A stretch of 64,000 bases of DNA, taken from a virus. Its lineage: Duplodnaviria; Caudoviricetes. Within the stretch, counting starts at the first letter, position 1, and every line of letters begins with the position of its first letter. This document shows, piece by piece, positions 1 through 64,000 of this stretch. The notes under the pieces are model-generated. The model was not told where the DNA came from. It worked only from the letters and a program-made list of their open reading frames with translations, and did not search any database. The stretch covers positions 32,001 through 96,000 of the IMG/VR virus record IMGVR_UViG_3300023048_000001; one strand, written 5' to 3'. The position numbers and the translations under genes are program-made.

Positions 1-2
1 TA

Positions 3-89
3 GGTATGGATATGTTTGGTGAAGACCATGATTACCTACTCGTCTCGGCAATCGAAAACGAAAGCAGATATAAGTTCTTAGACGCATGA
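3..89 (+). CDS. 3' end of upstream gene (partial; ...GMDMFGEDHDYLLVSAIENESRYKFLDA*)
   Basis: Open frame from the window edge to TGA at 87-89; ATGA overlap with the next start at 86. Confidence 0.7.
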   Translation, partial: GMDMFGEDHDYLLVSAIENESRYKFLDA

Positions 90-937
90 AATTCATAACA
101 GCAATTTTTAACGGGTTACATGGTTCTAAGTTTGGTGGAAGATTGAATAGAGATAGGCACTACACCTACTCTATTCGTACTCTAGCTAATTTAGGACATC
201 CAATGGTGTGTTACATCGCAACAGATGATATGCCATTTGTACAAGAGTACTTGGCTAAGCATGAAGTAACTAACATTGAGTTTAGAGAATATGATCTTGA
301 ATCTTTTGAATACCATAAAAAGATTCAAGAGATTAAAGAAATAAACAAAGCGGTATATGCTGAAGACAACGTGTGGGAATATCGTTCAGTTGAACTGATG
401 TGGTTGAAGTTGTTCTGGTTAAAGCAGGAAGCTGACACTATGGCTGACATGGATAAAGTGTTTTGGATAGATGCTGGATTATCACATGGTGGTATCATGC
501 CTAAAAAGTATAATGAAAGCCCATTGGATGAATATGAGCAATCATTCCGTAACATTAAGGCTTTCAATCCTAAATTAGCATCTAAGCTTGATAATCTAAC
601 ACAAGAATCATTGTTTACCTTTTATTGTAACAACAGACAGCATCATTACCCACCACTTTATTCTCATGATAATGTAATGAGCGGTAGTGTTGTGGCAGGG
701 TTGTTTGGTGGTAGAGTTTCTGATGTGAAGACTCTATTTGAGAAGGGTAAGGAAATTATTGATTATATTGTTACAGAAGACACTCTTCTACAAGAAGAAC
801 TAATTCTGACATTAGTACATCAACATAATCCGGGACTCTTCCGTGCATTTGATTTTGATACATGGTACCACGAAGACTGGAATTGCTTTGATCCATCAAT
901 GAAATCATTTAGCGCATTCTTCGAAGGTCTTGCATGA
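86..937 (+). CDS. HtrL/YibB (WlaTC)-like glycosyltransferase
   Basis: K-x-x-W/F...FWIDAGLSH and VVAGLFGG...EE motifs; paralogous to the N-half of 1678..3318. Confidence 0.65.
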   Translation: MKFITAIFNGLHGSKFGGRLNRDRHYTYSIRTLANLGHPMVCYIATDDMPFVQEYLAKHEVTNIEFREYDLESFEYHKKIQEIKEINKAVYAEDNVWEYRSVELMWLKLFWLKQEADTMADMDKVFWIDAGLSHGGIMPKKYNESPLDEYEQSFRNIKAFNPKLASKLDNLTQESLFTFYCNNRQHHYPPLYSHDNVMSGSVVAGLFGGRVSDVKTLFEKGKEIIDYIVTEDTLLQEELILTLVHQHNPGLFRAFDFDTWYHEDWNCFDPSMKSFSAFFEGLA

Positions 938-1665
938 GTGGCTATGATTGGGATAGCAAGATAGTTTTCGTTACTCTAGCCATTGGCGAAGAGTATCTAG
1001 AAAAGTGTTTGACATTGGTGCAGAGTGTGATGAAATTCACACACTCTGACATCTATATCATGACTGATCTACCCGAGCTAGCCCAATCTCATGCTAACTA
1101 TTATGGTAAGCGCATGAAGATTGTGGATATTCATGAATATCCATTATACACATCACACATCGATGGTAAGTTTAATTATCATTTGAAGTCAGTAGCATTA
1201 TGGTCTGTGTCAAGAATGTGTAGTGAAGTTATGATTTACGTTGATGCTGACACATTCCTCTTCGGATGGGATAGCAGTATTTCCAGATACGTTAATGGAT
1301 TTGAAGAAACTCTTATGTGTCGCTTCAGAGAACGTGTATCAGACAACACCAGCCTCGCTAGATTCGTCCCTAACAAGGCCGCAGCACATGGCGTAGACTT
1401 CCATACTATAGATGCTAGGTTGGCCGTAGAGACCGTTATGGTGCTTACCAGAGGCTCTTTAACTACTGAGTTCCTTCAGGTATGGAAAGACATCACAGAT
1501 TTCTCAATTGAAAATAAAATTGATCCATTTATTGAAGCTTTTGAGCTTGCATTGGCAATTCACAGGAGCAACATGAACACAATAAATGTAAATAACAAGA
1601 CACCGTTCGCAGATAGTTTCAGGACGGTACATAATAATAAACTAATATCTACGAACATAATTTAA
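934..1665 (+). CDS. GT-A fold nucleotide-diphospho-sugar transferase
   Basis: FVTLAIGEEY start, IYIMTD, FNYHLK, IYVDADT (DxD); ATGA-coupled to upstream gene. Confidence 0.65.
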   Translation: MSGYDWDSKIVFVTLAIGEEYLEKCLTLVQSVMKFTHSDIYIMTDLPELAQSHANYYGKRMKIVDIHEYPLYTSHIDGKFNYHLKSVALWSVSRMCSEVMIYVDADTFLFGWDSSISRYVNGFEETLMCRFRERVSDNTSLARFVPNKAAAHGVDFHTIDARLAVETVMVLTRGSLTTEFLQVWKDITDFSIENKIDPFIEAFELALAIHRSNMNTINVNNKTPFADSFRTVHNNKLISTNII

Positions 1666-1677
1666 ATTAGGATTGGC

Positions 1678-3318
1678 ATGAGTAAAAATTTAACACTAGT
1701 GACAGCTTTGTTCAATATCGGTCGTGGGGAAATGGACACCGATTTTAAACGTTCATTTGACCATTACATTGAATGTTTTGAAAGACTGTTGAGATTAGAC
1801 TTTCCAATGGTCATTTACATTGAAGCAGCAAATGAACACATTGTTTGGAAGCATAGAAAGCCAGAAAACACCCGAGTCATTCTTAAGACTTTGGAAGATG
1901 TTCGCAACTTTCCATTTAATGATAAAATTCAGAAGATCAGAACTGATAAGAATTGGTACGGTCAGGCTGGCTGGCTAGAGAATAGTACTCAGGCTAGACT
2001 AGAACTATACAATCCAGTTGTCATGAGCAAGCAGTTCATGTTGAATGATGCTTCGCTATTTAATCACTTTGATTCGAAGTATTATATGTGGATCGATGCT
2101 GGCCTATCAAACACTGTAAACATTGAACAGTATTTTGATGCTGAATTTGAGCAGAGAATTACACCACACCTTAAGAAGATGATGTATATTGCATTCCCTT
2201 ATGATGGTCAGGTTGAAGTTCATGGTTTCACCAAGTCAGCAATGAATCGTTTTGCTGGTAAGGATACGGAATACGTTTGCCGTGGTGGCCTATTCGGTGG
2301 TTCTAAGGATGCCATCAATGAGATGAATGACATCTACTACCATACATTGAATGACACGCTAAGCAATGGCTACATGGGTACAGAAGAGAGCATCTTTACC
2401 ATCATGTCATATCAGCACCCTAAGAAGTGTAATATTCAGTTCATTGATGGTAATGGTTTGATCGTCAAGTTCCTAGACGATCTTAAGCAGAACAGAATTG
2501 AAGCTGAGCCAGAGTTCCCACTCGCGTTCTATACGTTGACCTTCAACATTCCAAAGCAGTTTGAAATGTGGGCAGAATCCCTAAAGACAGCGTATCCTCA
2601 GGACTTCGATAAGGTTAAGAAGTACGTCATTGACAACTCAAATGATCCAGACGTTGCCGCCGAGTATTCAGAACTATTCAAAAAGTACAATTGCGAAGTA
2701 TTCAAGTTCGACAACATCGGTATTAATGATGGTCGCCAGTTTGCAGCAGAGCATTTCGACAAGAGTAATCACAAATACATGATCTTCTTCGAAGATGACA
2801 TGCTTATGTTTGAAAATGGTAATAGCCGTTGTGTAAGTGGTTTCACGACATGGCAGGCTGACTTGTTCAACAAGTGCATGGAAATCGTTGAGGATGAAGA
2901 CCTAGATTACTTAAAGCTTGTGTTCTCTGAGTTCTATGGTAATAACCACAATGATTGGGGATTCAAGAATGTCCCATCATCAAAGAGAGAAGAACTCTAT
3001 CCAGATACCGGCGATGCTGATAAGCGTTGGAAGACAAAGATTCATTATACCCATTCGTACAAAGGTCTCCCATATTCTGTAGGTCATTATCACTACTGCA
3101 ACTGGCCTATTTTGTTCACCAAGAGAGGAAACAAGAGAATCTTCTTGGATGATAAGTACGAACATCTTTATGAGCAGAACTGGATGAGTCTAGCCGCACA
3201 GTTCCAGCATGACGGTTCAATGAAGTCCGCTTGTTTGTTGGCAACACCAGTAAATCATTTTAGAAAGTACCATTATAGAGAAGGTACAAGACGAGAAAAT
3301 AAGCATTATAAAAATTAA
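1678..3318 (+). CDS. Bifunctional glycosyltransferase: N-terminal HtrL/YibB-like domain plus C-terminal GT2-like domain
   Basis: TLVTALFNIGR, SKQFML, YMWIDAG, GGLFGG, GTEE; C-terminal YVIDNS, NIGINDGR, IFFEDD. Confidence 0.7.
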   Translation: MSKNLTLVTALFNIGRGEMDTDFKRSFDHYIECFERLLRLDFPMVIYIEAANEHIVWKHRKPENTRVILKTLEDVRNFPFNDKIQKIRTDKNWYGQAGWLENSTQARLELYNPVVMSKQFMLNDASLFNHFDSKYYMWIDAGLSNTVNIEQYFDAEFEQRITPHLKKMMYIAFPYDGQVEVHGFTKSAMNRFAGKDTEYVCRGGLFGGSKDAINEMNDIYYHTLNDTLSNGYMGTEESIFTIMSYQHPKKCNIQFIDGNGLIVKFLDDLKQNRIEAEPEFPLAFYTLTFNIPKQFEMWAESLKTAYPQDFDKVKKYVIDNSNDPDVAAEYSELFKKYNCEVFKFDNIGINDGRQFAAEHFDKSNHKYMIFFEDDMLMFENGNSRCVSGFTTWQADLFNKCMEIVEDEDLDYLKLVFSEFYGNNHNDWGFKNVPSSKREELYPDTGDADKRWKTKIHYTHSYKGLPYSVGHYHYCNWPILFTKRGNKRIFLDDKYEHLYEQNWMSLAAQFQHDGSMKSACLLATPVNHFRKYHYREGTRRENKHYKN

Positions 3319-3321
3319 TGT

Positions 3322-3350
3322 TTGACACTACATTGGGGATCAATTATGAT
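3322..3350 (+). promoter_or_regulatory. sigma70-type promoter overlapped by a 10-bp inverted repeat (3333-3356)
   Basis: TTGACA-N17-TATGAT; ttggggatca/tgatccccaa arms. Confidence 0.7.
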
Positions 3351-3376
3351 CCCCAAGTCATTTATGAGGATTTAAA

Positions 3377-3811
3377 ATGTCATTTCCATATGCAGATGGT
3401 ATCTTTCGCACCGCAGATGGGTCCGAACTTCAATTGGAATTTCATCTGAAAGAAAAGTCACAATACAATGGCATTGTTTTCCATAAAAACGAAATCATTA
3501 AAATGTTTGAAAAGTTAAAGTTCTCATCGAACAAATTGATTGGTAATTGGGATCAATATTTTCTAAATTATGACTTAGGTACAGTTTGGGCTTCTGTAGA
3601 CTCTATACTTTTCTATGATCATCGAATTGTACTCAAATTTAAAATTTTAGATACACCTGTTGGTAAAACAAACAAAGAAATGTGGGATACGCTCATTAAT
3701 GTGAAGCATGAATTTTTTGTATCACTAACACATAATAATGGTAAAAATCTTTCATTTTTAACAATTAATTACACCCCAAAATTTGAACCATCGGTACCAG
3801 CTAATGCTTAA
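3377..3811 (+). CDS. Hypothetical protein resembling a degenerate T4 gp21 prohead protease
   Basis: NGIVF...KILDTPVGK motif order; GELxHP and GVSSRG catalytic motifs not conserved; RBS GAGGA. Confidence 0.45.
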   Translation: MSFPYADGIFRTADGSELQLEFHLKEKSQYNGIVFHKNEIIKMFEKLKFSSNKLIGNWDQYFLNYDLGTVWASVDSILFYDHRIVLKFKILDTPVGKTNKEMWDTLINVKHEFFVSLTHNNGKNLSFLTINYTPKFEPSVPANA

Positions 3812-4247
3812 AACTATTCATCAAATTGTAAGTCACAATGATTCAATGTTTGCAACTGAAAAATACCTTGTAAGCCGTGACCATTCAGTATACGAAGATG
3901 GGAACCACTATTTTAGTTATAATTTCTTCATTTCAAGAAAGGAAGTTATTATTCCTGTCAAGAAGCCTAAAGAAGGTCAGCCTAAAGAAGAAATCAGAAT
4001 TATTGATAGCAAATGCCCGCATTTCTTAGTTAAGAATGAATATGGCGTGTATGTTCCAGCAGATAAATCAATAACAAAAATGCTGGATTATTATGGTGTT
4101 GAGCATAAGTATTTTCAGCGTTACTATCAAGATATGAAAGCAATGGATATTGATGCCCACCGAGAACTGGAACCTTCTCAGATGTGGTTCAGCGATTACT
4201 ATACAATTTGGAAATTTAATGACCAAGAAAAAGAAACTGGAAAATAA
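3804..4247 (+). CDS. Hypothetical protein
   Basis: ORF; ATG 3804 overlapping the upstream stop preferred over TTG 3783. Confidence 0.6.
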   Translation: MLKTIHQIVSHNDSMFATEKYLVSRDHSVYEDGNHYFSYNFFISRKEVIIPVKKPKEGQPKEEIRIIDSKCPHFLVKNEYGVYVPADKSITKMLDYYGVEHKYFQRYYQDMKAMDIDAHRELEPSQMWFSDYYTIWKFNDQEKETGK

Positions 4248-4623
4248 CTGGCTCCGCGAACTAATCCCTGATCGTTTCAGTGATTTGGATTACTTGTATG
4301 CTTCCGTACTGTACAAAGGTTTAGTGTTCTTTTGGACGAAAGATGATGGTGAGAAGACACTTCGATACCAGTGGGAACACGTAGAACAGATGAGAGCCGA
4401 GCAGGATGCGGATTACCTATCTGAGACAAAATCATGGGATGATCGTTATGACCATTTCAAAATAATTTACGATGAGTTAGCCGAAGCATATACTTGGGCT
4501 ACTGGCTTCGATGATAGAATGAACAGATCGTATGATTCTATCAAGGAAAGGCAGCGTGAGCGCGAGTTAGATGATAAGCATTTAGCCAATATCATCAAGC
4601 ACAGATGTTCTATGTGGACCTGA
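4219..4623 (+). CDS. Hypothetical protein (ends ...KHRCSMWT)
   Basis: ORF; ATG 4219 preferred over TTG 4150. Confidence 0.6.
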   Translation: MTKKKKLENNWLRELIPDRFSDLDYLYASVLYKGLVFFWTKDDGEKTLRYQWEHVEQMRAEQDADYLSETKSWDDRYDHFKIIYDELAEAYTWATGFDDRMNRSYDSIKERQRERELDDKHLANIIKHRCSMWT

Positions 4624-5468
4624 TGATAATATTTAATTTTCCAGATAGAGCATGCCAAACTCTTGATGAGCTTTCACAGAAGGCGTATTACATAACGCAT
4701 TACGAACATGTTAAAACATATCTTGGATACTTCGGTCACATAAGATTGATCGATGCTGATACCACTATTGTCACTGATAGACACAACAATAACTTTACTG
4801 TGGCTCTCCATGGTAAAGGCAAGAAGATCATATTCGATTACTCTGATTTTGATTACAATGTCCTCGATATGACTCTTTTTGACAGTAGAACACCGTACTT
4901 TAAATTTCATACCACGAAGAACACTAACCCTAGATGCATAGCATTCCCACCAATGTCTTTCACGGATTGGGATGATTACCACTACCTTAAAGACAGCATA
5001 AGTTACAATCCACAGGGAAGTATCTTCTATAAGTGCAGAATCTATGGTGGTGCTACTGAGCGTAGAACTCAGGTATTAGATATGCTCAAGGGCTACTATG
5101 GCGTACCCGTTGACTTTACATTCGTAATGCAGTCTAATTATTTCCAATCTATGAACGATTGCAGGATAAATGTTATTGTTCCGGGTGCTAGGAATGATAT
5201 CCTTGACAGGACTCATCTTCAGTCGTTTGCATACGGAATCCCTGTAATCACTCCTTACATATCCACGATCCTTCCATTTGGTATGCAGTTTGAACCAAAT
5301 GTGGATTACATTGAATGTGCGAGCGATTTCAGTGATGTCATCGAATTGATAGATAGGTATAAGGACAATAAAAAATATCTTGACTTTATATCCAATAACT
5401 GTAAGAATAAATTTAGTAAAACATGTTCATTAGAAGCAGTTCAAAGTTGGGTGTTACAGAACATTTGA
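4623..5468 (+). CDS. GT-B-type glycosyltransferase-like protein
   Basis: C-terminal VPGARNDILDRTHLQSFAYGIPVIT...FEPNVDYI pattern; TGATG coupling. Confidence 0.55.
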   Translation: MIIFNFPDRACQTLDELSQKAYYITHYEHVKTYLGYFGHIRLIDADTTIVTDRHNNNFTVALHGKGKKIIFDYSDFDYNVLDMTLFDSRTPYFKFHTTKNTNPRCIAFPPMSFTDWDDYHYLKDSISYNPQGSIFYKCRIYGGATERRTQVLDMLKGYYGVPVDFTFVMQSNYFQSMNDCRINVIVPGARNDILDRTHLQSFAYGIPVITPYISTILPFGMQFEPNVDYIECASDFSDVIELIDRYKDNKKYLDFISNNCKNKFSKTCSLEAVQSWVLQNI

Positions 5469-5508
5469 TTCAGGTTTCATACAGATAAATAATGGTAGGA
5501 TATACCCA

Positions 5509-5685
5509 ATGAAGACAAATCATCCAGATTTTGATGAATTGACTCAGAAGCTTAATAGGGAAGCTAAAACCTTTCCTAAAAGAGAACAGGGATGGTGTGA
5601 TGGATGTGATGCTAATATAGTAGCTACAAATACACGCTGTTCTGTTTGTGGATTTAAACTTAAAACTAAACATAGGAAACGATAA
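5509..5685 (+). CDS. 58-aa zinc-ribbon protein (not in ORF track)
   Basis: MKTNHPDF...WCDGCD...RCSVCG...KHRKR*; RBS AGGA and GATAAATA (5484-5491) upstream. Confidence 0.75.
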   Translation: MKTNHPDFDELTQKLNREAKTFPKREQGWCDGCDANIVATNTRCSVCGFKLKTKHRKR

Positions 5686-5686
5686 C

Positions 5687-6553
5687 ATGTCTTTCACTTA
5701 GACGATTAACGCAATGAAGGCCACCAAGCAGGCCAAGAATCAGTCCATTATTCAACATGGTCTGAGTGTTTGGAGTTACACTCTTCGCCTACTCAATGGC
5801 GATACCGAAGGCTTCCGTTTACCGCAATGGTACAACGACTATAAAGATGAAATTTATAGTAACCTTCACGATTACAAAACCATTAAGCATTATAACATTT
5901 GGCACGATATTGGTAAGCCTTTCTGCATCACTTTTGATGAGAATGGTAAGCACCATTTCCCTGACCATGCCAAGAAATCTAAAGAAATTTGGGATTCTCA
6001 CTTCCCGGATAGGACTGTCATTTCGACTTTGATCGAACATGATATGGATTTCCATACCCTAAAAGCTGATCAAATCCTTGAGCAGGGTCTATCTACACAA
6101 GACCTCTGTACGCTCATGGTTACCGCTCTAGCAGAGTTGCATTCTAATGCCTCTATGTTCGGTGGCATTGAATCAGACAGCTTTAAGATCAAGTTTAAGA
6201 AGCTTGAAAAGCTCGGTAACCAAATCTGTAAGAAGCTATTTGATCACGCTTACATGTATGTCCTTGTTCGTAATGATTTGAGTAAAGCACAGCAGGCCGT
6301 ACAGGCTGCACATGCTGCTATTGAATCTGGCCGCAAGTTTCTTAAGCCCGGCGATGAACACCCATCTGTCATCCTATGTTCTGTTAAGAGTGAAGCAAAA
6401 TTACTTAAATGTGCTGATGAATTTCGGGCACAGGGTATTGACTTTACCATCTTCAGAGAGCCAGATATTGGGAATCAGGCAACAGCATTGGCTTCTCGAC
6501 CCCTTGTTGGTAAGGACCGTAAAGCCTTCTCTAGATTTCAGTTGTTAACTTAA
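5687..6553 (+). CDS. HD-domain / Pth2-like peptidyl-tRNA hydrolase fusion; in-frame TAG at codon 5 (alternative start 5714)
   Basis: H...WHDIGKP...HFPDHA...HDMDFH HD motifs; YVLVRNDL, QAVQAAHA, FREPD, TALA Pth2 motifs. Confidence 0.8.
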
Positions 6554-6562
6554 GGAAATAAA

Positions 6563-7150
6563 ATGCATATTGAATATAATAAAAATCCATTATACAGTGC
6601 TGTCGTTTTGAACGATACGGATAAAGAATTATTTAAACTTAAGATAAGAGTCTATGTCATGGAAAACATGCTATTAGATGGTGGTATCTATCTTGAAGAT
6701 ACGAAACATTTTGATTTAAAAATGGCAAGACGTTATCTATCAGTTACCTATAATGAGGATGGTGAAACGACTAGCATTGATACTAGAACTGATGAAATGT
6801 ATAAAATTCTTTCCAATGAATTATCATACATGCACTGTGGTGACTGTACATGTGTGGCAATGTCATGTGATAAATGTTTTGCTGAAGAAATATTGGGAAT
6901 TGATACTCTTAAAGGATTAGGTAAGCACTCAGCATATAAAATCGATGCCGCATTTGGTAGCAAAAATGAAAAGGATATTGATGAAGCACTGGAACATTTA
7001 AAAAATTATGATCCAACACCGAAAGACCCCGAAAAATGGGATCGTGTAGGAGGATATGAGCAATATATGGAACGTTGGAAGGCTGAAGGTAAAGTTGCTT
7101 ATGACTGGTTAGCCAACTATGCTAAAACTAATTTTGGAGTAGATGTATGA
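6563..7150 (+). CDS. Hypothetical protein with Cys cluster HCGDCTC...SCDKC
   Basis: ORF with RBS AAGGA. Confidence 0.7.
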   Translation: MHIEYNKNPLYSAVVLNDTDKELFKLKIRVYVMENMLLDGGIYLEDTKHFDLKMARRYLSVTYNEDGETTSIDTRTDEMYKILSNELSYMHCGDCTCVAMSCDKCFAEEILGIDTLKGLGKHSAYKIDAAFGSKNEKDIDEALEHLKNYDPTPKDPEKWDRVGGYEQYMERWKAEGKVAYDWLANYAKTNFGVDV

Positions 7151-7542
7151 ATTACACAGTATTAGCATACAATGCAAGCTATTCGAACCGTTGTGGTGAT
7201 TATTATCGCAGTGATTTTGAATATGAAACTTTTACTGATCCTGATAAGGCAATTGAATTTGCTGCAAGATATTATCTTAGAAAGATGAATGACTCGGAGG
7301 ATTATGAATTAACATTCTTATTCAATGGTCTCCACAAGTGGCATATCGATGAAGAAGATGAAACTTACGCTAATCTTCCTGATATTGAAGATGCTGCATA
7401 CAGAATGGCATTGACCAAGAATGCTGCACTCAAAGCAGCCAAAGAAAAAGAACAGGCTGAAGCTCTTGCCAGACAGCAAGAACGTAAAAGAAACGAAGAT
7501 TTAAAATTACTCGCTCAACTAAAACAACAATATGGAGAATAA
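7147..7542 (+). CDS. Hypothetical protein, C-terminal coiled coil
   Basis: ORF, ATGA overlap, RBS GGAG. Confidence 0.7.
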   Translation: MNYTVLAYNASYSNRCGDYYRSDFEYETFTDPDKAIEFAARYYLRKMNDSEDYELTFLFNGLHKWHIDEEDETYANLPDIEDAAYRMALTKNAALKAAKEKEQAEALARQQERKRNEDLKLLAQLKQQYGE

Positions 7543-7543
7543 C

Positions 7544-7906
7544 ATGACAAAAGAACAGTATCTATCAATCAAAGCATCTTGGAAGAAATTCATTGCAGAT
7601 GGTCGTCACAAGAAATACAAGCAGCCATACACCGGCATTGCTTACGGCCCTTACAGGAAGATTGAATGCTTCTATTGGAAGTCCGATCTTGTAGCCATTC
7701 ATCATTACGTCTATGCACTAATTCGTCGTCGTGATCCTAAAACTATCTTCTCAGAGGCTAGTCTTAACACGGTAGAACAATTACTCAGATGGTATCGCCA
7801 TCGTTCATCTGAATCAGACATAGAGAATCATGTAAAGCCTTTACTTGCACCATTTGGTGAAAACTTCACATTTGATATGTTCAAAGAGTTGGTTGCTAAA
7901 GTTTAA
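7544..7906 (+). CDS. Hypothetical protein
   Basis: RBS GGAG at 7534 favours ATG 7544. Confidence 0.7.
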   Translation: MTKEQYLSIKASWKKFIADGRHKKYKQPYTGIAYGPYRKIECFYWKSDLVAIHHYVYALIRRRDPKTIFSEASLNTVEQLLRWYRHRSSESDIENHVKPLLAPFGENFTFDMFKELVAKV

Positions 7907-7919
7907 CTAGCACATAAAG

Positions 7920-7944
7920 AAAGCCCACCATTCGGTGGGCTTTT
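7920..7944. terminator. Bidirectional intrinsic terminator
   Basis: aaagcccacc-attc-ggtgggctttt between convergent genes. Confidence 0.85.
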
Positions 7945-7946
7945 GT

Positions 7947-9137
7947 TTAGCTAATCTCGTTAATTACCGTTGATGTTGACGGGTTAACTGATACCGTCAG
8001 GGTGTAGATGATAACAATTTCATCATCTGCACTCTTACGAATAGGAGAGAAGACCAAGTGAGTTAGTAAGCGCTCGCGCTCATTAGCTGTAGTAATAGAA
8101 TCATTTGCACTACCAGCATCCTTGCCCGGTACTACTGCATAATTCACATTGCCACAAATACCAACTGAAAGATTATTAAAGAAGTCATTAACATTTCCTG
8201 ATGTACAGGATAGCGAGACTGAAGATGCCGCACCAGTTGCTTTACTTTCAAAATTTAGAAAACCATATGACTGAAGTGAAAGAATAGATGGATATGTTCC
8301 ATTAGTAACATCAGTGATATAGACAAAAACATGATCGTTAATCTGGTCACCGCTTACAATCCAACCACCACCATTAATACCTTCACAGATATCACCATAA
8401 GTGATTTCACCTGCAAGGCCTGTACCCGAGCTAGGAAGCTTCAGTACAGCATTAAAGATTGTGCCATCAACGGTTAGGGTGATGTTATATTGCCCATTTG
8501 GAGATAGTGTAGAGACATCAGAAGACTTCTTGTCACCAACATTGACCGTAGCATAGCCGGAAGAATCACGAGCAGGCTGACCCGCAGTGTATAGCCCGAT
8601 TTCATCAAAGTCGAAGTATTCATCAGCAGCACCTTGTGATGCATCAGTAATGCTTGCGACCTGACCATCAGGCTCATTCTGGTTTAAATAAACAGTGACA
8701 ATAACGTTTGATTTTGTACCAACTTCCTGAGAAACTGTGTTATCTGTACCACTATCATCACTAGGAACAGCACCACCACCGGGACGGACGTTATTAGCAT
8801 CAGCAGAACCCGGATCAGTACCAACTAGTGCACTGGTCTCATCAACGATTTCAGAATATGTTTCGTTATAAAGGCGAGACTCCCAACCGCTCCCATCACG
8901 GCCATCATTGGCTGGGCGATACACAGTCTGGCCGCTGGAATCAGTAAAAGTACCACCATTACCAAAAGCCATGCGATAGACATAATAATTATCTTCCTTG
9001 GCTAATGCTCTAGCGATAACACGAGTCATGTTTTGTGGATGAATTGCATTATACTGGTCTAATAGAACTTTCCCAGTTTTAAGGCTTTTTGCCAGAACAT
9101 GACCGGTAATGCTGACATTAAAATTTTCGTTACTCAT
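7947..9137 (-). CDS. Virion structural protein (baseplate/tail-associated-like)
   Basis: Start MSNENF at 9137 after late motif GATAAATA (9163-9170); FDEIGLY and LLTHLVFSPIRK...IYTLTV typical of phage baseplate/tail proteins. Confidence 0.6.
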   Translation of the reverse strand: MSNENFNVSITGHVLAKSLKTGKVLLDQYNAIHPQNMTRVIARALAKEDNYYVYRMAFGNGGTFTDSSGQTVYRPANDGRDGSGWESRLYNETYSEIVDETSALVGTDPGSADANNVRPGGGAVPSDDSGTDNTVSQEVGTKSNVIVTVYLNQNEPDGQVASITDASQGAADEYFDFDEIGLYTAGQPARDSSGYATVNVGDKKSSDVSTLSPNGQYNITLTVDGTIFNAVLKLPSSGTGLAGEITYGDICEGINGGGWIVSGDQINDHVFVYITDVTNGTYPSILSLQSYGFLNFESKATGAASSVSLSCTSGNVNDFFNNLSVGICGNVNYAVVPGKDAGSANDSITTANERERLLTHLVFSPIRKSADDEIVIIYTLTVSVNPSTSTVINEIS

Positions 9138-9225
9138 TAAATAGATTGCTCCAAGATATCTGTATTTATCGTTGTTGAAAACATGAGGATATGGTATGTT
9201 TGCAATCATTTTCACGGAGAACATT

Positions 9226-10416
9226 ATGGGTGGTAACGCAATTAAAGATGCAAGACGTGTCCCTAAAGAGGAATATGTACAGTTATGCCATGAATTACAT
9301 GAACTATTCCCCGAGTTAAAGATGAAACCGGTCAAGGCATATAGACAGAAGCCGGATTTTGGTGATATTGATATCGTGGTAGAAACAAGCCCTACGTTGG
9401 ATATCCCAGCATTAATCAAAGAACGTATGGGTCCAGACTTGACCTATTATCACAACAATATGTTCTTTTCCTTTGAATATAAGGGTGTTCAGGTTGATTT
9501 CATTTCTATGAGTCCAGACATCTTCCTTTCTGCATTAAATTACTTTGCATGGAATGATTTGGGTAATTTTATTGGTCGAACTGCCCGCTCAGTTAATTTC
9601 AAGTATGGACATGAAGGCTTGATGTATGAACTACGTCTTGGTGACCACTACAAGCAAGCTATCACTGTATCTACAGATACTAAAGCTATCCTTGAGTTTC
9701 TAGGGTATGAATATGCTCCTTGGGAGACTGGGTTTGATACCGAAGATGAAATCTTTACTTATGCTGCAAGTAGCACTATCTTCAATTCATTGTATTTCGA
9801 TCTTGACGAACAGGGCCACAATGACCGTGTAAGAAATAGAAAGAGAAAGATGTATCAGAAGATGTTGGCTTACCTTGAAGCTAATGGTATTAAACCTAAG
9901 TCAAAGAAGACATCAGAAGAGTGTAAAGAATTTTATGAACTAGCCAGAAAGGTATTTGGTGATGCATTCCACAAAATCGTATTAAGCGAAACTGAAAAAT
10001 ATGAAAAGGGATTAAAATTTAAAGAAGTCTACAATGGTGATATAGTTTCGGAAATTACTGGTCTAACTGGTAAAGACCTTGGCACATTTATGAGTACCTT
10101 GAAGAACAATGAAGTATGGATGGGTGAATCTGCATGGGATAGATTTATTGATGCTTGTCTTGAAGACGAATATTATGCAACTGATGCTATCGGTGCGCAT
10201 ATTGATAGAACATTTGTACATAAACAGTTATTACTATCACCAGATGAAAAGAAAGCTATAACAGATTCATTGGATGGTGAAACATTAATCTATGGTACAT
10301 CGTCGCAGAGTGCTGGAATAGATGTTGCAATTCACAAAGCTGGCGACAAATTATATCGTTACATCTATCATTATTATACTAAAACTGATATTATCGAAGA
10401 ACTTATGTACAGGTGA
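9226..10416 (+). CDS. Pol-beta superfamily nucleotidyltransferase (MGGNA...FGDIDI type)
   Basis: KPDFGDIDIVV and QVDFI acidic triad; RBS GGAG at 9216. Confidence 0.7.
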   Translation: MGGNAIKDARRVPKEEYVQLCHELHELFPELKMKPVKAYRQKPDFGDIDIVVETSPTLDIPALIKERMGPDLTYYHNNMFFSFEYKGVQVDFISMSPDIFLSALNYFAWNDLGNFIGRTARSVNFKYGHEGLMYELRLGDHYKQAITVSTDTKAILEFLGYEYAPWETGFDTEDEIFTYAASSTIFNSLYFDLDEQGHNDRVRNRKRKMYQKMLAYLEANGIKPKSKKTSEECKEFYELARKVFGDAFHKIVLSETEKYEKGLKFKEVYNGDIVSEITGLTGKDLGTFMSTLKNNEVWMGESAWDRFIDACLEDEYYATDAIGAHIDRTFVHKQLLLSPDEKKAITDSLDGETLIYGTSSQSAGIDVAIHKAGDKLYRYIYHYYTKTDIIEELMYR

Positions 10417-10426
10417 ACAGGTTTAA

Positions 10427-10789
10427 ATGGAATACTATATTTTTACAGAAAATAATGAGTGGGAAGGCGAGATTTGGAACTTCTACATCCCTATGACTAA
10501 ATCTCATAGGGATGCAGTTGATGCGCTGATTCAATCTACTGATGAATTTGATAGTCCTTACTCAATATCTACTCATAGTCTTAGTGAGAGCGAAGTTGAA
10601 GACTTGACTGATGATGCAGACGATGAAGGTTACATGCCTTCAGATATCAAATGTGAGCCTATCAACCCTCGTTTAGTTGAACTATTTCCAATCATCGATA
10701 TCACCAAGAATGACCCATTCTACAAGGGTGCTTGTTGGTTGAATGAAGATTTTGATGTGGATTTAGATGAAGACGGTGAAGATGAATGA
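10427..10789 (+). CDS. Acidic hypothetical protein
   Basis: ORF in operon. Confidence 0.7.
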   Translation: MEYYIFTENNEWEGEIWNFYIPMTKSHRDAVDALIQSTDEFDSPYSISTHSLSESEVEDLTDDADDEGYMPSDIKCEPINPRLVELFPIIDITKNDPFYKGACWLNEDFDVDLDEDGEDE

Positions 10790-11019
10790 GAAGAATGACT
10801 TGGACTGAATTACAAGATAGTGGATTGCTGTGGTGGATCAATAGAATCCTCCACACTTTTGGGGTTGCTATAGTAATTTCTAAAAATGCAGAGGGATTAA
10901 TTGATGGAGTATATCCAGCAGAAGTTGACTTCAGAGGGTTCTCCGAAGAATCTGAAGCCAACGGATATGCAAAGGTGAATACCTTTATTAAACAGAAATT
11001 CGGAGCAACTGATGAATAA
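10786..11019 (+). CDS. Small hypothetical protein
   Basis: ORF coupled at both ends; GLLWWINRILH...FRGFSE. Confidence 0.7.
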   Translation: MRRMTWTELQDSGLLWWINRILHTFGVAIVISKNAEGLIDGVYPAEVDFRGFSEESEANGYAKVNTFIKQKFGATDE

Positions 11020-12007
11020 TTTTGATTTACAATACACAAATGTAATGAAGCGCGTCATCGACACTGGTGTTGATCGTCCAGACCGTACCGGAATAGGCTC
11101 TAGAGCCATTTGGGGTGCTATGGTAGACGTTGACTTGGCTGATGGTTTCCCGATCCCTACAACGCGAAAGACAACGTTTAGGATCGCTTTTGAGGAAACT
11201 TGGTGGATGCTTCGTGGTGAGACGGACACAAAGAAGCTTGAAGAGAAGAAGATCAATATCTGGAAGGGGAATACGACCAGAGAGTTCCTTGATAATCGTG
11301 GACTACATCGCCTTCCCGAAGGCCACATGGGTAAAGGATACGGGTTTCAGTGGAGAAACTTTGGTGGTAATTATAAAATAGAAAAGATTTATAATTCTTT
11401 CTCTGAAGTTGTAGATGAGAATGGAAACATCCTGATATCAAAAGAAGCATTTGATGAATTCAATGATCCATTCTTTACAAATACCAGATATGATTACACT
11501 AAATCAGATGGTAAAGGTATTGATCAGATAATCAATGTCCTTGAAGGTATGAAGAAAGACCCGAATGGTCGTCGTCATATCATTTCAGGGTGGAATCCAC
11601 AACAGCTTCATGAAATGGCTCTCCCACCATGCCACTTGTACAATCAGTATCAAATCCTTAATGGAAAGCTGAACTCATCCTTCGTGATGCGCTCACATGA
11701 TTGGCTCTATGGTGGTCCATTCAATTTTATGGGATACGCTTTGCTTAATATTGCTTTTGCAAAGTACCTTGGACTTGAACCCGGACATCTAACCTACTTT
11801 GGTAATGATGTTCACATTTATGACAACCAAATTGAAATGGCTAAGGAACAGGTTCTAAGAGACTCATTCGATCTACCAAAGATTGAATTGGTTAAGCCAG
11901 TGAAGACCTTAGATGACTTATTCGGACTACAACATGAGGATTTCGTATTCACAACTGAATATAAAGCTCATCCAGACTTCAAGAATAAGCCTAAAATGGC
12001 AGTTTAA
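11012..12007 (+). CDS. thyA: Thymidylate synthase
   Basis: DRTGIG, YGFQWR, RRHIISGWNP, MALPPCH, RSHD, PFN, HIYDN. Confidence 0.97.
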   Translation: MNNFDLQYTNVMKRVIDTGVDRPDRTGIGSRAIWGAMVDVDLADGFPIPTTRKTTFRIAFEETWWMLRGETDTKKLEEKKINIWKGNTTREFLDNRGLHRLPEGHMGKGYGFQWRNFGGNYKIEKIYNSFSEVVDENGNILISKEAFDEFNDPFFTNTRYDYTKSDGKGIDQIINVLEGMKKDPNGRRHIISGWNPQQLHEMALPPCHLYNQYQILNGKLNSSFVMRSHDWLYGGPFNFMGYALLNIAFAKYLGLEPGHLTYFGNDVHIYDNQIEMAKEQVLRDSFDLPKIELVKPVKTLDDLFGLQHEDFVFTTEYKAHPDFKNKPKMAV

Positions 12008-12009
12008 AA

Positions 12010-12031
12010 AAAGCCCGCTTTCGCGGGCTTT
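12010..12031. terminator. Bidirectional intrinsic terminator
   Basis: aaagcccgc-tttc-gcgggcttt, the exact reverse complement of the copies at 46563 and 53185. Confidence 0.9.
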
Positions 12032-12034
12032 TTA

Positions 12035-15000
12035 TTATAGGTATTTCTTAATACTGAAGTTATCCCACATATAGACATCACCGGTTCCTATACCCGAGTT
12101 GGTTGAACCACTGGTTAGCGTAGTTGGTGTTAATACCATCGAGAACTGTGTTGCAGAAGATGGGAAGGTAACATAAGTGACAAATGTTCCAGTACCATTT
12201 AAGTTATTGGAAGTAGAATAATATGTATTTGTACCATCACCAATGTTTACATTCAAATACTGAACAGCAGCATTCGTTGCTAGATAATCAAATTGTATTT
12301 TGTAGGTAATGGCTTGAGTGTTTGAGATTGCTCCACTCAATTTTGCTGTTACTGTACCCAATGCCAATGATACTGTGGACACTAATCTACCAGCATTAAT
12401 ACTCAACACACAGTTAGTACCACTGAATGCCGATGGTACTGAACCTGTTGAGAATGTACCATCAGTAACCAATTCTGGACCTGCCGCAGTTAATGTAACT
12501 GATGGTGTTAGCGTTGGTGTCACTGATCGTGTTTGTGTTAATGATGGTGTGATTGATAATGTTGGCGTTACTGTTGGTGTAATCGTTCTGGTCACTGTAA
12601 TTGAAGGTGTTGCGGTTACACTCGGAGTCACTGATTTGGTTGGTGTTACCGATGGTGTGATTGAAATAGTTGGTGAAACTGTTAATGTAGGTGTAACAGT
12701 TGGTGATACCGTCTTGGTAACGCTTGGTGTTACGGTAATTGTACCCGTCACTGATGGGGTCGCTGTCAATGTTGGCGTTGTTGTCAGCGTTGGGCTCATT
12801 GTTGGTGAAAGTGTCAGCGTAGGCGTCACAGCCATTGAAGTGGTTGCAGTAACTGATGGCGTAACTGTTATTGTCTGTGTCACTGTTGGTGATGGTGTTG
12901 GCGTTGGGGTATCGGTCAACGTTGGAGTAACAGTCACACTTGGTGTCACGGTAATCGTTGGTGAAGCTGTCACGGTATTTGTCACTGTTGGCGTGAATGT
13001 CACGCTTGGTGTCATTGAAATAGTGGATGTCAATGTTGGCGTAACAGTTAATGTAGGACTCAATGTAACTGATGGGGTTAATGTGATTGTTGGTGTAATT
13101 GATGCTGTAACTGTTGGTGTTACCGTTACTGATGGTGTAGTAGTGGTGGATGGTGTTGTTGTTACCGATGGAGTCACCGAAATGGTTTGAGTCACTGATG
13201 GTGAAACTGTTGGGGTAGGTGTTGCTGTCATACCTGAAGTGCCAGTAACTGATGGTGTTACTGTATTTGTAGGTGTAAGTGTTGGTGACACGGTTGCAGT
13301 TACAGAAGGCGTCATTGATGCTGTAGTTGAAATTGTTGGTGTGACTGTTGGCGTAGCTGACAATGAGATGGTAGCCGTGACTGATGGTGTCACCGTCACT
13401 GAAGCTGTTGGTGTTGGTGATTCAGTTAATGTTGGTGTAGCAGTCATTGTTGGAGTCAATGTAACGGATGGAGTCACAGAAATTGACTGCGTAACTGTTG
13501 GACTTAAGGTTACCGATGGCGTTGCAGTCATTGATGGCGTCAACGTAACTGATGGCGTAACTGATACTGACTGAGTTTGTGTTGGTGTTGGGGTTACTGC
13601 TGGTGTATCAGTAACGGTAGGTGTCATAGTAACGCTTGGTGTAAGTGTTGGTGAAACTGTTTGTGTAACTGTTGGAGTCATTGATGGAGACACAGTAAGC
13701 GTGGCTGTAGTTGTTGGTGTAGGTGTAACAGCCGGAGTATCTGTCATCGTAGGCGTAACAGTAAATGATGGTGTTACCGTAGTGGATGCGGTTTGTGTTG
13801 GTGTAATTGTAGGTGACGGTGTAGCCGTCACTGAAGGACTTAATGAAACAGTAGCCGTGATAGTTGGTGTAATAGTTGCACTTACTGTCTGTGTAACAGT
13901 TGGAGTTACCGTAGGTGTTATTGTCGTAGTCGTTGTTGGTGTAGGGGTTGGACTATCTGACACTGTAGGTGTAATCGTAGCTGTAACGGATGGTGTTACA
14001 GACGCAGTTTCAGAAATAGTTGGGGTTACAGTCAATGTGGGTGTTGATGAAACTCCCGGAGTATTTGTCACTGTAACTGTAGGCGTCACAGACGCGCTCA
14101 CAGAAGCCGTCTGTGATGGTGTTAATGAGATTGTAGGCGTAACTGTAGAAGTCGCTGTAGGCGTTAGTGAGGCAGTCACAGATATGGTTGGCGTGACTGT
14201 TGCCGTAATAGAACTTGTAACTGATGGTGTTAGTGAGGGGCTGACTGTTGTAGACACGGTAGGAGTTGGAGTTACCGTAGCTGAAGCACTTAATGAAAGG
14301 CTTGGGCTGATGGTAACCGTAGCCGTTACAGTAGGGGTTGGTGATTTAGTTGTAGTTGGCGTATTTGATGGAGCCACCAGCGTACCACTTGGAGCCATCG
14401 TTGGGGTTACTGTCACAGATGGTGTAGCGGTGGTGGTTGGTGTTGGAGTTACAGGGACGTTATCACGAGTCACTTTATAGAATGCCAAATCTTCTATAAA
14501 GTATTGTTTTGTTCTAGCAGCAGGAATCTTATAGTTTGCATCATCAAATAATTTTATAGTTAATGTAAGATTGCTATCAGAAGGCATGTAAAGATAATAA
14601 GAAATTCTTCCACTATCACGGATAGGACAATAGATCATCAAATCTTGTTGTAGATCGGAAATAGAATCACCAAACAAGAAGGGGTTATTTGATGATAATG
14701 TTACGATGGCATATCGACATATACCTTGTTCATAGTCAAACGAGAAATGATAGTAGTTATTACCCGAAACCGGCATATTACTTGCTGTAAAGGTAGGGAA
14801 CTGAGTTTTGTTGGCTGAAGCAGAAATCAACTGAATCTGATTCTTACCATTCTGAAATCCAGTTTTAGTAGTGCCATAAGCTGGAACCCACTGATTAATG
14901 TTTTTGAACCAATTATCTATAGCCATCCAAGTCATTGTAGGAGTCATGGTAGGTGTGGCAGTAGCAGCAGGGGTCTTGGTAGGCTGTCTAGACGGTGTTA

Positions 15001-15196
15001 CCGTGGGTGTTGGTGTACGTGTTACTAGGGATGCAGCAGTCAGATAGGCATTGGTGGTAAGAACAGTGTATGTCTTCCCTTTGGATACTATTACGTATGA
15101 GATTAGAACACCATTTGTATAGTTGATTGATGTGACCGCACCATACATTACAATAGTACCACTTAGAAAATATACAAAATCGCCAATTTTAAACAT
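12035..15196 (-). CDS. Mucin-like virion fibre protein: N-terminal module, CBM-like domain, ~650-aa Thr/Ser/Pro stalk, C-terminal beta-sandwich
   Basis: Translation; late motif AATAAATA at 15220-15227. Confidence 0.75.
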   Translation of the reverse strand: MFKIGDFVYFLSGTIVMYGAVTSINYTNGVLISYVIVSKGKTYTVLTTNAYLTAASLVTRTPTPTVTPSRQPTKTPAATATPTMTPTMTWMAIDNWFKNINQWVPAYGTTKTGFQNGKNQIQLISASANKTQFPTFTASNMPVSGNNYYHFSFDYEQGICRYAIVTLSSNNPFLFGDSISDLQQDLMIYCPIRDSGRISYYLYMPSDSNLTLTIKLFDDANYKIPAARTKQYFIEDLAFYKVTRDNVPVTPTPTTTATPSVTVTPTMAPSGTLVAPSNTPTTTKSPTPTVTATVTISPSLSLSASATVTPTPTVSTTVSPSLTPSVTSSITATVTPTISVTASLTPTATSTVTPTISLTPSQTASVSASVTPTVTVTNTPGVSSTPTLTVTPTISETASVTPSVTATITPTVSDSPTPTPTTTTTITPTVTPTVTQTVSATITPTITATVSLSPSVTATPSPTITPTQTASTTVTPSFTVTPTMTDTPAVTPTPTTTATLTVSPSMTPTVTQTVSPTLTPSVTMTPTVTDTPAVTPTPTQTQSVSVTPSVTLTPSMTATPSVTLSPTVTQSISVTPSVTLTPTMTATPTLTESPTPTASVTVTPSVTATISLSATPTVTPTISTTASMTPSVTATVSPTLTPTNTVTPSVTGTSGMTATPTPTVSPSVTQTISVTPSVTTTPSTTTTPSVTVTPTVTASITPTITLTPSVTLSPTLTVTPTLTSTISMTPSVTFTPTVTNTVTASPTITVTPSVTVTPTLTDTPTPTPSPTVTQTITVTPSVTATTSMAVTPTLTLSPTMSPTLTTTPTLTATPSVTGTITVTPSVTKTVSPTVTPTLTVSPTISITPSVTPTKSVTPSVTATPSITVTRTITPTVTPTLSITPSLTQTRSVTPTLTPSVTLTAAGPELVTDGTFSTGSVPSAFSGTNCVLSINAGRLVSTVSLALGTVTAKLSGAISNTQAITYKIQFDYLATNAAVQYLNVNIGDGTNTYYSTSNNLNGTGTFVTYVTFPSSATQFSMVLTPTTLTSGSTNSGIGTGDVYMWDNFSIKKYL
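12490..14455 (-). repeat. Degenerate TP[ST][VIL]T coding repeat tract
   Basis: Protein-level low-complexity repeat. Confidence 0.9.
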
Positions 15197-15240
15197 GCCT
15201 ATCCTTGGATTATGGAAATTATTTATTTAAATGAGAAATA

Positions 15241-15266
15241 AAAAGGGAACCTTTCGGCTCCCTTTT
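15241..15266 (-). terminator. Intrinsic terminator
   Basis: aaaaggga-a-cc-tttc-gg-c-tccctttt hairpin. Confidence 0.7.
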
Positions 15267-15305
15267 AATAGGCATTTTCGGCAAATCTTTAATATGTGAT
15301 ATAAA

Positions 15306-16076
15306 TCACATTTCTGCTGGCTCATCAGGAACTACAGCCATAGGAATATCTGGTGTAGGTTCAGGGGTCACTACTGGCGGAGGTGTAGGTGTAATGTCTA
15401 CAATCAAATCATCAGGATAAGTCATATTCCAAATAGCAACCCATTTAGGATCAGTAATTTTTGGTTTAACTAATTCAGTTCTATCAGAGAAATACTGACA
15501 ATAACTGAACAATAGTTGCTGATCTGTGATCTGTGTAAAGAAAGTAGAGTCATCTAATTCGGTAGCCCAAAAATAAATCAAATCTTGAGTAACGATAAAT
15601 GGTGCAAATCTATCATGGTCAGAAGCACGGATATATTTAACCCAACTGGACATGATAGAGGGTTCGGTCACATAATCAATTACAGTATCATAAATCTGGA
15701 ACACTGTAGCCCACATGTATGCACTAAATGAGGTCAACTGAGTAAAATCAAAATAATTGGAAAGAGTAGCAGCATCAAAAGTTTGACCAGAAGCAACTAC
15801 AGTGCATTTTGTTACAAAGGTAGCCAAAGGGTCAAATGCATAACTAGCAACATCACTTTCATCAAATGATACAATAACAAAGGTAGGGCCATCGAAATAG
15901 TCTAAATGTCCATTAACTTCAGCAACTAAAATTCCCGGAGGATTATAGTAGTAATACCCTGAATTATCGTCATAGATTTTAGTTGAGTCAAAGGTATATA
16001 CATCACCGGGTGTCGTAGACAAGGCCGCATGATATCCATCTTCTACAGTGTAAATTTTTCTTATAGCGTATTTCAT
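15306..16076 (-). CDS. Hypothetical protein with Pro-rich tail
   Basis: ORF directly downstream of 16085..19246; RBS AAGGA. Confidence 0.7.
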   Translation of the reverse strand: MKYAIRKIYTVEDGYHAALSTTPGDVYTFDSTKIYDDNSGYYYYNPPGILVAEVNGHLDYFDGPTFVIVSFDESDVASYAFDPLATFVTKCTVVASGQTFDAATLSNYFDFTQLTSFSAYMWATVFQIYDTVIDYVTEPSIMSSWVKYIRASDHDRFAPFIVTQDLIYFWATELDDSTFFTQITDQQLLFSYCQYFSDRTELVKPKITDPKWVAIWNMTYPDDLIVDITPTPPPVVTPEPTPDIPMAVVPDEPAEM

Positions 16077-16084
16077 ATATTTCC

Positions 16085-19000
16085 TTATGAGTAAGTATAG
16101 CCAATGGTGGTAGCATTTTCTCTTATTGTGACCGCATGTACTCTAACTGGTGGACCAACACTCAAGGTAGCATAGGTGAACTTTGCCGATGCAGGATAAC
16201 TAATAGTATTACCGCTACAATATTGTACTATTACTGAACTTCCAGTATTAGATATAAGATAAGTAAATGTATCAGTAGGTTGCGGTTTAACTAATAATAA
16301 ACCTGCCGGAGCCGATCCGGTTGCTAGACTGAGAGGTAAACTATTGGTTGCAACTGTTGCAGCACCCACTGTTGCAGCAACAGGATTATATGCTGATATG
16401 TATACATTGGTTGAACCGGCAACTCCAACCGAAACATATGAACTGGCGGTACTTGTTGATATACTTTGTGCTAAAACAATGCCGACTGGTACTGCACTTA
16501 GCACAGTTTGGGTAGATGTAGTAGCTAGAGTAAAAGTATCATCATTATTTATTTTATATACATTAATGTATGGAGCGACAGCTAACCCAAAAGCAACATA
16601 CTCTGCAAGACCGTCAACAGTTATAGTAGTATCAACGCAATACCAATTTCCTGTAAATGTGGTTAATATAGAAAATGACTCTGCTGATGAATTGAATTTG
16701 ATAGTTTTTCCACCAGCACCATTAGTATTGGCAAAAATATAATTACCACCCTTGGAAAATTTAAGTGCATTATATGTATATCCCATTGCTAATGTGCTCA
16801 AACGAGTAAATGTCCCATTGAAATTATTTTTGTAAACATATACGTTTGTTAACGCAGAAAGCGCAATGTACTTATTATCTGATGAGATATCTATCGCAGT
16901 AACAGCAGCAGCAATATCAGGAAATGGATTTGTCAATGGACTATAAGCACCATTATTTAATGTGAATGCTTGTGCGTTACCTACTGCGGAAGCATATCCA
17001 ACGAGCAATAAACTTGCATCAGAGCTTAAAACACAAACTTTTGCTGCATCACTAGCATAGCCTATTACTGGTATGTTAGTGCCATCATTAAACTTAGTTA
17101 ACTTCTGGACAGTGATGGGTGCTAAAGTAGAGTTTGCTGCTATAGCTACATAGGTATTAATGATATCATTATGTTGATCAACAACCGTATAATCAGTAGT
17201 TAATATTTTCTTTGCTGAAACAGTGAGCCCGTCTCGTAAAGCTAAACCGCCTCCCGATAATGGTGATGATATTTTAGCTAATCCACTAACTTTACTAGCA
17301 TAAGCATTACTAGTTAATGTACTATCAATATTGATAATATCACTAGCTCCCATTACATTTGAGCTTGTATATGATGTAGTAGTTGGTGGATTACCAGAAA
17401 GTACACTGTAATTATTTGATCCCGTAGAATTCCACTGTACGGTGTTATCTGAAGTTAGCGGTTCACTTACTACAGAACAAGCCCCTAGGCGGTTATAATT
17501 TTCTAATCCGCTACCATCAATAATATACATATCACTGACCTTCATAGGTAAGGTAACTTGTGATGATGTATTCACATCTCTCTTAAAGCATATACTAATA
17601 GGACCAGATAGAAATGATTTAAATTCACTAATATCAAAATTATTATATGTACCTACACCAGCATATATGGTCAAACTTTTTGAGCCTATATACAACAAGG
17701 CATTGGTAAGTCCTGTGTCGCTGGTAGAATTTATAATTAACTCAATATATACATTACTAAAGACACCATTAGAATATCCTACTGCATCGGCTGAAAGCTC
17801 TCTAATTCCATTAATGAAGCTACCACCAGTAGTAGATGAGAAATAGGTGCAACTTATAGAATTATCTTCTAAAGTTATAGAAAATCTAGATGGTCCATTA
17901 GCATAATTATAGTTATCGGATAGAGTGTTACCATTATAATTACCCGGAGCAATGACAGCAATGACATTGATTTGATTATCATATCTAACAATATTTGTGT
18001 TTGATGATAGTACTACGTAATTGTTATCAGAACTATAAGCAATTTGATTATAGTTATCTATTGGGTATGAATTAGGGTAGGATGTTATACTACCATTTGA
18101 TATTTTGTAAACTTTGGGTTGATAGCTACCAGTAAATAATACGGTGTATTTGTTTTTATTTGGATTATATAATATAGATTTAACTGGTGCAGTTAAAGCT
18201 TCAGGTAAAGCTACTGAAGGCATACCTGAAGCAATTGTGTATATTTGCATGTAAGGTGCAGAAGATGATCCTACTAACATGTATTTGTTGTCTGTGTTCT
18301 GGTTTGTATCAATACTAGTAACGTTAGTTAATCCAGATAGGGAGTATACTGGTTGATATGTTGGTATTGAAGTTGAAAAAAGAAAAGCAGATACTGATGT
18401 TTGGGTAGCCACATATATATAACCAGAATTTACATCTACTGAAACTGCTCTAGCACCTGCTGGCGGTAACGTGGCTGGATTAGCTGTTTTAGTCCAAGTA
18501 TCAGATCCTACTGTTTTAAGATAGAAGTTTACATAAGGTGTCGATCCGCCAACAATAATAAATGAATTATTATATGTGAACACACAATCAGTTACAGTTC
18601 CTGTTATACCATAACTGGTTATATTAGTATATGTATTTGCTCCAATATCTCTTTTATATATGTAAACATTGGAAGTTGCACCGGTTAATAGCATTAAAAA
18701 GTACATACCATCTGGTGAAAATCTAATCTTAGTCATAGTCAGTGTAGTTTGTACTTGAGAGAATATGCTCGTCCAATATGTATAACCATCTGCGCCCATT
18801 GTATTTCTGGTATAGAGCATAATTCTATTTGTATTAGATGAATCCCTAAAGGAAACTAATAAATGTGATCCATCAGAATTATAGGCGGCAGTGACATTTG
18901 TTAGGCCTGTAGGTAAGCTAGCTAGTGCAGATGACTCTACGGTCTGTGATCCACTATATGCATATTCACTTAAGCTGAAACCTATACCAACACGACCAAG

Positions 19001-19246
19001 GCCACTCGCAAATGTAGGTAAATTTGTATTATTAAGTGTAATACCAGTTTTGGATGCATAATAGCTACCATGAGTGGAACTAGCGGTTGTTACTGATAAG
19101 TCTAGACCATTATTAGAGTACCCATTTTTTGGATATGCATTAGTTAAATTGGCAGCACCTTCAGCGGTAAAAACACCCCATTTTGTAGATGGTATGGTTG
19201 CTGTTGTGTTATCAAATTTAAAATTATCAAAATATACGATGGACAT
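16085..19246 (-). CDS. Virion structural protein with two beta-propeller (WD40-like) regions
   Basis: Blade repeats (FSPDGMY, YKNNFNGTFTRL, PYINVYK); late motif GATAAATA 19266-19273. Confidence 0.65.
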   Translation of the reverse strand: MSIVYFDNFKFDNTTATIPSTKWGVFTAEGAANLTNAYPKNGYSNNGLDLSVTTASSTHGSYYASKTGITLNNTNLPTFASGLGRVGIGFSLSEYAYSGSQTVESSALASLPTGLTNVTAAYNSDGSHLLVSFRDSSNTNRIMLYTRNTMGADGYTYWTSIFSQVQTTLTMTKIRFSPDGMYFLMLLTGATSNVYIYKRDIGANTYTNITSYGITGTVTDCVFTYNNSFIIVGGSTPYVNFYLKTVGSDTWTKTANPATLPPAGARAVSVDVNSGYIYVATQTSVSAFLFSTSIPTYQPVYSLSGLTNVTSIDTNQNTDNKYMLVGSSSAPYMQIYTIASGMPSVALPEALTAPVKSILYNPNKNKYTVLFTGSYQPKVYKISNGSITSYPNSYPIDNYNQIAYSSDNNYVVLSSNTNIVRYDNQINVIAVIAPGNYNGNTLSDNYNYANGPSRFSITLEDNSISCTYFSSTTGGSFINGIRELSADAVGYSNGVFSNVYIELIINSTSDTGLTNALLYIGSKSLTIYAGVGTYNNFDISEFKSFLSGPISICFKRDVNTSSQVTLPMKVSDMYIIDGSGLENYNRLGACSVVSEPLTSDNTVQWNSTGSNNYSVLSGNPPTTTSYTSSNVMGASDIINIDSTLTSNAYASKVSGLAKISSPLSGGGLALRDGLTVSAKKILTTDYTVVDQHNDIINTYVAIAANSTLAPITVQKLTKFNDGTNIPVIGYASDAAKVCVLSSDASLLLVGYASAVGNAQAFTLNNGAYSPLTNPFPDIAAAVTAIDISSDNKYIALSALTNVYVYKNNFNGTFTRLSTLAMGYTYNALKFSKGGNYIFANTNGAGGKTIKFNSSAESFSILTTFTGNWYCVDTTITVDGLAEYVAFGLAVAPYINVYKINNDDTFTLATTSTQTVLSAVPVGIVLAQSISTSTASSYVSVGVAGSTNVYISAYNPVAATVGAATVATNSLPLSLATGSAPAGLLLVKPQPTDTFTYLISNTGSSVIVQYCSGNTISYPASAKFTYATLSVGPPVRVHAVTIRENATTIGYTYS

Positions 19247-19271
19247 TATAATACTCGTTGTTGTTTATTTA

Positions 19272-22200
19272 TCATGTTTTTGGAATCAAAACTAGTCGCT
19301 TTATAGACATAATATCAATTTCTGGATTAGGCGCTGGTGCCAATACCATTCTTCTTAATGAATTAATTTGAATGATAGGTGCAGCCGGGGATAGTGAAAC
19401 TGAAGGTGTTGGTGTAGGTGACACAGTTCTAGTCATTGTAACTGTAGGCGTAGGCGAAGCCGTTATGCTACTAGTAAGTGTAGGTGTCGGTGTAAATGTT
19501 CTAGTTACAGACGGTGTTGGAGATGCTGATATAGAAACTGTTGCTGTAGCTGATGGTGTTGGTGACACTGCCGCAGACCTAGTTACAGAAGGTGTAGCCG
19601 TCAATGTTGGAGTCATCGTTAATGATGCTGTCACTGACGGAGTAACAGATGCAGTTATTGATGGTGTGACTGTTGCGGTCAATGAAGCCGTAACTGATGG
19701 GGTTACTGAAATAGTAGCAGTCATCGTAGGTGTAGCAGTAGGTGTAGGTGTAGGTGTTGAACTCACCACCGGTGGAGTAATCAAGGTATAAATCTTGATA
19801 TTGTCTACAGCACTGGTATTTGTAGATGTATCACCACTGAAACCAAAGTACATATTAGAATCAGCTACAGGATAGTAGTAAACCTTGCAATCATTATCTA
19901 CATATACGCTGATATAACGAATATCATTAAAGTAATCAAAACGAATTTCACCGTTATACCACTGACCAGCATTCAATGTACCAAACTCAGATGTAGCAGC
20001 AGGGTCATTATGATCAGTCCACGATGTAGCTGATGAGATACCAGAGCTTTCACCAGCAATGTTAGTCAACTTCAAATAGCTACCACTACCTGTTGCATCA
20101 TTACCAAAGAAGAAATCAAATGATGAGTTTGTACCCAAGTTGAAGTCAAAGTTGATTCTGTTGAAATACTTACCGACTGGAATACTATTGTAGGAGTAAT
20201 CATCACTACCATACACAAATGCAGGCTGTGGATTACCGATGCTATTATCTACAATACCACCAGCATTGGTGAATGCACTCAAACTAGTACCGTCATAGTA
20301 CTGAATCATTGTACCCTTATCGACATAGTAAGCATTCTGGATCAATCTGTTGTAGTTTGAACCTGCACCATTATTGTAGAACCAGCTAATTTCTGCCGCA
20401 CTGAATGACTTGAAGCAAATGAAAGCCGAATCAATACCACCAGCCCAACCGCTTGTGTGGAATCCATCGTTACCGATGATGAAGCTCTGAGTTACACCGT
20501 AGTAAGTTGAACTGTATGTCAATTGCTGGGTAGCACCATTATTAACGGTAATCTTTAATAGATGGAATGATGAATCGTAGGTGCCAACAACTGAGAACCA
20601 TGCATCTTTGATGCCGATTACATTAGAATAGACTGTAGATACATTGTCACCATTGTCAGAGATGGTTAGGAACACCTTATCCTGTGCTTTATCATAACCA
20701 AGTTTAATCTGCTTCTTGGTATCATCCCAACGAGACATGATTGACATTTCATTATACGTAATCTGTGCCAACAATGCAGAATCGATCTTAACGAAAGCGC
20801 CCAACGTAAAGTCAGTAGTTCCGTAGTTGACAACGTTTTCTGAGAAGGTGCTTTCTAATCTGCTATCAAAATTGGTGACAGGATTAAAGAATGCAGCATT
20901 ACCTTGCAAACCAGTTCCAGTAGTTACATTATATGGAGTCATCAAGACACCATCTTTAGCATCCATACGGGATGCTGTTGCAGGCTCTTCCATATCCCAC
21001 CAGTTATGCAACGAGTTTAGAATAGACTGTGCATTCTGGTCGTAGATGGTTGAAGGTGTGACAGAAATTGTAGGTGTTGGTGATGGAGTTCTTGTTAAAG
21101 TAGGCGTAATCGTTCTTGTAGCTGTCAACGTAGGCGTAATGGTACGGGTAGCGGTCAACGTTGGGGTAATTGTTCTGGTCAATGTCGGAGTCATTGTCAA
21201 TGATGCAGTAATTGATGGAGTCACTGAAATCGTTGGAGATACCGTTAATGATGCAGTTATTGACGGAGTTACTGAAATTGTAGGCGTAATTGATGGTGTC
21301 ACCGAAATTGTTGCGGTAACCGATGGTGTCAATGAAATTGTAGGTGTAATAGAATGTGATGCTGTTACTGATGGTGTGACTGTAATTGTAGGTGTTACTG
21401 TACGCGTAGCAGTAATCGTATGCGTTGGTGTCATCGTTACAGATGGTGTCATCGAAATAGTTGCAGTAACCGATGGTGTCAATGAGTGTGTTGGTGTTAC
21501 TGATGGCGTAATCGAAATTGTAGGTGTAATTGATGGAGTTACAGAAATTGTAGGAGTAATTGAACGCGTGGTTGTTATTGATGGTGTTAGTGAAATGGTT
21601 GGAGACACCGTATGTGTCGGTGTTCTTGATGGTGTAGTTGTAAGCGTTGGCGTAGGTGTTGGCGTCACAATGAAGCCAGCGTTGTAATGTGAGTTAATGT
21701 ATGTCGTGGTTAATGCATAATTATAGATAGCAAGTTCATCTATGCTACCAATGAATCTCTTATTTGGTAGATATGCAGATGAGAAGAGTTCTAGGTCAGT
21801 ATCACCAACATCCAAGATACCATTTCCCGGAATAGATGTAGTAGCAACAACATTCTTATTGATATACATTGTCAAACTTCTACCACTTCTTACTATCTGA
21901 TAGAGTCTTGAAACATCATCATTGATAGCAAAATTAGTGTTAAGAATAGTAGGCTGACCATTTACATATACTGTAAACACACCAAAGCCACTAGAATCTA
22001 GACCAAAGCTGTAGTTATAAAATCCTAACACTGGATCAGAAAACTTACCAAAAGCTGTTGGTTGGTCGTCAAGCTGTGATGCGCTGGCCTTCAGTGCAAA
22101 CTCAAAGGTAAAATCACCACCTGAGAAAGACAGATCGGAAACGTTATTAGAGATAGTGACTAAACCATTACCAGCATTTGCTGCTGACTTATCACCATAA

Positions 22201-23909
22201 TTTTGAAGCAAGCTTGACTGATTTAGAGTCAATAGTCCGTTAGTTACGCCATTATGGCTTCCCTTTGCATCAAGTAGAGACAGACCATTAGGTTCATCAA
22301 ATCGATAATAAGCAACAGGGACAGCCTGAAGAATCAATTGTCTGTAAGAGTCAACTGACGGAGTTAATGAAGGCGTTGGTGTTGGAGTTAAAGCCGTAGC
22401 ACTGCTATTCAACCAAAAAATATAATGGTTCTGAATCTGGAAGTCAGTCATCGCATAGCGATACATGCTGAAGTCATCCATAATTCCTGAATAGTTTTGT
22501 GTAGCATCATTGACGATACCACCAACATACAAGAAGTTATTTGTTGTTAGGTTGTTACCTAGAACTGGAACGGAAGCTAATTGTAAACCATTTGAGTAAA
22601 TCTTTAATGTGTTAGACTGGCGAATGATAGTAATCATTCTGTCAACATTGTCACCTAAGCTTAAACCTGAATTTAGAGTGTAACTACCTTGATCAGTTAC
22701 TAATTTGAACACTAATTGATTGGAAAAAGTCACCAATTCGAAAACATAAGTTCCACTGCTTAGTGGTAACTGGAATAGCGTAGCATTATGTGGTTGAGAA
22801 GCACCATTGATTGACAACTCAAAAGAGAAGTCACCTAGAATATTTTTATATCTGTTGTCGCTGTTAGCCACAACGTAAGATGCTTGAGTGCTACCAAATA
22901 GTGCAGAGAAGCCAGAACCATCAACAATAGGTGGTTGACCGATAGTAACGTTATGGTAAGTACCATTGATGTTATTACCACTATAATCTAGAACAGCGGT
23001 TCCAGTCATTTCATCAAATTTGTAATAAACGAGAGGCTTATCTGCGATCACGTTTCTTGCATACCCTGAAAGCGGAATTCTTACAGGTGTTCTAGATGGT
23101 GTTAACGATGGTGTAATCGTTGGTGTTAACGATGGTGATAATGTTGGGGTTGGTGTTAGTGAGATATTGGTGTTGATTTCTTTCAACAACGTATCTGACA
23201 AACGATAATCAAAGTTCTTGATTGGTGAGTGGTCATAATTTGAGTCTGTATAGAACTCAAGTGTTAAGGTGACATGGGATGCATCTGGTATGAAAACAAC
23301 AGATTCGAATCTACCACTATCACCAAATAGTCCTAGGACAATGGTGTCACCATGATTAATGTAAGAGTTTGATACTTCGAATAGGTCACCACGATTGGCT
23401 TTAAGGCTCAATCTGTAATAACGCATGGTTCCTTGTTCATAGTCAAAATTAAAATTATAATAGGTCTGCTGATCAACCGTAAAATTCTTCGTGAAAGACA
23501 CTGGAAGATTATCTGTTGATGCAGTGCTATTGAATTCGATTGAACGCCCTTGATCTACAGAGTCAATAGTACCATTGACTGTTGACCAGCCAGTAGTATT
23601 AGATGAAAGAAAAAGGTTTGGCTGAACTTCAAAGCTTGGTGTCATCGTCATAGACGGAGTAACTGAAGGCTCAGGAGTAGAGGTTACACTAACCGTAGGA
23701 GATAGCGTGGGTGTAGGCGTTGGAGTAATTAATGAAAATGCATTAGGGTATGCATTCTGCGCTGCAACTGTTTGTGTTGTACCATTGGATAACTTAACCA
23801 AATACGAAATCGTGCCGCTGCTATCAATTACTTGAGTGCAAACACCATATTCAACGGTATTAGAAGTTGACACAAAGTATATGATATCGTTGACATTAAA
23901 ATAATTCAT
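19272..23909 (-). CDS. Mucin-like virion fibre protein with three LamG/ConA-like domains
   Basis: PLVYYKFDE..G..D.SGN, GIMDDFSMY, PVAYYRFDE, GSIDELAIY, WWDMEE; TP tracts; late motif CATAAATA 23932-23939. Confidence 0.8.
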   Translation of the reverse strand: MNYFNVNDIIYFVSTSNTVEYGVCTQVIDSSGTISYLVKLSNGTTQTVAAQNAYPNAFSLITPTPTPTLSPTVSVTSTPEPSVTPSMTMTPSFEVQPNLFLSSNTTGWSTVNGTIDSVDQGRSIEFNSTASTDNLPVSFTKNFTVDQQTYYNFNFDYEQGTMRYYRLSLKANRGDLFEVSNSYINHGDTIVLGLFGDSGRFESVVFIPDASHVTLTLEFYTDSNYDHSPIKNFDYRLSDTLLKEINTNISLTPTPTLSPSLTPTITPSLTPSRTPVRIPLSGYARNVIADKPLVYYKFDEMTGTAVLDYSGNNINGTYHNVTIGQPPIVDGSGFSALFGSTQASYVVANSDNRYKNILGDFSFELSINGASQPHNATLFQLPLSSGTYVFELVTFSNQLVFKLVTDQGSYTLNSGLSLGDNVDRMITIIRQSNTLKIYSNGLQLASVPVLGNNLTTNNFLYVGGIVNDATQNYSGIMDDFSMYRYAMTDFQIQNHYIFWLNSSATALTPTPTPSLTPSVDSYRQLILQAVPVAYYRFDEPNGLSLLDAKGSHNGVTNGLLTLNQSSLLQNYGDKSAANAGNGLVTISNNVSDLSFSGGDFTFEFALKASASQLDDQPTAFGKFSDPVLGFYNYSFGLDSSGFGVFTVYVNGQPTILNTNFAINDDVSRLYQIVRSGRSLTMYINKNVVATTSIPGNGILDVGDTDLELFSSAYLPNKRFIGSIDELAIYNYALTTTYINSHYNAGFIVTPTPTPTLTTTPSRTPTHTVSPTISLTPSITTTRSITPTISVTPSITPTISITPSVTPTHSLTPSVTATISMTPSVTMTPTHTITATRTVTPTITVTPSVTASHSITPTISLTPSVTATISVTPSITPTISVTPSITASLTVSPTISVTPSITASLTMTPTLTRTITPTLTATRTITPTLTATRTITPTLTRTPSPTPTISVTPSTIYDQNAQSILNSLHNWWDMEEPATASRMDAKDGVLMTPYNVTTGTGLQGNAAFFNPVTNFDSRLESTFSENVVNYGTTDFTLGAFVKIDSALLAQITYNEMSIMSRWDDTKKQIKLGYDKAQDKVFLTISDNGDNVSTVYSNVIGIKDAWFSVVGTYDSSFHLLKITVNNGATQQLTYSSTYYGVTQSFIIGNDGFHTSGWAGGIDSAFICFKSFSAAEISWFYNNGAGSNYNRLIQNAYYVDKGTMIQYYDGTSLSAFTNAGGIVDNSIGNPQPAFVYGSDDYSYNSIPVGKYFNRINFDFNLGTNSSFDFFFGNDATGSGSYLKLTNIAGESSGISSATSWTDHNDPAATSEFGTLNAGQWYNGEIRFDYFNDIRYISVYVDNDCKVYYYPVADSNMYFGFSGDTSTNTSAVDNIKIYTLITPPVVSSTPTPTPTATPTMTATISVTPSVTASLTATVTPSITASVTPSVTASLTMTPTLTATPSVTRSAAVSPTPSATATVSISASPTPSVTRTFTPTPTLTSSITASPTPTVTMTRTVSPTPTPSVSLSPAAPIIQINSLRRMVLAPAPNPEIDIMSIKRLVLIPKT

Positions 23910-23996
23910 TGTTCTTCATTTTCTTTAAAGCTATTTATGTTTTTATATTACGAATTGGAGTCCGAAATAATAAATAATTTACCAGAGAGCGTTCCC

Positions 23997-24230
23997 ATGC
24001 CTAACCAATTGATTCCTAAAAAAACTGAACACGTAATCGTTGCTTGCCTTGTAGGAATTCTTGTAGGAATTCTGGCAGGCTTGACAATTAAATATCCTTT
24101 TGAAGTTGAAAAGCTTCAAAAATATCAGACATTTTGTGGTCAGGCTAAAATAAAAACAGTAAAAGTAGGGTTTTCAGGTGATATCTATGCGATCACCTGT
24201 GATAATGGTGCCGAGGTTAGAGTTCGTTAA
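23997..24230 (+). CDS. Small single-pass membrane protein
   Basis: Hydrophobic VIVACLVGILVGILAGLTI; late motif AATAAATA 23969-23976 favours ATG 23997. Confidence 0.65.
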   Translation: MPNQLIPKKTEHVIVACLVGILVGILAGLTIKYPFEVEKLQKYQTFCGQAKIKTVKVGFSGDIYAITCDNGAEVRVR

Positions 24231-25009
24231 TCAGCTACAGGGATTGCTGTCATAAACGCGGTGATCGGAGCAGCATATGGTAGAGATACCGTAATCTGAT
24301 TTACATCATTAAATGTTACTACTGCATCAGTAATTAGGGTATTCGTGCTGGTATTGATCAAGGTAAATGCACAATATTGCACACCTAGAGTATGAATAAT
24401 CAAATGGTTCTGATTTGACTGATAATCATCATATCTCTGAACAATGGTCTGCGCCTTAAATGTGGTGGATGCGGCATTATATACCAACACCTGACCATCA
24501 GTAAGTGATGAAACATCAACGTCTCGTAAAGAGGCAAGTTTTAATTCTGAATATGAATCAAGCAATGAGTTGATGCTAGTAAATGAATATTCTGCACCGT
24601 TAAAGAAGAGAATGTTACCTTCAACAACACCGGATGACGCAACGTCATCCAAGTCTGTAAGATTACGAACCTTAGCAGATGTGATAGCAGAATCTAGCTG
24701 TGAAAAAACATCGAATAGAGAATTATTAGAGGTAAGACCTGAAACGTTATCCAGCGTGTTAAACGCTGTTGGATTAAAGGTATAGGTACTATTAATCCAG
24801 TTACTTCCCAACGTGGTAATTAGATTATTAAAATCAGATGGAATGGTGACATCGATATACTCAACACCATTATCTAGGCGTAGAACGTTTCTATCCGTGT
24901 CAAAATACATACGGCCTGTGGTGCTGGTGTCTGGAACTGTTGTTCTGTTTTCAACAACAAGATTAACAAGCTGTCCGCCAACAACCTCAATATTACCGAA
25001 ATACTTCAT
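24227..25009 (-). CDS. Virion structural/fibre-associated protein
   Basis: Two L..L.DV...G.[IV]L.[FY]N repeats typical of phage fibre proteins; late motif 25034-25041. Confidence 0.65.
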   Translation of the reverse strand: MKYFGNIEVVGGQLVNLVVENRTTVPDTSTTGRMYFDTDRNVLRLDNGVEYIDVTIPSDFNNLITTLGSNWINSTYTFNPTAFNTLDNVSGLTSNNSLFDVFSQLDSAITSAKVRNLTDLDDVASSGVVEGNILFFNGAEYSFTSINSLLDSYSELKLASLRDVDVSSLTDGQVLVYNAASTTFKAQTIVQRYDDYQSNQNHLIIHTLGVQYCAFTLINTSTNTLITDAVVTFNDVNQITVSLPYAAPITAFMTAIPVAD

Positions 25010-25042
25010 TTACTTACCCTTAGATTCTGTTTATATTTATTC

Positions 25043-28000
25043 TTAATACGTGATATCAGACTTTATCGTGAATGTGTCATCACCATTGTTGACATAAACA
25101 CGGATCGGAGCAGAAGCACCAGCCGCATAACCCGGAACGTTGAAACCAGCAATCAACATACTACTGTCCTGACTCCAAGATAATGTATCCTGTGTAATAT
25201 ATGTATTGGTTGGAGTTACAGGGTTTGTCAACAAAGTAAATGTATCATTGTTATTATTCTTCAAGATAAGAATGGTATTTGTTGATGTTGCAGATGAACC
25301 TAGGGCCAAATAGTTACCATTTGGTGAGAACATACCTGAAGCTAGCCCATTTGCTGGGATGGTAGGTGTAGATAACTTTGTAAATGTATCATCAAAATTA
25401 TTCTTATAGATGTGCAAGTATGGTGCTGAAGAATTTACAAAAGCCAAGTACTTACTGTCAGCAGACCATGTGCAACCATTTGTTAATCCTGAAGTTGGGA
25501 AGGTTGCCAATACACCAGATAAGCTGGTGAATGTTCCATCACCATTATTCTTATAGATGTTATAATATGGTGAGTTGGCGCTTGAAGTCACAGCCAAGTA
25601 GGTTCCATTTGGAGACCAACCCATACACGCAACAGTATATCCCGGCAATGATGCTGGGATTGCTAGTTTAGTAAAGGATGTACCAGTTCTACTATAGAAA
25701 TTGATGAATGGTGTTCCACCTAAACCGATAGCTAGAATATTATCAGTTGGTGAAAATGCAGATGAATATGCATTAGCAGTCAATGGTACATCAAGATTAG
25801 CTGTGATATCAGTAAAAGTGTCATCGCCATTATTTGTATAGACTAAAATTCTCGGTGTTGTAGTTGTTGAGTTAATAGTAAAGAAGTTACCAGTGAATGA
25901 TCTACTGATAGTATTCTGTGTATTTGCATAATTTGTTGGTCCAGTACCTAGACCACTGAATGATGCTCCATTATTTTTGTAGACAGTGAATTCATGTAGC
26001 GGTGCAGTTGTTCTGTTTTTGTTAGCCATTGCATAATTACTTGAACTGAAACCTACTGAGTTAACAGTCAATGCACCCGGCGTTGCCGTAGGTGTTGGAG
26101 TTTTAGATGGAGTAGGAGTTGGTGAGCTAGTTATAGATGGCGTTACCGTAATCGTAGCTGTAACTGTTGGTGTCACTGGTGCAGTTGTACTGGCTGTGAT
26201 TGTAGGAGTTGGAGTAGGTGTTACTGCTGGTGTTCCAGTTACAGAAGGTGTTGTTGATATTGTAGGTGTGATTGTCTGAGTAACTGGTGGTGTTCCGGTT
26301 ACTGAAGGCGTTGGTGAAATACTTCTGGTAATTGTTGGAGTAAATGTCACCGTTGGTGTTGTAGTTAGTGTAGGTGTTAACGAAATAGTCGTTGAAACTG
26401 TTGGTGTCACTGTTAACGCTGGTGAAAGCGAAACGGTTGCTGTGACTGTTGGTGACATCGTTACAGAAGGTGTTACTGTAATGGTAGGTGTCGTAGTTCT
26501 GGTTGGAGTTACAGACGGAGTGGTTGACACCGATGGTGTTACAGAAGCCGAAGGAGTTCCTGAGATTGTTGCGGTGACAGAAGGAGTAGCTGTCAATGCT
26601 GGTGATAATGAAACCGTTGTGGTCACTGAAGGCGTAGCTGTCAATGTTGGAGTAAATGTTAATGTTGGGGTGACCGTATGTGTAACTGGTGGAGTTCCAG
26701 TAACCGATGGTGTCACCGTAGCGGACGGTGTACCGGTTATCGATGTTGTGATCGAAGGTGTCAGTGAGATGGTTGGAGACACGGTTACCGTAGGTGTAAT
26801 AGTAACACCCGGTGTACCTGACACTGAAGGTGTTGGAGATACAGTTAATGTTGGGGTAGCCGTCACACCAGCAGTTGCAGTAATTGATGGCGTAACTGAG
26901 ATTGTCTGTGTAGGAGTAATCGTTACCGTTGGTGAAGGAGTCAACGATACTGAAGCACTCAATGTGATTGTCGGAGTGACTGATGCAGTTTGAGTAACTG
27001 AAGGTGTTGGCGTTGGAGTTACTGACGGACTCAATGAAACTGTTACACTTGGGGTTATAGTAATTGATTTAGTTACACTAGGTGTAATTGAAACTGTAGC
27101 CGATGGAGTCACAGTCAATGCTGGGGTTGCACTCACTGAAACCGTTGAGGTAACCGTAGGTGTGATGGACACAGTTCTAGTTACTGACGGTGTTATCGAT
27201 GCGGTAACTGTTGGAGTGGCTGTAACAGTATGTGTGGCCGTTGGTGTAGGTGTAAAGGTAATAGCCGGTGATCTGGTTACTGAAGGCGTAATTGATGGTG
27301 TTACTGAAATAGTAGCAGTCATCGTAGGTGTTGAAGTAACTGTCGGTGATGGTGAAATAGATGCTGTAATTGATGGAGTTACAGTTGCACTAGCAGTTTG
27401 TGTTGGTGTGACTGAAGGGGTAGCAGTCAGCGTTGGAGTAGCAGTAACACCCGGTGTGGATGAAACTGAAGGAGAAACAGTTACTGAAGCCGTAATCGTT
27501 GGAGTTACAGTCAATGTTGCAGATGCGGTGATTGATGGGGTTACTGTGGGTGACACCGATGTAGTAGCCGTAACCGAGGGTGTTGGACTATTTGATGCTG
27601 TTACCGATGGCGTAATAGACACCGTTGCACTCACTGAAGGCGTTCTTGACGCTGTAGGGGTTGGTGTAGCCAATCGTGTAGCAGTTGGTGTTTGAGACAG
27701 TGAACGCGTAACTGTAGGCGTTGGTGTAAAGGTTCTTGTCGCTGTTGGTGTATGAGATAGCGAACGGGTAGGCGTAGGAGTTGGTGTGGCACTGTGAGAT
27801 GCCGTTACAGATGGTGTTACAGTAATAGTTGGCGTTACAGTGCGAGTAGCTGTAGCAACCGGAGTTCCAGTTGCATGCGGAGTTCTTGAACTAGTAACTG
27901 TTGGGGTATTTGTTGTAGTCGGTGATGGAGTTACAGTACTTGTTTGAGTAGAGGTGACTGTAGGTGTTGGGCTACTCGATGGAGTAGGCGTATTTGAAAT

Positions 28001-29005
28001 AGTTGGTGTGATGCTAGGTGTGACAGACATCGTTGGTGTGGGAGTTACCGTACCGTGATTGAAATTAACATAATGCTCATTAAAATCGACATAGATGGTA
28101 TTAGGTGATACGATGTATCCAACTTTCTGGAAAGAGAAGTTGACATCGAATTGAGTAGTTAATTCACCATTTCTACCAACAAACAAAGCCGTGTGAACAG
28201 GTTCAGACCAATTCCAATCAGTTCTATTGATGACAAAGCCAACATTATGTAAGGTAACAATTTGTCCAGTAGAAACACTTCTTTCAGCCAAGGCAAATGC
28301 AGGCTGTGATAATTTCTGCTGATCAGCAAGTTCTAATGTATTGTAATTCTTCCAAGTGACGCAGAAATGCTTTGTTATATCTTCTTCTGCAACACCATTT
28401 GCCTGTGTGATTCTCTTATATGTAAAAGAATCCTTGGAATCATTTTTAAATTGGGTGATGGTTGTCTTGTTGTAGAACTCAAATCCACTATCTGTAAATC
28501 TTTTAATTGGATTTGAATTATTGTCTAGCACGATTACATCAGTTACACATGGTTGCAACACGTTAATCTGTGTTCCATTTGCCTGAGTGTTAACTCTTCC
28601 TGAAGCATCAATGGCTGCTGCAATCACACGGATACAATCAATCCAGTACTGCCCATTCCATGTTTTATACTTGAATGTGAATTTATCGAAATACATCTGG
28701 TTTTCGATAGGGTCAGATGGAGCTACCCATGAAAATGGATTTGCGCTAGTGTAACCAAAAGTTAAGGAAGCATCTTCAGTGCTGATATCCCAATATAGCC
28801 AGATAGCTTGACCTGATGGTAAGTCAGACCAAGCATTTGCAGTAGATGTAGATTCAGTGACAAGATAATTAGATGAACCATCTGCGAAGGAAATTAATGT
28901 TGGTGATGTACCAGCATTAAAATCAGCACCACCTGATGTGTTCAAAGTAATGAATCTTGGCAGCTTTTGGCTGTCAATTATTCCTTGTCTAAAATTGATC
29001 TTCAT
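25043..29005 (-). CDS. Mucin-like virion fibre protein: capsid-cement-like domain, ~660-aa TP stalk, C-terminal beta-propeller
   Basis: Translation; perfect TATAAATA at 29025-29032 (minus). Confidence 0.75.
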   Translation of the reverse strand: MKINFRQGIIDSQKLPRFITLNTSGGADFNAGTSPTLISFADGSSNYLVTESTSTANAWSDLPSGQAIWLYWDISTEDASLTFGYTSANPFSWVAPSDPIENQMYFDKFTFKYKTWNGQYWIDCIRVIAAAIDASGRVNTQANGTQINVLQPCVTDVIVLDNNSNPIKRFTDSGFEFYNKTTITQFKNDSKDSFTYKRITQANGVAEEDITKHFCVTWKNYNTLELADQQKLSQPAFALAERSVSTGQIVTLHNVGFVINRTDWNWSEPVHTALFVGRNGELTTQFDVNFSFQKVGYIVSPNTIYVDFNEHYVNFNHGTVTPTPTMSVTPSITPTISNTPTPSSSPTPTVTSTQTSTVTPSPTTTNTPTVTSSRTPHATGTPVATATRTVTPTITVTPSVTASHSATPTPTPTRSLSHTPTATRTFTPTPTVTRSLSQTPTATRLATPTPTASRTPSVSATVSITPSVTASNSPTPSVTATTSVSPTVTPSITASATLTVTPTITASVTVSPSVSSTPGVTATPTLTATPSVTPTQTASATVTPSITASISPSPTVTSTPTMTATISVTPSITPSVTRSPAITFTPTPTATHTVTATPTVTASITPSVTRTVSITPTVTSTVSVSATPALTVTPSATVSITPSVTKSITITPSVTVSLSPSVTPTPTPSVTQTASVTPTITLSASVSLTPSPTVTITPTQTISVTPSITATAGVTATPTLTVSPTPSVSGTPGVTITPTVTVSPTISLTPSITTSITGTPSATVTPSVTGTPPVTHTVTPTLTFTPTLTATPSVTTTVSLSPALTATPSVTATISGTPSASVTPSVSTTPSVTPTRTTTPTITVTPSVTMSPTVTATVSLSPALTVTPTVSTTISLTPTLTTTPTVTFTPTITRSISPTPSVTGTPPVTQTITPTISTTPSVTGTPAVTPTPTPTITASTTAPVTPTVTATITVTPSITSSPTPTPSKTPTPTATPGALTVNSVGFSSSNYAMANKNRTTAPLHEFTVYKNNGASFSGLGTGPTNYANTQNTISRSFTGNFFTINSTTTTPRILVYTNNGDDTFTDITANLDVPLTANAYSSAFSPTDNILAIGLGGTPFINFYSRTGTSFTKLAIPASLPGYTVACMGWSPNGTYLAVTSSANSPYYNIYKNNGDGTFTSLSGVLATFPTSGLTNGCTWSADSKYLAFVNSSAPYLHIYKNNFDDTFTKLSTPTIPANGLASGMFSPNGNYLALGSSATSTNTILILKNNNNDTFTLLTNPVTPTNTYITQDTLSWSQDSSMLIAGFNVPGYAAGASAPIRVYVNNGDDTFTIKSDITY
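26075..28052 (-). repeat. Degenerate TP[ST][VIL]T coding repeat tract
   Basis: Protein-level low-complexity repeat. Confidence 0.9.
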
Positions 29006-29039
29006 GATAATCCAAATATTCTAATATTTATATATTAGA

Positions 29040-32000
29040 TCATGGAGAAACATATCGGGTAGCAGTTTTAATGATTAAATTTCCCCACATGAACTGTCCA
29101 CCAGAACCAGACTGAGTTGTATTATCAAATGTTATCAATACGAACTTATCATTGTATGGGAAAGCTACCGGCCACGGCTGTGTGCTTCCACCACCATCCT
29201 GTGCAGCATCAAGATTACCAAGGAAATTCATTGATGAATCATAAACCAGCATGGTTGATCGGCCACCAGTTAAGATATAATCCTGACCATTAACAACAAA
29301 ATGCTTAGTTCCTTCATATCCTTGGCGGGTAGTATCCGCACCAACCAAAGTCCAATTGACAAGATCAGTTGAAGTTGCTAGTGCAGCATAAAAAGGTGAT
29401 CCGCTGAATGTAGTATTATCAACTATAGTGTAAGCTAATTTATAAGTGGTTCCATCGAACAGCATGCATGGATCATATGTGCCAGCATCAGCAGATAGTT
29501 TTCCCGGTAGATTTAGGATAGTTCCATTATTAAGAGTAAATCTACCACCACCAATTAAATTGTCAGTTGTGTGGAAATGTTCTACCTGAATAGTACCACC
29601 CGTACCAAACCCATTACCCCACGTAGCAAGATACATTTCAAATGAACCATCAGCATTCTTAACTATCTGTCCTGCAATATCTGAGGTTAGTACACCACCA
29701 CGTTCAATGATTATGGCAGAATCTTGTGAAACGGTGTAGGTAGTTAAATCTAATGAATAGACACCGATATAGCCAGCACCAGATGAATCAAATGAAGTCG
29801 CTGAGAATTGAACAACACCATTTGTGATAATTGGGCTATTGTCTGGATTTACGACAATGGAAAAATCTCTCATCTTCGAAGTACCGCAGATTCCTGATTT
29901 GAAATCTGAATATTTGAACGTAGCTGACTCTCCACTGAGTAGGCCAAATGCTGAATAGAATGTATTGATGGCAGTTGGATTCTCCATGAATGCAAATTTA
30001 TTATTTAAAGAATAATTTTCAGAGGTATACCATCCCGCCCCAATATCGTAATAAGAAATCACAGTATCATTTATCAAACTCATACCAATCTTAAATGGCA
30101 CAGTTGGTATACCAATCGATACACCATTAGAAAAGTATTGAGTACCATTTTGTTTAACCATAATAGATAGGTAACCATTCTGATTATTAAAAATTACACC
30201 TACGAAGTTATTGGCATCCTGAGCAACACCCGCAAATGTAATTTGGTAATTTGATGCACCAGATGGCATTTGTGTAATAGTGGATGATACGAATGCTTGA
30301 GGTGATACTAGAGGATCGCCCTGACCTAATAACGTTATAGAGGTGACTGCACCATTTATCGTTAGATTGGTGCCATCAGTATTATATGTAGATAGGCTAT
30401 CACCCAAACTTATTAAGTCTGTTAAACTAGATAAGTTATTATTAAAATCCAACGCATTACCCATAGGCTGAATATCAAAGTTTGATACTGTAGCCGCTGT
30501 AGTATAATGCTGGGATAACGGAGCTACTTCAAAAACTGCTACTGGACTTGCTGTTGGTGTTACAGAAGGAGTAGGCGTTGGCGTTATAGAAGTTTCACCC
30601 GTTGGCGTGAAACCAACAGGAATTGGATAGTCGAATTCGCTGTTTAGTGTTATATACTGGAAGTTCTGTAAACCATAATAGGTTGAACCGCCGAATTGGA
30701 ATATTGCGGAGCCGGGAGTAAACGTTTGAGTTGGATTAGTTCCAGTTGACGGATCACTATCATCAGCCCAAGTTCCGTTTAATCCATACCAGATATAACC
30801 AAGATCAAAGTCTACTGCCATCATGCATAGGTCACCTCTATCAGCAACACCTAAGTTAACCGAGACAATATCGCCCGTAGCATTTCTCAACACAACTGGA
30901 TTTCTATACGGTTGGATACCATAACCACCTGTTGGATTATCAAGTGATTGATAGGTAGAGGTGGTCGGCATCATACCGTACATTGGCCCCTCAAGGAAAG
31001 CTTGCGCAGTACTATTAGCTAGGAATTTATAACCCATGATATACTTACCAGTGGTAAACTGTCTTATGGATTTAACCCAACCATGCCCCATAGTATCAAT
31101 TTTATCGGCTTCATATTTTGATGGGAATGTATATAGATCATTTCCCGTGCTTAAATCCATAGGGTTTAAAGATGTTATCAAAGTACCTGAAGTAGTAATG
31201 GATGGCGTAGGGCTTGGTGATGGTGTAGGACTTGGTGTTTGTGTTATAGAAGGATTTTGAATGGCTAATGTTGCATGTGCCGCAACACGAGCAGGTGTAA
31301 GAACCCTGCTGTAATAAGCAAAGTCACTACCAAAGCCAACAGGAATATCACTATACTGTAAGCGGCCCATAACGTTCATTCTACCATACAGGGTAGGCGT
31401 TTCATTCACGGTAGCAGAAGCTACAAGAACACCATTTTCATATAGACAAGCTATTTTTGTGAAATTATCAAAGGTAAACACCACATGTAGTGTTTGCCCC
31501 AACGAATTAGTGTTTGGTGAAATAATATCTGTGTTCAACACACGCGCATTTAATGTACCATTATTATACCAAATAGCTGTACCACCACCCAAGTTATCCC
31601 ATTCAGCACCCATAATAATCTTATGGGTAGCACCACCGGTAATTTTAATGATAGCTTCAAGTGTAAATGAACTTGAAATTTCAGTAACCATTGGGCAGTA
31701 TGCAAGATTTGTCTCAACTGCAAGAACATTTGCCGATGCCGATGAACCATATCGTAATGGTGATGATCCAAGCTTAAGGTTGGTGGATGTTGAATATATG
31801 CCAGTATTACCATTCCCTGAGCTATCAATCATAGCTGTTGAACCGCTTGCTTCATCTAGTTTCCAATATGCTGTTGGACTATCAGACATTACAATACCTT
31901 CATATGTTGTAGGTAGAGGTGATGAAACAGTCACAGATGGTGTGATTGTTGGAGTCATTGTTGGAGTAGCAGTCAATGATGCTGTTGGAGTAATAGAAAG

Positions 32001-33947
32001 GTTAACTGAAATGGTTGGAGTAACTGATGGTGTAATAGAAATCGTCTGTGTAACTGATGGTGTCACAGAAATGGTTGGTGTGATCGTTGGCGTAATAGAT
32101 ATCGTTGGCGTAATTGTTGGTGTAATAGATATCGTTTGTGTAATTGATGGTGTTACTGTAATAGTTGGGGTGACGGTTACAGTAGGCGTAGGTGTAACTG
32201 CTGGTACTAATGGAAAGAACTGTGCAGTTTTATTTGTTGAATCATAGACCAGTGTACCAATGTCTGAACCATCAACGTTACTTGCTGAATTACTTTCACA
32301 GTTTACATAAATGACAGCATCGTTAACTAATAGACCACCAACGTTAATAAAGTCAGTACCAGACTGCTGCATCGATCCACCTAAGAAGCTCTGGAATTGA
32401 ACGCCAACGTTACCGGACACGCGCTGACCGTACCAGTTCAATCTTAATCTAATCGTAAAGTCTTCCTGTGGGTAGTCATCAGCTAACTGGTTGAAGTTAA
32501 CTATAACAGCCTCAGGACCACTTGGAGAGGTATTGTCGCCACCCCATGTCAAATAAACGCCATCATTAGTCTGACGACTCCAACCTACATCTACATCGCG
32601 TGCTGGATCAATAATAGCAGTTCTTGTATCCAAGTCAGTACCATCTGATGGAGTCCATGTGTAACGAACCAATGCAAAGTCAAATGGCTGGTTAAATGAA
32701 CCCGGTGTTGATGATGGCGTAATCGTAGGTGTAGGTGATGGCGTTAACGTCAATGAACGAGTAACTGTTGGCGTTGGTGTAGGAGTTGCCAATGGTGTTG
32801 AGCTAACTATAATTGTTGAAGATGGTGACATTGATGGTGTCAATGAATGTGTTGGAGAAATTGTAGGTGTGACTGATGGTGCTGGTGGAATAAAGTTCAC
32901 CGGCTTAACCATAAGAACATCTGGATATGTCTTTTCAACATTCGTAGGAGCTACAAAGAAATCAGTCGAATCATATGAGAAATAGTCAATATCGTTGTCA
33001 ACCATGTTGGCAACGTCAATAACTTTGTCCTTCACCTTGTCATTTGAGGTGAATGGAGTTGTGGCAAGCATGATATACAAGCCTTCTGGTGGAATCGGCT
33101 GTAGAACACCAGTACCGTAATCGATTCTGGTGATTTTAAGCTGTGTACCAGAAGGAATATCACTGAACTTCAAACTATCACCCCCAAGGGTTCTGAAGTC
33201 TAGAATGCTCTTACTGAATAGGTAATAGTTTCTACGGCGGCGAACAAGGATTTCGTTCCAACCAGCCCAAGGTACTTCAGTAAGGGAGTTTGACAAGTAT
33301 TCTGTACATAGTTCTTCTTCTTCATTTGGCTTCTTGATGCTTACTTCGATACGAATAGGAGTGTCGTCCAACTTGTAAGGGAGTGCAGGAGTAGGAAGCA
33401 ATGAAGGTGGATATTGGAATTTAGTAAGGTACTTAGGCACCGCGAAGGTAAAGTAGCCTTCAGCAGTAACCTGAAATAGGGCCACATCGTTAGCAACCAT
33501 CTGAGGGGTAAGCTTGATTGAGCTTCTTGAAACAAGCTGAGCTTTACCATTGTAGAAGTTATCAAATGTTACACGAATCTGGTTCTTATTAACGAATAGT
33601 AGGCTATACTGGTCAGGATCATCAAGTTTTTCTAATTTATTGTTTACATCGTAAACATAAATGGTGGTAGCTGGGTTTGTACCCAAGTCATGATCAATCA
33701 CCCAAACGTTGTTTGGAAGAGTCTGAGTATAATTAAACAGAACACGTCTCTGACTATAATCTTCCAGACCGGGAACCTCTGAAGGGAATTTCTCTCTGAT
33801 ATTATCAGGATTTCTCTTCGTTTTAAGAAGTTTCCCTTTGCATCCATAAGTGATGACACATTTAGAGAATGTGGTTAGACCATTACTGTTTTCAAGTAAA
33901 TCAATATCTCTATCACATATATTACATTTATATGTTAGCGTTGCCAT
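29040..33947 (-). CDS. Multidomain virion protein: Cys-containing N-terminus, TP linkers, LamG, SPRY-like and C-terminal glycoside-hydrolase-like propeller
   Basis: PTAYWKLDEASG (LamG); AVDFDLGYIWYGLNGTW (SPRY-like); YDP...TSTDLVNWT...YEG; late motif 33977-33984. Confidence 0.7.
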   Translation of the reverse strand: MATLTYKCNICDRDIDLLENSNGLTTFSKCVITYGCKGKLLKTKRNPDNIREKFPSEVPGLEDYSQRRVLFNYTQTLPNNVWVIDHDLGTNPATTIYVYDVNNKLEKLDDPDQYSLLFVNKNQIRVTFDNFYNGKAQLVSRSSIKLTPQMVANDVALFQVTAEGYFTFAVPKYLTKFQYPPSLLPTPALPYKLDDTPIRIEVSIKKPNEEEELCTEYLSNSLTEVPWAGWNEILVRRRRNYYLFSKSILDFRTLGGDSLKFSDIPSGTQLKITRIDYGTGVLQPIPPEGLYIMLATTPFTSNDKVKDKVIDVANMVDNDIDYFSYDSTDFFVAPTNVEKTYPDVLMVKPVNFIPPAPSVTPTISPTHSLTPSMSPSSTIIVSSTPLATPTPTPTVTRSLTLTPSPTPTITPSSTPGSFNQPFDFALVRYTWTPSDGTDLDTRTAIIDPARDVDVGWSRQTNDGVYLTWGGDNTSPSGPEAVIVNFNQLADDYPQEDFTIRLRLNWYGQRVSGNVGVQFQSFLGGSMQQSGTDFINVGGLLVNDAVIYVNCESNSASNVDGSDIGTLVYDSTNKTAQFFPLVPAVTPTPTVTVTPTITVTPSITQTISITPTITPTISITPTITPTISVTPSVTQTISITPSVTPTISVNLSITPTASLTATPTMTPTITPSVTVSSPLPTTYEGIVMSDSPTAYWKLDEASGSTAMIDSSGNGNTGIYSTSTNLKLGSSPLRYGSSASANVLAVETNLAYCPMVTEISSSFTLEAIIKITGGATHKIIMGAEWDNLGGGTAIWYNNGTLNARVLNTDIISPNTNSLGQTLHVVFTFDNFTKIACLYENGVLVASATVNETPTLYGRMNVMGRLQYSDIPVGFGSDFAYYSRVLTPARVAAHATLAIQNPSITQTPSPTPSPSPTPSITTSGTLITSLNPMDLSTGNDLYTFPSKYEADKIDTMGHGWVKSIRQFTTGKYIMGYKFLANSTAQAFLEGPMYGMMPTTSTYQSLDNPTGGYGIQPYRNPVVLRNATGDIVSVNLGVADRGDLCMMAVDFDLGYIWYGLNGTWADDSDPSTGTNPTQTFTPGSAIFQFGGSTYYGLQNFQYITLNSEFDYPIPVGFTPTGETSITPTPTPSVTPTASPVAVFEVAPLSQHYTTAATVSNFDIQPMGNALDFNNNLSSLTDLISLGDSLSTYNTDGTNLTINGAVTSITLLGQGDPLVSPQAFVSSTITQMPSGASNYQITFAGVAQDANNFVGVIFNNQNGYLSIMVKQNGTQYFSNGVSIGIPTVPFKIGMSLINDTVISYYDIGAGWYTSENYSLNNKFAFMENPTAINTFYSAFGLLSGESATFKYSDFKSGICGTSKMRDFSIVVNPDNSPIITNGVVQFSATSFDSSGAGYIGVYSLDLTTYTVSQDSAIIIERGGVLTSDIAGQIVKNADGSFEMYLATWGNGFGTGGTIQVEHFHTTDNLIGGGRFTLNNGTILNLPGKLSADAGTYDPCMLFDGTTYKLAYTIVDNTTFSGSPFYAALATSTDLVNWTLVGADTTRQGYEGTKHFVVNGQDYILTGGRSTMLVYDSSMNFLGNLDAAQDGGGSTQPWPVAFPYNDKFVLITFDNTTQSGSGGQFMWGNLIIKTATRYVSP

Positions 33948-33983
33948 CCATTATCACCAAATTCGGGTTATCCACCTATTTAT

Positions 33984-35270
33984 TTAATTTGGTTGCCAGT
34001 ATTTTTTGATACGTTCATCATTTACGGAATGTGGTCTTGGATTCCCATGAAAACAAACAATACGGGCATTCTTAGGGATTTCAATCTGCCCTTGCTTATT
34101 AATGCAATGTCTTTTGTAAGATACGATCTGATTAGGGAACATATCCTGAAGATAATCAATAGAAGGCTTGTTTTCATCAATCCAACGCTGATCACCTTCA
34201 CGATAGCTGGTAATAATTTCTCTGGAACGTGGAACGAATCTAGTATAGATCAAATTAGTTTCAGTTGGATTCCATGACATGACACCACTTCCTAAAGAAT
34301 GTAGAGCATAGAAATCACGTAACCCAGCAAAGTTTCCTCGGTACGAAACAATTTCATCTATATTTCCAGTAATGATAGTGTCCAAATCCATATAGAAGAC
34401 ATGATTGGCAAACTGATCATGCTTAAACAATTCAAGCTTACCCCACCATGTAGGATAATCATTAGAGAATGGGATCACTCTATCAATATCTTTAGAGAAT
34501 CCAGTTGCATTGTCTGTTATACACACAATTTCATGATCAACAGTGATATTCTTCTTGATGCCCTTGGCAAGTGCATTTACATAATCAGCATTGTAAATCT
34601 CACCACCAGTTTTTAATACCATAGCAATCGTAACTTTTTCAGGTCTTTCGAATTTAAAGTTTAGTGGACGTTTGCTGATATCAAGACATTTGATCGCAAT
34701 AAATTGTTCCTTGCGACCATCTACCATCATTTGACGTGAAACATTGATGTCATCAGCATGGCGTGCTAAGAAGTCTTTAACTGCCATATGCTGCGAATGA
34801 TTGTGCCCTTCATCAAAGTCTGAAATATAAATGGTTCCAGAATATGTCATCTTTGTCCACAAATAATCCAATGCAAGTGAAGTAATGTTATTCTGTTTAA
34901 GATCGACTACAGCAAAGCAGAATGTCGTGTTCGATGGAATGATATCATTTAGGTCATGATACCCATTTGTTTGTAAAATCGAATATTTTGTATCATCAAC
35001 ATTATTTCTTTTTAAATATGCAAAGACGGGCTGTGGGAGAACAGCGTACTGGCCTTTCTTAATTTCATTAAAATTTGGATGACGTAAATCATGCTTATCT
35101 GGCTCTGGTAGACCTTTGAAGGTATCGATACCATAGCATTTCTTATTAGTGTGTTTAACAAAAGTGATTAGGTCAATAAAGCTCCCACCATCATTGATTC
35201 TCAAATCTATGACATCACCCTGTAACTTTAGTGAATCTTTAAGGTGTAATTTTTGTTTGTTGTGCATCAT
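33984..35270 (-). CDS. Fusion: TylF/MycF-like methyltransferase (divergent) plus GT8-like glycosyltransferase
   Basis: YGIDTFKGLPEP; WWGKLELF, FYMDLD, SGVM, GDQ, CFHGNPRPH; ATG 35270 coupled to upstream stop. Confidence 0.75.
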   Translation of the reverse strand: MMHNKQKLHLKDSLKLQGDVIDLRINDGGSFIDLITFVKHTNKKCYGIDTFKGLPEPDKHDLRHPNFNEIKKGQYAVLPQPVFAYLKRNNVDDTKYSILQTNGYHDLNDIIPSNTTFCFAVVDLKQNNITSLALDYLWTKMTYSGTIYISDFDEGHNHSQHMAVKDFLARHADDINVSRQMMVDGRKEQFIAIKCLDISKRPLNFKFERPEKVTIAMVLKTGGEIYNADYVNALAKGIKKNITVDHEIVCITDNATGFSKDIDRVIPFSNDYPTWWGKLELFKHDQFANHVFYMDLDTIITGNIDEIVSYRGNFAGLRDFYALHSLGSGVMSWNPTETNLIYTRFVPRSREIITSYREGDQRWIDENKPSIDYLQDMFPNQIVSYKRHCINKQGQIEIPKNARIVCFHGNPRPHSVNDERIKKYWQPN

Positions 35271-35950
35271 AATGGTTTGGATAACTTCTTTACGGCTGCT
35301 GATAGGGTATAACGCGGAAAGCAATCAATATTGCTGGTTGGACTCGCATTGATAACTTCGATATTGGCAGCTTTCAATTGAGTTAAAGTTGATCTGAAGA
35401 TAGATGGTAAATGACTTAGTGATCGGGTGGTCTTCTTTTCATTATAGAAATATCCAGCCGATGCATCGAGACCAAAGAAAGCAATTCGTTTAGGTCGTAA
35501 ATGATAAGCCAAATTCAAAGCACCAAATCCTGAGTTGCCAGTATTGATACAACTTGGGTCTTCATTTAATCCCCAAGTGAGCATATCGTATGGTTTAACA
35601 TCAGCACAACTATGAAAAGGAATTCTATGCAGGTAATTGATGGTTGGGTCAGCTTCAATCTTATGATCACCACTTCTTGCATCCATCATCCCGTAATCTT
35701 CTGGAACAGCAGAAAATAGATCACCAGTGAAACCCTTTGGAATCTGGCCTTTGGTTAAACCCCAAGGATCAAGAGTGAACCATGCATCAGCATAAGGAAG
35801 GTACTTACCTGCATCATTTACGGCAATGATGTAACCCTTATTTCTCAAGTTCTCAAAATTAAAATTCATTAAACTTGGACCCGAACAGACTATGATTACT
35901 GTGTCAGGACGTAATGTTGTGTTGACTCTTGACCATCTGATACCGCTCAT
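35267..35950 (-). CDS. Maf/DUF115 (GT42-like fold) putative glycosyltransferase
   Basis: IVCSGPSL, IAVND, NSGFGALNLA, IAFFGLD, VINASP. Confidence 0.65.
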   Translation of the reverse strand: MSGIRWSRVNTTLRPDTVIIVCSGPSLMNFNFENLRNKGYIIAVNDAGKYLPYADAWFTLDPWGLTKGQIPKGFTGDLFSAVPEDYGMMDARSGDHKIEADPTINYLHRIPFHSCADVKPYDMLTWGLNEDPSCINTGNSGFGALNLAYHLRPKRIAFFGLDASAGYFYNEKKTTRSLSHLPSIFRSTLTQLKAANIEVINASPTSNIDCFPRYTLSAAVKKLSKPL

Positions 35951-36897
35951 TCATGATTCCTTAGTAATTCTTGATAGAAAATACTATTCTCTACCTTCAC
36001 CGCGTTAGACAAATCACTCCAATTCATTTGTCTTTCATATAGTGAAACAATTAAATTCTTTCTTTCTTGATCAGAATTTAGATTTCTGGATGTAACACCA
36101 GCACCCAAACTGATTACGTTAGAATGATATAGCATCGTCTCGATCAATACTGTGGAGTTGATCCCAACTACCATATCTGCATAAGGTATATAGTGGTGAA
36201 CATCACCCTTTACCTCTATAAATTTGTCATAATTTCCTACGTTTGCTGGGACAAGTGGGTGTCGTTTGAAAAGAATATCTCTATCATCATACTGATAGAT
36301 GTCACTAACATATTGCATTAACTCATCCATCGTTTTAAATGGTGAATATTTGACAATCTGAGTATCAGTCTCTACCTGTAGTGGGACAAAGATGAATGGC
36401 TTATCATGAAGCCTATTCTTTTTATTATCTTCTTGTAATTTATTAATTAGTGAATCAGTATAATCTACATCTTTTGATTGTAGGGGTGATGATATGTTTG
36501 ACAACCTGCAATTGACACCAACAAGATCGAAATAGCATGTCTTTCCATAGTGATTGAAGAATCCTAGCTCACCATAGATAATTTTTATACCTCTGGCCTT
36601 CAACGTCTTGATTGTCAATTGGTCGGAGGGTAGGTTTCCATTCCATATAAAAGAAAAGTCAGGTTTAAATCGAATAGCATTGAGGTAGGCATCAGCATTA
36701 CTTTCATTAAAAGTATCCAATTGATAGACTTTATTGTAGTCATCTGTAACAGCGCCAGCCTTGGTGTGACAAATGATATAAGTTTTATGTCCCATTCTTT
36801 CTAATGTATTAGCTAAGTCTTTAAATAGACTAAGAATAGACTTGTAATTCTGAGCAGTTTCATGATTATTTAAAGCTACAGTAAAAAGGAAATTCAT
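35947..36897 (-). CDS. KpsS/capsule-biosynthesis-like (GT107-type) glycosyltransferase
   Basis: IWNG, ELGFF, D..GVN, FVPLQVETDTQI, FKRHP, INSTVLIE. Confidence 0.75.
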   Translation of the reverse strand: MNFLFTVALNNHETAQNYKSILSLFKDLANTLERMGHKTYIICHTKAGAVTDDYNKVYQLDTFNESNADAYLNAIRFKPDFSFIWNGNLPSDQLTIKTLKARGIKIIYGELGFFNHYGKTCYFDLVGVNCRLSNISSPLQSKDVDYTDSLINKLQEDNKKNRLHDKPFIFVPLQVETDTQIVKYSPFKTMDELMQYVSDIYQYDDRDILFKRHPLVPANVGNYDKFIEVKGDVHHYIPYADMVVGINSTVLIETMLYHSNVISLGAGVTSRNLNSDQERKNLIVSLYERQMNWSDLSNAVKVENSIFYQELLRNHE

Positions 36898-37361
36898 TAT
36901 CTGTACCTTATAAATTTGGCAGGTGATCCCGCTACAATGGCTCTAGCCTCTACAGATTTGTTAACGAAACTGTTGGCTCCAACGATACAATCATTATTGA
37001 GGACAATGCCATGATTGATGGTACATTGACCACTTACCCAAACGTTGTCCCCAATCACCAATGTACTTCTAAGCATCTTCTCTTCAATCAAAGGAACATC
37101 TGTAATCTGGTGAGAAGAGGCCAGTAAGATAGTGCTTGGGCCGATCAACGACCCTTTTCCAATGGACATCTTGCCAGTACATTGAATAAAATTATGATAT
37201 CCAATAACACTCTTTTCACCAATCTCAAGTTCACCTTCCATTTCTATAACAGTATAGGCTCTGATCTGGACCTTATCACGTAGGATGATAGTCCCGCTTC
37301 CGATAAATTTTACCGTTGGATCGATTCTAACGTTATTTCCTTTGATGATATCTAATGTCAT
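36897..37361 (-). CDS. Hexapeptide-repeat sugar O-acetyltransferase
   Basis: Left-handed beta-helix repeats; IGDNVWV, IVGANSFV, IVAGSPAKFIR. Confidence 0.9.
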   Translation of the reverse strand: MTLDIIKGNNVRIDPTVKFIGSGTIILRDKVQIRAYTVIEMEGELEIGEKSVIGYHNFIQCTGKMSIGKGSLIGPSTILLASSHQITDVPLIEEKMLRSTLVIGDNVWVSGQCTINHGIVLNNDCIVGANSFVNKSVEARAIVAGSPAKFIRYR

Positions 37362-38092
37362 TATAACTCTTCTCTAATAAGTTTTATTTCTGGATGAATT
37401 TTTGAATATTTATCCACTAGATTTAGGTAGTGTGGATAGCCAAGATTCTTATATTCTTCAATATCTTTAAATGGTTGCCTATTAGGGATTATTTTATTAA
37501 AGCTGCTGTATCGGGTCTGACTCAATAAATGAATAATAGGAGAACTTAAGGCGAAGGCTACTTTTTTATTCTTTCTATAAAGGTTTTCAAAAATAAAATC
37601 ATCACCACAATAAAAATCAAGAACAGAAGGAATATCCACCCATTCTGACTTTCTAAAAGTAAAATCCCAACCTTGTCTGGTCTTTTCATCAAGAACAACG
37701 TATGAGAGTTCTTTTTTAGCTACAGTCCAATCTTTATGATTAGTTGGGTGGATTACACAGGAAACATCTGATTCAATATCAAAAATTTGTCTTGTATCAC
37801 TTAAAAAGTTAGAAGGGATGCGAATATCATTGTTCAAGAAAGAACAAACATCACCTTGCGCTATTTTTATGAACTCGTTCCATATAGCGTTCAATGGCCT
37901 GTTGAAGCCATTCTGTATAACTACGTTACCTTCGGCCATCATCTGGTCTAGGAATGCCTCTGTACCCGGTTCTACGGAGTTCTGATCCACTATGATCAAC
38001 TCATAGTGCTTGTAATTTTGTTTCTTTAAATCTTTTACCAGATTCTTTGTATGTTCTAAACAATTGAAGTTGACGATTAAGCAAGATATCAT
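37361..38092 (-). CDS. GT2 family glycosyltransferase
   Basis: ISCLIVNFN, ELIIVDQNS, FLNNDI, CGDD. Confidence 0.85.
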   Translation of the reverse strand: MISCLIVNFNCLEHTKNLVKDLKKQNYKHYELIIVDQNSVEPGTEAFLDQMMAEGNVVIQNGFNRPLNAIWNEFIKIAQGDVCSFLNNDIRIPSNFLSDTRQIFDIESDVSCVIHPTNHKDWTVAKKELSYVVLDEKTRQGWDFTFRKSEWVDIPSVLDFYCGDDFIFENLYRKNKKVAFALSSPIIHLLSQTRYSSFNKIIPNRQPFKDIEEYKNLGYPHYLNLVDKYSKIHPEIKLIREEL

Positions 38093-38736
38093 AAGTAGTT
38101 CTCTAGTTTGTCTTTTCTAAAGCAATCAAGAGCCGAAGATGGTGAACAGTTGACCACATCAATTTTCATATTCTTCAGACCCGGTGCCATGCTGTTGATA
38201 GATGGGATGAACATATCATCATAAACATAATTGCCCATAGGCAGACCATGACCTTCATGCCAGTGAGATTGTCCACGGGATAGTTTCATATCGTAGCCAA
38301 GAAGGATGATTCTTTTCACCTTAATATTGGCTAAAAGGTTTAACATGTGTGCCCCACTGTTATTTCCTCTTACGTTATCAATATTCATGTCAATCCCATA
38401 GTCTCCTGTTCTGCGAAGAACAGTGGCATTTCCAGAGGCTAATATATTTCCTTTAATATAACCATCTGCACTATGCCTTGCAGTGAAACGAAGTTGACAG
38501 GAATGATTCATAACGTTATCATAGTGGGTTCCGATCCAGCTTTCATCGCACCAATACAGTGCAGTTGCATCAGGAAACTCTCTGTACGCTGTATTCAGAC
38601 AGATAATGTTTTTGCCTTTTAATGAAGATTTATCGACCATTTTGAAACTAGGACCACCTCCTATAACAAAAACGTCTCTACCGCTAACTTTATCGTAAAG
38701 TTGTTGTATTTTATCTCGCATTTTGCTACCATTCAT
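38089..38736 (-). CDS. Maf/DUF115-like putative glycosyltransferase (paralog of 35267..35950)
   Basis: VIGGGPSF, ICLN, NNSGAHMLNL, IILLGYD, VVNCSP. Confidence 0.65.
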   Translation of the reverse strand: MNGSKMRDKIQQLYDKVSGRDVFVIGGGPSFKMVDKSSLKGKNIICLNTAYREFPDATALYWCDESWIGTHYDNVMNHSCQLRFTARHSADGYIKGNILASGNATVLRRTGDYGIDMNIDNVRGNNSGAHMLNLLANIKVKRIILLGYDMKLSRGQSHWHEGHGLPMGNYVYDDMFIPSINSMAPGLKNMKIDVVNCSPSSALDCFRKDKLENYL

Positions 38737-38739
38737 CTT

Positions 38740-38770
38740 CTAAATACCCAATCAGTTACACCATATTTAG
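38740..38770. promoter_or_regulatory. Pair of face-to-face late-type promoters (CTAAATA on each strand)
   Basis: ctaaata 38740-38746 (+) and tatttag 38764-38770 (-) in a 43-bp divergent gap. Confidence 0.55.
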
Positions 38771-38779
38771 AGGCCAAAA

Positions 38780-39310
38780 ATGCTACCTACTTTAGAAAAA
38801 GAATGCTCGGAATTTTTGAAAGCATCTAATGGATATCCATTACTCAAGAACCTCCCGCTGAACAATGATGGATTCAGAAAAGTAAAAGTCCGTAAGAAGA
38901 AAAATATAAACAGTGATATCGTAAAGATTTTCAATGAAACCTTTAACGATCACACGGACCTAATCATGCAGCGCTCTATATTTGCGCATGGGCCATCAGG
39001 GTTTAAGCCTTCTGATAATCCAAATTTCGCCCCATTCTATATCTTTCCAACTGATGGATTTAAGTTTCTCTATGCACAAGACGTAGCAGAGACTACAGAA
39101 ACCTATAAGGATACGTTGAGTGTCCTCATTGATCATTATGGTAAAGATGGAATTCAAACTTTTAAAGATGTATTGAAATATCAATACACCTTCGATGATC
39201 TAGAAAAAGGTCTAAGAACAAAAACGGAAATGATCATTTATGACATCCCGTACTACTATGCAATCAATTACTTTTTGATTGAAGATTATGCTAATTTCAT
39301 TTCTGAATAA
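38780..39310 (+). CDS. Hypothetical late protein
   Basis: ORF with RBS GAGG. Confidence 0.7.
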   Translation: MLPTLEKECSEFLKASNGYPLLKNLPLNNDGFRKVKVRKKKNINSDIVKIFNETFNDHTDLIMQRSIFAHGPSGFKPSDNPNFAPFYIFPTDGFKFLYAQDVAETTETYKDTLSVLIDHYGKDGIQTFKDVLKYQYTFDDLEKGLRTKTEMIIYDIPYYYAINYFLIEDYANFISE

Positions 39311-39402
39311 TAAGATGATGATTTAAAACAGAAAAGGTGGAATGCCTTTTGTGGTACCTAAATATTAAACCAAAAACAAGAACAACGAGGTAAGAAAACT
39401 TA

Positions 39403-41871
39403 ATGGTAGACGAAAGTAAAATCTCCGTAATCAAGAGAAATGGAGAGAAAGAACAACTAAATCTTGATAAAATTCATAGAGTTGTATCATGGTCATGCGA
39501 AGGAATTAAGGGTGTATCAGCTTCAGAAATTGAAATGCGAAGCCAGCTTAAGTTCTTTCAGGGCATTACCACCAAACAGATTCACAGCACACTCATTAGA
39601 ACAGCAGCAGACCTAATTTCTGAAGATGCTCCTAACTATCAGATCGTAGCCTCAAAGCTACTAAACTATCAGTTAAGAAAGGAAATCTATGGTCATTTTG
39701 AGCCATGGGAACTAGGTGATGTTGTAAGTCTAAACATTGAACGTGGAGTCTATACTAGCGAACTCCTAGAGTGGTATACGGTTGAAGAAATAGCTGAACT
39801 CAATAGTGTTATTGATCATAATAGAGACTTTGATATCGTATATGCTGGTACTGAACAGTGGTCAAGTAAGTACTTGGTGCAGAATCGTGTAACCAAGGAA
39901 AAATATGAGACTCCACAGATTGCATATATGTTGATTGCTGCGACAGCATTCAATTCATATCCAAAGGAAACACGTCTAAAGCATGTTAAGAATTATTACC
40001 ATGAATTAAGCAAGTTCGATATCACCATTCCAACACCTGTTCTAGCCGGTCTACGCACAGATGAAAAGCAGTTCAGTTCTTGTACTGGTATTTCAGTTGG
40101 TGACTCACTTGATAGCATCAAGGCCGCAAACTCGGCCATCATCGATTACGTATCACGTAAAGCAGGTATTGGTCTAAGTGTTGGCCGTATTCGTGCTGAA
40201 GGTTCACCAATTCGTGGTGGTAAGGCTGTGCATACTGGCGTAACACCATTCTTGAAGGCATTCCAAGGAGCTTTGCGCTCATGTTCACAGGGTGCAATTC
40301 GTAATGGATCAATGACAACCCACATTATCTATTTCCATCCAGAAATTGAAACTCAGTTGGTATTGAAGAATAACAAGGGTACGGAAGACAATCGTGTTCG
40401 TCAGATGGACTATTCTTTTACAGTAAATCGTTTGTTCTACAAGCGTGTTCTTGAAGATGGTATGATCACTCTGTTCAACCCAAGCGAAGTTCCAGATTTG
40501 ATGACAGCTTTCTATCATTCTGATAATGATGCGTTTGAAGCTTTATATGCGAAGTATGAAGCTGATCCACGTTTCAAGAATGCTAAAAAGATTTCAGCAT
40601 ATGAACTGTTGGATAACTTTGTGGAAGAACGTGTTAATACGGGCAGAATCTATCTGCTTAACATTGACAATGCAAATCACCACTCACCATACAATCCAGA
40701 CCTACATCCGATTGAACAGTCAAACCTATGTCAGGAAATTCTTCTACCATCAGTCCCAATGGGACAGACTATTAGAAAGATTCTTGAAATCCCTATGGAT
40801 GATGAGTTGTCGCAGGTTCTAAAGTGGGTTGATGATAAGGAAGTAATCACATTTAAGCGTCTTGATGCGGATGGTGTGAATTCAACATATGATGTAACGT
40901 ATAATTCAAGCCGTATCTTCCTTTGCACATTATCTGCAATCAATTGGGGTAACATTCGTAAGCCTGAAGACTTCGAAAAGCCAATGGAATACGCGGTAAG
41001 AGCATTGGATGCTATCTTGTCTTATCAGGATTATCCTTTGATTGAATCTGAACTTTCTACCAGAGACTTCAGAACACTAGGTATCGGTATTAACAACTTA
41101 GCTTATTTCTTGGCTAAGCATGGCGTTAAGTATGATGAAAGTGCTTTAGAATTGGTTGATGAATACATGGAAGCCATGTCATTCTACGCAATCAAGGCTT
41201 CTGTCCAGTTGGCGAAGGAATTTGGTCCATGTGACCGTTATCATGAAACCAAGTGGGCCAAGGGTGAATTCCCATGGGAAAGAAGAGCAAAGGCTATTGA
41301 TGAATTAGTACCTATGAAGTTGAGACTTGATTGGGATGGCCTACGTGCTGACCTATTGAAGTATGGTATTAGAAATGCGTCACTTCTAGCTAACATGCCA
41401 AGTGAAAGTTCAAGTCAGTTAGTCGGTGCAACGAATGGCGTAGAACCACCACGTACCTTAATTTCTAAGAAGAAGTCAAAAGATGGTGTTCTAAAGTTAG
41501 TTGTTCCAGAATATTCAAAACTAAAGAACAAGTATGACCTTCTATGGGATCAGAATGGGGCTGAAGGTTACTTAAAAGTAATCGGAGTCATTTCTAAGTG
41601 GGTTGATCAGGCAACATCGGTCAATACTTCATACAACCCTCAGAAATTTGGTGATAGCATTCCATTTGACACCATCGTAAAGGATATCTTCATGCATTAT
41701 AAGCTTGGTGGTACAACCCTTTACTACAATAACGTTTTTGATGGTGCAACTGATGACTACACAGAAGACGAACAAAAGGTAAAAGCAGTGGACAAGTATT
41801 TGGCTGAGCAATATGCAAAAGCTCAAGCTGAAGAAGAGTTCGAAGATGATTGCTCAGCCTGCAAACTATAA
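39403..41871 (+). CDS. nrdA: Class Ia ribonucleotide reductase alpha subunit
   Basis: ATP cone (VIKRNG), PTPVLAG, QFSSC, SNLCQE, LCTLSA, TLYY, C-terminal CSACKL. Confidence 0.98.
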   Translation: MVDESKISVIKRNGEKEQLNLDKIHRVVSWSCEGIKGVSASEIEMRSQLKFFQGITTKQIHSTLIRTAADLISEDAPNYQIVASKLLNYQLRKEIYGHFEPWELGDVVSLNIERGVYTSELLEWYTVEEIAELNSVIDHNRDFDIVYAGTEQWSSKYLVQNRVTKEKYETPQIAYMLIAATAFNSYPKETRLKHVKNYYHELSKFDITIPTPVLAGLRTDEKQFSSCTGISVGDSLDSIKAANSAIIDYVSRKAGIGLSVGRIRAEGSPIRGGKAVHTGVTPFLKAFQGALRSCSQGAIRNGSMTTHIIYFHPEIETQLVLKNNKGTEDNRVRQMDYSFTVNRLFYKRVLEDGMITLFNPSEVPDLMTAFYHSDNDAFEALYAKYEADPRFKNAKKISAYELLDNFVEERVNTGRIYLLNIDNANHHSPYNPDLHPIEQSNLCQEILLPSVPMGQTIRKILEIPMDDELSQVLKWVDDKEVITFKRLDADGVNSTYDVTYNSSRIFLCTLSAINWGNIRKPEDFEKPMEYAVRALDAILSYQDYPLIESELSTRDFRTLGIGINNLAYFLAKHGVKYDESALELVDEYMEAMSFYAIKASVQLAKEFGPCDRYHETKWAKGEFPWERRAKAIDELVPMKLRLDWDGLRADLLKYGIRNASLLANMPSESSSQLVGATNGVEPPRTLISKKKSKDGVLKLVVPEYSKLKNKYDLLWDQNGAEGYLKVIGVISKWVDQATSVNTSYNPQKFGDSIPFDTIVKDIFMHYKLGGTTLYYNNVFDGATDDYTEDEQKVKAVDKYLAEQYAKAQAEEEFEDDCSACKL

Positions 41872-41879
41872 GGATAAGA

Positions 41880-43007
41880 ATGAAGTCATTATTTAATATT
41901 GAAAACACAAAATCACCGATGGAATGTAAAATATTCCTCGATGACGATAACAATGGGGTAACTTTATCTCGCTTTGAGCAGGTAAAGTATCCACGTATCC
42001 AGAAGCTAAGAGAAATCCAAGAGGGTTTCTTCTGGCGTCCACAGGAAATCGAAGTAACCAAAGATGAGAGAGACTTTAAGTCTCTCTCTGAAGCAGGTAA
42101 GCACATTTTCACAAGTAACCTGATGTTCCAGACCCTATTAGACTCTACGCAGTCTCGTGCACCTGAAGCATTGTTTGCATCGATCACTGCACTACCTGAG
42201 GTAGAACATTTCTGTAAAGCATGGGGATTCTTTGAATCAATTCATTCATTCAGCTATTCCTACATTCTAAGAAACATTATTACTAATCCATCAGAAGTCT
42301 TTGACAAGGTAACTGAAATTCAGGAAATTATTGACAGGGCTTCCTCAATTACAGCACCATATGATGACCTACATCACTATAATCAGTATGTTGACATCAA
42401 TGGCTATGATGATACACACACCAAATATAACCATAAGGTTAAAGTTTGGCGTGCATTGATGGCAGCTAATATTCTTGAAGGTGTTCGCTTCTACGTATCA
42501 TTTGCTTGCTCGTGGGCATTTGCTGAGCAGAAGTTAATGGTAGGTAATGCAGATATTATTAAGTTCATCTGCCGTGATGAAAACGTACACTTAGGTTTTA
42601 CTCAGTTCCTTCTAAAGACCTTACCTAAGGATGATTCAGACTACATCCAGATTTCCAAGGATTTGGAACAAGATAGTATTAACATGTTCCTCGATGCTAT
42701 CCAGCAGGAAAAGGATTGGGCAAAGTATTTGTTCAAGTTTGGTTCTATTTTGGGTCTAACTGAAGGCCTATTGGGTGATTACGTGGATTTCATTGCTAAG
42801 AAAAGAATGGATGCTATTGGTTTGAAACTTCCTTATTCCGTTCCTTCAAGTGATCCGCTTCCATGGACCCAAAGCTGGATTTCAGGTAAGGAAGTTCAGG
42901 CAGCAGCACAGGAAACCGAATTGACATCATATGTGATCGGTGTTCTAGATAAGAAGGTTGAACGACGTTCTGTCATTCGTAATTTGAAGTCTATGGGCAT
43001 TGACTGA
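41880..43007 (+). CDS. nrdB: Ribonucleotide reductase beta subunit
   Basis: FFWRPQEI, QTLLDS, ESIHSFSY, LEGVRFYVSFA, RDENVH, QETELTSY. Confidence 0.98.
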   Translation: MKSLFNIENTKSPMECKIFLDDDNNGVTLSRFEQVKYPRIQKLREIQEGFFWRPQEIEVTKDERDFKSLSEAGKHIFTSNLMFQTLLDSTQSRAPEALFASITALPEVEHFCKAWGFFESIHSFSYSYILRNIITNPSEVFDKVTEIQEIIDRASSITAPYDDLHHYNQYVDINGYDDTHTKYNHKVKVWRALMAANILEGVRFYVSFACSWAFAEQKLMVGNADIIKFICRDENVHLGFTQFLLKTLPKDDSDYIQISKDLEQDSINMFLDAIQQEKDWAKYLFKFGSILGLTEGLLGDYVDFIAKKRMDAIGLKLPYSVPSSDPLPWTQSWISGKEVQAAAQETELTSYVIGVLDKKVERRSVIRNLKSMGID

Positions 43008-43060
43008 TAGACAAATGTGAAATTAAGAACTATAATCCCTTGGCCTAAAACCAAGGGATT
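43008..43060 (+). promoter_or_regulatory. sigma70-type promoter overlapping a hairpin (probable nrdAB terminator)
   Basis: TAGACA-N17-TATAAT; aatcccttgg/ccaagggatt stem 43034-43060 followed by ctttt. Confidence 0.65.
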
Positions 43061-43065
43061 CTTTT

Positions 43066-43701
43066 ATGTATATTATCGAACCACAAGCCATGCAATTGCT
43101 AATTGGATTGTATAACTCACCTCAGCGTCATTATCATGACCTGAATCATATCAATTTTAGTTTACATAAACTTGGTGAATGTTCGACTAAATTTAGCCTA
43201 GAAAGGGCTGAATTGACTGTATTGAAGTATGCAATCTGGTTTCATGATGCAATCTATTCTCCATATAAAATGGCTGGAACATCTAATGAACTAGAGTCAG
43301 CAGATTTGTTTAGCTCATGCCTTAAAGATAACATAATTCATGATAAGTTCTTTTATAAGGATTTTGAGGAACGTGTTGTTGAAGCCATCCTAGAAACTGA
43401 GTACCATGCTGGAAACCCTACCACTGATCTATACCGAACAACAGATATCATGATGGACATCGACATGGCAGGCTTTGCCAAGCCGTATGCTCTTGCATAT
43501 GGTGATTCTGATCTTATTTTTAAGGAATATGCATTCTTGGGATATTCCAAGACTGATATGATGAAGGCAAGAATTGATTTCTTACAGAAGCTCCTTTTCA
43601 AGGAGTACATCTACAGAACTGAGTATTTCCGTGAAACCCATGAGGCCAAGGCTCGCCAGAACATTACAGACATCATCAAGGCCACACAGGAGACCTCTTA
43701 A
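43066..43701 (+). CDS. HD-superfamily metal-dependent phosphohydrolase
   Basis: RHYHDLNH, AIWFHDAIY, NELESA, MDID. Confidence 0.85.
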   Translation: MYIIEPQAMQLLIGLYNSPQRHYHDLNHINFSLHKLGECSTKFSLERAELTVLKYAIWFHDAIYSPYKMAGTSNELESADLFSSCLKDNIIHDKFFYKDFEERVVEAILETEYHAGNPTTDLYRTTDIMMDIDMAGFAKPYALAYGDSDLIFKEYAFLGYSKTDMMKARIDFLQKLLFKEYIYRTEYFRETHEAKARQNITDIIKATQETS

Positions 43702-43770
43702 AGCTGGGACCGTTCAATTAAACTGTAGAGTCTTCACATTTCATAAATATATGAAAATCGGAACTCTCAA

Positions 43771-44532
43771 ATGTATCTTGTCGAATTGGCTAATCCCAAG
43801 CAATTAAAAACCCATCTGGAATACCATGCAACGCTTAACCCTAAGCTATGGAGTACATTTGCAGATGACAAGAACTACCCAATGCTCAAGCCTGAAGTAC
43901 AAGAGGCATTAGAAAAGATTTCTAATGCCTTTTTAGCTTTCTTGAAAGTTGAAGCAGACAAAGTTGCCGACATTATTTTCACTGGTTCTAATGCAAATTA
44001 TAATTGGTCAAAATTATCAGATATTGACCTGCACATTATTTTAAATTATGATGCTATCTGTAAGGATTGTCAGGAGAACAGTTCAGGATTTGATTTAGAC
44101 GATTGCTACAAAGCAAAGAAGACCGTATGGAATGAATATCATGATATTACTATCAAGGATTACATTGTAGAAGTCTACGTTGAACCAAAGACTGAAGAAC
44201 GTTCTGGTAACGCAGGCGTCTGGTCACTAGTCAAGAAAGACTGGATCAAGGTTCCTCAAAAAGAAGAAGACTTAGTTTATGATGAAACTCAGATCAAAGC
44301 CAAGGCTGCTGATCTAATGCATCAGATTGATATGCTAAGTAAAGAATCAGATGCCACAGCCATTAAAGCTATGCAAGATAAGATCAAGAAAATGAGACAG
44401 GCCGCTATCTCTTCTGGTGGTGAGTTTTCTCTAGAGAATCTTGTATTTAAAGCAATCAGAAACAATGGTTACATGGACAAACTTTACGATTTAGGCAACA
44501 AAGCAGAAGATGATGAATTGTCTTTAAAATGA
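43771..44532 (+). CDS. Pol-beta superfamily nucleotidyltransferase, late-expressed
   Basis: FTGSNANYNW...SDIDLHII, VEVYVE; CATAAATA at 43742-43749. Confidence 0.8.
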   Translation: MYLVELANPKQLKTHLEYHATLNPKLWSTFADDKNYPMLKPEVQEALEKISNAFLAFLKVEADKVADIIFTGSNANYNWSKLSDIDLHIILNYDAICKDCQENSSGFDLDDCYKAKKTVWNEYHDITIKDYIVEVYVEPKTEERSGNAGVWSLVKKDWIKVPQKEEDLVYDETQIKAKAADLMHQIDMLSKESDATAIKAMQDKIKKMRQAAISSGGEFSLENLVFKAIRNNGYMDKLYDLGNKAEDDELSLK

Positions 44533-44606
44533 GAATTTTCTGTCCATTTTCTGTTATTAAGAATTTTATAAAATAAATAGACAAATACCCCTTAAGGAAG
44601 GTTTTA

Positions 44607-45773
44607 ATGAATACTAATTTACACGGTTATGCGCCATACTCAGTAAATGATACGCTATGGATGTTAAATCTATCTACTCACGCTATCACTAGCGGTGTTG
44701 TTAAGGTTATCCATGATACTGCTGGTGTTTACTCATATGATGTTTTAGTAGATGGTACAAACAACACAGTCACTGTTGCTCATACTGATGCATACGCATT
44801 GCAGAGCTATGCAGAATTGAAGTTACAGTTGATTGTTACTCCTACTCCGTCACCATCACCTACTGGTACTCCACCAGTTACACAGACTCCACATGCTTCT
44901 CCAACCCCATCAGTAACCGTAAGCAACACTGTACCATTCGGTCCTGACGTTCTAGATATCAACGGCGGTACATGGACATTGAGCCATGCAACAATCGCTA
45001 ATGGTAAGATCGTTTCAACCTCAACCGATGGCGTTGCACCTGTATCTGTTTCAACTGTTGTAACTGTTCCAGTCAATCGTCAGGCTGTCTTTACTCTAGG
45101 TTACAATGAAGGTACTGTTTCCAGCGCTAAGCTAACCCTAACCGGTAACAACTCTGGCGTTGTTCAGCAGCAGTCACTTCTAGGTAGCGGTAAGGTAGAC
45201 GTTGTTCTATTCACTGGTACCAACACCTCATTGACCCTAAAGGTCGAATTGTTTGAAGATTCAACCTTTAAGAAGTATGCACTAGCTGGTTACACATACC
45301 TATTGACTGATGGTGTTATCAAGGTTGTTGCTCCAACCACAACTGTTACTCCCAGCCCAACAGCAACATTGACACCAACACCGTCAACATCTGCTTCTCG
45401 CTCGGTAACTCCTACGCCTTCACCAACCAAGTCAACAACACCTAGCCCAACAGTTTCAGCTACAATCTCAGTTACACCATCTGTGACTGCCTCTGCCGGT
45501 GTTCCTGTAACTCCTACACCGTCTCCAACGCATTCTACTGGCACTACAGTGACACCTAGCCCAACAGCTACAGTATCAGGTACACCAGCAGTAACACACA
45601 CCGTAACACCAACACCTACAACATCAGCTACACACTCAGCAGGCGTTTCACCTTCACCAACACCTACCATTTCATCCAGCGCTGGTTTGGTATCTCCAAC
45701 ACCAACACCTACCGCTACGGTATCAGGTACGCCAGTTGTGACGCCAACACCATCGGTCACAGCAACCCACTAA
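44607..45773 (+). CDS. Short mucin-stalk virion protein (paralog of 12035 and 19272 N-halves)
   Basis: Shared N-terminal module, CBM-like domain and TP tail; AATAAATA 44572-44579; RBS AAGGAAGG. Confidence 0.75.
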   Translation: MNTNLHGYAPYSVNDTLWMLNLSTHAITSGVVKVIHDTAGVYSYDVLVDGTNNTVTVAHTDAYALQSYAELKLQLIVTPTPSPSPTGTPPVTQTPHASPTPSVTVSNTVPFGPDVLDINGGTWTLSHATIANGKIVSTSTDGVAPVSVSTVVTVPVNRQAVFTLGYNEGTVSSAKLTLTGNNSGVVQQQSLLGSGKVDVVLFTGTNTSLTLKVELFEDSTFKKYALAGYTYLLTDGVIKVVAPTTTVTPSPTATLTPTPSTSASRSVTPTPSPTKSTTPSPTVSATISVTPSVTASAGVPVTPTPSPTHSTGTTVTPSPTATVSGTPAVTHTVTPTPTTSATHSAGVSPSPTPTISSSAGLVSPTPTPTATVSGTPVVTPTPSVTATH

Positions 45774-45809
45774 GTATAATCACAGGGGAACGATTATAAA
45801 GGAAATTAC

Positions 45810-46082
45810 ATGAGCGTATATACAGTAACATACAAGTTTAACCCAAATGATTTAGTTTGGGTTCTCGATTCAAATTCTGTAAAGAAGGGTACTTGTGTGC
45901 AATCTGTAGTAAAAATCGCCCAAAAGAACAAGACTGACATCCAGACGGTAATTGAGTATTTGATTCTCTTGGATTGTAATTCTGGAACTATTTGGGTTGA
46001 TGATGCCAATGCCTATGAGTCATTGCAAGATGCGATAGATGCGTTGTCACTACAGATGCAAACGACATCGTGTCCATCTTGA
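45810..46082 (+). CDS. Stand-alone version of the fibre N-terminal module
   Basis: FNPNDLVWVL...G.C.Q...Y.I......NAY pattern; RBS AAGGA. Confidence 0.65.
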   Translation: MSVYTVTYKFNPNDLVWVLDSNSVKKGTCVQSVVKIAQKNKTDIQTVIEYLILLDCNSGTIWVDDANAYESLQDAIDALSLQMQTTSCPS

Positions 46083-46095
46083 CATTAAACTAATA

Positions 46096-46133
46096 AATGG
46101 CGCTTTGAGTTTTCACGAATTCAAAGCGCCATT
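46096..46133 (+). terminator. Long hairpin after the 44607-46082 unit
   Basis: aatggcgctttga...tcaaagcgccatt. Confidence 0.65.
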
Positions 46134-46154
46134 ATCGTTTCTAGAGTCTTTACA

Positions 46155-46183
46155 TTGACATTAAAGATTAGAATGGGTATAAT
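46155..46183 (+). promoter_or_regulatory. Consensus sigma70 promoter
   Basis: TTGACA-N17-TATAAT. Confidence 0.9.
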
Positions 46184-46210
46184 TTAACCACTTTCATTAT
46201 GGAGAATTAT

Positions 46211-46558
46211 ATGAATACTGTTTTAAATACAACTGATGTCATCGACATCCGCCGCGAATCAAAGATCGGCACAACCACTCGCGATATTTCCCATATCTTT
46301 GGGGTTTCACCGCGTACCATCCAGCGTATTATCCGTGGCGAACTATGGGCAACTGTCCCAACTGATAAGTCTATTAAGAATTTCACCAACTATGACATCA
46401 CTTATGATGGTCGCGTTTGGTCAAACTCAAAGGGTGGATATCTTGCTCTTGAAACTCGTGCTGGTGCACCAGCAGTACGTCTGCGTAAGACCTTGAAGTC
46501 AGCACGCAGAATTGAAAAGACTGTGCCGGTATCAACATTACTAGCTAAGCATTTCTAA
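46211..46558 (+). CDS. HTH plus NUMOD4-like DNA-binding protein, no nuclease domain
   Basis: DISHIFGVSPRTIQRI (HTH); NYDITYDGRVWS...VSTLLAKHF (NUMOD4-like); RBS GGAG 46201. Confidence 0.65.
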   Translation: MNTVLNTTDVIDIRRESKIGTTTRDISHIFGVSPRTIQRIIRGELWATVPTDKSIKNFTNYDITYDGRVWSNSKGGYLALETRAGAPAVRLRKTLKSARRIEKTVPVSTLLAKHF

Positions 46559-46562
46559 GAAT

Positions 46563-46586
46563 AAAGCCCGCGAAAGCGGGCTTTTT
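46563..46586 (+). terminator. Intrinsic terminator
   Basis: aaagcccgc-gaaa-gcgggcttttt. Confidence 0.9.
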
Positions 46587-46636
46587 CATTTACAGAGTTC
46601 AATTTTTGCTAATAAATAGCCATAAATGGTTTAGCA

Positions 46637-47107
46637 ATGGCAGATTTAATTACTAGTTTGAAACAGGTAAAGATTGGTGACTTTGTAAAGTTTACTGAGA
46701 AGGACAAGCAAGGTAAGTTCACATATGTTGGTGAAGTTATCTCTATAGAGCAAGGTTGGATCAACATTTTAGCCTTTGAGGGAGAGATTGGATTCAAGAT
46801 AGACAAGGATAATCATTTAGAGACAATCCTCACCCAACCTACCGGTTGGAAGAAGTACAAAGATAATCCTGAGGCTTATCGATTTAAGATTAATACTGAT
46901 AAGTTAAAAGCTCGTCAGAAAGAACAGAAAGCTCGTGAAGATGAAGTGGCTAATATAAAAACAGTGAAGGAAAAAGTAAAAGAGTTCGTCCTCTCACAGA
47001 AAGAACGAACTCTTGAAAAGCTTCTCAAGAAAGTATCCAAGGAATTCAAAGATACTGACCAGAAGTTGCTAACTAACTATATTCAATTAGCGTTGCTTAA
47101 AGTTTAA
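46637..47107 (+). CDS. Basic hypothetical late protein
   Basis: ORF; AATAAATA 46611-46618. Confidence 0.7.
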   Translation: MADLITSLKQVKIGDFVKFTEKDKQGKFTYVGEVISIEQGWINILAFEGEIGFKIDKDNHLETILTQPTGWKKYKDNPEAYRFKINTDKLKARQKEQKAREDEVANIKTVKEKVKEFVLSQKERTLEKLLKKVSKEFKDTDQKLLTNYIQLALLKV

Positions 47108-47823
47108 GCAACGTCCTCATCAGCAATAGATTCTAGAACAGGAAGTGCCTTAAGCTTATTGGCAAAAGCCATGCAGGCTTGGCCGCCATTAGCTAATAGT
47201 GTTGCAAAGTCATCGAATGAAATCCATGCATGACCCTGTTGACCCCAACCCTTACCCCATGAGTTCTTGATACGAAATAACTTCTTCTCTGTATCAACAC
47301 CATTCAATAGATAAGCGTGACCACCCGCCATGCCACCTGTAGGCTTCACCAAGCCGTTCCCATCGGGAGTGAACATCGATGTGAACCAACGAGTACCAAC
47401 GACGACAGGACCGATTGTGAGAAGGCAGGTAACGATGTCATCTACACTGTTTGCCCAGCGATATTCACTGACAACACCAGCAGACTTCAAAATTTTTGCA
47501 ACTGCACGGACAGTAGAACCATTATAATTTGAACCGGGAATACCATCGTTAGCCTGAGCCTTGTGGTATAGATTGGTTACGTTAAAGAGAGGTTTCTCTC
47601 TATCACCAAGGCCGTCCTGAATCATAGGACCATCTTCTAGCCAATGCGACCATGAAAATACCGTACACATTGATGTGTTGCCTTGATCACCCCACCAGCC
47701 ATTATCCCACCACATCTTTTCTGTGATGAATGGACGCTCTGGTAGAACTGCGGCCATAGGATACAACGCATCACGTTCGTCAGAATGTTCGATGTGACCC
47801 AAGCCAAAATATACATTACCCAT
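47104..47823 (-). CDS. Papain-like (C1) cysteine peptidase
   Basis: DQGNTSMC, GGHAY, IKNSWG; RBS AGGAG favours ATG 47823; late motif 47847-47854. Confidence 0.9.
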   Translation of the reverse strand: MGNVYFGLGHIEHSDERDALYPMAAVLPERPFITEKMWWDNGWWGDQGNTSMCTVFSWSHWLEDGPMIQDGLGDREKPLFNVTNLYHKAQANDGIPGSNYNGSTVRAVAKILKSAGVVSEYRWANSVDDIVTCLLTIGPVVVGTRWFTSMFTPDGNGLVKPTGGMAGGHAYLLNGVDTEKKLFRIKNSWGKGWGQQGHAWISFDDFATLLANGGQACMAFANKLKALPVLESIADEDVA

Positions 47824-47877
47824 TTTACAACTCCTAAAGTTCAAAGTATTTATTGAACCGAAATGGGCTATGATAAT

Positions 47878-48483
47878 TTAGGACTTTTTATGCTTCTTTG
47901 AGGCTTTGTCTAGGTTGATTGTAAGGACATGAACAAGAGTATTGAACTCACCCGGCATATTCAGGGTTTGCATCTTAAAAATCTTGTCAACTTTGTGGGA
48001 TTCGCCCATTAGATAGCGAACGTATGAAGCTGGAATCATTGGCTCATAAGAGACCAAAACCTTCCCAGCATTTGATTTATCCTGCATGGCAATATTAGCA
48101 CTCATGCGAGTCATGATAACTTCTTTCAAAGTACCACCAGTACCAGTGTTCAGCTTGAAGTTTTCAAGTTTTTTGATGAGAGGAACCAGCTTATCATAAA
48201 TCTTTTCCTTAGCATGTACTGGCTTCCAGAAAGGATTGTCCATGCATCGCATAAGAACAATGGCAATCTTCATCTTCATCTCTTCATCAAGATATTTCAA
48301 CGAATCAGGATTGACTTTTATGATACGGTTTACTGTTGTAGAAATAATATCAACAGCATTGATACGTCTACGAATCTTTCTCCATTCATTATATGTTTTG
48401 TTAATGAGCGAACACGTATATTCAAGCTCCTTTTGTGAAGCTTTGTTATTCTCTACTATAATGAAATCTTCGAATAAACTCAT
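47878..48483 (-). CDS. Hypothetical late protein
   Basis: ORF downstream of the palindromic late promoter. Confidence 0.7.
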   Translation of the reverse strand: MSLFEDFIIVENNKASQKELEYTCSLINKTYNEWRKIRRRINAVDIISTTVNRIIKVNPDSLKYLDEEMKMKIAIVLMRCMDNPFWKPVHAKEKIYDKLVPLIKKLENFKLNTGTGGTLKEVIMTRMSANIAMQDKSNAGKVLVSYEPMIPASYVRYLMGESHKVDKIFKMQTLNMPGEFNTLVHVLTINLDKASKKHKKS

Positions 48484-48507
48484 GATTATCTCTTTGTAAT
48501 GCCTAGG

Positions 48508-48519
48508 TATTTATAAATA
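48508..48519. promoter_or_regulatory. Palindromic bidirectional T4-type late promoter
   Basis: TATTTATAAATA reads TATAAATA on both strands between divergent genes. Confidence 0.75.
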
Positions 48520-48539
48520 ATTCTAGTACCGGAGCGTTT

Positions 48540-48827
48540 GTGTTATTAAGTAAGTTCGACCTTAACAATGTTAATTTTTGGAATAAGTATACCTGTACTA
48601 TCGAAGGTACGGTTACAGATGGTGTGACTTTAAATTATGGGACGCAACGCCTTGAGCTTCACTTCAAGTTTCCTAGAAGTAAAGGTATGTGTTACTTTGA
48701 ATCATTTAGGGATTACGCAGAGACATTCTCTAAGACTTTAGAGTATATGGAGTTGGTGGATCAACTCAAAATTGCGTTGCCTTATCTTGAGCATATATAC
48801 TCACATACGGAGCTATTGTGTGGATAA
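48540..48827 (+). CDS. Hypothetical protein
   Basis: GTG start with RBS GGAG. Confidence 0.65.
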   Translation: MLLSKFDLNNVNFWNKYTCTIEGTVTDGVTLNYGTQRLELHFKFPRSKGMCYFESFRDYAETFSKTLEYMELVDQLKIALPYLEHIYSHTELLCG

Positions 48828-49152
48828 GACAAAGAAAATTAAAGAGAAAGAGTTAAGGCAGGAGCTAGTGTCTGAGAAGACATTCACTGAGTTAACCCAA
48901 AAGATAGCAGAATATCTTTATAGTTATACGATTAGAACAAAGGATCACGTCTCAAAAGAGCGTCCTAAGATCATCGGTGGCGTATCTTTCTGGCTTGAAC
49001 AAAAGACCATAGATGACACGCCACAAATAATGTTAATGTACAATGTACATCCTAAAAATTGGAACGTTAACAGAGTTACTTACGAATTCGACCTTGAAGA
49101 AAAGGAATACCTAGAATACTTCCTAGGTGTACCATTCCATGTCAATCACTGA
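48820..49152 (+). CDS. Hypothetical protein
   Basis: GTG 48820 with RBS GGAG preferred over 48772. Confidence 0.6.
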   Translation: MDKTKKIKEKELRQELVSEKTFTELTQKIAEYLYSYTIRTKDHVSKERPKIIGGVSFWLEQKTIDDTPQIMLMYNVHPKNWNVNRVTYEFDLEEKEYLEYFLGVPFHVNH

Positions 49153-49319
49153 CCTAGCATCTTCTTAAAGATAGTTGTGGTCAGCTTGTAGAAGCGTACC
49201 GAGCCTTCCCTAAACCCTTCATCTTTAGCCTTTTCCTTGGCTTCTTCCCAACGCTTCTCAGCCTCTTCAACACTGATACCAGCTTTGACCGCAAAACTCT
49301 TCACAACTGATGACGGCAT
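49146..49319 (-). CDS. 57-aa late protein (MPSSVVKSFAVKAG...; not in ORF track)
   Basis: RBS AGGAG and late motif AATAAATA 49342-49349. Confidence 0.8.
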   Translation of the reverse strand: MPSSVVKSFAVKAGISVEEAEKRWEEAKEKAKDEGFREGSVRFYKLTTTIFKKMLGQ

Positions 49320-49350
49320 TGCCGTTCTCCTTTAAAGAAAATATTTATTC

Positions 49351-49695
49351 TTAATGGAAAACGGTGGTGTTATTCCACTCGCGTAGCAAGCCATTACTCA
49401 TGCATAGGGTGTCGTCATCGTCTAGATCACCCACATCTAAAGATTTGCCTTCAGGATCATAAACCGGCGTTGAATGGATGGGCAGCATCGTGAAATTCTT
49501 TCCTTCAGTGTCATCAACTGCAACAACATAGATTCTACCTTTAGATAAGAAATCATCTTCAAGATGAATATTGATTTCTTTAAACTCTGTCAGAGGGCAC
49601 CATGGCTCTTTCTGATCGATGATGCCGAAGAATACTTTATCGTTAGACCTGTAAGCAATGCTGTTATAGAACATCTTTAAATTAACCTCTGGCAA
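49351..49695 (-). CDS. Hypothetical protein
   Basis: ORF in operon. Confidence 0.65.
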   Translation of the reverse strand: MPEVNLKMFYNSIAYRSNDKVFFGIIDQKEPWCPLTEFKEINIHLEDDFLSKGRIYVVAVDDTEGKNFTMLPIHSTPVYDPEGKSLDVGDLDDDDTLCMSNGLLREWNNTTVFH

Positions 49696-49996
49696 GTACT
49701 AGACTACGAGTACGCTCAACATACGCGTTTTCTAGAGCTTCCGCTAGAGGGAAGGTGTAACCAATACCACTGTGGAGGATACGTAGGTGAATGCCCTTCT
49801 CATCTAGTTTGCCTAGAGGCATGACATCGGTGAAGGACACCTTGGTACCGTTTTCACCCTCTTCAACGTTAATGGCTAGAGCATTGGTGACGTGAAGATA
49901 CTGTCCATCTGAATCTGAGACCTTTGCAGCGAACAACTGACCATTGTTTAAAAATAGACCGACCGGCTGGTTCTTAATACTATCAAATACTGACAT
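49682..49996 (-). CDS. Sm/LSm-like small beta-barrel protein (tentative)
   Basis: LFLNNGQLFAAKV...LHVTNAL pattern. Confidence 0.45.
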   Translation of the reverse strand: MSVFDSIKNQPVGLFLNNGQLFAAKVSDSDGQYLHVTNALAINVEEGENGTKVSFTDVMPLGKLDEKGIHLRILHSGIGYTFPLAEALENAYVERTRSLVLARG

Positions 49997-50012
49997 TTTT
50001 CTTTTCCTGTTA

Positions 50013-50729
50013 TTATTCTGGTTTTACGTAAATTAATTCTTCAATATATGAGCGATCATCCTTGAATAGGGGAAGCTCAGTTGAAGGGAGTAATTCGTCT
50101 TTGCGCATTGCTACACCATGACGAAATACAGTTGGTAGATCATCCCATGATTTACCCTTTTCAGCAAGTAATTCTTTCATTGCAATAGAATTCTTACCTT
50201 GAATTTCCTTATGTCCTAAAACATCATTGGCGTACATGCTAACGCTGTTACGGATACCGTCATGCTGACGATAGATAAAGTAATTAACTACTTCATCCTT
50301 AGGAAGGTTGAACACACGAGCATCAAAAAATGCTGTGGTAAAATTATGCTTAGCTGATTCGGCATTGAATATACCGGTAGTTAAGCTTGCAGAAACGGAT
50401 ACCATCTTCTGCACTGTGCTACCAAACCATGATTCTGTTGATAGATTATCGTAGTCACGTAGAAATAATGATATTTCATCTGACTGTGAAAATGCAAATA
50501 CACAACCCTGAATTTCTTTCATAAGAAACTGCATTGTTTTCTGCATAATCTGTGGTAGACGTGGATCAAAGGGACGTTCTAGGTTTGTAGTTGTCCAGTT
50601 CTTAAACGCCTTACCATCTAAACGAATGATAGTTGGAGTACGTCTCATCAAATGTTTGGTTTCTACTTGCTCATATGCCTTCATTCTATCTGTTAGTGAA
50701 GGGCTTGATGCTTTGTCTGTATGTTTCAT
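50013..50729 (-). CDS. thg1: tRNA(His) guanylyltransferase Thg1-like protein
   Basis: DRMKAYE, IIRLDGKAF, QSDEISL, FDARVF, YFIYRQ.D..RNS. Confidence 0.95.
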   Translation of the reverse strand: MKHTDKASSPSLTDRMKAYEQVETKHLMRRTPTIIRLDGKAFKNWTTTNLERPFDPRLPQIMQKTMQFLMKEIQGCVFAFSQSDEISLFLRDYDNLSTESWFGSTVQKMVSVSASLTTGIFNAESAKHNFTTAFFDARVFNLPKDEVVNYFIYRQHDGIRNSVSMYANDVLGHKEIQGKNSIAMKELLAEKGKSWDDLPTVFRHGVAMRKDELLPSTELPLFKDDRSYIEELIYVKPE

Positions 50730-51761
50730 TTAATCTCCGAATAAAGTGTTGTGAGTTCTATTTGCTCTTATGAATGTAGCGTTTTTATTGAATTCGGAAA
50801 GATTCTTAGCATTAATATATGTGCCAGTTGATCGTAATCCACCTTGGATTTTTTCAACTGTATTACTAACCGATCCTTTATACTCGACTAAGGTTCTAAT
50901 ACCCTCAGAAGCACGGTACTTTGCCATACCACCGTGAAAATTTTCCATGGCTGTTTCGGAAGACATTCCATAGAATTCCATTTTCCCATCTACAAGATGA
51001 CCACCACATTCATCATGGCCTGCAAACATAGTTCCAGACATAACAAAATGTGCGCCAGCAGCGAATGCTTTGCTGAAATCGGATGGGACATTGCATCCAC
51101 CATCTGAACATAGGAGGCCACCCATCTTGTTAACAGCATCAATAGTTTCAAGGATAGCTGAGAACTGAGGGATACCTACACCGGCCACTGTACGTGTTCT
51201 ACAAACGGCTGAAGAGCCGATGCCAACCTTTACGATGTCTGCACCATAATCTAGGAGTGCTGTCGCACCTTCGGGCGTAACAACATTACCAGCCATAATA
51301 ATAGAACCACGGGCGCGAGTTCTAACCCTAGAAACGAATTCATGGAATGACTTCATGTATCCATTAGCAACATCAATGCATATCAGCTTAGGTACACCAT
51401 ACGTTGCACAGAAGTCATTGAACTTCGCAATATCACTTTCACTCATTCCAAGTGTATAAAATACATGTCGGTCTAGTTCGTCATCTTCCTGACTTGTGTA
51501 GAAGTCGTATAGCTCCTGAAGGCTATAATGTTTATGTAGTGCACAGAACATATCATTACTAGCTAATGCTCTTGCCATTTCGAATGTTGAAACTGAACTC
51601 ATATTCGCGGAGATAATTGGTACTCCGCGAATAGTCTGCTTAGCATGTAGTGTTAGATGTTGTGTTACTAGAGAAACCTGCTTGCGTGATGAAAGGGATG
51701 AAATCTTTGGCTCAAGTAATACATCCTTAAAATCTAGCTTAATATCGTCTTTAATAATCAT
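50730..51761 (-). CDS. guaC: GMP reductase
   Basis: KLDFKDVL, PIISANM, CIDVANGY, AGNVVT, KVGIG...C.TR, FYGMSS, RASEG. Confidence 0.93.
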   Translation of the reverse strand: MIIKDDIKLDFKDVLLEPKISSLSSRKQVSLVTQHLTLHAKQTIRGVPIISANMSSVSTFEMARALASNDMFCALHKHYSLQELYDFYTSQEDDELDRHVFYTLGMSESDIAKFNDFCATYGVPKLICIDVANGYMKSFHEFVSRVRTRARGSIIMAGNVVTPEGATALLDYGADIVKVGIGSSAVCRTRTVAGVGIPQFSAILETIDAVNKMGGLLCSDGGCNVPSDFSKAFAAGAHFVMSGTMFAGHDECGGHLVDGKMEFYGMSSETAMENFHGGMAKYRASEGIRTLVEYKGSVSNTVEKIQGGLRSTGTYINAKNLSEFNKNATFIRANRTHNTLFGD

Positions 51762-51768
51762 TAAAACC

Positions 51769-52227
51769 TCAACGTGGAGCTAGATTGTACGTCTTAATCA
51801 TACACGATAGCAAATATTCTCTACCTTCATCGGAAATGTATGGATTGATTTTCCACTTATTGGCTTCTAGATTAGCCATTATCTCTTGAGCTTCCTGTCT
51901 AGTAACGGATACATTATAGATTCTTTCCGGTAGCACACATGCTGCTGCCGTAATAGCTCCGTCTAATGAATCAGCATCTTCATAGAAGCAAGTTACTGGA
52001 ATAACTTCCATTAAATGACCAGAAGAAAAATTGCACAGATTATGGAAAGCCTGACGCACACCCTTGCTGTTGATAGCATCAAGAATGATGATGGTTTTAT
52101 GGTTTGTCGCCCACTCTTTGTAAAAGTCATTGTTTTGTAATGAAAGATTACTCACACAGTGAGCAGTCTGAAGGCCGTATTGTAGTTGATTTAGGTATAA
52201 ACCATTGACGAATGAATATAGTCTCAT
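51769..52227 (-). CDS. Pth2-fold protein (phage peptidyl-tRNA hydrolase-like)
   Basis: LYSFVN...GLQTAHC...WATNHKTIIIL...FYED...ITAA. Confidence 0.55.
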   Translation of the reverse strand: MRLYSFVNGLYLNQLQYGLQTAHCVSNLSLQNNDFYKEWATNHKTIIILDAINSKGVRQAFHNLCNFSSGHLMEVIPVTCFYEDADSLDGAITAAACVLPERIYNVSVTRQEAQEIMANLEANKWKINPYISDEGREYLLSCMIKTYNLAPR

Positions 52228-52284
52228 TTTGAAACCCTTGTGATTTGTTTTTATAAATAGATAAGATTTGAGGAATCAACAATA

Positions 52285-52659
52285 ATGGAAACACTTAGAA
52301 CATTTCTAAACGAATTTGCTGTCCTATCCCTACCTACACCGGATGAGGATGGTAGCGCAGATTCCGATTTAGATCAAGACGAGTTTTCATTCTCAGCGGG
52401 TCCAGAAGGCGATGAATTCTCTTTTGGTGCTGACGATGAAGCTGGTGCCAGTGAAGATGATGAAATGGGTTGCGAATGCAATTGCCCAAGCCATAAGAAG
52501 TTTGACGCACAGGGTTCAGAAGACCTAGATGACGACAAAAGTCTTGACAGCGAAAATATTGAAGTAGTTGATGGTGATCCAGAAGGTGAAGAGGAAGAAT
52601 TCTCACTTGATGATGAAGATGAGCCAGAAGACGAAGAAAGTAAGTTTAACTTTTTCTAA
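52285..52659 (+). CDS. Highly acidic late protein
   Basis: D/E-rich; TATAAATA 52252-52259; RBS GAGGA. Confidence 0.75.
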   Translation: METLRTFLNEFAVLSLPTPDEDGSADSDLDQDEFSFSAGPEGDEFSFGADDEAGASEDDEMGCECNCPSHKKFDAQGSEDLDDDKSLDSENIEVVDGDPEGEEEEFSLDDEDEPEDEESKFNFF

Positions 52660-52667
52660 GGATACAT

Positions 52668-53180
52668 ATGGAATTACTAAAAGAAATGATGCTAGAGAGT
52701 GAACTAGCAGATATTAAAACAAAAGTTCTTGGTCTTCATAAGGCCTATAGAACAAAGCTTAATGAAGTGAAAGCATTTAATGCCAAACTTATAACAGAAG
52801 GCCTAGAAGAAGGTGTATTGGATTTTGAAAGTGATGATCTAGGTTATCAGTTTGATGAAATCAAAAAGCGTTTTCAGGCTTCACAGCAGGGTATTAAGAT
52901 AGCTAACAAGTTAGGTGATCCAGAACAGAAGCGTCGAGTTTTCATTAACTTTAATAAGTTGAGAGCAGGCGTTGCTAGATTGGAAAAAGAAATTAAAGCC
53001 AAACTTGCAGAACTTGAAGCACAGATGCGTGGTCAGACTCGCCAGAATTATTTTGAACCTGAAAGCATAGCTCCAAGGACTCAGACTCAACAGGCACCTA
53101 ATCGCCCAACACCGCAAGCTCCACAGCGTCAAGCTCCACAAAGGCCAGTACAACAGCAACAGGCACAGCCTCAGCTATAA
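52668..53180 (+). CDS. Coiled-coil late protein with Q/P-rich tail
   Basis: ORF, RBS AAGGA. Confidence 0.75.
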   Translation: MELLKEMMLESELADIKTKVLGLHKAYRTKLNEVKAFNAKLITEGLEEGVLDFESDDLGYQFDEIKKRFQASQQGIKIANKLGDPEQKRRVFINFNKLRAGVARLEKEIKAKLAELEAQMRGQTRQNYFEPESIAPRTQTQQAPNRPTPQAPQRQAPQRPVQQQQAQPQL

Positions 53181-53184
53181 ACAA

Positions 53185-53209
53185 AAAGCCCGCGAAAGCG
53201 GGCTTTTTT
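53185..53209. terminator. Bidirectional intrinsic terminator
   Basis: aaagcccgc-gaaa-gcgggctttttt between convergent genes. Confidence 0.9.
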
Positions 53210-53210
53210 A

Positions 53211-54419
53211 TTAACCATTTATATGGCTCATGAATCCAATTCCAACCTTAGATTTAGAATCACCATTTGAGAATTCAGATGTGCTTTCCATGTTGAAAAT
53301 TTCACCTAATGACATAATCTTTTCTTTAGGCTTTACATCCTCACCATAAATCTGTTTAACCAATGCTTTGGTCTTATTTTCATCCAAACGAGTGAACTCA
53401 TATTCAGCAAGCAAACGACCCGGACGCTTTAGAGCATGATCAATCTGATCATAACTCGTGTTGAAGGTACAGATAACTTGGAACTTAAGACCATCACCTA
53501 GAATACCATCAGTAACATTAAGTAGGTTAGATACAGCCTGATTCATACCAGCCTCACGAGACTTAAGAACATTCTCTGCATCTTCAATGATGAGAACACT
53601 ATTCTTGTGGTCCATTAAGAATGTGAGGAACGATGGATCAGATAGGCGAGCGCTCATATCTGGTGAGATATAAATGATCTTTCGGTCAGTAGTGGTTACA
53701 AGGTGACGTAAGAAGGATGTCTTACCAGTACCATTGAAACCATGAAGCATAATAAGACCCTTGCTCTTATTGCCATTGATCGAATCCATGATCTTCGTGT
53801 AAGCATCTTTGAATGAATCATTGTAATGGTTTTCAAGATCAAACTCTTCGCCACCATCATTCACCACAGTGTCAATATTGACTTCCTTTAGATATAAGCC
53901 AGAAAGACGGCTCTCACAGATGAAGTTAATCTTGCACTTCTTAGTTTCACTCTTAGCATTTGCGTCCATGAATCCCATCAAGGATGCATATAACTTTTCA
54001 ATATAATCATCATGAACAAGTGAATCATCGTAAATAACGTTAATACTAATAAAGCCATAGGTGGCGATATTAATGTGGATCAATATGCTGGTACCTTTAC
54101 CCCTAGAGACGTAGTATCTCTGATTAAGATAGATACCCTCTCGTTCTCTTTTACCTTCAGGCTGTCTACTACTATAGTATCCAGTATGATAACTAGAAAA
54201 CAGAGTGAGAAGACCAAATTCATCGGCAATTTGTTTAAACGAATTGTCAAAATCAGCCTTCTTTACGAAGTTTTGGTATTCTACTTCTAATGCTAGGCTA
54301 GCATTATGCTTAATTCCATAATATTCATAAAACAAATCAGCAACGTTATAACTGAATGCTGAATTCCCATGAACATCCATGGAGTACGTGAAATTTCTCA
54401 TTATTATGCTTAACTCCAA
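53211..54419 (-). CDS. AAA+ ATPase
   Basis: Walker A GFNGTGKT, Walker B LIIEDAE, LLNVTDG, ALKRPGR. Confidence 0.9.
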   Translation of the reverse strand: MELSIIMRNFTYSMDVHGNSAFSYNVADLFYEYYGIKHNASLALEVEYQNFVKKADFDNSFKQIADEFGLLTLFSSYHTGYYSSRQPEGKREREGIYLNQRYYVSRGKGTSILIHINIATYGFISINVIYDDSLVHDDYIEKLYASLMGFMDANAKSETKKCKINFICESRLSGLYLKEVNIDTVVNDGGEEFDLENHYNDSFKDAYTKIMDSINGNKSKGLIMLHGFNGTGKTSFLRHLVTTTDRKIIYISPDMSARLSDPSFLTFLMDHKNSVLIIEDAENVLKSREAGMNQAVSNLLNVTDGILGDGLKFQVICTFNTSYDQIDHALKRPGRLLAEYEFTRLDENKTKALVKQIYGEDVKPKEKIMSLGEIFNMESTSEFSNGDSKSKVGIGFMSHING

Positions 54420-54457
54420 GAGATATGGTCAGATTCTACTCACCACCCCACGATTAA

Positions 54458-55201
54458 TCAAGAGTCTGAGAATTCTAATAGAGCATCCCAAGCCTTGACT
54501 TCATCACCAAGTGAAATGATATAGATTAAGTCGGATAGTTCTTTAACGTCATAGATGAAAATACGACGAGACAGTTTTGAATTGAATTTGTAAATCGTAA
54601 TATCCATAATCTGCTTACCAGACACCCACTCAAATTGCATAGTAGTTGGGGTGTTAAAGATATCCGCAGCAGTCGTAACTGACATGAATAGATCATCAGT
54701 AACTTGCTTGGCATCATGATTAAGGAACTTGGCAGGCTTGGTCTTATCACGCTTATGCCCCATCAAGATATGATCAATCATCTGAAGATTCCACAGATAC
54801 TCAGCAGAATTCTTTAACTTGATTAGTTCCTCTCTTGAGGAAGGTTCCATATATTCATTAGCTAGATACCAGCCAATCTTTGCTCTAAAATTACCAAATC
54901 CATCGATAAAGGTAACCTGTGACTCTAGGTCTTCAAGCTCTTCGATTAGATCATCCCTATTCTTAAATGCTTTAAAACGATGCATTTCATCGGCTGTGAC
55001 ACTTACGTATGCATACTTCTGGTCCTTCTTGAGGATTACAAAGTAATCTTGGTCACGTAAGTAGTCGCTAGAAATGTAGACAACATTACCAAAAAATGAG
55101 AAATACTCATTGATGTTGGCGTAATCGTACATGTTCTGCTTGAATGTCTGTTTATCTTTCATTAGTTTGTATTTCTCTTTTAGTATTTTGAAAAGCTTCA
55201 T
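54458..55201 (-). CDS. Hypothetical protein
   Basis: ORF in tandem array. Confidence 0.7.
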   Translation of the reverse strand: MKLFKILKEKYKLMKDKQTFKQNMYDYANINEYFSFFGNVVYISSDYLRDQDYFVILKKDQKYAYVSVTADEMHRFKAFKNRDDLIEELEDLESQVTFIDGFGNFRAKIGWYLANEYMEPSSREELIKLKNSAEYLWNLQMIDHILMGHKRDKTKPAKFLNHDAKQVTDDLFMSVTTAADIFNTPTTMQFEWVSGKQIMDITIYKFNSKLSRRIFIYDVKELSDLIYIISLGDEVKAWDALLEFSDS

Positions 55202-55205
55202 TTTG

Positions 55206-55745
55206 TCAGACCATGTTCTTTAGAATATCTTCCCATGAAGCTTCTAAAGAATTCTCAATGGCTTCAATAAGTTCAAAATATTTATTCTCTATTTTTTTAC
55301 ATGCACTTTCATCAAGGTAGACTGGTCTAGGGTTGATCGTGGCAGCTTTATGCTGATAGTCAAATAGTGCATCCTTAACTTCAACTTGCTCAAGCTTATA
55401 TGGATCATTAATTGAGATAAGGAATGAATATTTTAGAGGTTCAGTAGTTATACCTAGATCACCTCTGCGTCTTGAATCTAGTGATTTGCTGCTCAAGTAG
55501 AAGTGACGATTTATGTGAAGGTGATATGAACCTTCAAAATTATTATGAGATTTATCAAAGTTTAGGTTTGTAAAATATTCTACTAGTTTTGAATATCCTA
55601 CATTCTCATTGTATTCTTGTTCCATACCATTAAGTTTAGCTCCAATAGCGTTCATTCTAGATAAAAGAGTATCAAACACGACTTCTTTACCAGTTATGGG
55701 ATCAATATGAACTTCATATCTAGCAGGACGGTAATACATGTTCAT
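55206..55745 (-). CDS. Hypothetical protein
   Basis: ORF in tandem array. Confidence 0.7.
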   Translation of the reverse strand: MNMYYRPARYEVHIDPITGKEVVFDTLLSRMNAIGAKLNGMEQEYNENVGYSKLVEYFTNLNFDKSHNNFEGSYHLHINRHFYLSSKSLDSRRRGDLGITTEPLKYSFLISINDPYKLEQVEVKDALFDYQHKAATINPRPVYLDESACKKIENKYFELIEAIENSLEASWEDILKNMV

Positions 55746-55747
55746 AG

Positions 55748-56113
55748 TTATACCTCAAAATAATCAAGAAGTCCATGGGTATATTCATTCAATGATTTTT
55801 CAGTAATATCTTCAACTTTAGCAAAAACCTCATTAAGAGCCAGAGCAAGTTTTATTTTCTCAAACTCATCGGGTGTAACAGTTTCATAATTCAATGTATT
55901 AACTACAAGAATTACTTCACCATTATCATCAATAACTAATCTTCGATGAATAACATCGAAATTAATAATCTTAGCTTGCATGATTGCTGTAGTGGTTATG
56001 AATGATGTCATACCAAATGTAAAACTATATTGATTTGCTAACATAATAACTGGTGAGTTTGCAAGCTTTTTACAGTAATCAGAGATTTCTGAAATTGTTT
56101 CTTTATGGTTCAT
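55748..56113 (-). CDS. Hypothetical protein
   Basis: ORF; extended -10 TGgTATAAT upstream at about 56140-56148. Confidence 0.7.
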   Translation of the reverse strand: MNHKETISEISDYCKKLANSPVIMLANQYSFTFGMTSFITTTAIMQAKIINFDVIHRRLVIDDNGEVILVVNTLNYETVTPDEFEKIKLALALNEVFAKVEDITEKSLNEYTHGLLDYFEV

Positions 56114-56198
56114 ACTACATACTTCCGATATATTGACACATTATACCAATTATTACCTTAACCTACTTAAAATTTTAAATTTAAGTCATTATAACTAC

Positions 56199-56864
56199 TT
56201 AATTATCATTTAAATAACTAATCTTCCCATTAGCCCAATCAATTATATTTTCACCCAAGAAGTTCTCGATAATCTCAAATAAATTATTGATAATTTTTGC
56301 ATGCAAATAATAGGGTGAATGATTAATGGTTCCAAGCGGTGTAACCGCTTGCTTAAATCTTAAGAAGTCTTGTGAAATTAAACGGCTTGGCGTTTCATTA
56401 TTTGGAGATTTCCACTCATAGCTGACAGTTAATTTGTGATTTACGTCGAATTCCATAACCAAATTAGTTGATGTTCCTTTTTGAGTATCATTATCAATAG
56501 ATAATATCTCAATAATTTCTTTTGTATTAGTAAAGCCTTTATGAGTTTTCTCTTTAACTGTTTTATGATATACAGAAATTATTGAAACATCGACAGAATA
56601 ATATTTCTCAATATATTCTTTAATCTTATCCACAGTGGGGTTGTTTGGCTCAGGGAGTGAGTAATCCATCTCTGGTACCATAGTTCTAATTGAAATGTGT
56701 TCAACAAACTTTTTAGATATTTTTGGAATATTGATGATGAGTGTGTCTAATGTAAGATCACCAATGCTAGATGTTGCATTATTAAAACTAAAATTAGGCA
56801 TAATTGTTCGTCCAAAAAGAAAGGCAGACTCCATATTACTGGAATCTGCCCTAATATCAAGCAA
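56199..56864 (-). CDS. Hypothetical protein (start uncertain)
   Basis: ORF in tandem array. Confidence 0.65.
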   Translation of the reverse strand: MLDIRADSSNMESAFLFGRTIMPNFSFNNATSSIGDLTLDTLIINIPKISKKFVEHISIRTMVPEMDYSLPEPNNPTVDKIKEYIEKYYSVDVSIISVYHKTVKEKTHKGFTNTKEIIEILSIDNDTQKGTSTNLVMEFDVNHKLTVSYEWKSPNNETPSRLISQDFLRFKQAVTPLGTINHSPYYLHAKIINNLFEIIENFLGENIIDWANGKISYLNDN

Positions 56865-56870
56865 TTAAAC

Positions 56871-57293
56871 TTACTTAAAGATAGCGTTTGCAAACACATT
56901 ATCAAAAGCAGTTTCGTATCTTTTAATTAGTGCAACAATATTTTTATATTCACCCATGTGATCAGTAGTAATAGCACTGACAGGACATGACTGCTTGACG
57001 AATTCTTCTTCGTCATCAACACCAAGTGGCTTTACCACACTTAGGCAGTACTTCTTTTTATTCCAATGTAAGGTAATCCAATATGTGATTCCATTAATCT
57101 GGAAGTCAACCATTTTGAATTCTTTCTTAATTCTATCCTTTCTATCAAATAAAGTAGAAACAGTAGGGCCATCAATCCAGTCAAATGACTTAGCAGTCTC
57201 AAGCGCGTGAATTACTTCTTCAATTTTGGATAGCTTTACTGCATTTGGAACTAAATCACGATGAAAAATTTTATTAAACATAATTAAACTCAC
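56871..57293 (-). CDS. Hypothetical protein
   Basis: ORF in tandem array. Confidence 0.65.
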   Translation of the reverse strand: MSLIMFNKIFHRDLVPNAVKLSKIEEVIHALETAKSFDWIDGPTVSTLFDRKDRIKKEFKMVDFQINGITYWITLHWNKKKYCLSVVKPLGVDDEEEFVKQSCPVSAITTDHMGEYKNIVALIKRYETAFDNVFANAIFK

Positions 57294-57793
57294 GAAAGAT
57301 TGCTAATCCAGTTACTTGCTTCTTTAACATCATCAGTCTTTGAATCTAGAAGCACATTAATGTGTTGAGTGACACTATCAAGAAGGTCTTCATGACCAAC
57401 TTCAAGCTTAGCCTCAGCCGTTGTTGCGTGCATATCATACGCACTGTTGGCATACACCAAGAAGGTTTCAATGTCTCCACCAATAACATTAATGTAAACT
57501 GATACCTTCTCACCAAGATCACCAACAAACTCTACCTGATATGAGCGTTTTGGATTTAAGGAACTTTCTACATATCCATGATAAGTACCCCAAGTTTCTT
57601 GGAAGCCACCTAATGAATTTACAAGACGACTAACTGTGGAGTTAAATTCGCCAGCAACGAAACGCTGTAGCGTAGATACGAATCCATCAACATTAGAAAC
57701 AGATTCGTTAGGTGTAGCAGGCTGATCCATTACAATGTAACGTTCCATTACCTTTACATGATTTTCAATTAGTTCGCGTGCGGTCTGTGTCAT
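57290..57793 (-). CDS. Hypothetical protein, paralog family member
   Basis: MERYI...SNVDGFV motif. Confidence 0.7.
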   Translation of the reverse strand: MTQTARELIENHVKVMERYIVMDQPATPNESVSNVDGFVSTLQRFVAGEFNSTVSRLVNSLGGFQETWGTYHGYVESSLNPKRSYQVEFVGDLGEKVSVYINVIGGDIETFLVYANSAYDMHATTAEAKLEVGHEDLLDSVTQHINVLLDSKTDDVKEASNWISNLS

Positions 57794-57805
57794 ATCTTTC
57801 CTTAA

Positions 57806-57846
57806 TTAGGTGAGTAGCATATCTATGTTATGAGTTATAATCAACT
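57806..57846 (-). repeat. 41-bp promoter cassette, copy 1
   Basis: 38/41 identical to 58390-58430; contains TTGATT-N17-TATGCT on the minus strand. Confidence 0.85.
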
Positions 57847-57852
57847 TGAAGT

Positions 57853-58377
57853 TTAGATATCGTGGGTTTCCAAGTAACCGACAATATTATCCAAGGTGAA
57901 GTATCGTGCATTGTTGACAGCCTCAGCATAGGCCTCATTGTCTGTTTCGGTGATGATAGCTTGGGCTGTGATACCAGCGACACCAATATGAGTTCTCACC
58001 CTATTTGGGTAATAATGAGCTTCAGACTCGCTATAGCCAGACCTTTCAAACTCTTCAAAGGTAATAGTGATAATTTCGCTGCCAGTCCACAGAGTAAGTA
58101 CAACATTGGTATCTTCCTTTGATCCACCACGATTAATATCATTCTCGTAATCGACAAATAGTGAGATATTGCTATCGACGTTCTCAACAATACGGAAAGC
58201 ATTGTGCTTAGCCAAAGCCTGTTCAATAGCAAGAGCTACCGCATCAATGTTAACTGCATCATTTCTAAATTTTCTATCTAGTGGAAATTTTTCAACTGGA
58301 TTAGTAAACTTGTCATAGAACGCAAAAAATTTATCGGTGCGAGTAACTTCTATGGCAATCATTTCATCAGTAATCAT
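57853..58377 (-). CDS. Hypothetical protein, paralog family member
   Basis: FYDKF...VNIDAV motif. Confidence 0.7.
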   Translation of the reverse strand: MITDEMIAIEVTRTDKFFAFYDKFTNPVEKFPLDRKFRNDAVNIDAVALAIEQALAKHNAFRIVENVDSNISLFVDYENDINRGGSKEDTNVVLTLWTGSEIITITFEEFERSGYSESEAHYYPNRVRTHIGVAGITAQAIITETDNEAYAEAVNNARYFTLDNIVGYLETHDI

Positions 58378-58389
58378 AATAGTTTATCC

Positions 58390-58430
58390 TTAGGTGGATA
58401 GCATATCTATGGTATGAGTTATAATCAACT
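58390..58430 (-). repeat. 41-bp promoter cassette, copy 2
   Basis: Direct repeat of 57806-57846. Confidence 0.85.
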
Positions 58431-58859
58431 ACGTAGTGGAAACCATGGGTAAGTCTTACCTGTTGCGGCAAGAACATAGTCAGTTACCATCAAATGGCTA
58501 AAAACATCGGCTAATGCCATAAGCAATGGAATGTCTTCCTGAGTATAAGTTGACCACCAGATACGCTCCATTCCATTATAACCATCGTACTTAGCTAGTC
58601 TAGGATCGTTTCTATATTTGATTTCAACGAACCATGAACCATCAAATGGTGCCAGTGGATCAGGATTAACATCAAAATACTGCTGATAATCTATAACAAA
58701 GTAATTGTTATCATCAGCAATACGAATATTCTTTAAAGCACTAGGAAATTCTGTGCGATTTCCATGTTCAATAGTATCTTTGAATGAACTAGAGACAATA
58801 AAGTCACCATTGACAATGCCATTTAGTTCCTTTTTAACATATTCAATATCAATAGTCAT
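58425..58859 (-). CDS. Hypothetical protein
   Basis: ORF in tandem array. Confidence 0.7.
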   Translation of the reverse strand: MTIDIEYVKKELNGIVNGDFIVSSSFKDTIEHGNRTEFPSALKNIRIADDNNYFVIDYQQYFDVNPDPLAPFDGSWFVEIKYRNDPRLAKYDGYNGMERIWWSTYTQEDIPLLMALADVFSHLMVTDYVLAATGKTYPWFPLRS

Positions 58860-59317
58860 GAATTAATTTCCACATCCTTTACTTTATTACTAATCAACAT
58901 AAGAATTCTATCCAAGACATCATCATATCCAATATGGGCGTAATTAGTGACCCTTGCATAATAACGACAACCCTTGGCATGTAGAATTAACTCGTTATTG
59001 CCTTCCGCTTCATCATAATTCGTGAATGTAATACCTGCTGACAGTGTTCCATCAACATTTGTAAGCTGTACATACCATTCATCCTTATCAGATGTGTATG
59101 AACCAAACTTATCATCCACCAAAATGTATTGCGAACTCTTTATGGTAATACGATGATGGGTATCAGGACTAGCAAGAAACCCATTCAATGCTTCAATGAC
59201 AGCATCAAGATTAATATCTCCATTAACATATTCATCCATTTCTGAAAGAATAGCTCCCGGAACAAGATACTTCTCGTTAAACGCTTCTTGAGCTTCGGAA
59301 AAATTTTTCATATCCAA
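58856..59317 (-). CDS. Hypothetical protein, paralog family member
   Basis: FNEKYLVP...INLDAV motif. Confidence 0.7.
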   Translation of the reverse strand: MDMKNFSEAQEAFNEKYLVPGAILSEMDEYVNGDINLDAVIEALNGFLASPDTHHRITIKSSQYILVDDKFGSYTSDKDEWYVQLTNVDGTLSAGITFTNYDEAEGNNELILHAKGCRYYARVTNYAHIGYDDVLDRILMLISNKVKDVEINS

Positions 59318-59739
59318 TCCTTAACGTTCCAAACTAAATCGAGAACTAGTGGTGCAAGCTCATGGCTATCATCGCCAGCACAGAACTCGTACTCTTCCCA
59401 ATCATCCAAGGTATCTTTCTGCACCGTAGCAGTAAACAAGAAATCAAAATAATGAAGTTCTTCAAAAGATTGCTTTGAATAGTCAGATTTCTTACGTATC
59501 ACATCATGCAAACCACTAAAGTTAGCAGTGATAAGCAGCTTAAGCGGTGCTTCATGGACTTCAAAAGTAAATCTTGTTGTCTTCTGCACCAGTGGATAAC
59601 TGTCCTTAGGGTAAGTACGTGTGGTAGTAGTCTCATCCCAGCTAGGGATAACCGAACCGTCTTCACGGATCAGCGACTTGGACATCTTTTCAATTAGTAG
59701 GTAGGTCATATTTAATCGTACCTTTTCATCGTTCATCAT
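59308..59739 (-). CDS. Hypothetical protein
   Basis: ORF in tandem array. Confidence 0.7.
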   Translation of the reverse strand: MMNDEKVRLNMTYLLIEKMSKSLIREDGSVIPSWDETTTTRTYPKDSYPLVQKTTRFTFEVHEAPLKLLITANFSGLHDVIRKKSDYSKQSFEELHYFDFLFTATVQKDTLDDWEEYEFCAGDDSHELAPLVLDLVWNVKDWI

Positions 59740-60181
59740 CCATCAGGTTTTTAACATGGTCAATCAAATTATAACCTAGATTGAGGAAAATCTCCCCAGC
59801 AGGATCATTGGCAAAGAAGTCAGCATCAAGGTCAATAGGATCAATCTTGTAATGGACTTCAATACCGTCATTATAATTAATTTCTGAATACATTCGCTCG
59901 CCACTGAAACCAAACAACTTACCATTGTCAGTTTGAAGGTGAATTGTCATCTTGCATTCTGAGTTTTCTTTCTTATTAAAATAGAAGACAAATCCATAGA
60001 TGACATATCCTTCGGGATGATTAGGAACCGACAAAGGAGCATACTCATAGCCTAATTTATTAGTCCAGCGTTCAACATCCTGCCCATAGATGACAAGACT
60101 TTCGATATCAGTGTACTCACCATTCATGAAGTTAGTTAATTCACCAATGGCATACACATTGGCCGGGTATTCATATGTCAT
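59726..60181 (-). CDS. Hypothetical protein
   Basis: ORF in tandem array. Confidence 0.7.
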   Translation of the reverse strand: MTYEYPANVYAIGELTNFMNGEYTDIESLVIYGQDVERWTNKLGYEYAPLSVPNHPEGYVIYGFVFYFNKKENSECKMTIHLQTDNGKLFGFSGERMYSEINYNDGIEVHYKIDPIDLDADFFANDPAGEIFLNLGYNLIDHVKNLMDDER

Positions 60182-60183
60182 CT

Positions 60184-60624
60184 TCAGACCTCACTCGCTA
60201 CAATTAACTTGTTTATATGTACCAACACCATAATCAGCAAATCGCTAACCACATCAGAATGGGGATCAGTAAAATACACCCAACGGTTGGAATCATTATG
60301 CTTAAGGCTAATAAAGGTCTGGTAATTTTCACCATCAAATCTGAAACACACATGGATAGTGCCAGCCGTGGTGTAAATGTATATTTCAGTAGTTACAGAA
60401 AAGAACTTATTAGAACCAAAGGATGTGCTGACATGAGTCTGATCATCCACCTTTCGGCTTAGGTCATAATCCATATCAGGATCAACCAAGGCTTTCTTAA
60501 TCAGATCAACTACGGCATCCACATGCACATTCTCGTATGCATACCTCGTCGGATAGAAAGGGTCTTCAACCAACACATCAGCATGGATAAACTTTTTTTC
60601 AAATTCTTCAGCATTCATAATCAA
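60184..60624 (-). CDS. Hypothetical protein, paralog family member
   Basis: FEKKFIHAD...VHVDAV motif. Confidence 0.7.
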   Translation of the reverse strand: MIMNAEEFEKKFIHADVLVEDPFYPTRYAYENVHVDAVVDLIKKALVDPDMDYDLSRKVDDQTHVSTSFGSNKFFSVTTEIYIYTTAGTIHVCFRFDGENYQTFISLKHNDSNRWVYFTDPHSDVVSDLLIMVLVHINKLIVASEV

Positions 60625-61085
60625 TCGTCCCTATCTTCTACATCAGTGATATCTAGAAGGCATCGGGCTGCAATTCGCGCACGTTGCATCATATCGATGA
60701 ATGCCTTAGGCGATTCTTCAGACTGATGAATAAAGATATAGAAACCATCCGAATGAATACTGATACCAGCATGATTACCTACTTGACCGTTATCAGTAAA
60801 ATACAACTGGATATTTTCATCTAGATCACCAACCATTTCAACGGATAGCTTAGCATGAGCAGTCTTATCGAGGACGCGATTCAAATCAACCTTGCGAACA
60901 GTGTTCACACTATGGGAAACATTGAAAGCCTTACGCGTTAGAAGATCATACACAGTGGTGGTAAGTCCTTCTAAGTTAATAGACTCAATATCATACCCAT
61001 GATGTGAAACATATTCAGCATCAGGCTTTAGATACTTCTCAATCATCACACGCTGTAAATCATTCTTTTCTAGTACAGTAGTCAT
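60621..61085 (-). CDS. Hypothetical protein, paralog family member
   Basis: MIEKYLKPD...INLEGL motif. Confidence 0.7.
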   Translation of the reverse strand: MTTVLEKNDLQRVMIEKYLKPDAEYVSHHGYDIESINLEGLTTTVYDLLTRKAFNVSHSVNTVRKVDLNRVLDKTAHAKLSVEMVGDLDENIQLYFTDNGQVGNHAGISIHSDGFYIFIHQSEESPKAFIDMMQRARIAARCLLDITDVEDRDD

Positions 61086-61094
61086 AATAATCCC

Positions 61095-61484
61095 TTAAAT
61101 TAGTGTTCCAATAATATGGCGAATCCTCTTCACGAGAGGGTAATACTTATCTTTCGTACCAGACTCTGAACGTATCTCGTCAGGGATATTAGAATGATAT
61201 TCTTTTGTTACCATACCCGGACCCGGTTTAAGGTTCTCCACGACAGAAAAACTATAGTACATATTAAAATTAGCTTCATGCTCATTGTCGATGTTAAAAA
61301 CCAATGTAAACAAGTAACCCTCTTCAGTTATTTCTTTTACCTTGATCTGCTCATACTTGTCAAGCTTGGTAACACCATTGATGGTCCTCTGGATAATAGA
61401 AAACTTATGAAATACAGTGTCGATATGATCACGCTCAACTAACTCATTGAGCATACGTTCTGAGATAATATGGTACATATTCAT
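61095..61484 (-). CDS. Hypothetical protein
   Basis: First ORF of the array. Confidence 0.7.
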   Translation of the reverse strand: MNMYHIISERMLNELVERDHIDTVFHKFSIIQRTINGVTKLDKYEQIKVKEITEEGYLFTLVFNIDNEHEANFNMYYSFSVVENLKPGPGMVTKEYHSNIPDEIRSESGTKDKYYPLVKRIRHIIGTLI

Positions 61485-61645
61485 TCCTTAGTGATAGACA
61501 GCATGATAGGTCCAGACTAAACATTAATCCAGACCTATAAAATTTTAACAGAAATATTTTTTGAGAGGGAGGGGAATCGTTCAGGAAGGGGTTGGCTAAT
61601 AGTGAGATACACTTTATGGCGCAGAGGACTCAACTAATCATTTTC

Positions 61646-61766
61646 CAAAAAATTCCAGAAAAAATGTAAAATCAGTTGATCGAAACACTTAGGCTTTACG
61701 CAATAGGATGAATACCATTTCATCAAAATTTCCAGAAAAAAAATGTAAAATTGATTGATCGAAACA
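61646..61766. repeat. Imperfect direct repeat (2 x ~42 bp) in a 550-bp non-coding gap
   Basis: caaaa..ttccagaaaaa(a)tgtaaaat...ttgatcgaaaca at 61646-61687 and 61724-61766. Confidence 0.85.
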
Positions 61767-62036
61767 TATACGCTTAGCCACGGGTATAGGGTGGATTACA
61801 AATTAAAAATAATACTGATTCAAATTTCGCCAAACTTGTTTTGAGCTTCCACGTATCCCATACCCTCACTGTGCATACAGTATAGCCTACTGTACCTGAA
61901 CGTATGCTGAATACTATTATGTAATGCTATGTTGTATTACGTTATACTCTATGCTAAGATAGGGTTGTGGCTGGGAAGGATGACACACTGACCATCACGT
62001 AACTCTATTGACTATCATGTAACTATGTGTTAGCTG

Positions 62037-62252
62037 TTAGTCTTTAGGTCTATCAGCATAGGGTGACAGGTCAATACGTATGACACCATTGGTAGCTACC
62101 ACATGTTGAAACAGTTGTCCATCCCTTGTGTATCGTGTAAGACGTTCGGGATAGTATCCATGTACTCTCTTACATAGCCAGTTAGTGGCAGCTACACAAC
62201 CCATGCGTCTATGCTTGGACTGCCATTCATTGATAGCATTGTCAAGTGTCAT
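62037..62252 (-). CDS. Small early hypothetical protein
   Basis: ORF coupled to upstream gene. Confidence 0.6.
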   Translation of the reverse strand: MTLDNAINEWQSKHRRMGCVAATNWLCKRVHGYYPERLTRYTRDGQLFQHVVATNGVIRIDLSPYADRPKD

Positions 62253-62476
62253 ATGCTCTCGTACTTATCTATCAGGTAACCCATGACACCATCATAGCTA
62301 CCAGACGAGTATAGGGTAGAGGTACCGCTCATGAACCCGTCTGTATTGAAGTAGGTGACCAGCACGACATAAGACCCATGCGACTCCACTACCTCATAGT
62401 AGGACGCGTCTACAGAGCCTCTGGTGGAGGCTGAGGTGATGACGAGTTTATCACCACTGATATAGAATGCGTGCAT
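62249..62476 (-). CDS. Small early hypothetical protein
   Basis: ORF in operon. Confidence 0.6.
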   Translation of the reverse strand: MHAFYISGDKLVITSASTRGSVDASYYEVVESHGSYVVLVTYFNTDGFMSGTSTLYSSGSYDGVMGYLIDKYESI

Positions 62477-62478
62477 GG

Positions 62479-62739
62479 TTATATCCGTTGCAGTGTGGTG
62501 ATGGGTTTGGAACGGTTGAGGGTATCGCCATGGTGCAGCATGAAGCCAATGTATCCACGCTTAGCGCATTCATCCTTAGCGAGTGCGATGTTATCCTGCA
62601 AGGTATGACGACCGTCGAGGATGATGGTAGCACGGTCACCGGTTGCTTCTATGGGCTTCTTGGCATCGTCACGGAAGATGGGAGGCGCAGAGCCTTTGAC
62701 ATAGCCGGTGGACATCTGAAAGAAGGTGGCAAAGATCAT
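62479..62739 (-). CDS. Small early hypothetical protein
   Basis: Promoter and RBS AAGGA upstream. Confidence 0.7.
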   Translation of the reverse strand: MIFATFFQMSTGYVKGSAPPIFRDDAKKPIEATGDRATIILDGRHTLQDNIALAKDECAKRGYIGFMLHHGDTLNRSKPITTLQRI

Positions 62740-62763
62740 GGTAGTTCCTTGTGGTGTGGAGCC

Positions 62764-62791
62764 ATTATAATGGAATTGACTTAGGTGTCAA
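62764..62791 (-). promoter_or_regulatory. Early sigma70 promoter
   Basis: TTGACA-N16-TATAAT followed by a CACACCACA leader. Confidence 0.8.
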
Positions 62792-62807
62792 CACCTTTGT
62801 ATAAAAG

Positions 62808-62829
62808 AAAACCCCCTTTCGGGGGCTTG
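62808..62829 (-). terminator. Intrinsic terminator
   Basis: Minus strand gccccc-gaaa-gggggttttc. Confidence 0.75.
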
Positions 62830-62838
62830 ACTGTGAGG

Positions 62839-63048
62839 TTAGTAGTTAACCTCATTGATATAGGTTGCTAGTCTCGACCCTCGTTTGATTTCACGAGCCT
62901 GTTTACGGGTCAGGGTGGGGAGGCTATCGAAGTAGGCATTGGCAGCTTCCTTGTACTCGGCCTTCTCTTCAGTAGTCATGGCCTTGAGCATGGCGCTCGT
63001 AACGTGCTTGAAATTGGTGGGCATCGCGATGATATTGGAAGCAGCCAT
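62839..63048 (-). CDS. Small early hypothetical protein
   Basis: Own promoter, RBS AGGAG, terminator. Confidence 0.75.
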   Translation of the reverse strand: MAASNIIAMPTNFKHVTSAMLKAMTTEEKAEYKEAANAYFDSLPTLTRKQAREIKRGSRLATYINEVNY

Positions 63049-63074
63049 GATCGTATCTCCTGTGGTGTGGATTC

Positions 63075-63102
63075 ATTATAACGTAAATGAATCCACTGTC
63101 AA
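63075..63102 (-). promoter_or_regulatory. Early sigma70 promoter inside an inverted repeat
   Basis: TTGACA-N16-TATAAT; gtggattcatt/aatgaatccac arms 63067-63096. Confidence 0.8.
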
Positions 63103-63108
63103 CAGGGA

Positions 63109-63357
63109 TCAGGGATTATTTTTACGATGGTTCTGTGTAGCATAGGACTCGTGCATGTGCACCACCCGTCCCGTATCTTGATCTACGGCCCTTGCAGCTA
63201 ATTGGTGTACGTTGAGTTGCATCCGTTCCGCGTAGGCGCACATGTAGCCATCCACGGCTATGATGATATTATCTATTGGGCACTGTGGATGAAGTCTAGC
63301 ACTGAGGCGATGCCAGACAATGTGTTTTGTATCATGCTTGACTTCGATAACTATCAT
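63109..63357 (-). CDS. Small early hypothetical protein
   Basis: TAATG coupling. Confidence 0.6.
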   Translation of the reverse strand: MIVIEVKHDTKHIVWHRLSARLHPQCPIDNIIIAVDGYMCAYAERMQLNVHQLAARAVDQDTGRVVHMHESYATQNHRKNNP

Positions 63358-63725
63358 TAGCGGATGTCCGGCGTTGCAGCGTTGATGTTGTCCACGTTCT
63401 TAGCGAACCAGTCTTCTAACTTCTGCACCACTTCCTGTTCAGTCTTTCCGCTAATCTTGCGGACGTTGACACCAACGGCTTTAAGTGCACGCTTGGCGAA
63501 CATGTGACCTTCGATCATCCAACCGTTGCCATCCTTCTGGACAAGCAGGCGCATGTGGAGCGGGTCATTGTGGATGATACCATTGGCCCAAGTCTTTGAC
63601 GATGCGAACTCAACGCAGATGGTGGACTCGCCAATGAGTTTCCACGGCCATGCCTTGACGTGAGCGTTGGGGAACATGAGGCTAACGTTCTGGACGAAGG
63701 CATTGCAGATGTCATGCTGGCTCAT
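63357..63725 (-). CDS. Early hypothetical protein (start MSQHDIC)
   Basis: Promoter 63751-63780 and RBS GAGGA place the start at 63725. Confidence 0.75.
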   Translation of the reverse strand: MSQHDICNAFVQNVSLMFPNAHVKAWPWKLIGESTICVEFASSKTWANGIIHNDPLHMRLLVQKDGNGWMIEGHMFAKRALKAVGVNVRKISGKTEQEVVQKLEDWFAKNVDNINAATPDIR

Positions 63726-63750
63726 GGTGAATCCTCTGTGGTGTGTAGCC

Positions 63751-63780
63751 ATTATAAAACAAAAGGGCCTGCGGATGCAA
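63751..63780 (-). promoter_or_regulatory. Early sigma70 promoter
   Basis: TTGCAT-N18-TATAAT followed by a CACACCACA leader. Confidence 0.7.
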
Positions 63781-63807
63781 GCCCTTTCCATTATATTTTA
63801 AGCGTTA

Positions 63808-63999
63808 TCAGCATGCACCTTCGGCCATACGCAAACGATGCTCAGAGGCATCATCTGGATCATCATAGACAACCCTTTGCCCATCACTACCTGTGCGATA
63901 GATAGGTTGACGTTCGGGTTCATCACGGACCTTGCCTGTTGAGTTGCAGTAGGTACAGGGAGCGTCATATCCACCTTCAAGGTAGAATTCCCAATCGTC
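63808..63999 (-). CDS. 3' part of a protein with a DnaJ-type zinc-finger half site (partial)
   Basis: ...YLEGGYDAPCTYCNSTGKV...AEGAC*; runs off the window edge. Confidence 0.7.
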   Translation of the reverse strand, partial: DDWEFYLEGGYDAPCTYCNSTGKVRDEPERQPIYRTGSDGQRVVYDDPDDASEHRLRMAEGAC

Positions 64000-64000
64000 A

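Follow-up and report, generated by a model that had tools for sequence, protein, structure and literature searches.

The contig analysed here, which derives from an uncultured XacN1-like jumbo myovirus and covers about half of its genome, carries roughly a dozen genes for sugar transfer and encodes nine or more fibre-like proteins whose Thr/Ser/Pro stalks are very long. Judging from sequence comparisons, the enzyme that tracks such stalks across phages and bacteria is a GT60-family protein, accompanied by an HtrL-like partner and encoded outside the six-gene sugar-transfer operon that adjoins the stalk genes. The best explanation, to which we assign a probability of about 55%, is that the modular stalk proteins of this phage are glycosylated from GT60 onward. 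The initial annotation of the 64,000-nt window (the whole stretch of DNA analysed, to which coordinates refer unless stated otherwise) had proposed that the phage O-glycosylates its own stalks by means of this operon. The co-occurrence of GT60 with the tracts lends partial support to stalk glycosylation, but the enzyme that it indicates lies outside the operon then emphasised.

Five ORFs in the window carry Thr/Ser/Pro tracts (at least 60% T+S+P), in agreement with the number annotated initially; the longest tract reaches about 690 aa, compared to the earlier estimate of about 650, and the tracts of the five proteins contain 1,016 Ser/Thr residues in total. Because four additional tract proteins (U1-U4) lie to the left of the window (genome 75-12177), the contig encodes nine. 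The tracts display a strict periodicity of 2, (Thr/Ser)-X, with an autocorrelation of about +/-0.8, and the intervals between successive prolines are even in 99 of 103 cases for protein A and 101 of 107 for protein D. The DNA encoding the tracts does not consist of recent repeats, and therefore the amino-acid pattern itself is maintained. This alternation is absent from the initial annotation. As first reported, the giant proteins lack signal peptides: no signal-peptide-like or membrane-spanning hydrophobic stretch was detected in any of the five.

The fibre module on the minus strand begins with protein A (1053 aa; 12035-15196), composed of a small N-terminal domain, a beta-sandwich, a 670-aa (Thr/Ser)-X tract (aa 239-908, about nt 12473-14482) and a C-terminal globular domain; its N-terminal 240 aa are common to proteins C and F. 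It is followed by a 256-aa protein (15306-16076) without Pfam or PHROG match and by protein B (1053 aa; 16085-19246), which was negative in the tract scan and presents beta-propeller-like repeats with a weak WD40 match and a resemblance to the protein D C-terminus. Protein C (1545 aa; 19272-23909) combines the A-like N-terminus with Laminin_G_3 lectin-like domains (PF13385, E 5.1e-27, in three stretches) and two tracts (aa 732-962, nt 21024-21716; aa 1370-1520, nt 19350-19802). A 260-aa protein (24227-25009) follows the D-type gene also in relatives, with homologues in L009, L010 and L011, while L006 ends in an N-terminal fragment of it; its PHROG matches are all of unknown function. Protein D (1320 aa; 25043-29005) comprises a conserved 310-aa N-terminal module, with 32% identity to U3 and 58-62% to relatives, a 688-aa tract (aa 307-994, nt 26024-28087) and a C-terminal beta-propeller. 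Protein E (1635 aa; 29040-33947) starts with a Cys4 and Ig-like module of about 350 aa that is present in every relative, followed by two tracts (aa 344-437 and 574-692; nt 32637-32918 and 31872-32228) and further globular domains; its homologues in relatives range from 345 to 1635 aa. Protein F (388 aa; 44607-45773, plus strand) joins the A/C-like N-terminus to a C-terminal 161-aa tract (aa 228-388, nt 45288-45770). Among the domains said to be displayed on these stalks, the lectin-like and beta-propeller domains are thus present, but domain searches did not confirm a hydrolase.

The GT60 gene is located 2.3 kb to the left of the window (window -3678 to -2281; genome 28322-29719); in this genome some 15 kb separate it from the closest tract gene. 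Its product matches PF11397 over the full profile length (E 2.3e-78, 264.6 bits) and contains the invariant DSH motif, which identifies it at the sequence level as a homologue of polypeptide-GlcNAc-transferases. Mucin-type O-glycans on Thr are initiated by GT60 enzymes in Dictyostelium and T. cruzi (PMC8724618, PMC3769586), and the Thr-rich, mucin-like tracts that accompany the phage enzyme in genomes match the known acceptors of these protist alpha-GlcNAc-transferases. The phage protein, which is predicted to be soluble, differs from them in lacking a Golgi membrane anchor, in possessing a conserved C-terminal extension of about 130 aa, and in having an HtrL-like partner, as bacterial GT60 also does; the sugar donor, linkage and acceptor of the phage enzyme are putative.

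Thr-rich tracts (60 aa or longer) were found within 10 kb of GT60 at 51 of 83 viral loci, compared to 4 of 80 Maf-like loci. These counts take in related contigs and therefore represent few independent events; after clustering and removal of close relatives, the ratio is 5/7 distant viral GT60 clusters versus 0/24 for Maf-like loci (Fisher p = 1.2e-4). Same-strand tract ORFs situated less than 150 bp upstream account for 25 of 99 cases. Furthermore, the tract DNA pattern was present in all nine complete GT60-positive phage genomes tested and in none of 42 GT60-negative phage contigs. Within 50,697 isolated-phage records, GT60 is confined to XacN1, Xoo-sp13, CM1 and RAS14, and the isolated phages harboring the protein E N-terminal module are the same four. 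In bacteria, GT60 adjoins VgrG spikes with (Thr-Pro)n tails and Tat-signal proteins, VgrG and Tat being routes that export finished, folded proteins. This genomic association suggests that the GT60-family enzyme decorates such stalks, a pairing on which no paper was found in the literature searched.

GT60 heads a plus-strand cluster that continues into the window, and lies directly upstream of a 776-aa carbamoyltransferase of the NodU/CmcH type (Carbam_trans_C, E 1.9e-57; Carbam_trans_N, E 1.3e-24) that starts left of the window and ends within it (1-89), in the same order as XacN1 ORF334-ORF333. Four glycosyltransferase genes had been annotated at 86-5468. The assignment is solid for the 546-aa HtrL_YibB-family protein (1678-3318; PF09612, E 5.5e-22), which co-occurs with GT60 at 75 of 83 viral and 27 of 80 bacterial loci and is a candidate second-step enzyme paired with it. 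The 287-aa protein (4605-5468) is probably a GT-B-like glycosyltransferase, with an ESM Atlas feature score of 0.96, a TM of 0.77-0.81 to Glyco_trans_1_2 or GT90 clusters and a Pfam match to PF13524 (E 0.033). In contrast, the 243-aa protein (934-1665), syntenic with XacN1 ORF331, has only a weak DUF1647 match under the cut-off (PF07801, E 0.004), and the 283-aa protein (86-937), syntenic with ORF332, has no Pfam or PHROG match; the latter is a conserved member of the cluster, with homologues within 10 kb of GT60 at 21 viral and 11 bacterial loci.

Taken together, these data are consistent with a scheme in which the stalk proteins would be modular fibre or decoration proteins, joining a conserved N-terminal module and (Thr/Ser)-X stalks to variable lectin-like, beta-propeller or other ends. 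At a late stage of infection and before these proteins leave the cytoplasm, soluble GT60 would attach the initial sugar (probably GlcNAc) to hydroxyls of the stalks, and the HtrL-like protein, the carbamoyltransferase and the GT-B-like protein may then extend or tailor it. The operon welded to the fibre genes, with its two GT42/Maf-like transferases, methyltransferase-GT fusion, GT2, acetyltransferase and KpsS-like enzyme, might contribute additional decoration, acidic ulosonic sugars taken from the CMP-sugar pools of the host being one possibility.

All six genes of this operon (33984-38736, minus strand) have glycan-related matches, and its translational coupling, as annotated, is borne out by overlaps (ATGA or TAATG) at five of five junctions, provided that translation of the last gene begins at the ATG at 35270, which overlaps the upstream stop as ATGA. 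The first gene (38089-38736) encodes Maf/MptE-like transferase 1 (phrog_4603, E 1.8e-39), a 215-aa protein whose AlphaFold2 model (pLDDT 92.9) adopts a GT42 sialyltransferase-like fold, with CstII and Cst-I (E 1.6e-5), MptE kinase and Maf 5MU5 as best Foldseek matches. It is followed by three variable inserts, namely a GT2 glycosyltransferase (37361-38092; PF00535, E 1.4e-14), a hexapeptide-repeat acyltransferase (36897-37361; PF00132, E 8.3e-12) and a KpsS/KpsC-like (Capsule_synth) transferase (35947-36897; PF05159, E 7.1e-7, above the cut-off), the last of which is present in L006 and L008 and missing from L007, L009-L011 and XacN1. Maf/MptE-like (DUF115) transferase 2 (35267-35950) matches phrog_2111 (E 4.7e-45) and phrog_4603, 'alpha-2,3-sialyltransferase' (E 3.1e-18), and is 50% identical to XacN1 ORF374. 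The last gene (33984-35270) encodes a fusion of an N-terminal TylF-like methyltransferase (PF05711, E 2.6e-4, under the cut-off) and a C-terminal glycosyltransferase (phrog_1962, E 2e-42, aa 232-444). Homologues of the Maf-like proteins carry PF01973, but the window proteins are single-domain and of about 215-227 aa, compared to about 630 aa for Maf, and both fall under the Pfam cut-off. Searches of the contig, which is only about 50% complete, for NeuB, CMP-transferase and epimerase revealed no nucleotide-sugar synthesis gene, a further difference from Maf and GT42 systems.

A TAAATA motif, initially described as a late motif, lies 24-45 nt 5' of each giant gene as well as of the first operon gene: at -33 and -29 for protein A, after a hairpin terminator (15241-15266), at -33 for protein F, and on each strand of the 43-bp divergent control region (38737-38779). 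The motif is common to the tract genes, the Maf-like operon and the tail sheath gene; since it is also found ahead of the RNR alpha gene and of the divergent gene for a 176-aa protein, the designation as late is plausible but not specific.

The operon is specific to this clade, and each of the eight relatives compared has it fused to the fibre module. Seven retain the order Maf1, optional inserts, Maf2, methyltransferase-GT and protein E module, whereas in the eighth (L012) Maf1 and the E module persist together with the GT half (C-terminal) of the fusion, with no Maf2 match at its position. The co-occurrence of operon and tracts, which the initial annotation had proposed as a check, does not extend to the neighbouring genes at every locus: in L009, L011 and L012 the operon core is kept with the E module beside short, tractless E and D proteins, and no Thr-rich tract lies within 10 kb at 73 unrelated phage loci with Maf-like homologues. 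The link between operon and tracts therefore consists of position and promoter motif only. These observations would fit a division of labour in which the GT60 cluster acts on the tracts and the Maf-like operon on the N-terminal modules of E and D, the 260-aa protein or another target. The known acceptors of the Maf family are specific Ser/Thr residues on folded flagellin, and the fold match to 5MU5 points the same way. We consider this division rather unlikely, however, as the relatives with tractless loci bear tracts elsewhere (34 pattern hits in G004 and 2 in G007), so that within the clade the operon never occurs without tract proteins, and operon and tract genes have both promoter motif and strand in common.

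In the preferred reading, glycosylated stalks may be carried on the virion, where they would form the hydrated coat and play the roles suggested for them initially. They could instead be soluble lectin or enzyme 'bottlebrushes' freed at lysis, conditioning EPS or mucus or acting as decoys. Fold and family searches matched the N-terminal modules to no known virion protein, be it baseplate, fibre or capsid, none of the genes for A, C and F belongs to the tail gene block, and tail fibres were not seen in electron micrographs of XacN1. Yet U1-U4, like XacN1 ORF369-372, directly precede genes for a gp15-like sheath stabiliser and the tail sheath on the same strand, and a conserved N-terminus combined with a variable C-terminus is the usual layout of phage receptor-binding proteins. 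Together with the promoter motif shared by tract and tail sheath genes, this renders a soluble product improbable.

Thr/Pro linkers occur without sugar in many proteins, and the tracts could be such unglycosylated spacers, with the sugar-transfer genes remodelling host LPS, capsule or EPS, for instance to block superinfection. Although glycosyltransferase clusters of jumbo phages have been read as capsular-polysaccharide modification systems (PMC7824862), and CstII, KpsS/C and HtrL relatives work or sit in LOS, capsule and LPS pathways, we regard this reading as improbable, because it leaves the often adjacent GT60/tract pairing in phages and bacteria and the 0/42 GT60-negative contigs unexplained, GT60 enzymes are protein-directed (PMC8724618), the phage GT60 lacks a membrane anchor, and XacN1 virions present at least two Schiff-positive protein bands, not tied to named proteins (PMC5852040).

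The claim that this architecture is undescribed in phages holds for the literature searched, with Schiff-positive virion proteins already reported for XacN1. Serine-rich repeat adhesins of Gram-positive bacteria are likewise very long dipeptide-type hydroxy-amino-acid stalks displaying a binding domain, and are glycosylated in the cytoplasm, GlcNAc first and then by extension and acetylation enzymes (PMC5578698, PMC6973325). They differ in having Ser-rich rather than Thr/Pro-rich repeats, a GT4 GtfA (with GtfB) rather than GT60, a bacterial rather than phage carrier, and an accessory Sec system, which the phage lacks because it is released by lysis. Mycobacteriophages, as far as the account of Freeman et al. 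2023 cited in PMC12619734 extends, also modify their own structural proteins with phage-encoded glycosyltransferases. The targets given there are short sites at the C-termini of capsid and tail-tube subunits, unlike the hundreds of stalk residues proposed here, and the enzyme families differ, as do the Gram-negative hosts of the relatives of this phage. Xanthomonas phage XacN1 belongs to the same clade (PMC5852040); its authors credited the Schiff-positive proteins to two phage glycosyltransferases, ORF328 and ORF334, the latter identified here as a GT60 homologue, and drew no link from the glycoproteins to Thr/Pro proteins or the GT60 family. Both gene blocks are syntenic between the two phages (GT60, carbamoyltransferase and three genes; Maf1, Maf2, methyltransferase-GT and giant tract proteins), except that the XacN1 operon comprises the three-gene core only.

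Five open reading frames in the window carry tracts of at least 60% Thr, Ser and Pro: proteins A (12035-15196), C (19272-23909), D (25043-29005) and E (29040-33947) on the minus strand, and F (44607-45773) on the plus strand. The longest tracts span 670 aa in A and 688 aa in D, bearing out the giant Thr/Ser/Pro proteins described in the initial annotation, and the tracts of the five proteins together contain 1,016 Ser and Thr residues. Protein B (16085-19246, minus strand, 1053 aa) is free of tracts. To the left of the window lie four additional tract proteins (U1-U4, genome positions 75-12177), which bring the total for the contig to nine. The alternation within the tracts is strict, with Thr or Ser at each second residue (+/-0.75-0.87 in period-2 autocorrelation across 231-688 aa), one of Pro, Val, Ile, Leu and Ala at the alternate positions, and a Pro-Pro spacing that is nearly always even. 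Tandem Repeats Finder (TRF) revealed only short arrays in the tract DNA, with periods of 24, 30, 60 and 84 nt and 70-90% identity, so an origin of the tracts by DNA slippage was rejected. Since the tract DNA does not consist of recent tandem repeats, selection, and not slippage, would keep the amino-acid pattern. In records of relatives, (Thr-Pro-Ser-Ile)n or (Thr-Pro-Thr-Val)n is encoded by nearly perfect tandem repeats (G004:C1:59370-61355; G005:C1:3-202 and 306633-306754); those of G005 occupy the two ends of a genome that has direct terminal repeats, and the window tracts are degenerate.

The tract proteins are built as mosaics, with an N-terminal segment of 240 aa common to A, C and F, and the first 310 aa of D common to the upstream protein U3. 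The initial annotation had proposed that the stalks display lectin, propeller and hydrolase domains, and domain searches upheld the first two, detecting Laminin_G_3 lectin-like domains in C, E, U1 and U3 and beta-propellers in B and D, but did not confirm a hydrolase domain. Hydropathy analysis of the 12 fibre-module proteins likewise agreed with the reported lack of a recognizable signal peptide, revealing no hydrophobic N-terminal stretch and no signal-peptide-like or membrane-spanning segment, as expected for phage proteins that leave the cell by lysis.

The enzyme that associates with these tracts is encoded 2.3 kb to the left of the window (genome positions 28322-29719). Its 465-aa product matches PF11397 (GlcNAc transferase, CAZy family GT60) with a score of 264.6 bits (cut-off 21), covering profile positions 1-350 of 352; a search of solved structures with the GT60 profile gave no match. 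The D114-S115-H116 (DSH) triplet is invariant across 27 aligned GT60 homologues, and we take it to be the GT-A metal-binding DxH catalytic motif by analogy with GT27 and GT60. In contrast with Golgi mucin-type GT60 enzymes, which have a type II membrane anchor, the phage protein presents none (top 19-residue hydropathy of 0.73, with the first residues already forming beta-strand 1), and it resembles the cytoplasmic Skp1-type members of the family in being soluble. The gene order GT60, carbamoyltransferase and window genes 86-3318 corresponds to that of ORF334 to ORF330 in the cultured Xanthomonas phage XacN1, where ORF334 is, by our comparison, the GT60 homologue. Among 50,697 isolated phage records GT60 was found only in XacN1, Xoo-sp13, CM1 and RAS14, and it is common in metagenomes (over 6,500 homologues, at least 519 viral contigs). 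GT60 is joined by the HtrL-like protein (1678-3318) in 75 of 83 viral and 27 of 80 bacterial loci, and this protein is the likeliest second enzyme of the putative pathway. PHROGs searches with the genes at 86-5468 yielded no match. Records of two relatives contain an 897-aa open frame with two tandem GT60 domains (G004:C1:38136-40457; G005:C1:22242-24563). On this contig, to the left of the window, a 206-aa protein (genome positions 20691-21311) shows a weak match, below the cut-off, to 2OG-Fe(II) oxygenases (E 6e-4); it might be a prolyl hydroxylase, in which case hydroxyproline could serve as another sugar acceptor.

Counting Thr-rich tracts of 60 aa or more, 51 of 83 viral and 38 of 80 bacterial GT60 loci have one within 10 kb of the gene, and in 25 of 99 cases a tract ORF is located less than 150 bp upstream of GT60 on the same strand. 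When the loci had been clustered at 70% identity and close relatives removed, tracts were present in 5/7 GT60 clusters versus 0/24 Maf-like control clusters (Fisher p = 1.2e-4). We also searched for a tract DNA pattern, defined as two nearby Thr-Pro-(Ser/Thr)-hydrophobic-(Ser/Thr) units, which gave 121 matches on this contig and 0 when reversed, was present in all seven XacN1-like records, and was found in none of 42 GT60-negative phage contigs (~2.9 Mb, a 429-kb jumbo phage among them). Of the 33 GT60-positive records without a flanking tract, 15 match the pattern elsewhere, among them each of the six with a completeness of at least 90%; with three complete XacN1-like genomes, this amounts to tracts in 9/9 complete GT60-positive genomes. 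This genomic pairing across phages and bacteria suggests that GT60 tracks the tracts, and is indirect evidence for a putative transfer of GlcNAc from UDP-GlcNAc to polypeptide Thr/Ser (or Hyp) by the phage enzyme. An unrelated phage contig of ~55 kb (L116) presents tract proteins ahead of GT60, followed by a methyltransferase and more glycosyltransferases, and PHROGs searches with the tract proteins of other GT60 phages returned matches in the tract region itself only. After the GT60 cluster of L116 comes a 782-aa protein of Hoc-like Ig domains (L116:16564-18912), which hints at a capsid-decoration context.

In bacteria, the tract-bearing neighbours of GT60 include VgrG type VI spikes whose C-termini form (Thr-Pro)n tails, in Ralstonia, Paraburkholderia, Trinickia, Achromobacter and Dyella. 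These spikes, with tails of 60-150 aa and 1-6 kb from GT60, are exemplified by Ralstonia sp. 25C (L177:12285-15146), with further VgrG/GT60 loci in Burkholderiaceae, Achromobacter and Dyella (L178, L186, L187, L188, L190, L191 and L195), and they suggest that type VI spikes may be glycosylated. Other bacterial tract neighbours begin with twin-arginine (Tat) signals 9 bp to 4.7 kb from GT60 (L229:8445-9992, L173:11414-12121, L208:8510-9691, L207:2687-3442, L197:8956-9822, L228:858-2696 and L237:13213-13731), consistent with glycosylation before export of the finished protein. VgrG and Tat proteins exit the cytoplasm finished, and on these few cases, judged by inspection of N-termini, both groups would fit a soluble cytoplasmic glycosyltransferase and parallel phage proteins freed by lysis.

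The sugar-transfer operon (33984-38736, minus strand) had been described as a translationally coupled unit of six genes, and the sequence supports this, with ATGA or TAATG overlaps at all five junctions if the last gene starts at the ATG at 35270. Its first and fifth genes encode the MptE/DUF115-like proteins Maf1 (38089-38736, 215 aa) and Maf2 (35267-35950, 227 aa), between which lie genes for a GT2 glycosyltransferase, a hexapeptide acyltransferase and a KpsS/KpsC-like protein; the product of the last gene (33984-35270) is a fusion in which a TylF-like methyltransferase is joined to a phrog_1962 glycosyltransferase. The PF01973 scores of Maf1 and Maf2 (22.4 and 25.4 bits) fall under the gathering threshold of 34.6, and many Maf-like homologues have a precomputed match to this family. 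Both proteins match phrog_4603 ('alpha-2,3-sialyltransferase'), and Maf2 matches phrog_2111 still more strongly. Maf1, the one of the two that was folded, gave a confident model (pLDDT 92.9) whose most similar structures are the Campylobacter GT42 sialyltransferases CstII (Foldseek E 1.6e-5, TM ~0.5) and Cst-I, the MptE kinase and the Maf flagellin glycosyltransferase 5MU5 (E 2.1e-3). PDB sequence searches with single Maf-like proteins gave nothing useful and a profile search only a weak MptE match; H158 and H160 are invariant in an alignment of 36 Maf-like homologues. No NeuB, CMP-transferase or NAD-epimerase genes were found on the contig, which represents ~50% of the genome.

In seven of eight relatives the genes follow the order divergent 176-aa gene, Maf1, optional inserts, Maf2, methyltransferase-glycosyltransferase and E N-terminal module, and most of them continue with a D-type module and a 260-aa protein. 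The eighth (L012) has Maf1, the E module and, from the fusion, the C-terminal glycosyltransferase half, with no Maf2 match at its position. Homologues of E range from 345 to 1635 aa and those of D from 137 to 1320 aa, and in three relatives the E/D neighbours lack any tract. A co-occurrence of tracts and operon, which the initial annotation had put forward as a check, was not borne out: a tract lies within 10 kb of a Maf1 homologue in only 4 of 80 viral loci, all four from the nearest relatives. The bacterial Maf-like control comprised 11 loci, 0 with a tract, a set too small for use. Since the operon is kept with the fibre module even beside tract-less E and D homologues, it is, on gene order, a member of this clade's fibre module yet does not track tracts. 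The strongest alternative, that the operon would have a target other than the tracts, draws on these observations. The 176-aa protein (38780-39310, plus strand), of no known family, diverges from the operon head across a 43-bp spacer and is paired divergently with it in 8/8 relatives (34-65% identity).

A second alternative, that the enzymes remodel the host envelope, echoes a general proposal on jumbo-phage glycosyltransferase clusters (PMC7824862) and is to be weighed against the staining of XacN1 virions. The XacN1 paper describes at least two Schiff-positive bands of virion protein, and its authors suggest the phage glycosyltransferases ORF328 and ORF334 as responsible (PMC5852040). Electron microscopy in that paper revealed no tail fibres, and its annotation lists none (PMC5852040), a result that is either compatible with thin flexible stalks or evidence against fibres.

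U1-U4 and XacN1 ORF369-372 lie directly upstream of the sheath stabilizer and sheath genes on the same strand, and the fibre proteins have a conserved N-terminus and a variable C-terminus, a receptor-binding-protein layout. The T4-type late promoter consensus is TATAAATA, with the motif at about -10, and its core, scored here as TAAATA, precedes 35 of 260 ORFs at a distance of at most 70 nt, versus ~6.5 expected by chance, and sits for the most part 24-45 nt ahead of the start codon; the full octamer TATAAATA has only 10 occurrences. The same 'late' motif had been claimed for operon and giant genes, and it does precede the operon head and every giant gene, as well as the tail sheath gene, but its specificity does not hold, as the gene for ribonucleotide reductase alpha has TAAATA too. 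Searches of the N-terminal modules by tblastn, PHROGs, ESM Atlas and Foldseek gave no fold or family match to a known structural protein: the AlphaFold2 model of the E module was poor (pLDDT 63.8) and elicited only generic Ig-like Foldseek matches, the D N-terminus returned nothing above 0.87 in the ESM Atlas and no tblastn match in phages, and the 260-aa protein had a weak tblastn match in Salicola phage SCTP-2 alone among phages. From position, layout and shared promoter motif we infer that the tract proteins probably sit in the virion; their release in soluble form, a third alternative, would suit the lack of visible XacN1 fibres and leaves the same three features unaccounted for.

A wider reading, to which we give a probability of about 0.4, is a widespread and hitherto undescribed form of mucin-type O-glycosylation in prokaryotes and viruses. 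In it, a soluble GT60 and its HtrL-like partner would coat (Thr/Ser)-X stalks with sugar in the cytoplasm, on proteins whose only exits let them out finished and folded: lysis for phage fibre or decoration proteins, type VI secretion for VgrG spikes with Thr-Pro tails, and Tat export; in this phage clade a second, fibre-linked cassette of sialyltransferase-like enzymes would cap the glycans with acidic sugars to form a true viral glycocalyx. In the mechanism proposed for this phage, glycan synthesis would begin in the cytoplasm with GT60 acting on Thr/Ser of the stalks, three further proteins (HtrL-like, carbamoyltransferase and GT-B-like) would extend or tailor the product, and the fibre-linked operon would add clade-specific decoration. 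The operon sugars may be ulosonic acids from host pools, a suggestion that stems from the CMP-sugar-type fold of its two core enzymes and from its KpsS/C-like insert; this is speculation, given that CMP-sugar genes were not found on the half genome. The proposal is directly testable because the cultured XacN1 has Schiff-positive virion proteins and both gene blocks. If true, mucin-type glycosylation could no longer be regarded as peculiar to eukaryotes, a role would be found for hundreds of so far unexplained Thr/Pro 'linkers' of phage, T6SS and Tat-exported proteins, and the result would bear on the adhesion of large phages to slime, mucus and biofilms and on their resistance to proteases and drying.

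Among known systems, the nearest are mucin-type glycosylation by GT60 in protists (PMC8724618, PMC3769586), the serine-rich repeat adhesins with GtfAB (PMC5578698, PMC6973325) and mycobacteriophage virion glycosylation. A and D resemble mucin PTS domains in having at least 60% Thr, Ser and Pro over 670-688 aa, dense O-glycosylation being putative here, but mucins take the secretory route via a signal peptide, which the phage tract proteins lack. With serine-rich repeat glycoproteins they share dipeptide-like hydroxy-amino-acid stalk repeats, which in the phage are Thr/Pro-based rather than Ser-based, and by annotation no phage neighbour resembles GtfA/GtfB or SecA2/SecY2. Our literature searches found no paper on phage or bacterial GT60 with Thr/Pro-tract glycosylation, in line with the earlier statement that no such phage system had been described. 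To our knowledge, phage-particle glycosylation outside actinobacteriophages is almost unexplored.

The contig as a whole (IMG/VR, 174,626 bp, GC 0.41, ~50% complete by CheckV), of which the window is bases 32001-96000, encodes a class I ribonucleotide reductase, a thymidylate synthase, a B-family DNA polymerase, a T4 gp15-like sheath stabilizer and a tail sheath protein. Its nearest isolates are the Xanthomonas phages XacN1 and Xoo-sp13 and the Stenotrophomonas phages RAS14 and CM1, with protein identities of about 40-60%, and it has uncultured relatives of 300-350 kb. Between the tail sheath and DNA polymerase genes, to the left of the window, a 149-aa protein (genome positions 18198-18647) contains a TnsA-like endonuclease N-terminal domain (PF08722, E 8.5e-24). 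Base composition changes locally at 62001-64000, with a GC content of 0.49 versus ~0.38 in the adjoining sequence. The minus strand of the window also encodes a papain-like cysteine protease (47104-47844), a Thg1-type tRNA-His guanylyltransferase (50013-50729) and a GMP-reductase/IMPDH-family protein (50730-51761), and for XacN1, too, both the record and the paper name a papain-family protease (ORF382), a tRNA-His guanylyltransferase and a GMP reductase (PMC5852040).

Follow-up and report, generated by a model that had tools for sequence, protein, structure and literature searches.

A giant phage from soil encodes three long mucin-like fibre proteins and a 90-residue protein that have a small domain in common, barrel-shaped in its predicted structure. 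The four genes, hereafter A, B, C and D, lie within the window, the whole stretch of 64,000 nucleotides that was analysed, and are laid out as follows.

12035..15196 (-): gene A, 1053 aa; module, Pro-Thr linker, predicted CBM-fold domain, stalk and end domain
15017..15196 (-): N-terminal module of A (aa 1-60), the short A/B subtype without a C-terminal helix
14447..14944 (-): second domain of A (aa ~85-250), predicted CBM fold
19272..23909 (-): gene B, 1545 aa; module, linker, predicted CBM-fold domain and three Laminin_G_3 domains, with Pro-Thr stretches between
23727..23909 (-): N-terminal module of B (aa 1-61), a Tudor-like barrel in the model
23160..23657 (-): second domain of B (aa 85-250), a CBM-type beta-sandwich in the model
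44607..45773 (+): gene C, 388 aa; module with helix (aa 1-76), linker, predicted CBM-fold domain (aa ~105-240) and Pro-Thr tail
45810..46082 (+): gene D, 90 aa; a stand-alone module that has a ribosome-binding site of its own but lacks a promoter motif

The module measures 60-85 aa. It opens the proteins that start at 15196(-) (A), 23909(-) (B) and 44607(+) (C), and fills residues 2-86 of the protein at 45810(+) (D). An earlier note on this DNA had described a motif that starts three proteins and makes up nearly the whole of the fourth, and both BLASTP and HMM comparison bear this out, with all four elements ([FY]xxxDx[VIL][YW], Gx[VC], Yx[VI] and [ND]AY) in register in A, B, C and D. The mutual similarity of the N-termini, which the note had proposed to check, is significant in BLASTP for four pairs (E 5e-9 to 6e-4). 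In pairwise BLASTP of the modules against the 193 ORFs of the window, identity was 39% over 59 aa for A-B (E 5e-9), 36% for B-D (E 2e-4), 33% for B-C (E 3e-4) and 30% for C-D (E 6e-4). An independent HMM, for which 15 external stand-alone homologues were the sole input, placed D (E 2e-33), B (2e-6), C (4e-4) and A (0.085) at the top of all 1005 ORFs of the 174.6-kb record, and chance similarity was rejected on this ground. The tie of A to the family runs mainly through B and through the relative P0014. An HMM of the four proteins found no fifth copy among the same 1005 ORFs. The module is a previously undescribed domain family without a Pfam or PHROG match: at E<=0.01 neither D nor the N-terminus of A, B or C matched a Pfam family, and Pfam and PHROGs gave no specific match to the module or to A, C and D. 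Matches to phrog_15511 were rejected, as they sit on Pro-Thr low-complexity stretches.

In A, B and C a Pro-Thr linker leads from the module to a second domain of about 150 aa that is homologous among the three, as the note had also observed. This domain aligns between A and B at 31-34% identity (E about 3e-13) and between C and either of them at E about 1e-6, with the landmarks FDYEQG/GYNEG, DSG[RK], LTL and [LF][FY]xD in correspondence. Its segments from A, B and C had zero Pfam matches even at E<=1, CBM profiles included, and a profile of the domain searched against PDB sequences gave nothing under E 0.09. Its language-model neighbours in the ESM Atlas belong to GalBD_like and CBM_4_9 clusters (0.92-0.94), which are leads only.

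The stalks and tips differ among the three proteins, again in line with the note. In A, about 590 Pro-Thr-Ser-rich residues precede a 125-aa end domain for which no Pfam family was found and whose similarity to the second domain is undetectable (hhalign probability 0.25%). B carries its three Laminin_G_3 domains (Pfam, 5e-27) and ends in a duplicated short motif that is conserved in its orthologue P0008. C lacks an end domain, its Pro-Thr tail being the sole distal part. In this phage, Pro-Thr stalks abound in at least nine large late proteins. The module starts at residues 1-10 of A, B and C, and likewise in all longer homologues found (in G001, G002, XacN1 and metagenomic representatives). 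No signal peptide was detected in A, B, C or D; since the barrel begins at residue 2-10, folding in the cytoplasm is expected.

Structure prediction provided insights into both domains. The AlphaFold model of D (pLDDT 85.6) shows four strands and a helix, and resembles the MRG15 chromo-barrel (Z 8.7 over 77 residues) in both the barrel and the C-terminal helix; Tudor and PWWP domains were the next matches. The module of B, taken from an AlphaFold model of residues 1-250, matched the Tudor domains of ERCC6L2 and PHF19 (Z 8.8, rmsd 1.4-2.0 Å over 56 residues; for 6hq9, Z 8.8 and rmsd 1.4 Å over 56 residues). On these models, the module is a Tudor/chromo-barrel-like SH3 barrel, and its conserved aromatics look like core positions. 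Solved phage anchors gave no match to it in sequence or fold. The second domain of B (residues 94-248, pLDDT about 90) resembled CBM16, CBM4, CBM22 and CBM61 (Z 10-11.4, rmsd about 3 Å over 120-135 residues) and the C-terminal domain of CBA120 TSP4 (Z 10-11.4), and Foldseek placed it with CBM-type folds at E 2e-5 to 1e-4. By its model, this domain is a CBM-type jelly-roll beta-sandwich, so that the 'CBM-like' label given to it in the note holds at the level of the predicted fold.

Several signals around the genes bear on when they are expressed.

15220..15226 (-): late-promoter-like ATAAATA, 30 nt ahead of the A start
23932..23938 (-): late-promoter-like ATAAATA, 29 nt ahead of the B start
44573..44579 (+): late-promoter-like ATAAATA, 34 nt ahead of the C start
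46096..46133 (+): hairpin with a 17-bp stem, ending the C-D unit
46155-46183: sigma-70 promoter of the next gene (12/12), after the C-D hairpin

The same motif stands 25-40 nt upstream of three tail genes, which encode the sheath, the tube and a protein of 1881 aa. It occurs 46 times in the genome, and 27 of these copies fall in the 60 nt before a start, against an expectation of about 2. This fits expression of A, B and C together with the structural genes, as a late-type motif shared with sheath and tube would suggest. D starts 36 nt after C and is predicted to be made from the same late transcript.

The gene neighbourhoods are mixed. Giant fibre-like genes form a block that includes A and B, and one gene of this block has a 310-aa N-terminus in common with a tail-module gene. 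Meanwhile, C and D, like ORF179 and ORF180 of phage XacN1, sit among replication and nucleotide-metabolism genes. C-type fibre and D-type genes lie no more than about 1-2 kb apart, near ribonucleotide reductase (RNR) and topoisomerase II, in the window, in G001 and G002 and on a fourth contig. The homologues in cultured phages occupy the same locus, adjoining topoisomerase II genes. In G001, one paralogue comes after the portal and prohead protease genes.

Relatives of the module are rare: a profile search of 1.84 billion protein representatives returned only 32 at E<=1e-3. They take the form of stand-alone proteins of 80-130 aa, the commonest form in the family, of tandem doubles, or of proteins that begin with the module and continue through a Pro-Thr linker into the same second domain. 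P0009 and P0033 were set aside as apparently spurious profile matches on repetitive Ig-type proteins. No related loci were found in IMG/VR for P0023, P0015 and P0025, and one metagenome scan led to one further locus. Searched with tblastn, D had no match in 50,697 GenBank phage records, and the module was not found in XbC2 (Mimasvirus), the best RNR match. Only three routes led to cultured homologues: a BFVD fold match, the profile run against the XacN1 record, and ORF179 as a tblastn query. These belong to XacN1, Xoo-sp13 and RAS14, jumbo phages of Xanthomonas and Stenotrophomonas (E 1e-8 to 1e-15). ORF179 and ORF180 are not among the virion proteins named in the text and supplement of the XacN1 paper, where the virion list is a figure; a literature search for proteomes of Xoo-sp13 and RAS14 was unproductive.

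These three phages display different arrangements of the module. In XacN1, ORF179 is a stand-alone module of 87 aa that overlaps by 1 nt the start of ORF180, which comprises a module, a Pro-Thr linker and propeller-like domains. In Xoo-sp13, both modules are in a single frame of 1857 aa (annotated gp179). RAS14 has two adjacent stand-alone modules (WAX21781/WAX21780), no other copy and no fibre. The single frame of Xoo-sp13 could be a sequencing artefact; four tandem module proteins from metagenomes (P0015, P0027, P0030 and P0035) exist independently of it. In the module tree, ORF179 groups with the first module of Xoo-sp13 and RAS14_85 (96/95), and the N-terminus of ORF180 with the second module of Xoo-sp13 and RAS14_81 (98/96). 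Support is weak (68/85) for the deep split that would place D with the lineage of ORF179 and C with that of ORF180. Cases of fusion and fission come mainly from a sister clade.

Judged by sequence identity, the module is the best-conserved part between orthologues. It is 93% identical between B and P0008 (50-82% in the remainder) and 78% identical between C and P0007 (59-69% in the remainder). The A/B, C and D versions show about 30-40% mutual identity and each is kept separately across phages, so on sequence comparison they are three old, separately conserved subtypes. D-type proteins have three cysteines that are invariant within the D clade and absent from the fibre modules.

Our leading interpretation, which we put a little short of even, is that the module serves in virion anchoring or assembly, with D as a hetero-partner. 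The N-terminal position, the conservation, the late-type motif and the family architecture all fit a docking role. We propose that the fibres of this myophage, which has about 350 kb and is related to XacN1, are monomeric, beads-on-a-string adhesins, and that the module forms the end by which they are assembled or anchored. From this end outwards, each fibre would run through the Pro-Thr linker and the CBM-fold domain into a Pro-Thr stalk, probably glycosylated, and variable lectin-like ends. D would pair with the fibre-borne module to form a two-barrel docking unit, similar to a tandem Tudor, and this unit would hold the fibre on the particle. A, B and C would then be paralogous cargoes carried by diverged versions of one plug. 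Modules that are split in XacN1, fused in Xoo-sp13 and in the four metagenomic proteins and both stand-alone in RAS14 suggest pairing rather than competition. A single D for at least three fibres would imply either promiscuous pairing or a partner of C only. The mixed neighbourhoods, the origin of the fusion and fission cases in a sister clade and the weak 68/85 split count against this interpretation. A more elaborate version seems doubtful to us, namely that in a clade of jumbo phages a free and a fibre-borne Tudor-like barrel form a dedicated plug-and-socket heterodimer, that the fibres hung on the particle by it are interchangeable, O-glycosylated, mucin-like and lectin-bearing and build a modular 'glycocalyx', and that the D-type cysteines lock the joint after release from the cell.

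The earlier note had read the same features as competition: all four proteins would vie for one virion site, and the cargo-less D would cap or fill it, so that the surface would be mixed and tunable. Such a surface would be comparable to decoration by Hoc or Soc. We consider this model unlikely. The module common to all four and the late-type expression agree with it, as do the prevalence of stand-alone modules in the family and their retention in RAS14 without a fibre, as would be seen for a pure small decoration protein. Nevertheless, subtypes so divergent and yet separately conserved suggest distinct partners instead of a single identical site, and the tandem fusions and the translationally coupled ORF179/180 point to cooperation. 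Moreover, the invariant cysteines missing from the fibre modules argue that D is not simply a cargo-less copy. The description of a modular fibre-like family with a stand-alone gene and an always N-terminal module stands, while the one-site cap or filler gives way to pairing as the favoured explanation.

SH3, Tudor and chromo barrels are generic binders of peptides or nucleic acids, and the module could likewise be a ligand-binding or oligomerisation domain, acting on Pro-Thr stalks, glycans or nucleic acid, with the fibres held elsewhere, for example by the C-terminal motif of B. The fold matches, the abundance of Pro-Thr stalks and the conservation of that duplicated motif in B and P0008 are in its favour. 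However, C, which has only the module, the CBM-fold domain and the Pro-Thr tail, would be left anchorless; the module is the slowest-evolving part, as is typical of a particle-proximal end; and there would be no obvious use for a distal ligand-binding domain made also as a free soluble protein. These points make it rather improbable. That the four proteins are not virion components, and are instead late soluble or cell-associated glycan binders or intracellular factors with D as a small regulator, is very unlikely: C, D and ORF179/180 do lie among replication and nucleotide-metabolism genes, and A-D match no PHROG structural family save for a low-complexity match, but A, B and C share their late-type motif with sheath and tube, A and B belong to the fibre-like block with an N-terminus that recurs in the tail module, long stalks that bear CBM, LamG and PKD-type domains are a typical feature of adhesins on particle surfaces, and A-D lack a secretion signal.

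The proposed anchoring module with D as its partner is reminiscent of several known systems. Conserved N-terminal anchors occur in phage receptor-binding proteins such as T7 gp17, CBA120 TSP1-4 and the depolymerases of phiK64-1/RaK2, and K1-5/SP6-type phages use a separate adaptor. As in those systems, several fibre genes per genome combine a conserved N-terminus with different distal parts, the anchor can be a separate small protein, and it evolves more slowly than the distal parts. Unlike those anchors, which serve trimeric fibres or spikes and have other folds, the module is a predicted Tudor-like barrel of about 65 aa on apparently monomeric, Pro-Thr-linked chains. T4 Hoc binds the capsid by its C-terminal domain and carries Ig-like domains, and T5 pb10 has an unrelated N-terminal domain. 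By analogy, the fibres described here may be monomeric, modular and probably dispensable surface proteins, with a particle-binding domain and outward adhesive domains, for which weak glycan adhesion is the suggested role; Hoc and pb10, in contrast, lack Pro-Thr stalks, CBM/LamG cargo, multiple paralogues and a stand-alone or tandem anchor.

The likeness to royal-family barrels (MRG15, MSL3, MOF, Tudor, PWWP) lies in the predicted fold and in the tandem arrangements seen in both, whereas identity is 7-16% with no Pfam match, and the context there is chromatin and here phage surface proteins. The second domain is comparable in its predicted jelly-roll to CBM4/9, 16, 22 and 61, without Pfam CBM profile matches. 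The order of putative docking module, Pro-Thr linker and CBM-fold domain recalls cellulosomal subunits, where the dockerin is unrelated to the module. The proteins of XacN1, Xoo-sp13 and RAS14 are true module homologues, with the architecture of module and Pro-Thr linker. Unlike the window's fibres, they lack the CBM-fold domain, which ORF180 replaces with propeller-like domains, and there is one fibre per genome in the cultured relatives against at least three here. The cultured homologues are annotated only as hypothetical proteins or predicted ORFs.

Based on these findings, the module family distinguishes a group of putative surface fibres among jumbo phages related to XacN1, and for these we propose an assembly logic in which every fibre bears a plug that is served by a small partner protein. 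Among the Pro-Thr 'mucin-like' proteins that this phage encodes, there would be no fewer than two or three distinct shared N-terminal anchors. As XacN1, Xoo-sp13 and RAS14 are cultured, the prediction is directly testable. If true, the module would be a marker for fibre and decoration genes in metagenomic jumbo phages and a handle for protein display on such particles.

Four genes of the window, here A to D, encode proteins that share a small N-terminal module, D being a stand-alone copy:

12035-15196, (-): gene A, 1053 aa
19272-23909, (-): gene B, 1545 aa
44607-45773, (+): gene C, 388 aa
45810-46082, (+): gene D, 90 aa

The N-terminal pattern described in the earlier note was present in all four proteins, with every element in register when aligned. 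Pairwise comparisons of the window ORFs established that the modules are mutually similar (A-B 39%, E 5e-9; B-D 36%, 2e-4; B-C 33%, 3e-4; C-D 30%, 6e-4), and an HMM trained only on 15 external stand-alone homologues ranked D (2e-33), B (2e-6), C (4e-4) and A (0.085) as its top four ORFs. Together, these sequence comparisons rule out a chance likeness and identify the modules as homologous. An HMM of the four modules retrieved no fifth copy among the 1005 ORFs of the whole record. In A, B and C the module is followed by a TPTPT-type linker and by a second domain of about 150 aa, which is common to the three proteins (A-B E about 3e-13; A-C and B-C about 1e-6). Their distal parts are unlike each other, as the same note had described: A displayed a Pro-Thr-Ser-rich stalk of about 590 residues and a 125-aa end without assignment, B three Laminin_G_3 domains with Pro-Thr stretches between them, and C a Pro-Thr tail only. 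No N-terminal signal sequence was found in A, B, C or D. The C-terminus of B (19272-19380 (-)) carries a motif of about 15 aa twice (IQINSLRRMVLAP / IDIMSIKRLVLIP); this duplication is retained in the orthologue P0008, where the Pro-Thr surroundings are only 50% identical, and may represent a second interaction site.

Structure prediction provided insights into both shared domains. The AlphaFold2 model of D (20 aligned homologues, pLDDT 85.6) displayed four long strands and a C-terminal helix. Its best solved matches were chromo-barrel, Tudor and PWWP domains (MRG15, Z 8.7 over 77 residues; Tudor domains, Z about 7, rmsd about 2 A), values that barely exceed the tool's 'common' level, so that the predicted fold is assigned no more finely than to an SH3-type barrel. 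Solved phage proteins were absent from these matches. The top match in BFVD was an 87-residue protein (TM 0.84-0.86, rmsd 1.6 A), probably ORF179 of Xanthomonas phage XacN1. Residues 1-250 of B, modelled from 12 sequences (mean pLDDT 78), likewise included a Tudor-like barrel as the module (Z 8.8, rmsd 1.4 A over 56 residues against 6hq9). Residues 94-248 formed a predicted beta-sandwich (pLDDT about 90; Foldseek E about 2e-5) matching CBM16, CBM4, CBM22 and CBM61 at Z 9.6-11.4, a range that also included the C-terminal domain of CBA120 TSP4 and tail-fibre domains of Kp7 and Pa193. ESM-Atlas neighbours fell into GalBD_like and CBM_4_9 clusters, which we treat as a lead only. The earlier description of this domain as CBM-like is thus supported for the fold and not for the sequence, which matched no CBM family.

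The module is the slowest-evolving part between orthologues. Between B and P0008 its identity is 93%, against 50-82% for other segments; between C and P0007 it is 78%, against 59-69% for the rest; D and P0006 are 73% identical. Three cysteines (C29, C56 and the C-terminal C88) were kept in 9/9 D-type proteins (window 45810-46082, P0006, P0010-13, P0019, L003:10001-10264 and L004:9995-10270), in the contexts GTCxQ, LL[DE]C and 2-5 residues from the end, and are mostly missing from fibre-borne modules. They could bind a metal or act as a disulfide lock.

The window spans bases 32001-96000 of a 174.6-kb IMG/VR virus record with a completeness rating of about 50%; protein B was also recorded on a 346-kb contig, and two relatives reached via D (G001 and G002) are complete records (350-kb and 340-kb). 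The left end of the record encodes tail sheath, sheath stabiliser and tube proteins and an 1881-aa tail protein, while the RNR genes displayed 64-67% DNA identity to Rak2-, CBB- and XbC2-type jumbo myophages. A glycosyltransferase-like gene block (33984-38736) adjoins the fibre block.

Counting both strands, the record contains 46 copies of the heptamer ATAAATA, the core sequence of T4-type late promoters (TATAAATA). Of these 46, 27 precede a predicted gene start by no more than 60 nt on its coding strand, compared to about 2 expected from the share of sequence that such positions occupy. Their placement is 25-40 nt upstream, mostly -25 to -36. The genes so marked include those of the sheath, the tube, the 1881-aa tail protein and each of the six large genes in the block at 12-34 kb; ATAAATA is probably the late promoter core. 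Several small genes at 43771-52285 are also marked. The copies preceding A, B and C are:

15220-15226, (-): ATAAATA of A, at -30
23932-23938, (-): ATAAATA of B, at -29
44573-44579, (+): ATAAATA of C, at -34

No ATAAATA was found upstream of D. This gene begins 36 nt downstream of C, has an AAGGA site of its own and is followed by a hairpin with a 17-bp stem; hence C and D look like one late bicistronic unit. The hairpin is directly followed by a perfect sigma-70 promoter (12/12 consensus, TTGACA-17-TATAAT; both at 46096-46183 (+)) for a 119-aa HTH/HNH-like gene (46199-46558), an arrangement that marks a predicted sharp boundary between a late and an early unit.

Searching 1.84 billion representatives with the four-module profile retrieved 32 relatives at E<=1e-3. 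The majority were stand-alone proteins of 79-132 aa. An N-terminal module with a Pro-Thr linker preceded the same second domain in P0007, P0008, P0014, P0016-18 and P0036, and other cargo in P0034 and P0037. Tandem two-module proteins occurred without a further domain (P0030, P0035) or with a C-terminal domain of about 130 aa (P0015, P0027). G001 and G002 encoded three and five copies, respectively, including one D-type stand-alone gene each; the remaining copies were N-terminal on Pro-Thr proteins whose distal ends carry PKD-like and DUF285-type repeats. In G001, the region 4646-11410 of L022 (G001:C1:184000-203000) has a C-type module fibre of 1005 aa directly downstream of portal (phrog_213, 2e-89) and head maturation protease (phrog_207, 3e-44) genes. 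At the equivalent position, the genome of the window carries no fibre.

Cultured jumbo phages displayed the module in free and fused forms. XacN1 encodes two adjacent copies, flanked by DNA ligase and topoisomerase II genes: ORF179, an 87-aa stand-alone module, whose stop overlaps by one base the start of ORF180 (1259 aa; module, TPTPT linker and propeller-like domains). ORF179 had tblastn matches in Xoo-sp13, CM1 and RAS14. Xoo-sp13 has a single open frame of 1857 aa starting with tandem modules (aa 2-84 and 91-168). This frame is open from 96008 (L019, MN047793.1 96008-101581), and the annotated CDS Xoosp13_179 begins at 96323, within the second module, leaving the first unannotated. RAS14 has two stand-alone modules next to each other (85 and 81 aa) and no further copy in its genome. 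A maximum-likelihood tree built from 46 module sequences grouped ORF179 with Xoo-sp13 module 1 and RAS14_85 (96/95), and the ORF180 N-terminus with Xoo-sp13 module 2 and RAS14_81 (98/96). The two lineages therefore kept their adjacency and order while being split, fused, or deprived of the fibre, a classic signature of cooperating parts. The window copies fell into three separately conserved groups, namely an A/B type (98/91), a C type (100/100) and the D-type stand-alone proteins. A deep split that would place D in the lineage of ORF179 and C in that of ORF180 was weak (68/85). This correspondence is supported by synteny: beside RNR and/or topoisomerase II genes, C-type and D-type genes lie 1-2 kb apart or less in the window as well as in G001, G002 and a fourth contig.

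It is well known that phage receptor-binding proteins can vary distally while sharing an anchor at the N-terminus, in some cases with a separate adaptor. A role of the module in docking or assembly, close to the particle, is favoured by its conserved N-terminal position and conservation gradient, by the late-type expression, and by lectin-like cargo borne on long, flexible stalks, which makes the docking idea of the earlier note reasonable, though unproven. With their beads-on-a-string build, these proteins would be nearer to Hoc/pb10-type decoration than to trimeric tail fibres, from which they differ by having no coiled coil or beta-helix. Our preferred, though tentative, reading is that the plug would be a two-barrel heteromer, given the age and divergence of the module subtypes and the invariant features peculiar to D, and because sister phages couple the free module to the fibre-borne one, fuse the two, or retain both without any fibre. 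For the same reasons, competition of all four proteins for a single site, in which D would serve as cap or filler, as first suggested, is a poorer fit and seems unlikely. We consider a non-anchoring module, binding a ligand or oligomerising, somewhat less probable still. A role outside the virion appears quite improbable. The plug might sit on the head or on the tail: one module paralogue in G001 directly follows portal/prohead-protease genes, and the other paralogues lie near tail or metabolic genes.

Other Pro-Thr proteins displayed shared parts as well. The 1320-aa protein at 25043-29005 (-) and the 1112-aa protein at G000:C1:7784-11122 (+) (L020), in the tail-gene block of the record, both start with M.I.FRQGII and are 32% identical over their first ~310 aa (E 2e-44), while G000 11122-12177 and 1835-7480 have aa ~31-110 in common (36%, E 2e-5). 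Thus, the Pro-Thr proteins of this phage seem to draw on several distinct families of anchor. WD40/beta-propeller-like segments are common to the 1053-aa protein at 16085-19246 (-) and the C-terminal third of the 25043-29005 (-) protein (32-33%, E about 1e-7; weak Pfam matches to WD40, PD40 and FG-GAP).

New in these findings are a module family without Pfam or PHROG entry, annotated as 'hypothetical' in XacN1, Xoo-sp13 and RAS14, its predicted Tudor-like fold, and the pattern of two modules that occur free or fused.
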